This document shows, piece by piece, positions 1-64,000 of a stretch of DNA of 64,000 bases. Source of the DNA: Eukaryota sp. TZLM1-RC (Eukaryota > Protista > Metamonada: BaSk clade); NCBI GenBank assembly GCA_040285825.1, contig JAUPSS010000013.1:372001-436000 (forward strand). Direction: 5' to 3'. Under the pieces are notes generated by a model. It was given only the letters and a program-made list of their open reading frames with translations, searched no databases and was not told the origin of the DNA. A program made the position numbers and the translations under genes. Position 1 is the first letter of the stretch. Every line of letters begins with the position of its first letter.

Positions 1-620
1 TTGACCAGATAATATTTGGTTGAAAAATTTGGTCATTAAACCAAGGCAATCTTCTGAAGAAATAATCGCGGCTTTTACATGATCAATAGTAATACCAGAA
101 AGTCCGGCAGACTTACCACGAGGTCTCTTTTGATAACCGAAAAAACTTCTGATGGCATCAATGGATAATTTTCCCAGTATGTGCCGTAAAAATTTTGATC
201 CATAACAGGGTCTTCATAAGGATGAAGTATTTTCAGTTTATCTACTGTATCTTCATTGTTCGGTGCTTTGACTCCGGGACTTAAAGCTGACAAAGCCTTG
301 GACCATTTGTTGTCAAAGCATTTGTCTTCAAAAATTTTACTTAATTTCTCGGATGACTGATTTCTCGGTGCTATATTGGTTAAATCTTCGGAAATATTAA
401 CGAAATTTTGTTCAAAAGGAGGACAAAAAGAACCAAAAAATTCCCAAATAATATTGATAGCATACTTTCCTTTACATAATTGATCCAAAAATCTTTGAAA
501 AACGAAAGCAAATTCATTGCATTTGGTCGGATGAATTTCTTGAGGTATTCTTATATTGAGCTTGAATTGTTATTATTATTTTTGTGGTGTTTTTGGGTTC
601 TATATATGTCAGTTAACTTG
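1..620 (-). mobile_element. CRE-like non-LTR retrotransposon family B, N-terminal region and start of RT, cut by window edge
   Basis: Bases 1-120 are nearly identical to 44604-44723 (RGKSAGLSGITIDHVKAA). ORF 75-488 has the pre-RT motif 'LKILHP'. One missing A in an A-run restores IKKRPRGKSAG. Confidence 0.85.
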
Positions 621-809
621 TTTTTTACCTTTAGTTATAGACTGAAACCAATCTGAGCAGAATTTGAAACTTTCATCCTATTGCATCTGAGTTTACTATG
701 TTGTGTAAGATTTGAGAACAACGTTTATTTGATAGTAATGGATGCAATGTGATATTCAATAATGTTTACTGGGATTAAATTAAACCAATTGTTTTTGTTG
801 TTAATTTTA

Positions 810-3720
810 AATTATTTATTTTCTACGAAGAATCAAATAAAAACAAAACAAACTAAAACACATAAGAAACTAAATTCTCCACGCCAACTCTTGATAAATC
901 CTTATAAAGTTTGGACATCATTAAACTCAAGTACTTGGGAACACTTCTGTACAAAGCGAAAACGATACGATTTTTCCATAAATTCTCTGCAATATTCTTA
1001 CCACTTGAACGACATAAATTACCAAAACCATTGATGAAATTCAAGGCGGATTGTCGAATGTTGCCAAAAATCGAAAAGGCAAAAAGAACAAACGAAAACT
1101 ACGAATAAAGGTTCTTATTTAAATCATTTAATATCTCAGTATATTTATCTCTCTTACGATCTTCAGCCTTGTTTAAATGACCATTAGTACTAAGTAAAAC
1201 ATCATCGCGATAAACAAAAGCAAAGGGATTAACTGTAATGAAATCAACAAGAACTTGAGAGGAATCCACAAAAGGAGCAATTAAATCACCTCGACGTGAA
1301 TTAAACAGATTATCATCACTATAATGCTTCAACAAAGGTTCTACTTTGCAACTAAAATTGTAACACTTGAACATCTCATATGTCACATCACGAACGGCAT
1401 TATGAAGAACTGACCTATATTGGAGAAATTTTTTACAGCTCACAATATGACGGAAATTGGCAGTAGGTTTTTTGTTACAAATACAAACAGAATTATCCAA
1501 AAGACCACTTGGATACAGCCCCAATCTCAACCGCATGTTTTGTTTCCATGCTTCATTTGTTAAGTGAAGACCAAATGGCCTTGATTGCTGAGATATTAAA
1601 CTACTACAGTTCTGGATGTCTGATAAAAAGGCAGCAAAGACGGGATTATTAATCTTAGTCACACTAAGTCGTTTAGAAAAATCCAGGTCTTCAAAACCAT
1701 TAAGAACAGACTTCTGTAATTCCACAACAGCAAGATGAAGATTGGTGAAAGATCTCGAAGGCACAGCAGGCAAACTTGAAGGAAAATTCCTATTCCAAAC
1801 ATCAACAGGTAGTTCTTGCACCATTTTTTCAAGAGAAATTAATAAAGGATGTGATTCATTCAAAGGAATATGATCAAAACGAAGTTTCCATTCAAAAAGA
1901 AAATTTTTCATACCACCAATAAAAGCACTTTTGCATAAATACTCTGCTTTTGAAAAATCAACTCCACCAAATTTAGGACTAAAAAATGCATGATAAGGAA
2001 TTTTAGATGGACAAACTTCTACTAAATTTCCTAAGAAATTTGTTCTCAAAGTATTGAATTGACGTGCAAAATCATGAGAAATTGTGGGAGATAAAGAACG
2101 AAGAAGATGATTAATTTTTGATCCAAAACACACATTTAGGACCGAAAACGCTAAATGTTTGTCAATTTTTAGATCTAGAATAACCAAAAGTTGCTCTTCG
2201 ATCTTTTCCAAAATACCTGACAAAATCGATTTAACTTTTTCACAATTTCCAAAATAAGATCCAAGAAACCGAATAGCATCTTCCTCGTAATCAACGTATT
2301 TGATAAAAGTTTCATTAAATGCCACCTCCCCATGCTGATTACCAATAATGAAACACTTGGGCAATTTAATGTCTAAACCTATTTGTTTGGCCAGAAAAAC
2401 AAAATGTTGTAAACCGTGTTGTAAAAGAGACAAAGGGCCAATAAGTGATAAATCATCTGCATAAGCACATATATGAATGTCAGGAAAATCCGACTTAAAT
2501 TTTACCAACACTGATTGCAGTGCTAAGCAAAAGAAAAATGGACCCAATGGATCCCCTTGTTTGACCCCTCTTGACGAAACAATATTCTCAGAATGAAAAA
2601 TTAAGTTAGAGGGTGATCCATACATCAATTTAAAATACGGCAAAAGTGGAGGATAGTGTAGTTCAAGTTCTTGCAAAATACTGGAGCGAAAAACCGAGTT
2701 GAAAGCATTTTTAAAATCAATGTTCAATAAATAATTTTCGCCTTTTTGATTGAAAAGTAAATCTGTACACAACGCAGCACATGTTGTGCCATCAGGAATT
2801 CCGATAGCAAACTGATAAGGACGGAAAAAATTAATTGCGGATGACTTAACTCTTTTAAAAAAAATTGCTAATAATCTCGTTATGGACTCACCAACAGCAA
2901 TAGGTCTGACACCACCTCCAGGCTTATTTAAAGCAACTAAACGAGATGCCATTAACGCTTGTGGTAACTTGAAACGTCCCATGATGACACTTTTAAAATA
3001 GAAAACTAAATCATCCACGATTTCTGGACATATGTTGACTGCCGACTTCAAATGATCATAACTAAGTCCAGAAGGCCCAGCAGAACGACCAGACGGAAGT
3101 CCTTTAATAGCTACACTAACTTCATCACAAGTGATAGGATTAGCAGTGAAAAAAACACGTTCATTATCAGAGACAATGTGATTTATGGTGAAGTCTTCAG
3201 CTGAGTGAAGAGAATTTAAAGAATCCAAAGTTTCATCATTGAAGGCAGCAGGAGAAGAACCAGCCAATAATTTAAGAGCTGAACAGTATTGTGAACGAAG
3301 AATCAAAGACTCAAAACGTTTTTTGACATTTTTAGATTGTTGAACCGACCTCTTATATTTAGATTTCTTGTGTGAAGACATAGCCTTAGAAAGAAAAAAT
3401 TTCCAAAAAATCGAAGGATTCCAAATGCCCTTTTGAAGAGAGAAGGTTAAAGATCGAATAACTGTTGCAAGAGAAGACGAGTGAGCAGGAGAAACGAATT
3501 GAGGGATTGCAAACGGAGGTCTACAAGGATCAATTGGCGTGCAAGAATCACAAACCAAAAGAGGTCGACCCGAAACATTGAATCCAGAAACTGGAGAATA
3601 ACAGAACAAACAAGATTTTGTGTTACTACTGACTTTGACTTGATTTTGTTTTTTATTTTGTTTAATTGACCAATAAATTAATCTTCCTACATCAATCAAA
3701 AGAAAAAACTTTTTTCCTCA
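810..3720 (-). mobile_element. CRE-like non-LTR retrotransposon family A (C4 zinc, RT, zinc knuckle, restriction-like endonuclease), near full length with one nonsense codon
   Basis: ORF 1099-3699 has CLFC..CDSC, RPIAVGE, GVKQGDPLGP, YADD, CICNKKPTANFRHIVSC, RRGDLI..VDF and KRDKY. TAG at 1099-1101 corresponds to AAG in the copy at 31580-32452, and the frame continues to 853. Confidence 0.92.
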
Positions 3721-3835
3721 ATAATTTATCAAAAAACGCAAAAAATTTGACTTAATTCCTTTGATTTAATATCATTAATTCGCATTCAATGAACAAATAC
3801 AATTCATCAAAATTAAATTAAACTATTCTTTTAAC

Positions 3836-4968
3836 CTAGTCCCACAACTCTTCTAATCCCTTCAAAACAATGGCTCTTACATCATCTCCAAGATCATCAA
3901 GCCAGGGCGGCGATGGAGCTCTGAAATCAAATTGCTTACCACTATATCGGATTGCATGGAGATAAATCTCCATGAACCGTGGATCAGAAGCGTCGTAGCC
4001 AAGGTTCAAGCTATCATTATAGAGTAGATCATTGGCAATGGGATGTCCAAGAAACTTGAGATGAATTCTGATCTGGTGACATCTACCAGTAATGGGCTGA
4101 CAGGCAACAATTGACTTTTTGTCATTAGTCCATAATCTAGTCATGACAGTCTTTGCAGTCTGTCCTTCCCCCTCTCCCTCTTCTATGCCCTTTCGTTGAA
4201 ATAAAGGAGGTGGACCAGGTTCAGAGATGAGTGCCGTACAAGTAGTTTCGTCAGCTGGGAAGCACCCATCAACCAGTGCAATGTAAGTCTTACTCAGGGA
4301 GTTGCTGATCAACAGTTCACGGAAAACATTGGCTCCTTCCTTCTTTTTAGCGTAAATCAGCACACCAGAAGTCACTCTGTCCAAGCTGAAGTGAGAAGTG
4401 CATGGAGATAGCCATACCGATGAGCCAAGCGAAGTCCTTTCTGACATAGTACATGTTGCAAGATTTTTTCTAAAGTATTAAAGTTAAATCTACCCCCTGT
4501 TGTTAGTACACATAGAAACAAAAACACACCTGGATGACAAGGAAGAGAAGAAGGTTTATTTATAGCAACAAACTGATCAGTTTCGCCAATTACAACAGGT
4601 AATTGGTCTAGAACAGGCTCTTCTAGTCGTAATGTTCTATGTCGAATAACATCTACACCACCCCTATCATTGATGACGTGGCAAGGTTGTTTTGTTTCAC
4701 CATTAACAGTAACAAAACCTTGTTTAATGCGATTTTCCCAATAACCAGGTTCTCTGTTGAAGAATTGTTCCTCCATTACTTCAATGAGCGGCCTATTTAG
4801 CCACCGGAGTTTAGCATTGGCTCTGTATGAGAAATAGTACGGACGTACCCATCTCAGACCTTTATGTAAATGATACTCTGGCTTGGAGTTTTCAGGAAGA
4901 GGTTCTAAGTCACAAACTGGACAATCAGGAAAAAAAGGATTTGACACAGTTTCTTCATTAGAGAGCAT
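3836..4968 (-). CDS. RluA-family RNA pseudouridine synthase (RPUSD2/Pus9-like, S4 domain), 2 introns
   Basis: Removing introns 4497-4529 and 4386-4417 gives INKPSSLPCHPGGRF...LAHRLDRVTSG (catalytic HRLD), KTYIALV, PITGRCHQIRIHL and GHPIANDLLY. ATG at 4968. Confidence 0.93.
4386..4417 (-). other. 32-nt spliceosomal intron
   Basis: GTATGG...TTCTCAC-TTCAG; removal joins two ORFs and restores HRLDRVTSG. Confidence 0.92.
4497..4529 (-). other. 33-nt spliceosomal intron
   Basis: GTGTGT...TACTAAC-AACAG; removal restores the conserved HPGGRF. Confidence 0.85.
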
Positions 4969-5209
4969 GTAGACAGAATCAAAGACTAGAGATATAGATA
5001 TAGAAAGATAAAGCAATGATGAAAGAGTGTGGGAATTATTTAACAAAATTATCTTCAGCAGCAGGTATGAAGAAGAACGCTTTTTGACTCTTTAGCGGTC
5101 CTTTTGAATGATTGCTGGTCATTGTGTTAATGATTGTGTCTGAATTAGAATTTACTAGGGAGAAATAGAATTAATGGAATAAACATTGTATTGATTTATC
5201 ACAAAAGAA

Positions 5210-5410
5210 AAGAAAAGATTTGATATCTTTTTGTGGCGCTCTCGAATTCAATTTGCCATTATTAGTGGATTACCTCAATATTTCAATCGAATTAGAGAAG
5301 CTTTAGCTAGACAGCAAGCAGATCAAGATTTTCTAGATGAAATCTTGGTTCAATGAATTTCGTCCCATTAGTTATGATTTTATTTTGTTAAGTGTGCAAG
5401 TTCAATAAAT
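5210..5410 (+). mobile_element. CRE family B 3'-terminal fragment
   Basis: Matches 13905-14104 (RFDIFLWRSR...ALARQQA) and ends in TTCAATAAAT. Confidence 0.85.
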
Positions 5411-5649
5411 TAAGAAATGTAGAATCATGTTGGTAAGATTCATTGGATTATGATTTCTATGGTAAGGTACATCTGGAAAACAAAATTAGTGAAGTCTCTA
5501 GAAAGAGAAGGGGTTTTATCACCAACTAAAGTCCGTCAACACAATGTGCAAACTCTTCCTTATGCAATTGCTTATGGAGCGTTTATATCCAACCATTTTC
5601 AATTTTCAGTTGCCAATTTCCATTTCAATTTTACGATTGCCAGTATCTT

Positions 5650-5842
5650 TTACAGTATAGAACATGCGTGTCCCAAAACAAAGCAACTAGATGCAACTCT
5701 CTCATAGTGAAATTCAAGAGAAAGCAAAGCATCAGAAACCATTTTCAACATCCCCTTAAAAATGAAAAACACAATTCTATTTTGCCAAAACAATCTGTTG
5801 AAATTTCTGTTAGTTTTTCTCTTTACAACCATTTCAAAATCT
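5650..5842 (-). mobile_element. CRE family D 3' fragment
   Basis: RNFNRLFWQNRIVF..FKGMLKMVSDALLSL, as at 47220-47420. Confidence 0.85.
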
Positions 5843-5888
5843 GACGGTTGTTGATCTTCTCAACTTTGTCATATAGGGTTCAACTACT

Positions 5889-7646
5889 ATGTTTGATAGG
5901 CATAACCATGGTGTGTTGAGTCTTAAAGAACTTGAACGCATTCTGCATAGTCTTGGTGTTACAATATCATCGTGTCGTCTTATTACATACATTCAGAATA
6001 CAGAACCCATCACCAAGAACGACGGTTGGACATGGACTGACCTTGAATCTCTTCTGTCCAACAAGATCTTTCACACTTTTCTTGATGGAGTCAATGTCTA
6101 CACCTTCCGCTACAACATATCTTGCATCCGTTCTTGTATAACTCTTCTCTCCAAGTGTTCTCATTCTTATGCAGATATTTCAAACCTACGTCTTGGATTC
6201 GAAGCAAATGCTCTGGATACAGGACTTCCTTCTACCTTGGAAGTTATACTCCATTCGTTGCGGTTGGCAAATAGAATCATATCACCCCTCCAAATTGAAA
6301 ATTTCCTCACAGAGAGAGAAGATAAAAAGAAATCAGAACCATTGACTTTGTTTGACTTTCTTGATCTTTCTGGTCATTCTATTCCCCTAAATGAAGCTGA
6401 ACGACGGTTTGAAAATAAGACAATACGCGATCAACCAATCAATAATGATATGATTGTGAGTGATGACGTGGCTCGGTCAAAAATAGAGAAAATTTTGGAC
6501 TTTTTAGACTCGGAATATAAACGGTTCTTAGCAGAACAATCAAAACTTAATCAGCCCCAATCAACTTCCGTTCCAGAACCAGACATTTATGACCATCAAC
6601 AGGAAACTGCCGGTCGACGGTTATTTTCGTCATTACGATTGCACTCTGAAATCAGTCAAGTAAAGTCAAAGCAATCAAAATTATTAAAAACTGCTAGAGC
6701 AGGAATCCTTCCTAAATCAATCAATCAAGTTTTGGACCGGGTCAACCAAAGTCAACAAGACCACACGTCACCACCTTCCTCTCTTATCCCACCTTCCCCA
6801 TGCTCTTCTACCTCTTCCTTCAGCAAAGTTGTTCCTTCACAACCCCCAGTACCTCAGGAATTTAGTTTTAAGCCCATCGAGTCCTTTGAGACCAAGCAAC
6901 AATGGATGGAGCACTTGGACAGGACTCACACAGCTAGGGAAAGAGCAAGGAAAGAGAGGTTGAAAATGGATGGCAGGATCAAGAAAGCATTGGTTCGAGA
7001 GCATCTAGCAGAGGTGAAGAAAGAAAAAGATGAAGAAAAAATCAAAAGTAGGACGTTTAAACCATGTGTTTTGGCGGCCAGAAGGGTTCAAAGTAGGTCA
7101 CAATCATTTTCGCAATCAGTGAATCAAAATGATTGGAATGTTCCGAGGTTGGACTTGAGTTGCTTGAGGGGGACATTTGATCACGAAATATTGACCCCTG
7201 GGCTCAAAAATTCAGTGGAAACGCTCAGAAATAGAACGACAGTCAAGGAAATTCAATCCGCTAGAGAAGAACAGTCATTTTTGACCGACTTTTCTCAAAC
7301 TCAGCGAAAGTTCGTGGATTCATTAGGATTAACGTCACGACGACCTCACACGTCATCAGGTCAAAGTTTGATGACATCATCTCAGAATTCCAAAAATCCA
7401 CCGCAATCTGCACCTCCATTTAAAAGAAGAATGAAAAGTAAGAGTTCAAGGCCAAAATTTGGTGAAAAATTCGGCTTGTCAGAATTTGAACAAACGAATT
7501 TTCTACCAAGTGTGTATGGTAAATCATTAAACATTAGAAAATCAAATGAAATCAATTCTTTCAAAAAGGAAAACTCCCTAGAATCTGGTATTAGTCAACT
7601 ATTACCCTCTAAATTAAGTGCACGGTTAACCCATTGCATAGACTAG
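5889..7646 (+). CDS. Hypothetical protein, EF-hand-like N-terminus, coiled-coil and Ser/Pro-rich regions
   Basis: 585-aa stop-free ORF. FDRHNHGVLSLKELERILHSLG resembles an EF-hand loop and helix. The true start may lie upstream, next to the CRE fragment. Confidence 0.8.
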   Translation: MFDRHNHGVLSLKELERILHSLGVTISSCRLITYIQNTEPITKNDGWTWTDLESLLSNKIFHTFLDGVNVYTFRYNISCIRSCITLLSKCSHSYADISNLRLGFEANALDTGLPSTLEVILHSLRLANRIISPLQIENFLTEREDKKKSEPLTLFDFLDLSGHSIPLNEAERRFENKTIRDQPINNDMIVSDDVARSKIEKILDFLDSEYKRFLAEQSKLNQPQSTSVPEPDIYDHQQETAGRRLFSSLRLHSEISQVKSKQSKLLKTARAGILPKSINQVLDRVNQSQQDHTSPPSSLIPPSPCSSTSSFSKVVPSQPPVPQEFSFKPIESFETKQQWMEHLDRTHTARERARKERLKMDGRIKKALVREHLAEVKKEKDEEKIKSRTFKPCVLAARRVQSRSQSFSQSVNQNDWNVPRLDLSCLRGTFDHEILTPGLKNSVETLRNRTTVKEIQSAREEQSFLTDFSQTQRKFVDSLGLTSRRPHTSSGQSLMTSSQNSKNPPQSAPPFKRRMKSKSSRPKFGEKFGLSEFEQTNFLPSVYGKSLNIRKSNEINSFKKENSLESGISQLLPSKLSARLTHCID

Positions 7647-7899
7647 GTGTCATTTTCTTGGATTCTTGCTTTGTTATGCTTGATAGTTCTTATTTTTTTA
7701 TTTATTTTTTATTTAACTTGTTAACTGTATTATATTCATTTGTGTATTTATTCTTTTGTATGAATGTTGGTAAATATTCATAACTTTTTGGTTTTCTTTT
7801 TGAATGACAAACAATTTATATATTGATTTATTTATAATTTTAATTTTAACTAACTTTTTATATTGTATTTTTTGTATTTATTTGGGAAGGAAATAAAAC

Positions 7900-8165
7900 A
7901 CTTTCAACAACAACTATTTGTTTCCTCAATGTAGAGGAATCTCCACTTACATTGTGAAACACTCTTTGAGCGAGAGCAAGTTTAACAACCTCAACCATTT
8001 TTCCTTTGTCAAGACTGAAGACAATTCGATTGGTCCTGAACTTTGACCTATATGAAGGGTATTTTTTAATGATAAAATGATTAAATTCATCCAACAACAA
8101 GGGCGCCTCAGGTTCTAATGGTCCATTGAAAGAAATTGCAAAACCATTGAATTTTTCGTTTAGAT
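7900..8165 (-). mobile_element. CRE-like 3' fragment of a further family (G)
   Basis: Translates to FNGFAISFNGPLEPEAPLLLDEF...NRIVFSL, the C-terminal RLE tail pattern (F.S..G.L..EA..LD.F). Confidence 0.6.
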
Positions 8166-8334
8166 TTAAGAAACTTATTTATTTTGATTTAAGGATTAAA
8201 ATGATTGTGATTAATCAATTCGTGACGACCTAAAATTTTCTTCACTTCTTGATGTCCACAGTTTGTATTATTTGTTAGGTCAACTGTTTATTAGGCAACA
8301 TTCATGGTGTCCCGTGACACGTGGCAATATCTCA

Positions 8335-8625
8335 ATATGAATATCATAAAATTTCACTACTTGGGAACACCTCTGTACAAAGCGAAAATGATACAATTCT
8401 TCCATAAATTCATTGAAAAATTTTCCACATGGACGACATAAATTATCAAAATCGTTAATAAAATTCAAGGCAGACTGTCCAATGTTGCCAAAAATCAAAA
8501 AGGCAAAAGGAACAAACGAAAACTTCGAGTAAAGATTCTTATTTAAATCATCTAATATTTCAGTTTATTTGTCTCGTTTACGAACCTCATTTCTAACCAT
8601 TAGAACTGACTAGAACATCATCACG
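8335..8625 (-). mobile_element. CRE family A 3' fragment (decayed)
   Basis: IFGNIGQSALNFINDF matches 31580-32452. Confidence 0.85.
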
Positions 8626-8679
8626 ACACTTGATTATTTTCATTTTTTAAATAAATTCAAAAGCAATTTCTTTTATTCA

Positions 8680-9585
8680 ACAACAAATATGAAAACATAA
8701 AACACACAATTAAAACTCCACATCCTGCCTCCCCTACATCTAAACAATTAATTGCCAAAGATTCAGAAATTTCCAAAAGAAGAGAGTGAATTAAAAATTA
8801 ATTTCACCATTTCCTTGAAAATAGAAAATAGAATCCTGCTTTGCCAGTAAACACAATTGAAAGTGCCTCAAATTCTTTCCTTAATAACCACAACAAAATC
8901 CTCAAGGAAAGCAAGAGCAGCCTTACCAAGAGATCCAAGTCAGGAAAATACAAAGGGACATAAATTATATTGGGCATGGGAAATTTCATTAATCGAGGAA
9001 ATAGGTTTCGCAATTTAACAATTTTATATTTTTCGCCTGCAAGAAGAGGATCATTTACATCCGAGTTAATGAGATGTTCGTTAGAGGAATTACAAGGGTC
9101 AATAGACATGGCGTCTAAAAATGTAACTACCATTTAAACTGGAAACAACTAGATCACCTCTTTTCAGACCTATTGAAGCTCTGTTGTAACGTGTACTATC
9201 AATATTGGAATCATAACAGCGGTTCAAAAAAGGAATCTACTCGATATGATTTGCACACTACATAAATTTGGTCCCTGACATAATTATGCACTTTGCTCTT
9301 AACGCAATGAAATGTTTACAATTCAAAAAATGAGTAAACAAGAGAAGTTTACCACATTTACAAGTTGAATGATTGGGCAAATTGTTTGGCCACAGAAAAC
9401 AACGAAAACGCATGTTTAGAAGCCATTCATTGGTTTTTCACAAAGGTTCATAAACAGAGCGAATTTGAGTTACTTAAACAGCACCAGAGCTATCACGAAT
9501 ATCCTTTAAAAAATTACCGAAAGCGAGTTTTTTAGCTTTGGCCAAGCTAAGTCTTGCTTCATAATCTAAGCCTTCATATAATTTA
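8680..9585 (-). mobile_element. CRE family C 3' fragment (decayed)
   Basis: IDPCNSSNEHLINSDVND..AGEKYK matches 40039-40940. Confidence 0.88.
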
Positions 9586-9953
9586 ATTCATTTTTAGATA
9601 AATTTGTTATTCTTTTCCTAGATCATTAAGATGTTTACTGCGATCTACACTATGACACGAAACATCATTTAAAATGTTGGTTATTCGTGGGTTATTCTTG
9701 TCACAAAACATACTTGTGTAAAACAGTCTTGATTTGTGAGTTAACATTACCTATGGACATATTGGATTGAATTGACTAATAAAGGATACGAAATATCAGA
9801 GGATCATTTGTCATCATTTTGAAATAAAAATTTCTCATATCAAGTTGCATTGTTTGAAGCACCGTTTAATCACAAAGAGTTTATCGAACAAAAAATATTT
9901 ACAGTTGTTATTTGAGAAAAAAGCAGTTCAAAGCAGGATTCAATCATGCTCAA

Positions 9954-10431
9954 CTACCAACGCATTTCCAAATATTTGTTGCTAAATCCTACTGATTGAT
10001 ACAGGAATCTTGCAGGATTGTCAGGTTCCACATGTAGGGCGAGGGCTCCTTTGACTTGCTTTTTGGTTTCTGTAAGTAGATATTTACCAATACCTTTGGT
10101 TAAAAAATGATGAACTCATACCTTGGCCACGGGTTGAAGCTTTCACAGCAATGTAAACGAGAATGTTTTCAGGAATATAACCCTTGAAGTTGGTTTCATT
10201 CACAACGACAACACCAAGAATTTCCTTCTTACGATGAGCGACTAGACATACACCGCCAAAACCTGGCTTGTCAGAGAAGGCATAATCCAGGCACTTATGG
10301 ATGTCCTCTAAAGGATCTCCAAAACGTTCCAGACTCACAAAGAGAAACTGGGCAATTTCGTCTTTTGTGAAGAGAGAATCCTTGTAATTAGAAGGTGACA
10401 GTACCTCAAGTTGAACAGATGGTGCGGGCAT
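9954..10431 (-). CDS. GNAT-family N-acetyltransferase of bacterial type, one 28-nt intron (10094-10121)
   Basis: Spliced product reads ...GYIPENILVYIAVKASTRGQGIGKYLL...LALHVEPDNPARFLYQSVGFSNKYLEMRW*. The acetyl-CoA motif RGQGIG is restored by removing GTATGA...TTTTAAC-CAAAG. Confidence 0.92.
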
Positions 10432-10953
10432 AATGGCAAAAATTCAGTGACAGGTGGAGAGAAAAATAATGGAGTATGGGAAAAGTGCAGCTTTTGAGGT
10501 AAAAATGATTGTTTCATAAATTGTGATTGTTTTGTAAACGTCATCTTTGCCAATATTAAACTATACAATTAAAGCACAAACTGACATGTGCAGTTCCCCT
10601 GTGTTGTTTGTGTATTTTCTAGACTAAAAGTATATTGATGGGGTCATTGATATAAAATAAAACAAACCTCCTTCTACCTCGATGATGTTTCAACACATCT
10701 GTCTTTTATGTACCACTCTTCCATTAAGTCAGCATCTGTTTAACCCCTTACATCGATCAGAAACTGCACTTGGAACAATAGATTTGGAATTTGTGATTGT
10801 TTATTACCTATTGAGAAATGTAGATTCACAAGATAACGCATTCATAATACGGACTGCAACTGGGAACTAACAAATGAGAATCTTCAGGATATCTTTTAGG
10901 AAACATTAAAATACTGGTTGATTTTCCGAAAGTTCAACTTCATTCAGTCTAGC

Positions 10954-11096
10954 TGTTGGCTTCGGTGCACGGACGTTCATAAATAAATTAAACAAAAAGT
11001 TTATAAACCAGAATAAGAGGAAATCAATTATAAAATAACAAGAACAGAATTTAACCTATTGATGACGTGATGTCTCACGTGATACTTTCCTAAACA
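10954..11096. mobile_element. Possible solo LTR
   Basis: TGTTGG...AAACA, 143 bp, loosely similar to the LTR-like segment at 34564-34687 (TGTTGG....GTGCACGG). No TSD seen. Confidence 0.35.
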
Positions 11097-11108
11097 AGAA
11101 GATATCAT

Positions 11109-12877
11109 TTAGCCTTGGTTAACATAGCTAACCTTTCTGTTCGCAAAGGGTATTTTAAATTGGCACAAAACTTTTTTTTCAGGTTTATTGTCTACACTGA
11201 TCGAGAAAATGATTTTATCTCACTTGTTAATTAAGCTTGTTGAGACATCCCAATTATCCAGCGGAACAATTACAACAAATTTTAAGAATTATTTATTATT
11301 ATTTGCTATTTTATTATTTCTGTTTCTTGAAAAGTCCAAAACTATATAGAAATGAGGAGTACTAACTTAATTTATTTTTAAAGAATTTTGAAAAATGATA
11401 TTTGAATTTTTTCATCACTTTTTGCAGTTCATTTGTTTAATCGTAAACTTGTCTTCTGTATGGTTTCTCCAAATGTGGATAAATTACAATTATTTATTGA
11501 AAAAAATTTACAGCAGAAATTGTTCTTTCAGTTTGTCTTTCACCAAGGAGAAAAAAACATCATCAACAATCACTTCTTGGTTTGGCAGCTCATCAAAATG
11601 ATTGATTGAGGTTGATTGATTGAGCTTTACTTCTGAAATGTTGTCTCCTGTAATATTTGAAATTTCTGGTATATTTTCAAGTTTGTATAAATAAAAGTTT
11701 TTTTCGTGGATAATAACGAAAGTGTTGCTCAAGAACAAAACCTCTGAATTCTGACTAAAATCCACATCAAGCTTGCAAATAAATGCATTTGACTTAACAC
11801 AGAAAACCTTACTATTAATTATCAAAAAAACTTGAAAAAAATAAAAAAAGTCTCAAAATTTGCAAATTTGGTTATATAACTGGAAGATATTTTGGAAATT
11901 TTGGTATCATCTAATTGTGTTAATGCCAAATTTTCGAGAATGAGCTCATTTTGATCCTTTCTAGTGATAAAAATTTACTTTCCACTCTAAATATTTGGTC
12001 AATATTTGATTGATTGATGTAACCGTAACTAAAATTTGAAATATTCAACAAGTAAATCTCACTAGGAGAATTGCAAAAAGATAAAAATATATGAAGTTCT
12101 GAATTATATTCAAATTCACCTATTATTGATTTAAATTTAAACAAAAGATTATGTGTTGTTTGAGAAATAAATTTGAATTCCGGGTCAAACTTCAGTTGAT
12201 AAACCTCGGTTGAATTATAACAAAACAAATAGAAATAAAATTCATTATTTTTTAAAATTTTGACATCAGTAACTGAAAAGAGATCAAAAGAGCTCAGAAA
12301 TTCACATGACTTTTTTGTCTATTAATGTGACACGATTTTTTTGGTTGAGGACAATGATGGAATTATTGGTGAGAATTAGATAGAAACCAAAACAACAAAA
12401 ATCAAAAACTTGAATAATTTCTAAATTTTTTAACTCTTTTAAATCTACACGATTAATTACCCCATCATTAATTTTAGACAAAAAAGTGTTATTTTTGACA
12501 ATAATTGAAATCAAATCAGGAAAAACTTTGATTAAAGGAATCTCTGAACAATTGAATTCTGCGAAAGACAGTTCTTCAAAATTAGAAGAATAGCAAATAA
12601 GCTTGGTAGAAGTTACCACTAGCAACCATGAACCCACAGCACAAGATGTAACATAATCTTCAGGAAGATCATGAATGGAAAAGGGGTCTAGGGATGGTAA
12701 AGGAGCGGGAGGAGGTGACTGTGGGGGTGTAGGGAGATTGAGAGGAGGAAAGTCTGGGAGATCACAATTGATTGTCTCATCCAGTGGTGGTGGTTGAGGT
12801 TTTTTATGTGTAAGAGGCTCGGGAAGAGTGAGATAGTGGTAGCCGGAGAGCGAAGAGTAGAAGATCTCTCGTGACAT
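11109..12877 (-). CDS. Hypothetical protein with Pro-rich N-terminus, broken by probable homopolymer frameshifts
   Basis: ORFs 12302-12901, 11920-12228 and 11508-11825 appear to be one gene. At the first junction, removing one A from an A-run gives DKKSCEFL...FYLFCYN. Likely stop TAA at 11109-11111; ATG at 12877. Confidence 0.6.
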
Positions 12878-12924
12878 TGTCCAAGGAATGGAGAAATCCA
12901 AAAATGTTATCCAACGCTAACCTA

Positions 12925-14104
12925 TTCTATTCTTACCTCGTGTGCTTTTGTTGGTGGATGCAGAAATGCAATCTTTGAGTTTTCCGAAAGATTTGCAGAT
13001 TGGGAAGATCTATTGATGGCAACGCAAAGTTCCACTGTTTTTGCATTAGGTGAAGAAATTTCTACAATTGATGTAGATAAATGGGGTCGATGTTTTCCCC
13101 AATCATTCAATGGCAGGATTCCAGAAAAAAATGTTTTAAATTTGAAGTACACTCTTCGAACATTACAGAAAAGATTGACTGGAATGTATGAAAAAGATCT
13201 TTATGATAATATTTGCAGCTCGGCTATTTTAAATCAAGATCTTCACTCATTGTTATTGGAAAAGGGTGTTTGTGAAAACAAGGCGTCAGATTCTTCACTT
13301 TTTGTAACCATTGTACCACGAAGATTTGGATTGTGTGCCACTAATGAAGCATTTGTAACAAAAATGAGATTATATTTGAACATCCCCATTAACCAATTAT
13401 TATCAAAAGAAAAATGTATTTGTTCGAATTCACCTCAACTCACTTTGCGCCAAGCTCTAAATTGCTCTAAATTGATAACTTATCGTTCTTCATTACATGA
13501 TGCTGTTAGAGACACTGTTTTCAATATGGCACAAACTGCAAGGATATCGTGTATAAAAGAGCCCCTGCTGAAGGAAACACTTTCTCTGAATAATTTTGGT
13601 TCTGATGATAGAGGTGATGTATACTGTGATTGGATTGATAATTCTGAAGCTATTGTTGACTTTGTCTCATGAAATGTTGCAAATGATACTTTGGTTCACA
13701 GAAGAAAACTTAATCCGGTGGCTGCTCTGGATTTTAAAGCAAGAGAAAAACATAGAAAATATGATAAAGAAATTGAAGATGCAAATGTCGATAGAAATAC
13801 ACAGCTGGTTTTTATTGCTTTCTCATTTTCGATAAATGGAAAATTATCAGTTGAAGCAGAAACTGTTTTGGATGACTTCCAAAAAATGGTGAAAGAAAAA
13901 ACAATGAAAAGATTTGATATTTTTTTATGGCGTTCACGGAGTCAATTTGCCATTATTAATAGATTACCGCGGTTTTTCAATCGAATTAGAGAAGCTTTAG
14001 CTAGACAGCAAGCAAATCAAGATTTTGTAGTGGAAATCTTGGTTTAATGATAGTCGTCACATTAGTATTGAGTTAATTTAATTCAGTGTGCAAATTCAAT
14101 AAAT
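12925..14104 (+). mobile_element. 5'-truncated CRE family B copy with ~11-bp TSD
   Basis: Highly similar to 42390-43570. Flanked by AACGCTAACCT (12913-12923) and AACGCTATCCT (14108-14118). In-frame TGA at 13670-13672. Confidence 0.92.
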
Positions 14105-14129
14105 ACAAACGCTATCCTCTACAAAATTA

Positions 14130-14700
14130 TCTACTATTGCCTTGATGTTGCTACATGCTAACTTGTCACGATGCCATATCTTATCCTTTCCATCGTATTC
14201 TTTTCTACAGGCATCAGATCGACATCTTAACAAAGCATGACATTTCACAGTAGGATTTTACTCTCTAATTCATGGTCTAGGATTCTCAACATCAAGAAAC
14301 ACATTTACTGGGTCATAACAAGTGGGACACTTTGGAAATGTGTTTCTCTCATCAACTAAACATACTATGTAACCATTTCTCTTAAAGAAATTCTCCATCC
14401 AACTCCTCTACTTGATCGATGATGCTTTAAAACTATTTGACGAAGCGTTGGAAAAAATGAGGGTGTAAACAAATTGTATGAGTCATTTGACAATGCTACT
14501 GAATTTCTGGCAATTTTTGAAGGAGGGGTTGATTTTGCTGTTGACTTTCTTTTTCTGGGCTGACTATCTAGTTTTGTTCCAGATTGTAATTGGTCTTCAA
14601 GATTTCTGGTTCTACCTTCTTTGATTTCCTTATCACCGCAAAGTTGTATTTCTAAAATTTCTAAATTCATTCTAATTTCCAAATTAAATGCCAATGTTCT
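14130..14700 (-). pseudogene. Decayed ORF with Cys pairs (possible zinc-ribbon remnant)
   Basis: Downstream of ORF 14365-14694, another frame reads FPKCPTCYDP...CRSDAC with stops. Confidence 0.3.
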
Positions 14701-15715
14701 TCTATTTTCAACAATATTTCAGGGTATTTTGAGCTCCGGAAAAAGAATTAATAATAAAAATTATGAAAGTAATTGCTCTATAATTTTTTTATTCAACACT
14801 TAATAAAATAATATCAGAACTAATAGAAATAAATGCAATGAACCATTGATTTCTCTCTAAAATCCTGATCTGTTTGTTTTTTCGCCATTGCTTCTCTAAT
14901 GAATTCTAAATTAAGTTAGTTTCAAAACTTCCTGCTCAAGAAGTTTGGGGATTCGGAATAAGGTCCTATTTGAATAATCCAATAGTTTTCGAAGAATTCA
15001 AATGGAACTGAATTAGAAATTTAATGTTTGTGGCAATCATTTGAGTTTATTTAAACAATCATCATGATATTTACAAACTTTAAATCCAGGTAGGTATTGT
15101 TGAAATTCAATTTTTTGACACAGATTTTTTTCCGCTAACATTTTTCAATTTAATTATTTACATAATTGATTAGCATATTTGAATACTGCAGCTTGGTTTT
15201 AGTTGCAGTTCTGTATGTTGAAGCAATTCCAGAATACCAAGTTAGAACGTAAAGATGTGATATATTCCATCCATTCTTGGTTGTTTGAACATGAAAATCT
15301 ACAATGTTCATCTACAATGTTCATGTAAAATTTAGTTCCTCCTCTCAGTTTGGCCGTTGGTGGCGATGAACAAAGAAAGAACAACAACTGTCAGAGCCAG
15401 AAACACCATTCCTGACATTATGGAAGTTGCAAAAATCATGTCTTTTGAACAAAACTTCAGATAAATATAAATAGAGACTGACTAAATCCAAAACTAGTTA
15501 CAAAATTGACTAGATACATAATTAATCTCGCTGCATTGTTTCCACTTCTGTTTGCCAACATATAAGGTCACATCCCTCACTGTTAGAAACAACACCTGCT
15601 CCCCTGCTCTCCTGTCGTGAACTTCAAATAAATGTAAATAAAAATAAAAACCTTATCAAAACAATTGTTTATTCTATTTAATTACTAATTACAAATCAAT
15701 CAATCAAATCATCAA

Positions 15716-16624
15716 TCAAGGTGATTCTTTCTTCAAAAATCTTTCTGGAAGCTCCATCATGACACGATCATCTTGATGCTCTCTTACAATCAAATGCTTC
15801 AAATGTTTGAACAGCTGTGACGTATCAAACCCTAAAGCATTCTTTACATTATGTCTCGCCTCCAGTCGTGACAAAGAGACGTTCCTGTACATATTAGCAG
15901 TAGCTTCGGCATCCATTATCAAGGCATCTCTCATAGCTTGAGCCTCGACAAGCAAAATTTCCGCATTCTTTTCAGCCACAACTAGTTCTTGCTCAGATTC
16001 GACGATTCTTCGTTCCTTCACCCACTCTTCTTTTCTCAACACCTTACCTGCTTCCTCGGCTTCTTCGATAGCCTTAGTGACTCTTTCAGGTAATTCAAAG
16101 CTGAACAAAGCAAAATCTTCAACTGTAATGCCAAGGTAAGCAAGATCATATGAAAGTTGGTCAAAGACGTCTTGACGAACTTCTTCTTTCTTGGAATAGA
16201 AATGGGTTGCATTATGTCGAAGGCAAGCGTATGAGATGCTCTCTTCCATAAAGTCCCAGACAACAGAGTCATAGTCTTGAAGAACCCATTCGTATACTGT
16301 GGGGATCATCTCCTTGATGAAGGAATAATGAATCGCTATGGACACACGTAGGGGAAGTTGATCTGAGGACCTGACATGGAATTCTTCGCGTTTTCGGGTT
16401 TGGGTGAAACTTGGAAAGGTAACAAATTCAGCAAAGGGACCAATCCAGTGAAGGCCTCCGGTGTAAACTGTGTCAAGTTGAATTTGTCCAGAGAGACCAT
16501 CAAAAACTAAACCATACTCGGTATAATCAAGACGTGAGAATCCAAGAAAGAAGTATAAGAGCAAAAGAACACCAAAAACGATGGCAGAGCCAACCACAAA
16601 GATCACTTTCTCTGTCTTGTCCAT
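15716..16624 (-). CDS. SPFH/Band-7 (prohibitin/stomatin-like) membrane protein
   Basis: N-terminal TM segment, EYGLVFD...GGLHWIGPF, GITVEDFALFSFELPERVTKAIE and an EA-rich coiled coil. Confidence 0.9.
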   Translation of the reverse strand: MDKTEKVIFVVGSAIVFGVLLLLYFFLGFSRLDYTEYGLVFDGLSGQIQLDTVYTGGLHWIGPFAEFVTFPSFTQTRKREEFHVRSSDQLPLRVSIAIHYSFIKEMIPTVYEWVLQDYDSVVWDFMEESISYACLRHNATHFYSKKEEVRQDVFDQLSYDLAYLGITVEDFALFSFELPERVTKAIEEAEEAGKVLRKEEWVKERRIVESEQELVVAEKNAEILLVEAQAMRDALIMDAEATANMYRNVSLSRLEARHNVKNALGFDTSQLFKHLKHLIVREHQDDRVMMELPERFLKKESP

Positions 16625-17708
16625 TCCAAAAGATAATGTCTATAACAATGGAATCACTGTTATTGGATACTATAAGGGACTGGAGGATTGTGGTTTTTGA
16701 GGATTTTCAACAATAATTTGAGTTGCTGTCGCTTCTATCCCATCCAAGCATGTTCTGATTCTGTTTTCTGATTCTGGTACCACTTACGTGGCTGATTCCA
16801 ATGTCATCCTTGCGTTTTTGATACAAATTCAATTGCAATTCTCTCAAGGTGAAACCCAATGCATTGCATCAACTCCTACCAGTTTTAAGAATGTTGTTTG
16901 GTGGAAGACTACACGAATGACTGAATTTTTCGAATATTTTTATTGAATCAAGCCACGACTAAAACCTGCAGCTTTTGAGTTATATTTCCATAATCTACCT
17001 ATTAAATATATTATTTTTTTCAATCAAAAAAACAAGCAAAAAATATCATTCTAAACTTTCTACACTTTAATCCAAAACCTATGGGTTTTGAATTATTCTA
17101 CTCCATCAGATTACCTTGATAAAGCTTTCAGTGATTTTATTCTTTTATCCTGTTGATAACGCCCACCCTGTGTTGTTACAATTCCATTGATTCTTCAATT
17201 CCAATGATGATTCATAATTCGGAGCACAAAATATAATTTTACAACAACAAGGTCACACATATCCCAAAATATATCATACTGCCGACCGAAGGCATGCTGC
17301 TAGCAGAAAAAATAAGCGAAGGCAGAGTGCATTTAGATGAACTTATTTTATTCAATGTTAAACTATATAAATGTGGTCACTAGTGAGGTTCCGATAATAT
17401 TTAAGGGATGGCAATTTGCAAGTCACTGGAAAAACAATCATTAATAAATAATATTGCACTATAAATTCAAAAGAAATTGAGAGTCTGTCAGGAGAAATTG
17501 AATCAACTCGGAAATCCTGAAAACTCAACTTAAACTACTTATCTCATTATTCCAAAAATTTAGTAATATTTTTCAAAATTTTTAGCTCAATAGTATCGGT
17601 TTTTTAAAAATGAATTTAACCATTGAAATGGTTCTCTTCCAATTCCAATAAATAATGTAAATTTGTGCAGTTATTAGATTTATTAATTTATTGAAAAATT
17701 AAATCAAA

Positions 17709-18689
17709 TTAATTCAAACACAGCCATTTAGTTGGCCTAAAATAGTCGTCAAATTCTAAATCTTTGAAATACAAGGGAATGGAACTACATGCTTTTCTTC
17801 CCCATATTGGTGCAAAAAAGGGATGTCTGATTGCACTTGAGGCAAGTGGTCGCTCTTCAGGATCAAACGATATCAACTTTTTAATTAAATCTCTTGGCGT
17901 TTGGGGAATTGATTCAAGCAAATCATTGAATGAACAATCATCAAATTCTAAACCTCTCCGTATCTGTATTCCACTTACCTTTTCTAATGTACTTCTACTC
18001 GGCCTCAGCGCATTCATTATCGTTACAACTTGCTCCATCGTAGAACAGGCTTGGAACAGAGGTCTTTTCAAAAAAGCTTCAGCTATTATACAACCACAGC
18101 TATAAACATCCGCTTTTGTTGTGTAATCAGATCTACCAAGTAACAGTTCGGGAGCCCTGTATGGCCGTGAACAAATGTATGAGACATTCTGATCAGAGTT
18201 CAAGATTTTGGCACTCCCAAAGTCTGCTATTTTTACCTCATTTCTAGAATTTTTTGCATTGTACAGAATGTTCTGAGGCTTTAAGTCTCTGTGACAAATT
18301 GATAGTTTCTCTAAATGAGCAACACCCAGCAGTAACTGCCATGAAACCGACATTATCACGTCAATGGGTAAAAATTCTTGTGTGTAGATCAGCTCGTGAA
18401 AGCTGGAAGGCATGTAGGGCATGACAAGGTGTTGGTATACTTTGCGTGTCTTGGAACTGTCCCCTACATCACTGTCAATGTATGTATAGAAAATGTCTTT
18501 GAGATGAATGATGCAGGGATGGCGGACAGATCGCAGGATCGATATCTCCCTGCTGATACAGTCTGAAGACTTTGGAGTTCTTTTGATGGCAACAAGGTTG
18601 TTTTCATGGTCGTAGCCCTGGTAGACAACTCCAAATGATCCCTCGCCAATTACAGACAGTATTCTCAATTTGGGAACTGTGGAGGACAT
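17709..18689 (-). CDS. CMGC Ser/Thr protein kinase, GSK3-like
   Basis: GEGSFGVVY, VAIK, HRDLKPQN, DFGSAK, SYICSRPYRAPELLLG. Confidence 0.92.
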   Translation of the reverse strand: MSSTVPKLRILSVIGEGSFGVVYQGYDHENNLVAIKRTPKSSDCISREISILRSVRHPCIIHLKDIFYTYIDSDVGDSSKTRKVYQHLVMPYMPSSFHELIYTQEFLPIDVIMSVSWQLLLGVAHLEKLSICHRDLKPQNILYNAKNSRNEVKIADFGSAKILNSDQNVSYICSRPYRAPELLLGRSDYTTKADVYSCGCIIAEAFLKRPLFQACSTMEQVVTIMNALRPSRSTLEKVSGIQIRRGLEFDDCSFNDLLESIPQTPRDLIKKLISFDPEERPLASSAIRHPFFAPIWGRKACSSIPLYFKDLEFDDYFRPTKWLCLN

Positions 18690-19420
18690 CTAGGGATGAC
18701 AAGATTATGTTGCAGGGAAAATTTGTTGTTTTCAGAATTGTGTACAATGTGTCTACAATAATGTTGCAGGGATCATCTCGCTAGAAAGTAGGATCATGGC
18801 GGTACTAGATGATGACTGGAGAGGTAGAGAAGTAAGGAGTGCTCACTTTGAATGTCCTTGATTCTGGCCTACCCCATGAGACCTGTTATCGACTACGAAA
18901 TAACTCACATGAGGGTATTGAGACAAGAAAGAGTTATAGCTGCACATTTAAAAACTCTGTAACTCTACACTAACAATTAGTATTACATTTGCTTTTGTAC
19001 AGGAATCTTTTTTTAGAGAGTATTCGTGATCAAAACCAAGTAGACTCGAAACTGGCAAAAACATGAAATTCAGATAGCCACCGTACAAAACAAGAAATCG
19101 GAATTATATTCGAAAAGGATTGTCACTTCAATTGGTGCACTTATGCTTAATTCAATTATAAGCCAGTAGCAAAAATACTGTTAAATCATGAAAACGAAGT
19201 ACGTTGTAGATTTAATGCAGATAGCTCCAAACTGAGCTTGAAAAGGTTTTTGAAATTTGTTTGTAAAGATAGAAGCTTATGTGAATGGTGGAGAATCTTC
19301 ACCAGAGATAGAATTCTCAGGGATAAAATGAACATATTGTATTGCAGTATCTGAGTTGTTAATCAAAATCTTTTTAAACAAAAACTAAACCTACAATCCG
19401 TGTAGTCAACATCTTTAGTT

Positions 19421-19711
19421 ATGGCAGATCATGCCACCGCATCTCCTTCTGTTTCCCGGGAAGTATCTCGGGAAACCTGGAAAGTAGCACAAGACATCCT
19501 GAGCGAATTGGACAGTATACCAGATTCATCCAACAATCCCTCATTCAATGAACATCGTCAGACCCTACGGAAACTTGTCAAGGAGAACTCCACCCTTTCT
19601 CAAATGGAGCAAAAGACCAATGCCACACTATGTGGTTTGTTGGTTGAGATTGCTTTCTTTCAAGATAAGCTTGCTAGAATTGAAGCACTTGGTGTTAGGC
19701 TCCCTATGTGA
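19421..19711 (+). CDS. Small hypothetical coiled-coil protein
   Basis: 96-aa ATG-initiated ORF with GC content above the flanks and helical heptad character. Confidence 0.6.
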   Translation: MADHATASPSVSREVSRETWKVAQDILSELDSIPDSSNNPSFNEHRQTLRKLVKENSTLSQMEQKTNATLCGLLVEIAFFQDKLARIEALGVRLPM

Positions 19712-20171
19712 GTTTTTAATGTCAATAGTTTCTAACCCAACAGGTCATTACTCTTTTTTTCTGTTTTCCCTTGTTATACAATATCTTATTAACACCTATT
19801 CAAAGTCTAATTAATTACTATTTATTCAAAATGTAATATATTATGGAATTCTTGAGTGCAAGTTTTGGACAATCTGGGATTCTTTTGCTACACTAACCAC
19901 ATATTCCACCAAAAAATTAATTAAATAAAATAGAAAAGATAAATAAAATAAAAAATAGGTTTATTTTCCACCAAACGATTAGCAGTCTTTACAACATTTA
20001 CCACACCTCTTTAAAGCCAATTGCTAAATTTTTATCAAACTTCAACACTTATTTTAAAACCAAATGAATAATAAACTACTAATATACACTTAGTCAAACA
20101 TCATAAGAATGATTTTAATAAATATTGGTTTTAATTTATTCAAATTGTACGATTATGTATAACATTTATGA

Positions 20172-20402
20172 AGGAAGACTTTAGGGTGAGTATACGTCAT
20201 AATGGAACTCACAAGCACGAAACACTCCGCAGTATGAAAGCAAGTAATTCATCTCGCGAATTACGATATCAGAACAGCATCACTCTGTGGAACATTCTAT
20301 ATGGTACAGTATAGAATGTATGGACTTCGGCTCGACTCAGATTCGAGTTTAGTGTGAGTTTAATATACTCACTGAGTATGATGTCGGGGCCTAGCTTTGT
20401 CT
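20172..20402 (+). ncRNA. Candidate structured ncRNA, possibly RNase MRP/RNase P-like
   Basis: At least six helices with G-U pairs favouring the + strand. GAGTTTAAT precedes a long-range helix (CR-IV-like) and CGGGGCCTA lies near the 3' end. P4 pairing is imperfect. Confidence 0.45.
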
Positions 20403-20474
20403 GTGTCGTTGTTGAAAACCCAATAATGGATCAAAATTAGTATGGCCATCCATTCAATACCAATACAATGTATG

Positions 20475-21700
20475 GAATGTTTTTTCTGATGTTCAACTTG
20501 GTGGTGTTGGTTTTAATTCTTCAAATTATTTGACCAAAGCTGCTTTCATTGGTGGTGGAAAAAATTTTGCTTTTGAATTTTCTAGAAGATATCATTTTGC
20601 CGACAATCTTCTTGAAACTACATGTAGTCTGTTCCTGGATAATTTAAGGGAAAAAACATCTAGTTTGTCTCCTGAATTATGGCAATCATGTTTCCCTATA
20701 GCTATTCAAGACATTCCAGAAAGAAGTTTGTTTTCTTTGAAATTTGCGTTGAAAAAACTTCAAAGACATCTGTTGAAACAATTTGAAAGTAAGGATTTTA
20801 TTGTTCGACTTAGCACGGCTAAGAAAGAAAATTCTGCTTTTGCAAATTTTTTGATTGATTTGAAGGAAAGTTCATCTGCAGTTCTGCTAAACCAAATTTC
20901 CCATGTTTGTGGGTTATTTTTAAACAGCGAGCAATGGACTGTTGCAATGAAAATGTGTTGTTATTCGTGGCCCTGTAAATTGTCCAATGATATGTTTTGC
21001 AAATGTGGAGCTGGTTTGACATTATCACATTTATACAACAGATTTATTACTTATCGTTCTACATTGCATGATGCAGTCAGAGATCAAATCCATGCAATGT
21101 GTAATTCCTATCTTATTGAATCATTTGTAGAACCTTTGTTGAGGTCTCTTGATATAAATGAAAACATAAAAAATTCAGAATATGGAAAACGACGTGCTGA
21201 TGTTGTTGTGCCCTCATTTGATGATGTCTTGAATGTCGTTGATGTCGTAACAGTGGATGTTTGCGGGAAAAATGCCTTGAGAAATGCACAATCCGAAGTA
21301 TCCCCCTTGATGATTCAGAATTGTACAAACGGAAGAAATATGCAAATCCTTTGAAAGAATTGAAACATGTTCGCCATGTAGATTATTAAACTTGCCCATT
21401 TGCTATATCGTTGTATGGAAGTCTTGGAAAAACTGCCATGAATTTTATTGTTGATTTTGAAAAGATGGTAAAAAGAAGAATGAATAAGCGTTTTGATCGT
21501 CGTTTGTGGTTAAATCGTATTGTTTCAACTATTTTCAAATCAATTCCTAAAATGATTTCGATAGCTTTGATGTCTGTCAGTGCACATTACAAAAACATTG
21601 CTGTTGTACGGTTTGATGGTGTAGAAGCTTGTTTTGAAGATATTGATTTTTAGATTGTAGATTTAAAAAACAATTTTAAAAATAAATCAAGATAATTTAA
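20475..21700 (+). mobile_element. 5'-truncated CRE family E copy
   Basis: LGGVGF, CKCGAGLTLSH, HDAVRD, RRADVVV..VDVVTVD, RRLWLNRIV; A-rich end. Confidence 0.88.
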
Positions 21701-21849
21701 AAAAAATTTCTATATGGGACGTTCAGGGTGGGAATCAAGGGAGTTTTACAACTAGTAATTTCAAGGGATTTATGGTACAATTAGGAATATATGGTTCAGC
21801 CAGTGGTTTTGTCCATGTATAACAATTTTTAAATATTATCAGTGCTATA

Positions 21850-21990
21850 ACCAAATAAATCCAATAATGGCGAGAATTCTGATTGAAGCAAGATTTGCTC
21901 ACGAATTGCTTATCTGCTTGGTTTCTCGCCAGTGCATCTCTTAGTCGATGACAAATGATTGATAAATTAATAAACAATTGAATTATAAAT
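21850..21990 (-). mobile_element. 3' fragment of a CRE family related to B (H)
   Basis: RLRDALARNQADKQFV versus RIREALARQQANQDFV. Confidence 0.6.
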
Positions 21991-22252
21991 TATAGTGAAT
22001 TAACTTCAAACCACAAAGGAAACCCAAACCATTTCATTTATCATCAAACTTCTAACTGATGGCACCTGTGACTTTCAGCTCAGTGATGAGCACAAATTAG
22101 ATCTGAGTAATCCAGCATTTGACGAGGAAATTGACTATTCGTATAAAATTTAGAAATAACCAAATCAGTTTGACCGAAAGTCTTGCAAACCCTAATTTAG
22201 CATCAAGTTTACGTCATTGATCAAGGAAGTCATTCACGGAAGGAAGTCATTC

Positions 22253-22594
22253 TGATGTGCCTTCTTCTATCCCATATGGTGCTCCCAGATGTGCTTTCAG
22301 TGATATTTTAACTGTATTGGCAGAAGTTTGGTATGTCCAACCAAATAACCAAATCAATGACTCAATGTCAATTTCTATAAACTCAATGTCAAAGTCAATG
22401 AACTCGATCACAAATTGGATCGATTGATCGAAGCCATCAACGGTAAGCATCCGAAGCCGTCATTTGAAACAGAGGCACAATCATCAATCGAACCACTCTC
22501 TGACGTCTTGGCCTGTCAAAACCGTACAAGTCAAAATTTTTACAACAGTGTTTTCTCACCATACTTACAATAGTTTTGTTCATATCACACCATA
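22253..22594 (+). pseudogene. Decayed partial copy of the membrane protein gene at 32674-33402
   Basis: Clear nucleotide similarity to 33008-33402 with indels. Confidence 0.85.
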
Positions 22595-22665
22595 AAGGAA
22601 GAGACCGTTTTATTCATTTTACTTACATCAAAATTCTTGACAAGGTAAACACCTTTCAAAACATA

Positions 22666-24232
22666 TGTTGGCGCCCTTAGGCATTTATAATATGAATATG
22701 AAGATAAATCACCTTTAACTAACCCTTCTTTTCAAACCTACGGCATCAATAATTATTGGCTTTTTTTTATTAAATGAGCTAAATACTACGACAATTCAGA
22801 AATTCCTCATCCAACTACTCCACTACTAGTAGTTAATACTCCAAAAAGACACTGAACAACCAGCACAAAACCAAAAAGTACATGATTGACATTACTAAGC
22901 GGCCGTCTGAGATTCTCCAAGAGCGTTTTAAAGGCGACAGCAAGCTTTTCATCACACATACGATAGTTAGAACCAGCAACAACATCCAATAAGAAGAGTG
23001 AGAATTCTATCTCAAGAACAACTAACCAAACCTTCAGTAAACAGATCACAAACTTTCTACTTCCATTAGTAAGCGGCCGTCTGAGAAGCTCCAAGAGCGG
23101 TTTAAAGGCGACAGCAAGCTTTTCATGAGAAGAGAAATGCGAACATTTGCTGATGGTCAAGTCAAATTGAACAAGAAACAAAATGCTTGTGAGAAGGGAA
23201 CTAATTTGTCTCCAAATTGATGTTTCAACGGATGATGTTATCAGTGGAAAAACATTCAGTAGAGTCAACAAAGAAGAGGGAGACAACGTAGAGTAGTATG
23301 GAATAATTGTTAAGAAAACAATAGGAGGGCCTGGACCGTGAAAAGGGAGGTTTTCAAATATCATGATGGAAAGGAAGGAAGTTCGACGCGGAAGGGGGGA
23401 AGAATAAAAAATTTAATAGATTAGGCAAATAGATTAGGAAACTTAATTAAAACTCGATTCCAATATCCCCTTATTAGATGACATCAAAATGAAAAACACT
23501 CGTCTACAAGAAAAAAGGGAAGAAGCAGAGCGTCACCAAACATTAAATACTGCGACTTCAGTAGATAATACTAATTCGCGTTTCATAGTGTTTAATATTG
23601 GTGACTACGTCTTACGTAAAACCAAGCAACATAATAAACTGCATGGATCTTGGAATGGACCATTCTTAGTTAATGACGTTCCTTCCAAATCTACTTTATT
23701 ATTAAAGAATCTTACTACTGGCCCAGAATTAAAAGCTGCCAAGAAAGCTTGTAAAATCTATAACGCTGAAAATCCGCAGGTCATAGAGTTCCTCAAAGCA
23801 GTGGTAGCAGGCGATGCCGAAATAAACGTTATAGAGAAAATCCTCTCAGAAAATAGTTCTGACTCAGGTAGTTTCTGTACTGTTCAATGGTCTGGCGGTA
23901 AGACAACAGAAGAGCCTCTCCATTCAGTAAAACATTCAGAAGCTTAGAAGTTATTTAGTAAGGATGACAAGAGATTTAGAAAAGTTGGTAAACGTACTTC
24001 TGATAGAAGAGGTACTTCCAACGAGTCGAGCGCCCCTGAACGGCTTAGGCGTAGAGTAGAAATATGAATTAGTTTAGTTTATTAGTTATAAAGCCGATTG
24101 ATTTTGAAAAAGGGGAGAAGCAGTGTTGGCACCCTATTAATCAAGTGGCGCCCTATTAATTAAGGCTTTTATGATATGAATATGAAAATAAATCACCTTT
24201 ATCTAACCCTTCATTTCCAACCTACGGCATCA
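22666..24232 (+). mobile_element. Internally deleted Gypsy (family B) element with very short LTRs
   Basis: 5'LTR 22666-22748 (83 bp, TGTTGG..GCATCA); 3'LTR 24124-24232 with an internal duplication; PPT AAAAAGGGGAGAAGCAG; TSD CATA/CTTA. ORF 23489-23947 retains only the integrase GPF and chromodomain tail. Empty site at ~33470. Confidence 0.88.
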
Positions 24233-24284
24233 CTTACCCCAATTCGCCACTTTTACCATCATCAAATGGAGTCTTCAAGGTTTA

Positions 24285-25615
24285 GTCCAAAATATCCATT
24301 GACAAAACTGAATATGCCTCAGTTCAACATGAATTAAAAGTTATTTTGGAAAAAATGAAAATTGAACTTGATTCCACTTCTTCTTTACATTTAGAAAAAC
24401 ATAGACAAAACAGAAAGAAGTTTTTTGTGCTTAAAATTTGCTTTACTGGAAGAATAATTCACATTGTGAGATCTTGTGCTTCTTCCATAGCATTAGAATT
24501 TTGTCGATTCTTTAATTCATTGAGAACAGAATATTTTGTTGATTTTTTGGATAGAGAGTCAGGAATGTGGAAAAATCATTTATGTTCGTCAGCAAATTTG
24601 GGTGGTATTGGATTTACTAAATCTTCAATTGTGTGTCAATCAGCATTTATGGGCGGTGGCAAGAATTTTATTTATGAATTTTCTCTTAATTTTCCTAAAA
24701 ATTCTTATTTGTTAGTTCCCTGTTGCAGTCCATATTTGAATGAGTTTATCTTGCAAATCCGATAGATTGCTTACACAAATCTGGACCAAATGTTTTCCCC
24801 AATCAATTCACGAAATTCACAACCTATCTCTTTCTAATTTACAGTTTTGCTGTAAAAAGCTTCAACAAAAATTGTCAAAGATTTTTGAAAGCTTGGATTT
24901 TAATATTTCGCTTCTGCAACTCTTTTGCAAGATATGTGTGATATTACATCTTCTGCATCAGAAACAACAATTCCTCAAGTTCATGTCTCTCTTTTGAGTG
25001 ATTCTGACTGGACCTTAAATATGAGATTTCATTCCTTTATTTGGCCTGAAAATTTACCTTATAATTTAGTTTGTAAATGTTCTCAAAAAATTATTCATTT
25101 GTTAAATAGTAAACATTTTATTACTTTTAGAAGCAAGGTTCACGATACTATAAAAGATCAATTATATTATACGTGCAAGTCTCATAGTATTGAATCCCTT
25201 TTGGAACCTCTGTTATCAAATTTGTTTGATTCTGAAGATGATTTTCATAAGAATAATAATATCTTATTAACTGGATTGGATGGAACCTTCATCTTATTGG
25301 ATGTAATGTCTGTTGCTTCTTGTAATGCCTCAACTTATAGGCTCGCTAATTCTGAAATACATTATCCTTTTTCAAGTGCTGATAATTTTAACATCAAAAA
25401 ATACAATGAACCTTTATCCAAGTTGTTCAGCCAACAGCATGTAAAATACAATTTGTATCCATTTGTATTTTCTCCATTTGGATCAGTTTCTCTCACGGCT
25501 TTCCGTTTTTTGGAAGATTTTGAAACGATTGTAAAAGAAGAACTAGCAGAAACTTCAACAGATTGGTTTGGCAAAATAGAATTGTGTTTTCTATTTTTAA
25601 AGGGATGTTTTTTGA
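24285..25615 (+). mobile_element. Decayed CRE family D copy
   Basis: Similar to 46256-47460 (ANLGGIGFTKSS, LDVMSV); many lesions. Confidence 0.88.
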
Positions 25616-25644
25616 TCATTAATTGTTATTTTCTACGTTAACAA

Positions 25645-27470
25645 AACTTTAAAAGCTAGAACTCAATATCCTCAATACACGCATCAACATCATCAAATCT
25701 CCTAAGCGCGCGATTTTTATACTCTATTCCTAAATGTAACAGTGCTTTGGTCAGCATTTCTGGAATTGCTTTAAGAATACTAAAAACAATTTGATTTTGC
25801 CAGAAATTGAAGTTCAATTCTGTTCCTACTCTTCTTTTAAACTTCTGAAACTTTGGAGAGAATTAATGTCAGATATTCCAATGTTCCAATGTTAAAAAGT
25901 GAAACAGCAAACGGAACCAGCTGATACTTTACATGCTCAACACATCCTAGCTGAGATAAGGGTTCGTTGTACCTTTGATGCTCTTTTCAACAATGCAAAG
26001 CAGAGTTTCAACTTTTTTAGCAAAAACAATTGCTGAATTCTTACAAACATCAACAGTGACAACATCAACAACTTTGATCACACCATCAGACCCAGGTGTA
26101 ATTAAATCAACACGGCGTTTCCAAAAAGTATTTTCATCTTCATTTTCAGGTGACAACTTACGCTCAAGTGGTTCAAGCAAAGTTTCAATGTGGTGGCTTT
26201 TGTACATGGCATATAGTTTGTCTCTAACAGCATCGTGAACAACTGAGCTATGTGTAGTATTGAATTTGCAATTAAATAGATTATTCAGATGGATAAGCAG
26301 ACCACAACGACACATCAAATCATTTGGCACACTGCATGGCCACAAAAAACACCTCATCCTAAGGGCAGTTGTCCATTGATGATCATTCAACAATAGACCA
26401 TAAACATTTGGAATCTGGAAAATGAGACAACTGGAGCTACTTTCCTTAAGATCAATCAAAAGTTTGCAAAAACGGAATTCCTTTACTTAGCCAAGCTAAG
26501 ACGTACAGTAAAATCCAAGTTTTCACAAAATTTTAAAATCTTTTTCTGCAATTCGGGGTATGTACATCTTAAAGAAATCAAACTTCTGGGTGGAATTTCT
26601 TGAATATCGGTGGGAAAGTATTTGGACCATATTTGTGGAGAGAAACGGTCTATTTCATTTTGCAAAGACACCAAATAATCACAAACACATTATTTAATTA
26701 CATGTTCGTTTTGAGAAAAACGTTTCAAAAATTCAAAAATGAAATTTTTGCATCAATCAATAAATGCAACTTTACACAAATATTTAGATTTGTGAAAATC
26801 TAGGCTTTCTTATTCTGTGCTACAAAAGATATGACTACATAAAAAAGAAGAATCAATATGAAGCAAATTAGCCAACAACTTTATTCTTAATTCGTTGCAA
26901 ATTCTGCAAAATTCAAGAGATATTGACGGTGTGGTGGAACGCAGGATATGAATAAATTTACCTGAATAACAAATTCTGAGAAAGAAAAATCTGAGATGTT
27001 TTTCTTTGTTTAAATCTGAAAGAACAGCAAGTTCCTGTTCAAAATTTGCAAAAAGAGATGACAATTGATTTCGATTTTCATCAAAATTTAATAGATAACA
27101 ACGCAAAAATCGAAATCCTGATTCATAACAGTTGATGAAACGAACAGTTAGATCATCAATAACGACTGCAGCAGGGTCTCTACCAATCAATTAATATTTG
27201 GAAATCTTTATTGAAAGACCAATTTCATAATAGCACTGTTGAACAACTTTAGCAATTTTTTAATGAATCAATCGGACCAATTATTGAAATGTCATCCATA
27301 TAAACTGTAATTTCAATTGCTGGATATAGTCGTTTTAATTCACACATTAAAGGATGAATAGCGAGACAAAAGAAGAAAGGACCCAATGGATCACCTTGTT
27401 TAACACCAGATGATGATACAAGATTAAAGTCCTCATAAACAAGTGTTGATTGAGAACCATAGAAATTGCA
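25645..27470 (-). mobile_element. Decayed CRE family F copy
   Basis: GVKQGDPLGP (~27380-27410), YMDD, CRCG..HL..C, RRVDLITP..VDVVTVD. Confidence 0.88.
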
Positions 27471-27474
27471 AAAG

Positions 27475-27605
27475 AGGATGTTGAAAATGGTTTCTAATGC
27501 TTTACTTTCTCTTAGATCTCACTATGAGAAAGTGTCATTCAGTTGTTTCGATTTGGGAGAGATGGATCATCTAGATGTTAATTTCTAAGTTTTCTAATCA
27601 ATAAA
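27475..27605 (+). mobile_element. CRE family D 3' end fragment
   Basis: Matches 47310-47430. Confidence 0.75.
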
Positions 27606-27640
27606 TATAATGAAATTGTAATACTGTTTTAATACTTTGA

Positions 27641-30600
27641 TGTTGCCTTAGGTTGCAAAAGTGGTTGAGATAAAGATAATTTATTTTCTATTCATATTAT
27701 AAAAGCCTTAGGGCGCCAACACTGCTTTTTCCCTTTTTCAGAGCTAATAGGCTTATATAAATATGAATCTAAACTATAAACAAATAACTAAATAACTAAA
27801 TAACTACAAATAACCTAATCTAAACTGAGAATTAGCATCACTTCCTAATTCTAGTACTACGTCTAGGCCTCTTGCAAGGCGTAGAGCTATTGGAGGTACT
27901 CTTACGTTGACTAGAGGAACGTTTTCCAATTTTCTTGTTATTCCTACTGAACAACTTGTAAGCTTCTGAATGTTTAACTGAATGGAGAGGCTCTTCTGTT
28001 GTCTCACCGCCAAACCATTGAACAGTACAGAAACTATTTGAGTCAGAATTATATTCTGAGAGGATTTTCTCTATAATATGTTTCTCAGCATCGCCTGCTG
28101 CGACTGCTTTTAGAAATTCGATATCCTGAGGATTATCTGCGTTATAGATTTTGCAATCTTTCCTAGCAGCTTTTAATTCACTGCCAGTGATAAGATTCTT
28201 TAATAATAAACTGGAGTTGGAAGGATGGTCTATTACTAAAAAGGGTCCGTTCCAAGATCCATGTAATTTATTATTCTGTTTGGTTTTACGTAGGACATAG
28301 TCACCAATATTAAATACTATAGAGCGCGAATTAGTATTGTCTACTGAAATCGGAGTATTTGATAATTGATGACGCTCTGCTTCTTCCCTTTTTTCTTGCA
28401 GACGAGTATTTTTCATTTTAATATCGTCTAATAAAGGTATATTGGAATCAAATTTTGATAAGTTTCCTAATATGTTTGCAGGGTCCGATCTTGGACTAAT
28501 CGAAGATCCGAACATTAGTTCGTAAGGTGTAAAACCTGTCTTTCTGCTTTTAGTGGAATTGTTGTTGTCGAACTTAAATTGAATTAGTAGGTTTCATTGT
28601 ATTTTGACTGATGACGTGATACTCGTTTATGAATCAGTTTTATTAATAAACTCAGATTTCTCTCTCTCCTTCGTGTGTTCATCTGCCTAACGGCATCAAT
28701 AATTATTGGCCCTTCTTATTTCAGATGACTGTTCCCTCTGTTAACCTGAAGTCTCTTTCTTCCATGAAAGTTGAAAGTGTTTTTCTGTTCCTATAGGAGT
28801 GAAAGATTTATTCTTCGGTGACTCCTAAGAAAGAGCTTGTTCCAGCAAGACTCTTGGTCGATTCTTTTCTGTTAGAGTCCCTATCTCTCCAGAAATCCGA
28901 CGGCTGATCCAGTGACGATGTTCTTCTCAGACATCTACAATCTGTCGTATCGTTCGCCATGTACGAAGATTTTAGTCTGGCTATGTCAGAACTGATGCTT
29001 TATGTCCGTATTGGTGACGTCCGAGAACGTATGTCCTGTTACCTGCGACGTTTTTTCCAGGTAAAGAGTAGGGCTTCCGGACTGAAGTTGCCAGACATAG
29101 CTTTTCTGAACCGATTTGCCAGAGGACTTCTTTTCGTAGGTATCCAACGTTCTCATACCATCGATGCACCGGAGAATTTAACAAACCCCATATCTCCCCT
29201 CTATTGAGCCAGTACTGTATTTGTCCTCAGAAAAATGGGAAAAAGTAGTGTTGTTGTCGAACTTAAATTGAATTAGTAGGTTTCATTGTATTTTGACTGA
29301 TGACGTGATACTCGTTTATGAATCAGTTTTATTAATAAACTCAGATTTCTCTCTCTCCTTCGTGTGTTCATCTGCCTAACGGCATCAGAATCTATTAATA
29401 GTTGGGATATGGGTACATAAGTAGACCAATTTCCATAATCATTAAAATCTATTAATATTTTCCTCAAGCATTGTAGAACGTCTCTATGTTTTCGCTCTAC
29501 GAGTCCATTACTTTCAGAGTAGTGGGGTATTGAGTTACTCATCTCAATAGCTAATCTATTACACACTATCTTAAAAGTCTCATTGGCGAACTCAGGACCA
29601 TTATCACTATGAATTAACATAGGTATGCCAAAAATTGCGCCAACGTTCCAAATTAAAGCGTCTGCGGTATCTAAGGCAGTGAGTTCCTTCAGAGGGACTA
29701 AAATTGAATATCCAGTAAAAGAATCTACAAATACTAATAAGTATTTATTACCATCACTATCAGTATTCAGAGGTCCAATTGTGTCGACATTTAATCTAGC
29801 AAAAGGACGATCTGTCCAAAGGGAACCTGTGGAAGGTGTTTTTATTCTTTTAACTGGTGCCGTTTTTTGACAAGTTGGGCATCTTTTGATGTGGTTTATG
29901 AGGTCCTTTCTCATATTAGGCCAGAAAAAGTCGCTTTTGGACAGTTTATGTAGACTGTCGTTTTTGCTGGGGTGGCCTGATTGAACCAATCCATGAATTA
30001 ATAATAGTGCCTGTTTTCTGAGGCTTTTTGGAATTAAAATTTTATTTTTGTTGTTTTTCCAAATTTTGAGTATTTTCATCTAGAATTGCATTCTCAAATA
30101 GAAGGTCATTATTGTTTTTGGCTAATTGTTGTTCAGATCTTATTTTAGAGAACCAGGAGGAAAAAATAGATAAGTCCTGGTGTCTACTTAGGGATGAAAT
30201 TGATGGGATGTCTTCGAAGTCCGAATCAGAATCATCGTCTATAGGAGGTATCTCGTAATTCGAAAGTAAAGTATCTGGTATATTTATACTACATATAGAA
30301 GGAGTTTCCTCATTTTGATCTAAATCAATATTCCTCGATAGCATATCTGCCCAGTGGTTATCTTCACTTGGTTCATGGACTATATCAAAGTCGAATTCAG
30401 ATAGTATCGGCAGCCATCTCTTTACAATTCTATTTTTCTCTGGGGCTGTGGCCAGGAATGCAATATTTTTGTGATCGGTGAAAATTGTTAGATGTCTAGT
30501 CAAAAGGTAGCTTTCTAAACAACTTTCAGTTAAAATCAGAAGAATTGCATATAATTCTTTCTGTAAAGTGGACCATTTTCTTTGTGTTTCTGTAAGTAAT

Positions 30601-31540
30601 CTACTATAGAACGACAAAGGTTTCACTTTTCTTTTATTCAGCGGGGTTCCTGCAGGGGAGTATGGTTCAATTTCTTGCCAAATAACGCCTCCAACTGCTA
30701 CATCTGATGCGTCGGTACTTATTAGTACGCGCTTGCCCGGAGCTGGTAATTCAAGGGGCATGTGATTAATTATTAAATCTTTTATTTGTTCAAGATAATC
30801 GTCATGCTCGTTGGTCCATTTTATTACTCTAGGTTTTCCTTTAATTAACTCATTAATTGGAGCTATTAATTCGGAAATACCTGGAAGCCAATCTCTTATA
30901 TAATTGATGGACCCTACCAAAGAGCGAACTTCTTTCACTGATTTTGGTCTAGGGATTCTCATCAAGGCTTCGATTTTTTTTCTTACTAATAAATCTGGTT
31001 TTATCCTGGAAGGTGCTTCCTAAAATATCAATAGGGTGTTTGGATGTTACGAATTTACATTTACGTAAACCTATATTTACACGTCTATTTCTGGCGCATT
31101 GGAGGACTCTTTGTAATCTCTTATAGAATTCATCGAAAGTCGTTCCAACTATTATAATATCATCAATATATATGAAAACGCCATCAATTTGGAATATTTC
31201 CATCATTACATTTTGAAATACTGCTGGGATGTTCTTTAATCCGAAGCAAGCTCTTTTAAACATAATTGACCTTCCAGGGATTGAGATTGATGTTTTTTCA
31301 ATGTCCTTTTCTGCTACATTCATTTGCCAGAAAGCTTTTGGTAAATCAAGCGTGGCTATGTAATCTGCTCTACTTAAAAACTCTAAAATATCACTAATCC
31401 TAGGTAGATTAGGTTCTACTGAAATCGTGTGGGCATTGACTCCATCTTTACCGCTAAAGTCTCCCGTTAACCTGGGTTTCTTGCCGTCAGGATATATAAC
31501 TAAGACGATAGGAGAGCTGAATTTATAATTAGATTCAACT
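27641..31540 (-). mobile_element. pol: Ty3/Gypsy family B, 5'-truncated pol (RT-RNase H-integrase-chromodomain) with 81-bp 3'LTR
   Basis: FIYIDD, DASD, HHCC (H..GH..CPTC), DDE (VDTIG, HSDNG, GLVER), GPF and chromo-like tail. PPT at 27722-27739; LTR 27641-27721. Interrupted by a TRIM at 28560-29387. Confidence 0.93.
28560..29387 (+). mobile_element. Miniature non-autonomous LTR element (TRIM/TR-GAG-like), copy 1
   Basis: Identical 139-bp LTRs at 28560-28698 and 29249-29387 (TGTTG..GCATCA); TSD GAAT (28556-28559/29388-29391); PPT AGAAAAATGGGAAAAAGTAG; broken gag-like frame 28725-29207. Confidence 0.96.
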
Positions 31541-32520
31541 GTACCTTCGAGAACTTTTACCAATCTTCATCTTGCTATTGTGAAATTACAGCAGTCTGAT
31601 CTAATTGGTTTTGAAGACCTGGATTTTTCTAAACGACTTAGTGTGACTAAGATTAATAATCCCGTCTCTGCTGCCTTTTTATCAGACATCCAGAACTGCA
31701 CTAGTTTAATATCTCAGCAACCAAGGCCATTTGGTCTTCACTTAACAAATGAAGCATGGAAACAAAACATGCGGTTGAAATTGGGGCTGTATCCAAGTGG
31801 TCTTTTGGATAATTCTGTTTGTATTTGTAACGAAAAACCTACTGCCAATTTCCGTCATATTATTAGTTGTAAGAAATTCCTTCAATATCGGTCAGTTCTT
31901 CATAATGCCGTTCGTGATGTGACATATGAGATGTTCAAGTGTTACAATTTTAGTTGCAAAGTAGAACCGTTGTTGAATCAATATAGCGATAATAATCTGT
32001 TTAATTCACGTCGAGGTGATTTAATTGCTTCTTTTGTGGATTCCTCTCAAGTTGTTGTTGATTTTACTACAGTTGATCCCTATGCTTTTATTTATCGTGA
32101 TGATGTTTTACTTAGTGCTAATGGTCATTTAAACAAGGCTGAAGATCGTAAAAGAGATAAATATACTGAGATATTAAATGATTTAAATAAGAATCTTTAC
32201 TCGAAGTTTTCGTTTGTTCCTTTTGCCTTTTCGATTTTTGGCAACATTGGACAGTCTGCCTTGAATTTTATCAATGATTTTGGTAATTTATGTCGTTCAA
32301 GTGGTAAGAATTTTGCAGGGAATTTATGGAAGAATCGTATCATTTTCGCTTTGTACAGAAGTGTTCCCAAGTACTTGAGTTTAATGATGTCCAAGCTGTA
32401 TAAGGATTCATCAAGAGTTTGCGTGGAGAATTTTGTTTCTTATGTGTTTTAGTTTGTTTTGTTATGTTTTGTTATTTTTTTAATAAAATACATTTATAAA
32501 ATTGTATAAAATAAAATTCA
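31538..32520 (+). mobile_element. 5'-truncated CRE family A copy abutting the Gypsy B RT
   Basis: Highly similar to 853-1770; intact RLE C-terminus in ORF 31580-32452. Confidence 0.92.
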
Positions 32521-32673
32521 TAAATCAACCCAACCCATTAATGCCCCTATGTACTACTTTAAGGTAACTCTAGAGACCACATTCACGTGGATGATTACAT
32601 TTACAGGAAAAGGGTATCTCCATAAGCATTGCGAAGAAATCTGACATGAAAATGAACTGACGGTTTTGCATCA

Positions 32674-33402
32674 ATGAAGTGCGAAAGTATCTGTGCATTG
32701 ATATGTGTTCTAAGCCTGGGTTTTGGTGTGCTTCCCATTATGGATTTGAAAACCTTTTCTGTATTAGAGACTTTAGCTCTCTTATTTTCCCTCATACCTG
32801 TGGGTTCTGCCTCCTGGATCATCAGAGCAAAGTTACTCTACAACGGTTCTGTGCAGTGGAATCCAATCCTAGTGGCAGCAATTTCTATGTTTGGAATCTT
32901 TTTGGAACTTGTTCTTTGTTCACTTAAATTTTCCACCAAAGTCGATCATATTGTGCTTGTTATTATAGGTCTGCTTCAGTTGATTGTTTTAATTTGTTTT
33001 GCGGTTTTGATGTGCCTTCTTCTACCTGATATGGTCCTCCCAGTTGTCCTTTCAGTGATTGGTCTTTTTATGACAACAGTATTGGCAGAAGTTTGGTATG
33101 GCCAACCAAATCACCAAATCAATGAACTCAATCACAAATTCAATGAACTCAATCACAAATTCAATGAACTCAATCACAAATTCAATGAACTCAATCACAA
33201 ATTCAATGAACTAGATCACAAATTGGATCGATTGATGGAAGCCATCAACGGTAGGCCCCCAAAGCCGTCATTTGAAACAGAGGTACAATCATTTATCGAG
33301 CCACTCTCTGACGTCTTGGCCCGTCATCATCGTACAATTCACGATTTTGCAACAGTGTTTTCTCACCATACTAACACTAGTTCTGTTCATATCACACCAT
33401 AA
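32674..33402 (+). CDS. Hypothetical multi-pass membrane protein with heptad-repeat coiled coil
   Basis: About five hydrophobic segments followed by (NHKFNEL)n. Confidence 0.75.
   Translation: MKCESICALICVLSLGFGVLPIMDLKTFSVLETLALLFSLIPVGSASWIIRAKLLYNGSVQWNPILVAAISMFGIFLELVLCSLKFSTKVDHIVLVIIGLLQLIVLICFAVLMCLLLPDMVLPVVLSVIGLFMTTVLAEVWYGQPNHQINELNHKFNELNHKFNELNHKFNELNHKFNELDHKLDRLMEAINGRPPKPSFETEVQSFIEPLSDVLARHHRTIHDFATVFSHHTNTSSVHITP
33110..33225 (+). repeat. 21-nt coding tandem repeat (AATCACAAATTCAATGAACTC), ~5 copies
   Basis: Directly visible. Confidence 0.9.
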
Positions 33403-33504
33403 AGGAAGAAACCGTGTTATTTTTTTTTACTTACATCAAAATTCTTAACAAGATAAACACCTCCTAAATATTACCCCAATTCACCACTTTTACCATCATC
33501 AAAT

Positions 33505-34563
33505 GGATTCAACTTCTTTATTTTTCATTTAGAAAAACATATTAAGTTTTTTATGCTTAAATTTGCTTTACAAGGACAATAACCCATATTTTGAGATCTT
33601 GTGCTCTTTCCATCGCATTAGATTTTTGTCGTTTTGTTAATTCATTGAGAACAGAATTTTTTGCTGATTTATTGGATGTAGAACCTGGAATGTTGAAAAA
33701 TCACTTATTTTCGTCAGCAAATTTGGGTGGTATTGGCTGTACTAAATCTTCTATTGTGTGTCAATCAGCATTTATGGGCGGTGGCAAGAATTTGATTTAT
33801 GAATTTTCTCGTAAATTTCCTGAAAATTCTTATTTGTTAGTTCCCTGTTGCAGTCCATATTTGAATGAGTTTATCTTGCGAATCCGATAGATTGCTTACA
33901 CAAATCTGGACCAAATGTTTTCCCCAAACAACTCAAGAAATTCACAACCTATCTCTTTCTAATTTACAGTTTTGCTGTAAAAAGCTTCAACAAAAATTGT
34001 CAAAGATTTTTGAAAGCTTGGATTTTAATATTTCCCTTCTGCAACTCTTTTGCAAAATATGTGTGATATTACATCTTCTGTCTCAGAAACAACGATTCCT
34101 CAAGTTCATGTCACTCTTTTGAGTGATTTTGACTGGACTTTGTAAATGAAAGTTCATTGCTTTATCTGGCCTGATAATTTACCTTATAATTTAGTTTGTA
34201 AATGTTCTCGAAAAATTACTCATTTGTTAAATAGTCAACATTTCAGTAGTTTTAGAAGTAAGGTGCACGATGCTGTAAGAGATCAATTATATTGTATGTG
34301 CAAGACACATAGAATTGAATCCCTTTTGGAACCTCTGTTGTCAAATCTGTTTGATTCTGAAGATGACTTTCATAAGAATAATAGAAGAGATGTCATATTA
34401 ACTGGATGGAACCTTCATCTTATTGGATCTAATGTCTGTTGCTCCTTGTAATGCCTCAACTTATAGGCTCGCTTATTCTGAAATTCATAATCCTTTTTCA
34501 AGTGCTGATAATTTTAACATCAAAAAATACCACGAACCTTGATCCAAGTTGTCTAGCCAACAG
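33505..34563 (+). mobile_element. Decayed CRE family D copy (segmental duplicate of the 24.3-25.4 kb copy)
   Basis: Shares the same internal deletion (DFNISLLQL) as the 24285 copy. Confidence 0.88.
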
Positions 34564-36830
34564 TGTTGGTCTAAGTGCACGGGTTTCCATAAACTAAAAA
34601 TAAACAGAGTTTTGTGAAATGGAGTTAAGAAAATCAAAAAAGAATAATAGAAACTAGAAATTGAACTAATGATGATGTGCTACCACAAAATCTAAACTGA
34701 GAAGTGGCATTTAGCATTAGCTAACACTGCCTCTTCTTCTTTCTTCCACGTTTTCTCTGGGCAAGAGGATCAGACAACTTGATGAAACGGTGATAAGCGG
34801 AAGTATTCTTGATCGAGGCTTCAGGTTCTTTTGTGGTTGTACTATTAAACCAGAGGACGGTATCAAGATCGGTTTCAATTCCAAAGATGGTTTCTTGGAA
34901 CATTTATCCAGCATCAGCGGCAGTATATACGTCAAGGACAGCTGGGGGCAGAGAGGAATGACACGGTTTCACAAGGTAAGCAGATGTAGATCTATGTGGG
35001 GGTTCAGCAGGTACTGGTGATAATGAAGATCAGGGAGAAGTTGTTCCGGAGTCACTTCAGTGGGTTAAGGATGGAGATGCTAGACGGAAGTAGGACAGGG
35101 AGGTAGAGTGAAAGTTGAAATCATAAAGCTGCTTGCCATTAATTCTAGGAATCAGGATGTCAAGGGTCCTGGGAAAATGATCACACTTGGGGGAGTTGGA
35201 ACACTCTTGGGGGTTACATGGGGAGGCACTAGACCGTGGAAATGATATCTGGCTTGTTCAGCACGGTACCAGTGGCTATTAAGATACATATGGGGTCCTT
35301 CAACAATAGTAGGTGAGTTGATCATTCGGTGGAGACGAGTGAGGAGATGCCAATTTCTATCGAAACTGAAGGCGGCCATGTGTGTGAATAACGGAATCAA
35401 GTGGAAGATACAGACACTATCTATGATCGTTCCCAATGTGATATCAGGATGGAAATGATTGAGGATGACCAGGTGGGCGTTGAGGGGCATGGCGTCAGGG
35501 ACGTAGACTAGATAAGGCATCTTACCGTGATGGAAGTAGATACGAGAGTTCCAGTCAGCACAATGGATGAGGTCGTTGATTTTGAGGTTCCTGGAACCGA
35601 CATCTAAAGGGATATTTGCGTCATGAACAAAGGGTGCTGGGGCATCCTTATACAGAAATGGCAGGTCAAAGTAGTGGATGAAGAACTGAGCATATGTTGG
35701 AGAGGGGAGGTCGGAGTAACAGGGGTTGAGTTTAGAGTGTATAGAATGTTTACGGAAGTTCAAGTAAGCGGTTGTGGAATGAATGAGTGAAGTTTGGGTA
35801 CGGAGGTAGGTGGGGCTAAGTTTTGGATGCTTTTGATCTTTAAGGGGTCTATGCATCGTGTACAATTATCAAAAATGGTACCTAGGACTTTCACATGGTG
35901 TTTGTCACTTTGAAAAGAGCACTTGCGAAGACCTATTTTTACACAGAAACGGGATTTTTGGGATAGAATGAATTCAAGGCGTTGAAGATAGGATTCTTTA
36001 GTTCTGGCAGCAACATTGATGTCTTTTATGTCAATGAACACACCATGAGAGTGGAAAATTTGAGTCATGATCCTCTGGATTACAGCGGGTAAATTGTTCA
36101 AATCAAAGGCAGCGCGAGTGTACTTGATCTTGTGTCTGGGGATAGCAATGGCGGGCTTTTTTTGGTCATCTGGGTGTGAATGCAGTTGCCAGAAGGCTTT
36201 TGACGAACCCAGTGTGGCTATATACTTACAGTCGGACAAAAATTTACCTACGTCTGTAATGTGCGGCAGATCAGCGAAAATAAGGACAGAGAAATCGTCT
36301 ACTCCTTCAGCGCCGGAGTAATCACCTGTTAAGTGGAACTGGTTTTCCAGGTCGTTGGTCAAGACAAATGAGGGAACTTCTGGGAGTTTCGTACAGCACA
36401 GCGGATCCCTTGTTAACGAGGACATCTTTTTCCTCATGGGAGACCTTTAACTTATCGAGAAATAAGTAACGGAACTTCTTGGAGACCATCTGGGATTCGT
36501 CCTGGAAAAGAATTCCCATTGGTGGGCAATCGATTTCTTCGGGGTCTGGCAGCTTGGAGAATATTTCGGGGTATTTGAATAACAGTTTCTTGATAAAATG
36601 TTTCAAGCAGGTGTCAATGCGTAATAACGTAGTCTTCTCAAGGTCAGGCAAAGTAGTGAGAGCAGATACTAAATCAGAAGGCAGGATTAATTGGTCGGGG
36701 ATGAACTCATCTTCCAAGAGTTGCAGATTCCTATAAAATAGGTTGAAAAACAGGTAGTCAACCATTAGGATATCTAGTTTCTTGAGTAAATCGCAGCAAA
36801 TCATACAGGAGTTATAGCAGGTCAGTACGG
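34564..36830 (-). mobile_element. Decayed Ty3/Gypsy family C (RT and chromodomain remnants)
   Basis: HLTGDYSG, YIATL..KAFWQL and a degenerate FIDIKD; TVLWFNSTTTKEP tail; LTR-like segment 34564-34687. Confidence 0.8.
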
Positions 36831-36864
36831 CAAAATTAGCGTCTATTTAATCCAATTTAGTGTA

Positions 36865-37388
36865 AAAAACAATGAATGGCTTTGAAACATGCGTTTTCGT
36901 TTTTTTCTGTGGCCAAACAATTTGCCCAATCATTTAACTTGTAAATGTGGTGAACCTCTTTTGTTTACTCATCTTTTGAACTGTCAACATTTTATTGCGT
37001 TTAAAAGCAAGGTGCAAATTATGTCAAGGACCAAATTTATGTAATGTGCAAATCATATCGAGTAGATTCCTTGTTAGAGCAGTTGTTATCAAATTCTTGA
37101 TGACTTCAATATTGATAGTACCCGTTACAACAGAGCTCCTATGGGTCTGATAAGAGGTGATCTAGTTGTTCCCGGTTTAAATGATAGTTTTACTATTTTA
37201 GACGCCATGTTTATTGACCCTTGTAATTCCTCTAACGAACATCTCATTAACTCGGATGTAAATAATCCTCTTCTTGCAGGCGAAAAATATAAAATTGCTA
37301 AATATGCGAAACCCATTTCCTCGATTAATGAAAATTCTCATGCCCAATACAATTTGTATCCCTTTGTTTTTTCTTTGCTTGGATCTCT
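36865..37388 (+). mobile_element. CRE family C fragment (plus arm of inverted pair)
   Basis: MGLIRGDLVVPGLN..IDPCNSSNEH. Confidence 0.88.
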
Positions 37389-38473
37389 TGATTCAGAAAA
37401 TTTCCCAAAAGAAGACAGTGAATCAGAAATTAGTTTTGCAATTCCCTTAAAAATAATAAATACAATCCTGTTTTGCCAGTAAACACGATTAAAAATTCTT
37501 TTAGTTCTTTCCTTTACAACTACAACAAAATCCTCAAGAAAAGCCATAGCAGCCTCACCCAATGATCCAAGCAAAGAAAATACAAAGGGACATAAATTAT
37601 ATTGGGCATGAGAATGTTTACTAATCGAGGAAATGGGTTTCGCATATTTAGCAATTTTATATTTTTCGCCTGTAAGAAAAGAATTATTTACATCCGAGTT
37701 AATGAGATGTTCGTTAGAGGAATTACAAGGGTCAATAAACATGGCGTCTAAAATAGTAAAACTACCATTTAAACCGGGAACAACTAGATCACCTCTTGTC
37801 AGACCCATAGGAGCTCTGTTGTAACGGGTACTATCAATAGTAGGATCATCGAGAATTAATTATGATAACAGCGATTCTAAAAGGGAATCTACTCGATATG
37901 ATTTGCACATTACATAAATTTGGTCCCTGACGTTTTTATGCATTTTGCTTGTAAATGTAATTAAATGTTTACAGTTCAAAAGATGAGTAAACCAAAGAGG
38001 CTTATCACATTTACAAGTTAAATGATTCGGTAAATTCCTTGGCCACAGAAAACAACGAAAACGCATGTTTAAAAGCCATTCATTGTTTTTTAACAAAAGT
38101 CCATATACAGGGGGAATTTTAGTTACTAAAGCAGCAGCAGAGCTATCACGAATATCCTTTAAAAAATTACTGAAAGTGGGATTTTTAGTTTTGGCCAAGC
38201 CATAATCCAAGCCTTCATATAAATTAATGGTGCTGAAGCTTTTTCAAGCAAAAACGTAAATTTGGAAGTGATTGGGTGGGCATTTCTTGAATATTTTGAG
38301 GAAAACACTGAATCCAGATCACTAGGCAAATTATCTAATTCAATTTGAAGTTGATTCAAATAAAAGTGAAGGTCACCATGAATCAGATGAAAATCATAAG
38401 GAAACCTTTGACACAATTCAAAAATAAAACATTTTCCACCTCCTAAAAAAGCTGCTTTACATAAAATCGAAGA
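37389..38473 (-). mobile_element. CRE family C fragment (minus arm of inverted pair)
   Basis: ORFs 37338-38416 match 40039-41224. Confidence 0.88.
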
Positions 38474-39055
38474 TTAGTAGAATAGAGGGATTTTGAAATA
38501 GAATTTTGAATTAAATATCTATTAATTCTTAACTAATTATGTGACTGAGTCCTGTAGCACTCATGAAAAAAGAGTCTGTTTCACTTGAAACGTTGGGAAA
38601 ATTGTTTGCATATTGATAATCAGCATTAAATATTTGTAAATATATTTAAATATTTAATTATCGTTGTTGAAGCCAGAATCCAAATAAATTCCTATCATTT
38701 GACTTGTTTTGTTTTAATTTGACTGGTTTCCATTACATTTGTTTTCAAATCTGGCATCGGTTTCTGGAGTTGGAATAAATTATTTTTTTAAAAAACAGTT
38801 TAATATTCCTATTATTTTTTGCAATTATCACAAATATTTCTTTGAAAAGATTAATAAATTGAAATTACTTTGAATCATACACCTATTAACTGTTTTATTA
38901 ATATTTAATTATTTTTTTATGTACCTACATTCAATACAAAAAGTTGTCCCAACTTATTAATAAAATATTAAAAAAAATCCTTTACTCAAAAAAAATTTGA
39001 TTTATAAAAATTTCCCACGCCGTAAATTTGTAAAGAAATTTCCCACGCCAATGAC

Positions 39056-39943
39056 CTAACCTTCCGTCAATACTTCAATTGCACCTTCAATATTCCCTCT
39101 TGAAGTTACCAAAGCTCTTCTCGCTTCTCCTTCCCTGAAGCCCATGTCCGTCAACAGCTCCACCATTGTATCTGGTGGCTGATACGGTGGTAAATCCTCC
39201 ACGTGTCGTTGGAAGGGAACACCTTGAGGGAAGGCTGTTGCCATTGAAGAAGAGACGGAAACAGTGGGAGGAGGGCGGGTGGCAAGTATTGGAAGAATAA
39301 ACTGGGCACAAAACTTGGAAAAAAATGATGGCACAATAAGATCCAGAATTGTTCTAAAAAAGGAACAATAATTGGTTAAAGTTGCAATAACAAGACCAAT
39401 TAAGAAAGCTACAATCGTAAATGGAGGGAAAACCAAAATTAATTGGGCTAATAGAATAAAAACAAAGAATTTTTCATTTATCGGAACCACGCTGAATATC
39501 TTTGTGGTTGCAGAAGCTGGATAGGCCATAAGTGAGAGGAGAGTTGAAGAAAACACACAAGCTGGAGTGAAGAAAGGTGTGTCAGGAGAAGGAAACAAGG
39601 TAGATGTGGATGGGAAATCGTATCGGGATAGCAAAAGTTGTGCTGCAAATGACACTATGTTGGATAAGATCAGCATTCCAGCGAACCTGCTAGACCCCAA
39701 CAGCCTTTCGGATATGCGTCCGATGTAAATGAGTGGAGCACCTACAAGAAGAATACCAGCAATGGGAAAGCTAAAAAAAGTATAGAATGCGTAGATCGCA
39801 CGCATAAAATTATCTGACTGTAGTAGTAGTGATGTCGTTATTGTTGGCGCATGAAGCGCAAACCACAGAAATGAGCATATGGTTACAATTATCAAGTATG
39901 TCTTACTGACTGGTGCACCGAGAAAGCCTGCTGATGAGTACAT
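39056..39943 (-). CDS. UBAC2/Dsc2-like rhomboid pseudoprotease with C-terminal UBA domain
   Basis: GFLGAPVSK N-terminus, ERLLGSSRF, multiple TM segments, VELLTDMGF..EARRAL..SRGNIEGAIEVL. Confidence 0.9.
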   Translation of the reverse strand: MYSSAGFLGAPVSKTYLIIVTICSFLWFALHAPTITTSLLLQSDNFMRAIYAFYTFFSFPIAGILLVGAPLIYIGRISERLLGSSRFAGMLILSNIVSFAAQLLLSRYDFPSTSTLFPSPDTPFFTPACVFSSTLLSLMAYPASATTKIFSVVPINEKFFVFILLAQLILVFPPFTIVAFLIGLVIATLTNYCSFFRTILDLIVPSFFSKFCAQFILPILATRPPPTVSVSSSMATAFPQGVPFQRHVEDLPPYQPPDTMVELLTDMGFREGEARRALVTSRGNIEGAIEVLTEG

Positions 39944-40004
39944 GAATTAGTTGATGAGTTAACTCAAAGAAAATGAACTTTGTAGACTTTTTTTTGAAGT
40001 TATT

Positions 40005-43000
40005 TATTGTTATTAAACAACAAATATGAAATTCACAATTAAAACTCCACATCCTCAAAACCTGCCTCCCCTACATCAAAACAATTAATTGCTAAAGATT
40101 CAGAAAATTTCCCAAAAGAAGATAGTGAATCAGAAATTAGTTTTACCATTCCCTTAAAAATAGAAAATACAATCCTGTTTTGCCAGTAAACACGATTGAA
40201 AATTCTTCCAAATCTTTCCTTTACAACTACAACAAAATCCTCGAGGAAACCCATAGCAGCCTTACCTAGAGATCCAAGCGAAGAAAAAACAAATGGACAT
40301 AAATTATATTGTGCATGAGAATTTTCATTAACCGAGGAAATGGATTTCGCATATTTAGCAATTTTATATTTTTCGCCTGCAAGAAGAGGATTATTTACAT
40401 CCGAGTTAATGAGATGTTCGTTAGAGGAATTACAAGGGTCAATAGAGATGGCGTCCAAAATAGTAAAACTACCATTTAAACCAGGAACAACTAGATCACC
40501 TCTGGTCAGACCCATAGAAGCTCTGTTGTAACGCGTACTATCAATATTGGGATCATCAAGAATTAATTTTGATAACAGCGGTTCTAAAAAGGAATCTACT
40601 CGATATGATTTGCACATTACATAAAATTGGTCCCTGACGTTATTATGCACTTTGCTTCTAAACGTAATGAAATGTTTGCAGTTCAAAAGATGAGGAAACA
40701 AAAGAGGTTTACCACATTTACAAGTTAAATGATTGGGCAAATTGTTTGGCCACAGAAAACAACGAAAACGCATGTTTAGAAGCCATTCATTGTTTTTTTA
40801 ACAAAAGTCCATAAACAGAGGGAACTTGAGTTACTAAAGCAGCAGCTGAACTATCACGAATATCCTTTAAAAAATTACCGAAAGCGGGATTTTTAGTTTT
40901 GGCCAAGCCAAGTCTTACTTCATAATCCAAGCCTTCATATAATTTAACCAGATGGTGCTGAAGCTTTTTCAAGCAAAAACGTAAATTTGGAAGTGATCGG
41001 GTGGGAATTTCTTGAACATTTTGAGGAAAACACTGAATCCAGATATCACCAGGCAAATTTTCTAATTCAAATTGCAGTTGATTCAAGTAAAAATTTGATT
41101 CACCATTGATCAGATGAACATCAAAAGGGAACCTTTGGAAAAATTCAAAAACAAAATTTTTACCACCTCCCAAAAATGCTGCTTTACACAGAATCGAAGA
41201 TTTGGTGAATCCAATTCCACCCAAATCTGCTGAACAAAATACATGACTTCGAATTAAAGATTCATTTACATCTAATAAAGAAAAAAAAATTGACTCGAAG
41301 TTTGTTAAAAGATCTGCAAAAATTGAGAGATACCGATGGGGGAGTTGACCTTAAAATATGAGTGAATTTTCCAGAATAACAAATTTTTAAAATAAAAAAT
41401 TTGATGTGTTTCTCAATGTCACATTCAGCAATAAAACTAAGATCCTTGTCAAGCTTCTCCAATAAAATGTTTAACTGGGAATAAATTTCATCCAAATTGC
41501 CAAGCCAACATCCAAGAAACTTAAAAGCTTGTTGGTCGTAATTGATAAAAGGAATCTGAGCTCCACCAATCATCAAAGATTGTTTTTCTTTACCAATCAA
41601 CAGATATTTAGATGGGTTCAAAGCTAAACCAATTTCTTTGTATTTCGCCGCAATGTCTTCAGAAACCCTAGAAATGCTTTCAAAAGAACCAATATTAGAA
41701 ATGTCATCCATATAGGCAACAATACGCAAATCAGGGAAATCTTGTTGTGTCATTTTAATAATATTATGAATAGCCAAACAAAAAAGCAAAGGGCCAAGAG
41801 GATCACCTTGTTTCACACCAGAAGAAGATTCAAGGGTAAAGGAGTCAAAAATTAAGTCTGATTTTTTTCCATAAAATAAATAAAAATATGCATAAAGTTC
41901 AGGAAAATCTTGAAGAAACACATCAAAAATACAATTACGTTTCACAGAATTGAAAGCATTTTTGAGATCCAAATTGAAAATATATTGATGTTGTTGACTA
42001 TTGAAAAAAACATCTGAAGTCATTGAAGCAACAGAAGCACTTTCAATAGTTTTTATACCAAATTGGAAAGGCTTCAAATAGTCCCTTGCTTTAGTAGAAA
42101 TTCTGCTAAAAATAAGCGAAGAAAGCAATCTGGTTAATGACTCTCCAATAGCAATTGGTCTTACTCCATCAGGTTTGTCACCTTTACCAGGTTTAACTAA
42201 AGCAACTAAACGGGCAGCAGTCAATTCATGCGGAGGAACATAATTCAAACACATTAAATTTTGAAAATAGGAAGCAAGATCCTCACAAATTTCAGGAGCA
42301 TTTTTACAGGCAGTTTTCAACAAATCAAAGGAAAAGCCTGAAGGACCAGCAGCTTTTCCTTTTAGTAATTTAGCAACGGCATATTTAATTTATTGAATTT
42401 GCACACTTGATTAAATTAAATCATAACTAATGGGACGACTATCATTAAACCAAGATTTCCTCTACAAAATCTTGATTTGCTTGCTGTCTAGCTAAAGCTT
42501 CTCTAATTCGATTGAAAAACCGCGGTAATCTATTAATAATGGCAAATTGAATCCGTGAACGCCATAAAAAAATATCAAATCTTTTCATTGTTTTTTCTTT
42601 CACCATTTTTTGGAAGTCATCCAAAAAAGTTTCTGCTTCAACTGATAATCTTCCATTTATCGAAAATGGGAAAGCAATAAAAACCAGCTGTGTATTTCTA
42701 TCGATATTTGCATCTTCAATTTCTTTGTCATATTTTCTATGTTTTTCTTTTGCTTTAAAATCCAGAGCAGCCACAGGATTAAGTTTTCTTCTGTGAACCA
42801 AAGTATCGTTTGCAACATTTCATGAGACAAAGTCAACAATAGCTTCAGAATTATCAATCCAATCACAGTATACATCACCTCTATCATCAGAACCAAAATT
42901 ATTCAGAGAAAGTGTTTCTTTCAGCAGGGGCTCTTTGATACACGATATCCTTGCAGTTTGTGCCTTATTGAAAACAGTGTCTCTAACAGCATCATGTAAT

Positions 43001-45790
43001 GAAGAACGATAAGTTATCAATTTAGAGCAATTTAGAGCATGGCGCAAAGTGAGTTGAGGTGAATTCGAACAAATACATTTTTCTTTTGATAATAATTGGT
43101 TAATGGGGATGTTCAAATATAATCTCATTTTTGTTACAAATGCTTCATTAGTAGCACACAATCCAAATCTTCGTGGTACAATGGTTACAAAAAGTGAAGA
43201 ATCTGACACCTTGTTTTCACAAACACCCTTTTCCAATAACAATGAGTGAAGATCTTGATTTAAAACAGCCGAGCTGCAAATATTATTATAAAGATCTTTT
43301 TCATACATTCCAGTCAATCTTTTCTGTAATGTTCGAAGAGTAGACTTCAAATTTAAAACATTTTTTTCTGGAATATTGCCATTGAATGATTGGGGAAAAC
43401 ATCGACCCCATTTTTCTACATCAATTCTTGAAATTTCTTCATTTAATGCAAAAACAGTGGAACTTTGCGTTGTCATCAATAAATCTTCCCAATCTGCAAA
43501 TCTTTCGGAGAACTCAAAGATTGCATTTCTGCATCCACCAACAAAAGCACACGAGGTAAGAATAGAAGCCTTCGTCCACCCTAAACCACCATATTGTGGA
43601 CTAAGGTAAGCATGATCTGGAATTTGAAACATTTTACATCCCAGTAATTGAGACAGAACTTTTGCACGTAACTCATTAAACTTTTGAGCCAAAGGTCTAG
43701 TGACGAGAGGATTTGTAGATCGAAATATATGATTAAAATTGGAACTAAAACACAGTCTTATAATGGTAAATTTGATGTGTTTTTTTATATCTAAATTCAT
43801 CATTCGGTCAATTTTGTCAGAAATTGAGTTCAACTTTTCAAACAATTTTTTTGGTAATTTCATCATTATTTCCTAAAAACGAACCCAAATGACGAATAGC
43901 ATCAATTGAATATAATTTGGCTTGAATTTCAATATCATCAATTATTGTGGAAACTGGAGAATTCGATAACAAAACACATTTAAGTAAATTAAGTCGGAGA
44001 CCAATTTTGGTAAATAATTCTTTAAAACATACAGTTGCTTTTTTTCACAATATTTAATTCACCAATAAGCACAACATCATCCATATATGCAATCATTTTT
44101 AGTGAAGGAAACATCTCTTGAATTTGCAGTAGAATAGGATGAATGGCCAAACAAAACAAAAGAGGTCCTAACGGATCTCCTTGCTTTACGCCACTTGATG
44201 AAATCAAAATGTTGTTACCAAAATGTAAATTAGAATATGTGCAATATGTTGATTGAAAATATGGTATTAATTCTGGCATATATTGCAATAGAGCACCATG
44301 GATACTGCGACGACTTAGCGAATTGAAAGCATTACTAAAATCCAATGACATGCAAACATTGGATTCATTTTGACGAAATAAGACATCAGTAGCAAAAATC
44401 GCTGAAGAGACTCCATCTGTAGTATTTATACCATATTGAAAGGGTAATAAAATCTTTTTAGCTTTTTCATTGAACCTGCTTAAGCAACACGCAGAAAAAA
44501 TATTATGTAAGCTCTCAGAGACTGCAATAGGGCGAACATCCATTTTTGAATTTTTGACAAGTGCAGTCAAACGAGAACTTCTTAATTCTTCTGGGTACTT
44601 GCGTTGACCAGATAATATTTGGTTGAAAAATTTGGTCAATAAACCAAGGCAATCTTCTGAAGAAATAATCGCGGCTTTTACATGATCAATAGTAATACCA
44701 GAAAGTCCGGCAGACTTACCACGGCAACGGCATTGAATACTTCTTGAGCCTGAAAAGGATTTTCGAGCCAATATTCACAAATTGGCGGTTTAAGTGGACA
44801 AAAATTTTCAGTTGGATGAAGCGCTTTCAGTTTTTCAACAGTTTCATAATTATTATCAGCCAACTTACCTGAAAAAATATTTTTTAAACCGCTTCCATAT
44901 CTACCTCTCAAGAACAATTTCCTTGCTTGAAACGATGAACTGGCTTTATTTTTTTTCGGTTTGTAATTAATTGATTTTTTATTCTTTTTGGCAAAGAATT
45001 TCCAAAATCTTGATATGTTCCATTTGTTTGATTTCAATTGGGAGGAAAAAGAACGCATTTCCATTGACAAAGGAACAGAACTGGCAGGACTCACCTCTAC
45101 AGGAATTTTAACAGGTGTACGAAGAGAATCACTTGTTTGACAGTCAAAACAAAACAAGAGAGGGCGACCATTAGAAGAATTAGAGAGGAACTTTTTGCAA
45201 AAAGGACAACTATGTTTCAAGACATTATCCGTAGGATCAGGAGCAACAGTTTTTGGTAAATGAGTTTGATCAATATTTAAATCATAATTAACATCATCAG
45301 CAAAAACATTGGGAACAGGAGGAAGATTTAGTTCGGATGACGTTTGCAAACTATTAACAATAGAAATATTGGTTTTCAGTCTCATTTTTTCGGTAATAAT
45401 ATCAGGACATTTTCTAATGTTATGACCAACCTTGCCACATTTGGAACAGGTATGTCTTCTTTTTTGCACTTTTTCAGGCGTAATATCAGGGGCATCACAC
45501 AAAGGCAAAAAATCTTTTTTAAAAATTTTCAAATTTTTTTGAGAAGAATTTCGAGCATAGCTTGAAGGGTCGGGAGAGTGGAGAAGTGAAGGGGATGAGC
45601 TTGATCTGATGGGTAGAATCTTTGCTTGGGCGTTCCAATCAGTATCAGAGTCACTGTCAGTCACTGGCATCGTTTTGGCAAAGACACAGTACGACTTTGA
45701 CGCCTTGACAGAAAGTGAAATATGAGAGGGTTGACTAAGGGAGGGGGAAAAAGATTGTAGACTTGGGAACAAAATTCTTGAGTTTCACAA
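40005..45790 (-). mobile_element. Apparently full-length CRE family C element, interrupted by a nested family B copy
   Basis: N-terminal CCHC knuckle (CSKCGKVGHNIRKC), CPFC..CFDC, RT YMDD, CKCG..HLLNC, RGDLVV..LDA. Removing 42383-44723 plus one TSD copy restores QEVFNAVAKLLKGKAAGPSG in frame. Confidence 0.9.
42383..44723 (-). mobile_element. 5'-truncated CRE family B copy nested in family C, 10-bp TSD
   Basis: TSD GCAACGGCAT at 42373-42382 and 44724-44733; RT YMDD; RLE with TGA at 42820-42822. Confidence 0.9.
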
Positions 45791-46255
45791 TTTCTTGCGA
45801 GTGATATCCAACTATGTTGCCGACGCACCAGCTGTGTCACCTTTGAATTCCATTATTCCTAGAATTCTTTAGTTATTTCTTTAAGTATTTGGAATTCTGG
45901 GATTACACTGCTTGAAATTCTGCTTCTAGTATCCTGGTATCTCAAAATGAAGCAGTTGGAATTCAAAGGTATGTCGAATAATGTCGTGTGAACATCTCCT
46001 TCAAAGTCAAAATTGTCTCACACATCACTCAACGTACTTAAATTACCTTCAATTACCGAGACTAATTGTTGAGTGATCAAATTTACATTGATCGATTTCC
46101 AAAACATATGATTTAAATGATGGAATGATTAATGATTCAGCATAACATGCTTTTGTCAGAAGATTCTACACTACAGTCAACCCTCTACAATTGCATCCTC
46201 TATGAATGTACACATTAAGACGACATAAAATGTGTGTAATTATAGGGGAAATTAT

Positions 46256-47460
46256 AGCAAATTTGGGTGGTATTGGTTTTACTAAATCTTCAATTTTGTG
46301 TCAATCAGCATTCTTGGGTGGTGGCAAAAATTTTATTTATGAATTTTCTCGTAGATTTCCTGATGATTCTCATCTGTTAGTCCCCAATTGTAGTCCCTAT
46401 TTGTATGAGTTATCTTGTGAACTTGAAAAATTACCGCCACAAATTTGGACCAAATGTTTTCCTCAATCAATTCAAGAAATTCCAAACCGATCTCTATTTA
46501 ATTTACAGTTTTACTGTAAAAAGCTTCAACAAAAATTGTCAAAGATTTTTGAAAGCTTGGATTTTGATGTTAGACTTGGCTTGGCCAAGAAAAAGAATCC
46601 CGCTTTTGCAAATCTTTTACAAGATATGTGTGACAGTACTTCCTCTGCCTTAGTAACAACAATTCCACAAGTTTATGGTACTCTCTTATCCGATTCTGCT
46701 TGGACTCTGAATATGAGATTTCGTTCCTTTATCTGGCCTGATAATTTACCTCATAATTTAATTTGTAAATGTTCTCGAGAAATTACAACTACTCATTTGT
46801 TAAATTGTAAACATTTTATTACTTTTTAGAAGCAAGGTTCATGATGCTGTAAGAGACCAGTTATATTGTATGTGTAAATCTCATAGAATTGAATCCTTCT
46901 TGGAACCTTTGTTGTCAATTCTGTTTGATGCTGAAAATGATTTTCATAAGAATAATAGAGGTGATGTCATATTACCTGGATTAGATGGAAGCTTCATTTT
47001 ATTGGATGTAATGTCTGTTGATCCTTGTAATGCCTCAAATGAAAGGCTTGTTAATTCTGAAATTCATAATCCCCTTTCAAATGCTGAAAATTTTAAATTC
47101 AAAAAATACAATGAACCTTTGTCCAAATTGGCCAGTCTACAGCATGCAAAATACAATTTGTATCCATTTGTATTTTCCCTTTTCTGGTTCACTTGCACCA
47201 ACTGCTTTACGTTTTTTGGATGATTTTGAAACTATTGTTCAGAGAAGAACTGGCAGAAATTTCAACAGATTGTTTTGGCAAAATAGAATTGTGTTTTCTA
47301 TTTTTAAGGGGATGTTGAAGATGGTTTCTGATGCTTTGCTTTCTCTTGGATCTCACTATGAGAGAGTTGCATCTAGTGTTTTTGTTCTGGGAGAGATGGA
47401 TTTTTTAGATGTTGATTTATAGGTTTTGAATAAAATTGAAATTAAATAAAAAAAAATTAT
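46256..47460 (+). mobile_element. 5'-truncated CRE family D copy
   Basis: ANLGGIGF...CKCS..HLLNC...RGDVILP..LDVMSVDP; A-rich 3' end. Confidence 0.9.
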
Positions 47461-47624
47461 AGGGGATGTCATTGATTTTTTGCTTAATGGCTGACTGGTG
47501 TTTCTTTTTCATTTCATTCCTATTGGAAATGGTTAAAAAAAATAAGAAGAATTGATAAATCAGAAAAATTGATAAACCTTCAAAAGTTCTTGTGAGGTTT
47601 CTCAGCAATTGCGATACAATTTTT

Positions 47625-47785
47625 TAAAATTCAATTTATTTTCAGAACTACAATATAGAACTCAATATCTTCAAAACAAGCTTCAACACCATCAAACCGT
47701 ACAACAACAATGGTTTCATATTGTGAACTAACAGACATCAAAGCTTTCGAAATCATTGTAGGAATTGCTTTGAAAGGAGTATCAA
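47625..47785 (-). mobile_element. CRE family E 3' fragment
   Basis: Matches 21525-21680. Confidence 0.75.
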
Positions 47786-48111
47786 CATCAATTAAATGAG
47801 TTTTAATTAAATGAGGTTGAATTAAATGAAGTTTAATTGTTTTTAATGTTCAAAGTATTGAGATTAAGGAAAATTAAGAAAGTTTCACTTTCATCGAGAA
47901 AAAATAAATGAATTAAATAAACATATTTCAGTACTGTGCATAGTCACTGCCACGTCATAAAAAAAGAAAATAAACATATTTACAAAAAATGTGGCTATTA
48001 AGAATTTACAAAAAAATATTGATAAAATTACCAATAATGAACTCCAATGAAGACTCGATGAGTCACAATACAAAACCAAATCCGAATAGAAATGGGTTGA
48101 TTAATCAAAAA

Positions 48112-51100
48112 TCAATCCAAATTTGATTGAATCCAACGATTGATGTTTGAGTAATCAGAAATTATAAATTTTGGACAAGAACTGCTCAATACTTTCAAAA
48201 TTTTGCCAATAACGTTATGTTCAGCAATTCTTGGCAAATTTTGAGACAAATCTTGTGGTAAGAGAATATTTTCTGACAAGATGAGCTCACAATAACTATC
48301 CAACAATAGCAAAATTTCCTCCAAAAATTTGAAATCAAGAATCTCAGATGTCAAAAATGAAGTTTTGATCCTTACTACTAGAGTATCAACCAAATTTTGA
48401 CAGTGGCTGAATAAGACGAAAATTTGAGGTGTTGACGTGTGAGAGGCTAATTCTGTTAGATCAAAGTTTGCTTCCGAAAATTTTGCTGAAAATTTCGTCT
48501 TACGGACACAGTACATGGGAGATGTTTCAATTGATCTTACAACAGATGAAAATTTCAAACAAACATTGATAAGGATCAACGACGCGAATTTGACTGGACA
48601 TTGATTGATGATTGTCGTGATTGATTGAACAAGAGTTGTGAGAACCAGATTTTTGAGTTTCAAATTTTCACCAGCAATTTTGGCAAGTTGTTTTTCTGAT
48701 ACCAACTTGTCAGGAAGGCTGAAATTTTCGCCAAAAGATTCAAAATTTGAATAACGAACAAGTAGGTCAATCAAACCAGACAGGAAACCAATCAGATCAC
48801 TGACTGATTTGATTGACCCAAGATCAATTTTTTCTAAATTATTATCAAGATTTGTGAATAATAATTCAGAAAATTGATTAGACTTGCTGGAATTTTGATT
48901 AAATAGTGAAGAAATTAAATCTAAAGCAAAAGAAAGAAAAATGTCAAAATTCTCATTGATTTGCTCATCAATTTGCTCATCAAGTTGATCCATTTCACGA
49001 TTTTCTTCTACAATTTGCTCATCAAGTTGCTCATCAAGTTGATCCATTTCACGATTTTCTTCTACAATTTGCTCATCAAGTTGATCCATTTCACGATTTT
49101 CTTCTACAATTTGCTCATTAATTTGCTCATCAAGTTGATCCATTTCACGATTTTCTTCTACAATTTGCTCATTAATTTGCTCATCAATTTGCTCATCAAG
49201 TTGATCCATTTCACGATTTTCTTCTACAATTTGCTCATTAATTTGCTCATCAAGTTGATCCATTTCACGATTTTCTTCTACAATTTGCTCATTAATTTGC
49301 TCATCAAGTTGATCCATTTCACGATTTTCTTCTACAATTTGCTCATTAATTTGCTCATCAAGTTGATCCATTTCACGATTTTTCTTCTACAATTTGCTCA
49401 TTAATTTGCTCATCAAGTTGATCCATTTCACGATTTTCTTCTACAATTTGCTCATTAATTTGCTCATCAAGTTGCTCATCAAGTTGATCCATTTCACGAT
49501 TTTCTTCTACAATTTGCTCATCAATTTGCTCATCAAGTTGATCCATTTCACGATTTTCTTCTACAATTTGCTCATTAATTTGCTCATCAAGTTGATCCAT
49601 TTCACGATTTTTCTTCTACAATTTGCTCATTAATTTGCTCATCAAGTTGCTCATCAAGTTGATCCATTTCACGATTTTCTTCTACAATTTGCTCATCAAT
49701 TTGCTCATCAAGTTGATCCATTTCACGATTTTCTTCTACAATTTGCTCATTAATTTGCTCATCAAGTTGATCCATTTCACGATTTTTCTTCTACAATTTG
49801 CTCATTAATTTGCTCATCAAGTTGATCCATTTCACGATTTTCTTCTACAATTTGCTCATTAATTTGCTCATCAAGTTGATCCATTTCACGATTTTCTTCT
49901 ACAATTTGCTCATTAATTTGCTCATCAAGTTGATCCATTTCACGATTTTCTTCTACAATTTGCTCATCAAGTTGCTCATCAAGTTGATCCATTTCACGAT
50001 TTTCTTCTACAATTTGCTCATCAATTTGCTCATCAAGTTGATCCATTTCACGATTTTCTTCTACAATTTGCTCATTAATTTGCTCATCAAGTTGATCCAT
50101 TTCACGATTTTCTTCTACAATTTGCTCATTAATTTGCTCATCAAGTTGCTCATCAAGTTGATCCATTTCACGATTTTCTTCTACAATTTGCTCATTAATT
50201 TGCTCATCAAGTTGATCCATTTCACGATTTTTCTTCTACAATTTGCTCATTAATTTGCTCATCAAGTTGATCCATTTCACGATTTTTCTTCTACAATTTG
50301 CTCATTAATTTGCTCATCAAGTTGATCCATTTCACGATTTTCTTCTACAATTTGCTCATTAATTTGCTCATCAAGTTGATCCATTTCACGATTTTCTTCT
50401 ACAATTTGCTCATTAATTTGCTCATCAAGTTGATCCATTTCACGATTTTCTTCTACAATTTGCTCATTAATTTGCTCATCAAGTTGATCCATTTCACGAT
50501 TTTCTTCTACAATTTGCTCATTAATTTGCTCATCAAGTTGATCCATTTCACGATTTTCTTCTACAATTTGCTCATTAATTTGCTCATCAAGTTGCTCATC
50601 AAGTTGATCCATTTCACGATTTTCTTCTACAATTTGCTCATCATGTTGCTCATCAAGTTGATCCATTTCACGATTTTCTTCTACAATTTGCTCATCATGT
50701 TGCTCATCAAGTTGATCCATTTCACGATTTTCTTCTACAATTTGCTCATTAATTTGCTCATCAAGTTGATCCATTTCACGATTTTCTTCTACAATTTGCT
50801 CATCAATTTGCTCATCAAGTTGATCCATTTCACGATTTTCTTCTACAATTTGCTCATTAATTTGCTCATCAAGTTGCTCATCAAGTTGATCCATTTCACG
50901 ATTTTCTTCTACAATTTGCTCATTAATTTGCTCATCAAGTTGATCCATTTCACGATTTTCTTCTACAATTTGCTCATTAATTTGCTCATCAAGTTGATCC
51001 ATTTCACGATTTTCTTCTACAATTTGCTCATCAAGTTGCTCATCAAGTTGATCCATTTCACGATTTTCTTCTACAATTTGCTCATCAAGTTGCTCATCAA

Positions 51101-53889
51101 GTTGATCCATTTCACGATTTTCTTCTACAATTTGCTCATTAATTTGCTCATCAAGTTGCTCATCAAGTTGATCCATTTCACGATTTTCTTCTACAATTTG
51201 CTCATCAAGTTGCTCATCAAGTTGCTCATCAAGTTGATCCATTTCACGATTTTCTTCTACAATTTGCTCATTAATTTGCTCATCAATTTGCTCATCAAGT
51301 TGATCCATTTCACGATTTTCTTCTACAATTTGCTCATCAAGTTGCTCGTCAAGTTGATCCATTTCACGATTTTCTTCTACAATTTGCTCATTAATTTGCT
51401 CATCAAGTTGATCCATTTCACGATTTTCTTCTACAATTTGCTCATTAATTTGCTCATCAAGTTGATCCATTTCACGATTTTCTTCTACAATTTGCTCATT
51501 AATTTGCTCATCAAGTTGATCCATTTCACGATTTTCTTCTACAATTTGCTCATTAATTTGCTCATCAAGTTGATCCATTTCACGATTTTCTTCTACAATT
51601 TGCTCATTAATTTGCTCATCAAGTTGATCCATTTCACGATTTTCTTCTACAATTTGCTCATCAAGTTGCTCATCAAGTTGATCCATTTCACGATTTTCTT
51701 CTACAATTTGCTCATTAATTTGCTCATCAAGTTGATCCATTTCACGATTTTCTTCTACAATTTGCTCATTAATTTGCTCATCAAGTTGCTCATCAAGTTG
51801 ATCCATTTCACGATTTTTCTTCTACAATTTGCTCATCAATTTGCTCATCAAGTTGATCCATTTCACGATTTTCTTCTACAATTTGCTCATTAATTTGCTC
51901 ATCAAGTTGCTCATCAAGTTGATCCATTTCACGATTTTCTTCTACAATTTGCTCATTAATTTGCTCATCAAGTTGCTCATCAAGTTGATCCATTTCACGA
52001 TTTTCTTCTACAATTTGCTCATCAAGTTGCTCATCAAGTTGATCCATTTCACGATTTTCTTCTACAATTTGCTCATTAATTTGCTCATCAAGTTGCTCAT
52101 CAAGTTGATCCATTTCACGATTTTCTTCTACAATTTGCTCATTAATTTGCTCATCAAGTTGATCCATTTCACGATTTTCTTCTACAATTTGCTCATTAAT
52201 TTGCTCATCAAGTTGCTCATCAAGTTGATCCATTTCACGATTTTCTTCTACAATTTGCTCATTAATTTGCTCATCAAGTTGCTCATCAAGTTGATCCATT
52301 TCACGATTTTCTTCTACAATTTGCTCATTAATTTGCTCATCAAGTTGCTCATCAAGTTGATCCATTTCACGATTTTCTTCTACAATTTGCTCATCAAGTT
52401 GCTCTTTTTGACCTTGGCTTTTTGAACCAGGTACGTCACCAAGATTCAGGTAATTGAACCCTTCAATGAACCCCAAGTATTCCAAAAAATCACCAAATTC
52501 ATGAAGAGTCTCCCAGAATAAGGAAGTTGCAGATAGCTTGAATAACATCTCCATACTAGAAAATGAACCAATTAAGGAAAAACATTGAATTTTCGGACAA
52601 TTGAATAAAAAACTTTGTAATAAAGATACAAATTCCTCAACCGAATATTTCAGTTTGGGTGATAAGTGACACATAGAAAGGCTCACCAAGCGATCACTCA
52701 CGCCAGATTTGAAAATTTGGTGCAAAATTTCTGTGCCCAGTAAGCACTTATCCAGGACCAAATTTTCAACATGACCGAGAAGAAGTAACAAAGCATCAGT
52801 GGAATTTGAATAAAAGGTGCAACCGCTTAAATTAATAGATTTTAAATAAAAAAAAGAAGTTTTCAAGGCAAAGTCAGTGAAGCAGGAATCCGAAATTTTG
52901 GTGTATGACAAGTCCAAAGTTTGGAGGTGACACGTGTCATCAGCTCCATTTTGATCGAACATCGACAAAATCGACTCTGCAGTAACATCATTATGGGACA
53001 AGTCAATAGTTTTCAATAAGCTACGATTAATGGCTTTGGAAATCAACATCAAATGTGCAAAAGTCAAATGACAACCTGAAATTTTCAATGTGGAGAGAGA
53101 AGAGATCATGACAATTAATTTTGAAATATTGAGACACATGACATCTGTGAAATAATTTAGATTTAAATTCAATTCTTCCAACTCAATATTTGAAATATTT
53201 GACCAAAAATCGTGATGTGAACTGACACTTTCAAATTTTGAAACTAGTGTTTCACAAGCCTCAGCAGAGAGCTCTGTCCTCCCGAGATTTAAATATTTTA
53301 GTTGAATTAATTTAGATAATGAAACATTTTGTAATAGTAAATGAACAAAAGAACCGAAATCAGGATTATTGTACAGATTCAAATATTTTAAATTAAATAA
53401 ATTGACAACATTAATTAATAAATCCAAATCTGAATAATTCAAACTACAACCTATTAATGATAATGAAGCAAGATTGCAATTATAACAAATTGAAGGCAAA
53501 AATGTAGGACAAACACCAGTAAGTGAGAGAGTATTGAGAGTAAGATTAGGGTTAGGGTTGGGGTTGGGGTTGGGGTTTTGATGAATCAGCAAACCATTGA
53601 CAGAGAGAATTTGTACATTAGCAGTGGATAGTAGGGTGATGAAAGGATCTGGGAGGGAATGTAATTGAAGAAGAGGTGTGAAAGGGGAGGAACGAAGGAG
53701 AGAAAGTTGCGTAATGCGGATGGAACGTTTGACAAGGTGCTGGAGTAATGAAGAAAGGAACTGTTCATCAGGTACCAAATCCAAACAGATAGATAAGTGT
53801 TGAACGATAGTAAAAGGATCGATCGCAGAAATGACTGATTCATATGCCACTTCTGGGGAGGGAATGCTGAGTGAAGGAAGTGTTGTCAT
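48112..53889 (-). CDS. Leucine-rich-repeat protein (~1900 aa) with a long acidic tandem-repeat insert
   Basis: N-terminal LxxLxLxxN repeats, ~1150 aa of MDQLDEQINEQIVEENRE units and a unique C-terminus. The ORF breaks are single extra T bases in the GATTTTC run, probably errors. Confidence 0.8.
48961..52404 (-). repeat. Coding minisatellite, 54-nt unit with variable 12-nt modules (42/54/66 nt), roughly 60 units
   Basis: Directly visible. Confidence 0.97.
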
Positions 53890-55182
53890 TGGAATGTTGT
53901 AGTTGGATGTAGAATCAGAATATCAATTTCCAGTCATTCATTGGGGTTTGAGTAGACAAAAGCGTTAGTTAAGGTTTGTTGTTTAGCTTTAAAATGTGTA
54001 TATTTTCGGAATAAAAAATATAATATCTCACAATTGAAGCAAAATAAGTTAATGAAAAACTTAAAACTCTCTTTAATTCGAATAATTCAAATTATATTTT
54101 TAATTTAGATTTCAAAAATACCTTTAATGTTGTTAAGAGGTCATCAACATTATTATTATTATTAAACTTGAGTGAATGAAGTTTTCCAGAGTCACTATTG
54201 ATTTTTGTAAGGATTCAACAATTGATTTTTCAATTGAAATTCCGCTCTGCTTTGCTAAAAAGAGCAAAATCAAAAAGTACAACGAATCATTATCTCAGCT
54301 AGGGCGTGTAAATAAATAAATATGCATATTTTAATATTATTTAGCATATATTTGGAGTTAAAAACTTAAAATTTGAGTGAGTGAAGTTTTTCCAGTGTGT
54401 TCTTGGAAGGGAAGAACGTTGTCGTTAAGTTGACTTTATTTTGTTGACATTGTTTTAAATGAAAACATTTGAAAATGACACAACATGAATCACTATAAAT
54501 GAAATCATTGACATATGTTAGCCTTTTCCAACAAACAGATTTCCAATGAGTAAACAATTGACCCCAATCCACTCATCGTTTTTGAATACATTTTTAGTTT
54601 ACAAGTTGCTGATGGAGGAAAAGTCACCTCATCTTGTTAAAACCCGTAAAATTAAAATAAAACAATAGCAGCCTCTTCTTGTTTCTAGGCGATTCATGTG
54701 ATTTTCCAGTTCTAGACAGTATCACATCACTCATATCTTAAATTTGTTTTCGGTGTTATATTTCTTGATTTTCTTAACTCTGTCATAAATTTCTGTCATT
54801 TATTTTTGTTTAAGAATTTAAGTGCACGTAAGCCAAAAAAAGAATCTACTATTGCTCAGTATTTCTTCTTCGGTTGCCAGTGGTCACTGTTCATTAATGG
54901 TAACAAACGCAGTTAACGTTTGGATACTTAAGGATAGTTGTACGTTCTTTGTGTCAGCCATATCGAATAAATCAATCAAATTTGCCAATTCAGATTGTTT
55001 GATCTGAACAGAAATTTTATAGGTATCATTGATTTAAAGAAGAATATGATGCTCTATCCATATATGATAACAAAGAATAAGGAATAATTTATTAGAATTT
55101 CACCGGCCCTTATAAAGGCCATCACTAGTGAACTATGTTATATAAATATAAATGTACTAGACTAATTGTCCACAGTACAACA

Positions 55183-58100
55183 CTACCTTTTCCCTCTCTT
55201 AGATCTCGAACGAGAGCTACGAGTACTGACTGCAGGGGAATTAGTCTTAGATTTGGAATTAGAAGATACCTTCCGTTTCCTGGTAGTGTGAGGACTAATA
55301 GAGCGCAAATATGTTTGATATGCCTCAGTGCTTTTGACGTCAGCAACTGGGACAGACGAAGTCTCGCCGCCATACCAAACTGCGGTACAATAAGGAACTT
55401 TATTATTGTTCGAATCTACGTAATCAAAGTGATCTATAATTTTAACGATTACAGATTCTTCCATATCGCCAGCAGCAATATTCTTATGCCAATAAAGATC
55501 TTCTTTAGGGAAGTCTGAAAGGTATAGTTTACAATGATTTATACTTGCCGTAGACATCGAACCAGTGACAAGATTCTTGAGTAATAAACTTTTATTGGAT
55601 TTAACTTCTTCAACGAGAAAAGGGCCAGCGAAGCAACCATGGAGTTTACCATTAGTCTTTAATCGCAAAACTAAGTCACCTTTATTAAAAGGGTTCCTAT
55701 GTTTGTTAACTTCAGGCAGTTGTTGAGCTTGCCTGAGCTCTGCCTCTTCGCTCTTCTTTGAAATCCTTTCAAGTTTTGCTTCAAGATCTTTAACAAAGGG
55801 AATATTAACATTAGCTGATTTTATTAATTCAAACATATTACTAGGATCAGCTCTAGGGCTGTGGTCGCTACCAAACATTAAATTGTAGGGCGAATGACCA
55901 GTAACTCTACTAATGATGCCGTTAGGCAGATGAACACACGAAGAAGCGAGAGAAATCTAAGTTTATTAATAAAACTGATTCATAAATGAGTATCACGTCA
56001 TCAGTCGAAATACAAAGAAACCTACTAATTCAATATGAGTTCAACAACAACACTACTTTTTCCCACTTTTCTGAGGACAAATACAGTACTGGCTCAATAG
56101 AGGGAAGATATGGGGTTTGTTAAATTCTCCGGTGCATCGTTGGTATGAGAACGTTGGAGACCTACGGGAAGAATTCCTCTGGCAAATCGGTTCAGAAAAG
56201 CTATGTCTGGCAACTTCAGTCCGGAAGCCCTACTCTTTACCTGGAGGAAACGTCGCAGGTAACAGGACATGCGTTCTCGGACGTCACCAATACGGACATC
56301 AAGCTTCAGTTCTGACATAGCCAGACTAAAATCTTCGTACGTGACGAACGATACGACAGATTGTAGATGTCTGAGAAGAACATCGTCACTGGATGAGACG
56401 TCGGATTTCTGGAGAGATAGGACTCTAACAGAAAAGAATCGACCAAGAGTCTTGCTGGAACAAGCTCTTTCTTAGGAGTCACCGAAGAATAAATCTTTCA
56501 CTCCTATAGGAACAGAAGAACACTTACAACTTTCATGGAAGAAAGAGACGTCAGGTTAACAGAGGGATCAGTCATCTGAAATAAGAAGGGCCAATAATTA
56601 TTGATGCCGTTAGGCAGATGAACACACGAAGAAGCGAGAGAAATCTAAGTTTATTAATAAAACTGATTCATAAATGAGTATCACGTCATCAGTCGAAATA
56701 CAAAGAAACCTACTAATTCAATATGAGTTCAACAACAACACTAACAGTTGAATTGATTTGAAGTTGTACAATTGGGATATATTCACTCCAATTGCTATAA
56801 TCGCCAGAGTCCACCAAAATCTTTCTTAGACTTTGTAAAATGTCTCTGTGTCGTCTTTCTACTAAACCATTGCTTTGTGAAAAGCTAGTTAGTGAACGAC
56901 TTACTTCAATGTTTAATAAATCGCATAACCCTTTGAATATGGCATTTGCAAATTCAATACCATTGTCACTGTGAATCAACAGTGGGATACCAAAAATTGA
57001 TACTACACTCCATAGGAGGTGATTGGTTGCCTCCACTGCATTCAATTCCTTTACAGGGCAAATAATCGTATACCTGGTGAACGAGTCTACAAAAACTATT
57101 AAATATTTGAATCCATTATCATCTTGTTGTAATGGTCCAATAGTGTCTGCGTTTAATCGTGCAAAAGGTCGATCAGCCCAAAGAGAGCCAGATGATTCAA
57201 TGACATTTTTAGGCACATGCGCCGTCTTTTGACATGCTGGGCATCTCTTAATATGGTTAATCATGTCTTTGCGCATGTCGGGCCAAAAGTAATCACTATT
57301 GAGTAATTTCTTTACGCTAGTCGTCACACTAGGATGGCCAACATTTGCATGTCCATGAATGATAGTTGAAGTCTGCTTCTTTAAACTATCTGGGATGACA
57401 ATCTTCCCACGATTGTTGGTATACAATTGAATATCTGACTTATAATTGTAATCTTTATAATAATCAGGATTTGAATCAACATCTATAAGTTGTTCTTGCC
57501 TAATCTTTGAGATCCAAGTGTCAAATATATCAAATTTAGTATCCTCAACTGCTTCTTTCAGTGCAGATAAGCTATTGATCGTGGGTAGCTCAATTGTGGA
57601 CGGTTGAGTAATATCATCCCTTAACAAATTAACTCTAGTTAATAAATTTAAATAGGGTAATTGTTCTTCAACTCTGTGAGGTGCCAAGTTTCTCACTTGT
57701 TGGACTCGAGGAGTTTTGGGTTTGGTGTCAACCAATCTAGACAACATGTCTGCCCAATAATTCTCCTCGCCTGCAGTGTGGACTACATCAAAATTGAATT
57801 CTGACAATATTGGTAGCCACCTCTTCACAATTCTGTTCTTTTCAGGAGCTGATATGAGGTATGCTAAATTTCTATGATCAGTGAAAATAGTTAATTTCCT
57901 CGAAATTAAATAATTTTCTAAACTACTGTCAGTGAGAATTAGTAAAATTGCATACAACTCTTTCTGAAGTACAGACCAATTCTTTTGTGAAGTTGATAAT
58001 AATCTGCTAAAGAAGGCAATAGGTACAACCTTTCTCTTAATTAGCGGTGTCGTAGGATCTTTAGGTGGGTTAGCTTCTTGCCATATTACTCCACCTACAG

Positions 58101-61100
58101 CCACATCGGACGCGTCAGCACTTATTAAAATATGCTTGTCTTCTGAGGGCAGTTCAAAAGGGATATTTGCTTTGATAAGATTTATAATCTTACCAAAAGC
58201 CTCGTCATGATCAGGAGTCCACTTGATTTTTGACGGTTTGTTTCTGGTTAATTTGTTGATTGGTTCTATCAAGTCAGACAAATTTGGCAACCAGTCACGT
58301 ATATAATTGATCGATCCTATAAAACTCCTAACTTCAGGTAATGTCCTGGGTTTGGGTAGGTTGATCAGTCCCTCAATCCTAGATTCATCTATATAACGGG
58401 TTTTGTTTACAAAAATACTACCTAGAATTTTTATTTCATGTTTGCAAGAGGTAAAGCTACACTTGGGTAGGCCAAGGTTAACTCTAAAACGTTTGGCGCA
58501 TTCTAGGACCGTACCTACTCTAGATAGAAATTCATCCAGGGTCGAAGCTACTATTATTATATCATCGATATAAATAAATACGCCCTCAGAATCAAATATT
58601 TCCATCATCATGTTTTGGAAGACTGCAGGAACGTTCTTCAAACCAAAACAAGCCCTTTTAAAACTGATCGACATCCCGGGAATTGATACGGTAGTTTTAT
58701 CAATATCCTCTTCTGCAATTTTGAGCTGCCAAAATGCCTTAGGTAAATCTAGAGTTGCTATATAATTAGCTTTACTTAGAAACTCTAAAATATCGCTAAT
58801 CCTGGGCAAATTTGCCTCCACAGGTTTAGTTAAATCATTTACTCCACCAATACCACTAAAATCGCCAGTTAATCGTGGTTTCCTGTGATCAGGGTAAATC
58901 ACAAGACAAATGGGACTACTGAATTGAGACTTTGCGGGCACAGCAAATCCATTACGGATCAATTCGTTGAAAATTTCCTCGGCTACCCGTTGTTTTTCTG
59001 GGTTTAATCTTCGAGGTTTCCTTTTGACGACCTTACTTTCGTCATAAAATGGAATGGTCATCGGCTGACAATCAATTCCATCCGGGTGAGGTAGCCCACT
59101 AAATACATTTCTATATTTTTCGAGTAGCACGACTAGGCGTTCCTCATCCCTAATGTCATCCAGGCATATTCTACAGCCCAACTCATCTAACTCATGTCTA
59201 AATGTGGAATGCCCAAAATCATTACCTAAGTCTGATTTATTACTCAATTGTTCAATGAATCTAATTGGTTGACAAATTCTATTATCGAACTCACATTCAG
59301 CATTTAAGATGGTGCGATGTTCGCGATCCAAATTAATATTAAAACCGTGCTCCGTGCGTAGCCCCAAGGTTTGTAATAAGTCTCTTCCGATCAAAAAATT
59401 ATTGGTACCAGGAATGATCTGAAATTCGATCCTTAAAAACACTTGAGTGGCCAAGCTACCCACATTTAGAGCAAGAACACCACTTGCACATCCCAGGGTC
59501 GTGGAGCGAATACCATTTGCCGATAAGTATTCGACAGTCTTATTGTCATTAACTGTCATATTACATTTAGAGGCTAAATCCATTGATAATGCTGAAAATG
59601 CAGCTCCATTATCAATTTCGCCTTGTACTTCCACGTTATTTATGGTGCAGGTTAACCAAAGTTCCCCGTTAGAACTTTCTTGGTCCTCTGCTACCCTGGA
59701 TAGTCTAACACTGTGGATAGAACCCACAGGATTGGATGACTCTCTAAATCTTTTTAATGGATTTAGGTGATTATAATTCGAATCTGTTTTGCTCATTTTA
59801 TAAATGGATTTGATTGAATTATTTGTAAGGTTATTGTTTAAAGATGTATAATCATCTGATTTATTACTACTACTTTTACGTTTTCTATCACGTCTTTCAC
59901 CTCCTTGACGCTTTTTTGAACCAGGTCTTCCCACTAATTTAAAACATTTCTCTTTAGGATGTTTATTGGTTTTACATAAGTTACACCATTGCTCTGAAGG
60001 GATGGGTCGACTGCTTACTCTAGGGTTCTTAAAAGGACCTTTTGACTGGCTTCGTCCTTTTTGCGCAGGAGCGTGAGCACCAAAAGCTGTTCTTATCAAA
60101 TTCATGTCTTTGATCGAGGATTCAAGGCTATTGACCTTGTTAACAAATGCGTTACCTAAATCGTAAATCGCATCGCCCAGTTTCTCGTTACTTGAATCAA
60201 ACTTGCCAATCCAAATGATATATGTGTCCATCAATTGATTGTTTGTTTTGTCGTTAATAGTTTCGAGAAATTTCTTTGCTGGGTAGACGACAGACGGATT
60301 ACCATCCGTTCCAGGCATAATTGTAGAGCGTCGAATTATATATATGATCTGCTCCATGAAGGCTGTCCATGAAGATTCAGCAGTCATTTTGCGACTGATC
60401 TCAGGTGGTCTTACAGACCTTAAAGCCTTCTCAACATCGGTAGGGTATTTGTACTGGGTGCTGAGTAGCAAATATTCCCAGATTTCGGCGTCAGATGGGT
60501 TGTTGCCTAACACGTTTGTTCGGCCTCCATAAAAACTCTGCCATTCTGCGATGACCTTACCCTCGATCATAAATCTCAAATACAAAGGGTCCACTTCGAA
60601 GAACATAGATCTAACGAAGTCGTACTGATGAATAGGTTGACCGTATTTGGTGATCGGCGTAAATGCTCTGGTGGGTCCATCGCGATCCCTAACTGTTTTA
60701 GCCCAATTGCCAAAGTTAAGAACGAAGTCGAAGATCTTCTTGGCGTCAAACGCTTCATTTAACTTAACTAGGCATCTCAGTTTGTCGTCTATTCTTTTCC
60801 TCAATTTCTCCTCGTCTGTTACAGGAGTTCTATAAAGACCGAGGGTGTCGACGAGAGAATCTCTAGGAGCATTCGTTCCTAGGGGTTGCGTGGGTATAGA
60901 TGATTTTATAACAGATGCTTGTGTAGGAGTTGCTTCACAAGAAGCTCTCCTAGATGCCAGAGGCCCTACAGAAGGTGTAGTATATAGGTTCATATTCCTC
61001 TCTTCTGAAGGCAATGTTTCGCCCAACTTTATGATAAATCTTGTCTTAGGAGGTTCCTCCTGTACAGGTACAGTCTGGGCTGGTGGCCTTAAATCCACCC

Positions 61101-61428
61101 AATCTGGTGCATCTTTAGATCCTCTAGGGACCCCTGCTAGTTTATGATCATATGGAAGGCAACTGCTCTTTATTAAGACATTCTCAAAAACATTTTGGTC
61201 GGGCCAGCTATCAACCCATGCCTTAAGTTTAGCCATCCATGCATCAGGGTATACTAGTTTTAACTTGTTGGGGCCAACACGTTGCTCTTTCAATTCAATT
61301 ACCCTTGTGCCTATTTCTCTAATATAGGACTCTTTGGTATGAAATTGAAGGGTGTCACCTCGAGATTCATCGAATCTGCCCCCAAGCATAATAAAAATGT
61401 CCGCAATGGAATCTTTTTGGGTGTACAT
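55183..61428 (-). CDS. pol: Gag-Pol polyprotein (CCHC, protease, RT, RNase H, integrase, GPF, chromodomain), split by a TRIM insertion
   Basis: CNLCKTNKHPKEKC, IDNGA, FIYIDD, DASD, HGHANVGH..CPAC, DTIG/HSDNG/GLVER. Removing the TRIM restores QLQINSTVSRVTGHSPYNLMFG into ORF 55183-55878. Confidence 0.93.
55914..56740 (-). mobile_element. Miniature non-autonomous LTR element (TRIM/TR-GAG-like), copy 2
   Basis: Identical 139-bp LTRs at 55914-56052 and 56602-56740; TSD CTAA (55910-55913/56741-56744); PPT present. LTRs differ from copy 1 at 9 positions. Confidence 0.96.
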
Positions 61429-62665
61429 TCTCCACTAGGAAATGCCTTACGACGCCTCTAAGGTTTCTACCTTGTTGATTATGAGGGTACATCTTAGCTA
61501 TCCAAAATAGTCTGTCGTAAGCTTCTTGATTTCCACTGAAATATATTTTGTGGTCATCAATTGCATCCCTATGCCATTTGGCAGGCCTGGGAGTAGCAGC
61601 TTGATACTTTGAACGAGGTGCGTTAAAATAGCAATCCTCGACTGCACTCATTCCACACGAGACTGCCGAATCGGTAAGATCATCCAATCTCTTCAAAAGA
61701 TTTGGACTCTGATCATAACTTTCGTAGACGACGTCGTCAAGTGTTTTGCCGTGGGCTTCCCCAAAGAGGAAGGGCCAACGTTTCGCTAAATAGTCACGTC
61801 GGACCTTCTCACATTCGGCTGGGTCTACGTCTCCCGCAAGACGCTCTGACTCATTCTCAGCCATTTTTAATAATTCGTCATCACACCAATCCAGTATATC
61901 TTCGGGAGGATTGGCGATGAGGTCCAATAAGAAATCTCTAGTTACAGCCTCAACTGCCTTTGCTAATTTCCTGCGGTAAAGACCCTGAGAAGTCCTTTCC
62001 GTAGATGGGAAACTAGGAGTTGGATTAGGAGGATTGGGCGTATGAGGTGGTTCATCATCGCTCTCATCCCCTCTCCTGCTGTAGTTCTGATTAAGAGATC
62101 CTCTGGAATCACTTTGAGGTTCCTCACTTGAGCTGATGTCAGAAGTAGGTGAGGAGGGAGTTTTACGTGAGGAGCCAGTCGTAGACTGTTGCTCTCCTTC
62201 ACCTCCTTCACCTTCTGTACAAGCGTCAGATTTGGTACTTACAACAAACGCTTTGAATCTCCGTTGCTCGCTCGGAGTGAGAAAACTCTTCCTACAAGGA
62301 AGGAGCTCCGAGGAGTTGTCGGGGTATGTGTATAGTTCTGACACATCAACAACGTGGTTACCTCTCTCCGTATAAGGGAGGTGACTTCTTTTCTGGGAGG
62401 TGGGGCTCTCCTCAGTGTGAAGTTCACTCTCCTTATTGGGAAGGTGGCTTTCTTTCTGAGAGGCAATGCTCTTCTCAGCGGAAAGCTCACTCTCCTTTGG
62501 AGGATTACTCTTCCCGAAGGAAGGATTACTCTCCGTAAGTGGAGGATTACTCACCGAGGGCGGTGGATTGTTCTCCTTCAAAGAAGGGACATTACTCTTC
62601 CTCAGAGAGGAAGGAGAGTTATCATTGTGGCTATTCAAGCCATTAATTAATGATGCTCTATCCAT
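61367..62665 (-). CDS. Gypsy A upstream ORF (Ser/Pro-rich N-terminus plus globular domain of unknown function)
   Basis: About 430 open codons; ATG at 62665 lies inside the 5'LTR; overlaps the next ORF, which is in the +1 frame, at CACCCAAAAAGAT. Confidence 0.75.
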   Translation of the reverse strand: MDRASLINGLNSHNDNSPSSLRKSNVPSLKENNPPPSVSNPPLTESNPSFGKSNPPKESELSAEKSIASQKESHLPNKESELHTEESPTSQKRSHLPYTERGNHVVDVSELYTYPDNSSELLPCRKSFLTPSEQRRFKAFVVSTKSDACTEGEGGEGEQQSTTGSSRKTPSSPTSDISSSEEPQSDSRGSLNQNYSRRGDESDDEPPHTPNPPNPTPSFPSTERTSQGLYRRKLAKAVEAVTRDFLLDLIANPPEDILDWCDDELLKMAENESERLAGDVDPAECEKVRRDYLAKRWPFLFGEAHGKTLDDVVYESYDQSPNLLKRLDDLTDSAVSCGMSAVEDCYFNAPRSKYQAATPRPAKWHRDAIDDHKIYFSGNQEAYDRLFWIAKMYPHNQQGRNLRGVVRHFLVENVHPKRFHCGHFYYAWGQIR

Positions 62666-63174
62666 ATATGATAACAAAGAATAAGGAATAATTTATTAGA
62701 ATTTCACCGGCCCTTATAAAGGCCATCACTAGTGAACTATGTTATATAAATATAAATGTACTAGACTAATTGTCCACAGTACAACAAATATTCTTGTTCT
62801 GATTACCTAATCAAGCTGGAGCCTTAATTTCGGTTAATCATTTTTACTCTCGGTTGCTAACGTTCCTCTCAATTTGTATTCCACGTTACGTCCATCCAAC
62901 ATCTCCCTCTTTGATTTCACTGTTGTTCATGGTGACGAGGCAACTATTTTAGTCAGAGCATTTCTATTTTTGCGATGGAAGAATTGTTTCAAAAGTATAG
63001 CTTATTTTAGTAGAGAAATTCAGTATAACGAGAATTGTTTTTTCAGATGTTGTTGAGTTTATTAAAAATATAAATGCATTATGATGGTCTCAGAGCACCT
63101 TTCTTTATTTTACCTAAAATTTACCTAAAAGATAATATTTACTTAAATAAATAACAGATATGAAAATTTGAAAC

Positions 63175-63390
63175 TGGAAGAATTTTCAATCGTGTTTACT
63201 GGCAAGACGGGATTGTATTTTCTATTTTTAAAGGAATGGAAAAACTAATTTTTAATTCACTCTCTTCTTTTGGGAAATTTTCTGAATCTTTGGCAATTAA
63301 TTGTTTTGATGTAGGGGAGGCAGGTTTTGAGGTTGTGGAGTTTTAATTGTGTATTTTATGTTTTCATATTTCTTATTAAATGAATAAAAA
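63175..63390 (+). mobile_element. CRE family C 3' fragment
   Basis: Matches the reverse complement of 40020-40210. Confidence 0.85.
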
Positions 63391-64000
63391 TTTCTAGAAA
63401 AAGCAGATATGAAAATCACTTTAAAATACAAGAAGCTATTTGAATCGAGAATTTTTGATTTTGTTCAGTAACCTTAATAACAGGATAACCAAATAAAACT
63501 CATAAAAAGAACATACTATTATTCTATTATTTTACTGATTTTTCACAAACATTCACCTGATGTATGTTGTTCCTTTTTGTACATCAAGTCTATCTACACC
63601 TGAAAATAGTGTAAAGATCTACATTATGAATGTTTAGAAATTTCACCGTGTATACAATTAATTTCAGCCATATAATTACAAAATACATACCATTAAAAAA
63701 CATAAATTCCACTTTTTTCAGCTGCAAAAATTGTTCATTTCATCAATATTTCGAAAATATACAAAGGTAAACGTGTTTTCTAAGGTATTCGTGCATAGTT
63801 GGTGATTATTATATCTATAAAGTAAGAAATCGAATGTTTAAGACATGTTGGTACAAGGACAAAAGTGAAGAATTGTATAAGGTTGAGAGGAAGGATTGGA
63901 GGAATAAGTAGTGAGGAGAACGAGTATTGGACAATTATGCATCTAAAAAACAACACCACTTGATAATTAAAGAATTTATATTAAAAATGCAAAAAGACTA

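Follow-up and report, generated by a model that had tools for sequence, protein, structure and literature searches.

Nested insertions of a miniature LTR element in a skoliomonad genome, with two independent landings nine bases apart in Gypsy integrase genes

Two insertions and their Gypsy hosts

A window of 64,000 nucleotides (the whole stretch of DNA that was analysed) from the genome of Eukaryota sp. TZLM1-RC (GCA_040285825.1), a free-living metamonad protist belonging to the skoliomonads, contains two copies of a miniature LTR element, each of which interrupts the integrase gene of a Ty3/Gypsy retrotransposon. A literature search on skoliomonads recovered no description of their transposons; the papers that surfaced dealt solely with cell biology and mitochondrial reduction. 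A search for RNA sequencing runs from TZLM1-RC likewise found none. One host, Gypsy A, is a young full-length element on the minus strand (55046-62786; target site duplication (TSD) TATT) with 137-bp LTRs that are 100% identical (55046-55182 and 62650-62786). On the same strand it carries gag (61367-62677), pol (56745-61428), and an integrase tail (55183-55913) that has been severed by the second copy (severed tail, 55186-55911). The other host, Gypsy B (27638-31563, minus strand), is an old, 5'-truncated fragment in which RT-RH-IN persists with frameshifts, together with an 84-bp 3' LTR (27638-27721) and the polypurine tract (PPT) GGGAAAAAGCAG. The proteins of the two hosts are only ~61% identical. 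Their assignment to Ty3/Gypsy in the original prediction is borne out by Pfam matches (RVT_1, RT_RNaseH, Integrase_H2C2, rve) in both pol genes, which lie on the minus strand; domains in Gypsy A follow the order PR-RT-RNase H-IN with H2C2 and DDE integrase, and RT, RH, and IN are recovered in Gypsy B. The ~1-kb direct repeats flanking Gypsy B (24434-25472 and 33559-34598), previously taken for its LTRs, are copies of the 3' half of a non-LTR retroelement.

Copy 1 of the miniature element (subfamily 1, 828 bp) occupies 28560-29387 on the plus strand, antisense to Gypsy B, between TSDs of GAAT at 28556-28559 and 29388-29391. Its 5' LTR (139 bp, TGTTG..GCATCA, 28560-28698) is identical to its 3' LTR (29249-29387). 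The interior, read on the plus strand, consists of a putative primer-binding region formed by the post-LTR palindrome ATAATTAT and then TGGCCC (28699-28714), a decayed gag remnant (28726-29207) with an in-frame stop in its N-terminal part and an 82-aa ORF left at 28959-29207, and a PPT (..AAATGGGAAAAAGTAG; 29232-29248) that abuts the 3' LTR. The ORF of copy 1 is identical in five other genomic copies (P0009). Copy 2 (subfamily 2, 827 bp) lies on the minus strand at 55914-56740, sense to Gypsy A, with an identical pair of LTRs (55914-56052 and 56602-56740) and TSDs of CTAA at 55910-55913 and 56741-56744. A Gypsy A paralogue with an empty site was recovered in Logan contigs from three runs; its joint (55914 to 56746) omits 831 nt, the length of copy 2 plus one copy of the TSD, which confirms the copy 2 TSD.

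When the flanks of each host are translated separately, the reading frame runs ..QLLID|STKSRKTGFTPY in Gypsy B, with the TSD spanning GAT TCC, and ..QLQINSTV|SRVTGHSPY in Gypsy A, with the TSD spanning GTT AGT. In the protein alignment exactly 9 nt separate the two sites, and their codon phase is the same. Overall similarity between the copies is about 95-96%; their 139-bp LTRs show 9 differences each. Thus, the original description of two ~828-bp copies with GAAT and CTAA TSDs, opposite orientations, and identical LTR pairs is confirmed from the assembled sequence, and the 9-nt spacing by the alignment. The claim that these are separate recent events also stands, as TSDs, orientations, and subfamilies differ between the copies, the LTRs are identical within each, and an empty-site paralogue exists. 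It is therefore confirmed that the element landed independently in two Gypsy integrase genes, at positions nine bases apart. Both insertions cut between the DDE core and the tail, as had been noted, and so sever from each host its integrase C-terminal domain along with the chromodomain-like tail.

A Pfam search of the Gypsy A integrase tail returned no match. An AlphaFold model shows a predicted SH3-like C-terminal domain at residues 73-135 and a predicted chromodomain-like fold at residues 153-208 (pLDDT 85-91 across residues 150-200). The latter compares with the chromodomains of Chd1, Rhino, HP1, and SUV39H1 at middling Z scores of 6.6-7.8 and an rmsd of 1.2-4.4 Å, the best match being Chd1 CD2 (Z 7.8, rmsd 1.3 Å across 54 aa). 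Of the three cage positions, the alignment shows the conserved W in place and non-aromatic residues at the other two. Chromoviruses are Ty3/Gypsy elements with an integrase chromodomain (MAGGY, Tf1/sushi, plant CRM) that target heterochromatin, and plant CRM-type elements carry 'group II' chromodomains with incomplete cage aromatics. In the local Gypsy integrases, likewise, the C-terminus is made up of an SH3-like domain and then a predicted chromodomain-like fold, and insertions gather in repeat DNA; these integrases differ in their incomplete cage aromatics, and any histone-binding role is putative.

Structure and origin of the miniature element

A total of 22 miniature-element insertions with flanks were recovered from the genome, the sample consisting of copies with an annotated ORF. 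All 22 have perfect 4-bp TSDs and LTR ends of the form TGTTG..GCATCA; element length is 819-831 bp with LTRs of 139 bp. At least three subfamilies are represented, and one insertion (L015) is a tandem dimer. No pol is present. The element is nevertheless not coding-free, its interior being a decayed gag, a remnant with in-frame stops that lacks the CCHC knuckle. The PPT, GGGAAAAAGTAG, lies beside the 3' LTR. On the 5' LTR side, no tRNA was recognised as a match to ATAATTAT and TGGCCC, a result that does not extend to the four tRNAs in the recovered loci; the 64-kb window itself contains no tRNA genes.

The interior aligns to a longer ORF that is conserved in isolate GEM-RC1. A ~1.1-kb relative (L022:9832-10923) has the same primer-binding region, PPT, and LTR ends as the miniature element and also a zf-CCHC knuckle (27.8 bits); by comparison, the miniature element is missing ~300 bp, knuckle included. 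By this sequence comparison, the miniature element is derived by deletion from a Gag-only LTR element of ~1.1 kb. The relative resembles other Gag-only or partly coding non-autonomous LTR elements in carrying a small Gag with one CCHC knuckle, alone between LTRs. The miniature copies differ from such elements in having no knuckle and in containing stop codons, and they therefore probably supply no protein.

The suggestion that the element borrows Gypsy-type signals holds for the LTR termini (TGTTG..CATCA), the 4-bp TSD, the PPT-LTR junction, and the post-LTR palindrome. The junction GGGAAAA[AG][GC][TA]AG|TGTTG is common to the miniature element, Gypsy A, and Gypsy B, and ACGGCATCA|ATAATTATTGGC is identical in the miniature element and a Gypsy-B-type 5' LTR at 22666-22748. 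Among local Gypsy families that have these LTR ends, palindrome, and PPT in common with the element, Gypsy B, with LTR ends similar to its own, is closest and Gypsy A somewhat less so. Comparison of the element ORF with the gag of Gypsy A and with other local Gypsy proteins found no similarity, leaving cis signals as the sole basis for naming a partner.

The miniature element is a further TRIM-like parasite with a nested-insertion bias, a kind of system that is already known. Like TRIMs, it is shorter than 1 kb, has short 139-bp LTRs ending in TG..CA, a PPT, and TSDs, lacks pol, is present in many near-identical copies, and would depend on an autonomous partner. Tandem arrays of the form LTR-internal-LTR-internal-LTR, as in L015, occur in maize Wukong (PMC4528315). 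It differs in that the TSD measures 4 bp rather than 5 bp, a palindrome and TGGC without a recognisable tRNA match make up the primer-binding region, the interior is a recognisable decayed gag rather than non-coding DNA, and the host is a metamonad protist. Further, plant TRIMs tend to be located in or near genes (PMC4717578), whereas the miniature element lies mostly within other retroelements. With TSDs intact in every copy and a Gag-only parent that is traceable, the family illustrates cleanly what a young non-autonomous LTR element looks like.

Distribution of the copies and local sequence preference

Two of the 22 insertions are in Gypsy integrase, both in this window, and the remaining 20 copies are at 20 different places. 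Of these, 13 lie in the ORF of an R2-like non-LTR retroelement, at aa 344-601 in its C-terminal half; the other 7 matched neither Gypsy IN nor the R2-like protein. An example of this main target is the 3' half of an R2-like ORF at 46256-47460 on the plus strand, with related copies at 787-1839, 12925-14104, 20549-21673, 24311-25609, 25653-27015, 33506-34564, 40022-41528, and 42388-43952; the family alone makes up 26% of the window. Its reverse transcriptase has R2Bm as nearest solved structure (8gh6, E 1e-6), its copies show a 5'-truncation profile, and one retains a poly-A tail and a TSD; zinc finger and nuclease motifs in the ORF were read by eye only. Gauged against the TE-rich neighbourhoods around the loci rather than against genome-wide target-class shares, 13 of 22 insertions in an ORF with a local coverage of 17-26% corresponds to a binomial P of 1e-3 to 1e-5. 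No insertion falls below aa 344 despite 35% of target availability there (P=0.004), and 11 of the 13 are antisense (P=0.02). A regional preference for the 3' halves of retroelements is thus supported.

Within the R2-like ORF, pairs of insertions 3-5 codons apart occur at the chance rate (2 pairs within 4 aa, compared to 1.3-2.7 expected). In a sister isolate, another miniature copy lies in the core of the same integrase gene, 365 nt away, and many Gypsy pol genes in the genome are uninterrupted across the site. The flanks of all 22 copies were mapped, as the original prediction had proposed, and most copies lie in the R2-like ORF. Steering to one integrase codon is accordingly not supported, with 2 of 22 copies there and the third, from the sister isolate, 365 nt off. 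A protein search for ORFs ending in an antisense LTR peptide revealed no further interrupted ORFs.

Insertion sites show a weak palindromic preference: a T is favoured seven bases upstream of the TSD and an A at the same distance downstream, the TSD itself tends to be rich in A, and the immediate surroundings are AT-rich. On a position weight matrix (PWM) built without the tested host family, true sites rank at a median of the 84th percentile (Wilcoxon p=4e-4), and neither the Gypsy B nor the Gypsy A site is outscored by any other position of its host within about ±9 nt. Among 5-7-mers within ±40 nt of the 22 sites, compared to control windows, no enrichment survives multiple testing. No GC gradient that could account for the regional bias was found along the non-LTR ORF; the sole signal in the GC profile is a local AT-rich dip at ±20-40 nt. 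None of the 22 copies has a tRNA gene within 1 kb, which speaks against Pol III targeting.

Regional bias and alternative explanations

The explanation preferred here, with a probability of about 0.6, is that the element has a nesting bias for the 3' coding halves of retroelements and that the integrase pair reflects chance within this preferred zone rather than codon-level targeting. First, internal deletion of a ~1.1-kb Gag-only LTR element produced a TRIM-like non-autonomous element, which a resident Ty3/Gypsy family may mobilise in trans. Second, new copies would be placed by a Gypsy integrase with a 4-bp TSD, a weak palindromic preference, and a chromodomain-like tail, and that tail may tether integration to chromatin on other retroelements; such tethering would cause new copies to nest mostly in retroelement bodies, above all in their 3' coding halves. 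The two integrase hits would then be two independent outcomes of a regional bias, the exact base in each host being set by the weak local sequence preference. Since the 20 further copies are mostly in retroelement 3' coding halves, the 9-nt spacing is most likely a coincidence within that zone. It should be noted that, under uniform insertion over the ~2.9 kb aligned between the hosts, a distance of 9 nt or less has a P of about 0.007, and the pair is therefore still unusual.

It is possible, if less probable, that the pair is not chance and that a true local hot spot exists in the stretch from the DDE core to the C-terminal domain, one or two helical turns long; a positioned nucleosome or a bound factor could be its cause, and integrase sequence preference would decide the exact base. 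In favour of such a hot spot, the two sites share a codon phase and lie 9 nt from each other in hosts of ~61% identity (P about 0.003-0.02, depending on the zone assumed), and each coincides with a PWM maximum; a hAT-like transposon has, in addition, struck a third Gypsy integrase ~30 nt away, and the sister-isolate copy is in the same integrase gene, 365 nt away. However, only 2 of 22 copies are there, many Gypsy pol genes are uninterrupted at the site, no k-mer motif is common to the sites, and the pair was singled out retrospectively by a reader on the lookout for oddities. Moreover, close pairs in the far better sampled non-LTR target occur at the chance rate, and the integration system thus shows no codon-level hot spot where one is testable.

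Rather doubtful is a combined version, in which the partner integrase uses its chromodomain-like tail to read a chromatin mark that the protist sets on retroelement 3' (nuclease-coding) halves, the integrase linker is a genuine hot zone, and the element is a true hyperparasite. If true, the miniature element would preferentially disable integrase or endonuclease modules, whether those of competitors or those of its partner retroelements.

Random insertion without targeting, followed by survival only in dispensable DNA (mostly dead retroelements in a compact genome), is unlikely. In its favour, several of the seven copies outside retroelement ORFs are just past gene ends or between convergent genes, and the R2-like family alone offers a large target at 26% of the window. 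Nevertheless, retention explains neither the empty 5' 35% of the non-LTR target (P=0.004) nor the antisense excess (11 of 13, P=0.02), and true sites are significantly high on the sequence-preference matrix. In addition, identical LTRs indicate that copies are very young, leaving little time for selective loss. Very improbable is intermolecular autointegration, in which element cDNA joined Gypsy cDNA in a shared virus-like particle before the composite entered the genome: the LTR pairs of Gypsy A and of copy 2, each 100% identical, mark both as very young, and an element that parasitises Gypsy particles would be packaged alongside Gypsy RNA, but Gypsy B is old, frameshifted, and 5'-truncated while the LTRs of copy 1 are identical, so that copy 1 must have inserted in the genome, most copies are in non-LTR elements, which bypass such particles, and the composite of Gypsy A and the element is a single occurrence here.

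Position-specific LTR elements, namely Ty3 at Pol III start sites, Dictyostelium DGLT-A, and Tf1 at Sap1 sites, provide a precedent for integrase steering to within a few bases of a landmark. In contrast, no copy among the 22 of the miniature element has a tRNA gene within 1 kb, the sites have no motif in common, and those in the main target are spread over hundreds of bases; at present, the evidence does not show codon-level targeting of a new kind. A closer parallel to the regional bias preferred above is the nesting of LTR retrotransposons, which hit preferred regions of target elements and older related copies (Jedlicka et al., 2019, PMC6911290; Levy et al., 2010, PMC2836564). The same studies describe a weak palindromic preference, an orientation bias, and a preference for TEs over other intergenic DNA, traits that the miniature element shares. 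In plants, the 3' UTR is preferred and coding regions are seldom targeted, whereas the insertions reported here are in 3' coding parts (integrase, and the linker, zinc-finger, and nuclease half of the non-LTR element). The strong bias for 3' coding halves of other retroelements, mainly antisense, extends reports from plants and humans, and the miniature element could act as a natural read-out of integrase targeting in TZLM1-RC.

Two further candidates for recurrent insertion were rejected. An 11-nt pair (L007/L020) in a ~1.2-kb repeat was considered as a second hot spot, but the host repeats represent one protein and chance expects such pairs. A break in a Gypsy pol (P0035) at the same site as the integrase pair is a divergent or frameshifted linker rather than an insertion, as the GPY motif persists further on. 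The hAT-like DNA transposon in the third Gypsy integrase, ~30 nt downstream of the two sites, is flanked by an 8-bp TSD.

Paired insertions in Gypsy integrase genes

The two copies of the miniature element, a ~828-bp non-autonomous LTR retrotransposon, lie at 28560-29387 (plus strand; copy 1) and 55914-56740 (minus strand; copy 2), carry TSDs of GAAT and CTAA, respectively, at both ends, and are ~95-96% identical overall. The two 139-bp LTRs of each copy are identical, and 9 positions distinguish the LTRs of copy 1 from those of copy 2. Both hosts, the 5'-truncated Gypsy B (copy 1) and the full-length Gypsy A (copy 2), are on the minus strand and belong to Ty3/Gypsy (Pfam: RVT_1, RT_RNaseH, Integrase_H2C2, rve), with copy 1 antisense and copy 2 sense to its host. 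The left and right flanks were translated independently and left unjoined. The Gypsy B break falls between ..QLLID and STKSRKTGFTPY.., where the TSD covers GAT TCC, and the Gypsy A break between ..QLQINSTV and SRVTGHSPY.., where it covers GTT AGT. Taken with the TSD positions, these translations place the two sites exactly 9 nt apart and in equal codon phase, ~50 residues beyond the rve core in both hosts. The observation of paired integrase insertions that formed the core of the original prediction, including positions, TSDs, identical LTR pairs, the 9 LTR differences, orientations and the 3-codon offset, is thereby confirmed.

TZLM1-RC, on whose contig JAUPSS010000013.1 the window lies, is presumably a Skoliomonas, a free-living metamonad. 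An 82-aa ORF of the miniature element matches annotated 'hypothetical proteins' in TZLM1-RC (GCA_040285825.1) and in the related isolate GEM-RC1, and through such proteins a sample of 21 genomic places and 22 insertions was assembled, which includes the two in the window and covers miniature copies with an annotated ORF. One place is a tandem LTR-internal-LTR-internal-LTR dimer. A perfect 4-bp TSD flanks all 22 insertions, no two TSDs are alike, and at least three subfamilies (828, 827 and 831 bp) are represented. Each sampled insertion is a genuine integrase-mediated event, recent and independent of the others. That copies 1 and 2 arose separately and recently, as had been proposed, is borne out by their different TSDs, opposite orientations, different subfamilies and identical LTR pairs.

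In Logan contigs from two TZLM1-RC runs and one run of a second organism, all from one study, a Gypsy A paralogue (~1% diverged) omits exactly 831 nt, from 55914 to 56746. Since 831 nt equals the miniature element plus one TSD copy, this paralogue is an empty site. None of the Logan contigs listed bridges the filled junctions of copies 1 and 2. After the empty site, the contig of the second organism enters the start of a miniature-element LTR (TGTTGTTGTTGCAC..) just behind window position 57109. This marks a further, antisense insertion in a Gypsy A-like copy, at a point in its integrase core 365 nt from the Gypsy A site. The miniature family has therefore been active since the split of the isolates, or is polymorphic. 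Over window 55783-57109, the second organism (run X3) carries Gypsy A-like and miniature-element sequence that is ~98% identical, with a different insertion.

A regional preference for retroelement 3' halves

Among the 22 insertions, only the window pair lies in Gypsy integrase. The flanks of most other copies match repeats also present in the window, giving a first impression of several unrelated host families; protein-level mapping instead showed that 13 of the 22 hit a single protein region. Their hosts are homologues, at 25-96% identity, of the C-terminal half of a 647-aa ORF (locus L015:6223-8166, minus strand), and the sites correspond to residues 344, 366, 370, 419, 434, 439, 453, 495, 536, 564, 569, 572 and 601. 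This ORF belongs to a non-LTR retroelement, and the closest solved structures to its RT are R2 proteins (8gh6, E 1e-6). Copies of the R2-like family show the usual 5' truncation, one is poly-A-tailed with a TSD of its own, and the targeted part of the ORF contains a zinc finger and a PD..D..K nuclease motif, read by eye.

The R2-like family accounts for 26% of the window; in the fetched loci its share is 17%. The observed 13 of 22 exceeds these shares (binomial P 1e-3 and 1e-5), with background target frequencies taken from TE-rich neighbourhoods. No insertion precedes residue 344, a stretch comprising 35% of the available target (P = 0.004), and 11 of the 13 are antisense to the ORF (P = 0.02); with the integrase insertions added, the antisense count is 13/16. 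The other 7 copies match neither retroelement protein, several of them lying shortly beyond the end of a gene or in the gap separating convergent genes, and tRNA genes occur within 1 kb of none of the 22 copies. The reading of a codon-steered hyperparasite is not supported; a regional preference for retroelement 3' halves takes its place.

Non-random nesting has already been documented for TEs in plants (PMC6911290) and humans (PMC2836564): insertions favour particular regions, autoinsert into related families, show weak palindromes and an orientation bias, and are nested in ~4-fold excess. The preferred region in plants is the 3' UTR, whereas those of the miniature element are 3' coding parts. 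At locus L008, a 598-bp 5'-truncated, poly-A-tailed non-LTR fragment (4238-4835; TSD GGCACTCAC) sits inside another non-LTR copy, and the miniature element is inserted exactly at the 5' junction of this fragment, producing three nesting layers. Within the window, a tandem array with a 54-nt period, a 42+12 sub-pattern and 99 reported register copies runs from 48839 to beyond 50245 and overlaps a 419-aa ORF (48112-49371, minus), and a host-like ORF (39056-39943, minus) encoding Rhomboid and UBA domains lies amid retroelement fragments.

Codon-level steering versus chance

Integrase sequence preference exists and is weak: 15/22 sites have T at 7 nt before the TSD and 14/22 have A at 7 nt after it, the TSD is A-rich, and AT content shows a slight AT-rich dip at +-20-40 nt. 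A search for a longer motif common to the sites found none, in keeping with the lack of an obvious shared motif noted at the outset. With a matrix built leaving out the tested host family, true sites rank at a median 84th percentile (p = 4e-4), and in each Gypsy host the used site has the top score within about +-9 nt, which fits a model in which a preferred zone is entered and the best local base then used.

In the non-LTR target, which is well sampled, close pairs occur at chance frequency, with 2 observed against 1.3-2.7 expected at <=4 residues and 4 against 1.5-3.2 at <=5 residues. A candidate second hot spot, a pair at loci L020 and L007 separated by 11 nt within one ~1.2-kb repeat (different contigs, opposite orientations, TSDs AGAC and GTAC), is given these counts no evidence of one. 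The integration system shows no fine-scale hot spots in this testable target. For the integrase pair, two insertions <=9 nt apart have P of about 0.007 over the ~2.9 kb aligned between hosts, and about 0.02 under a preferred zone no wider than that of the non-LTR target. Such odds are unusual, yet for a pair singled out after the fact they are not compelling. Many other Gypsy pol genes of TZLM1-RC are uninterrupted across the site. Steering to one integrase codon, as originally predicted, is not supported, given 2/22 insertions there, 13/22 in the R2-like 3' half and close pairs at chance level.

Regional bias plus coincidence is the preferred explanation of the integrase pair, with a probability of roughly 0.6. 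That the integrase linker contains a true local hot zone is unlikely given a non-LTR target that lacks fine-scale hot spots; this reading is slightly favoured by a curiosity at locus L009 (152-2235, minus), where a ~2.07-kb element with TIRs CAGCAATGTGTAT.., an 8-bp TSD (CTCCGTAC) and a 554-aa ORF without a Pfam match, hAT-like by its TSD length, splits a third Gypsy integrase at ..TSHTPY/ELMFG, ~30 nt downstream of the Gypsy B site, as might be expected of a locally accessible stretch. Retention only is more doubtful still, and integration into cDNA is very improbable.

Integrase tails and origin of the miniature element

The local Gypsy integrase tails align well with one another, and a structure model built using this alignment contains an SH3-like domain (residues 73-135) matching the C-terminal domains of MLV, RSV and foamy-virus integrases. 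It is followed by a three-strand-plus-helix module (residues 153-208) that superposes on chromodomains (Chd1, Rhino, HP1, SUV39H1 and others; Z 6.6-7.8). Pfam gives no match for this module, and 2 of 3 cage aromatics are absent. Such a chromodomain-like tail could tether integration to chromatin on repeats, which would account for nesting. Both window insertions cut host pol just upstream of these two domains, and those two host copies are certainly disabled, as the hyperparasite proposal held; with just 2/22 insertions at integrase, this disabling is a side effect and not a strategy.

The miniature ORF aligns to longer proteins (P0018 and P0006, and P0007, P0020 and P0021 of GEM-RC1). At L022:9832-10923, a ~1.1-kb relative shares the LTR ends, post-LTR ATAATTATTGGCC and PPT of the miniature element and codes a small Gag with a CCHC zinc knuckle in its C-terminal part (PF00098, 27.8 bits). 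Relative to it, the miniature element lacks ~300 bp, knuckle included, and contains in-frame stops. The miniature element derives by deletion from a Gag-only LTR element and is unlikely to yield any useful protein. It fits the structural definition of a TRIM apart from an odd primer-binding region, and is of Gag-only descent. The L022 relative lies ~520 nt from a tRNA-Gln gene (9240-9311), a proximity seen in 0/22 miniature copies. At L015:9834-11625, a tandem dimer lies within a single TSD (ATAT), its first unit retaining ~260 bp of gag beyond standard copies.

In the window, the junction GGGAAAA[AG][GC][TA]AG/TGTTG matches only at both miniature copies, Gypsy A and Gypsy B. The LTRs of Gypsy A read TGTTGT..GCATCA, its post-LTR region is TTAATTAATGGC and its TSD is 4 bp long (TATT), and the end of a Gypsy-B-type 5' LTR (22666-22748), ..ACGGCATCA/ATAATTATTGGC, is identical to that of the miniature element. 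The LTR ends, PPT and 4-bp TSD thus match resident Gypsy families, as had been noted. Similarity between the gag remnant and the Gypsy gags in hand is undetectable, so the partner is assigned from cis signals alone; those common to the miniature element and the Gypsy-B type make B-type Gypsy the best candidate for the autonomous partner. Gypsy-B-type LTRs are very short, ~83-84 bp (27638-27721; 22666-22748), and the copy from 22666 (plus) seems internally deleted, retaining only an integrase C-terminal piece (23450-24064). An 8-nt palindrome (ATAATTAT or TTAATTAA) separates the 5' LTR from TGGC in the miniature element (28699-28706), Gypsy A (62642-62649, minus) and the Gypsy-B type (22749-22756); it is unlike a tRNA primer-binding site and may serve in self-priming or dimerisation.
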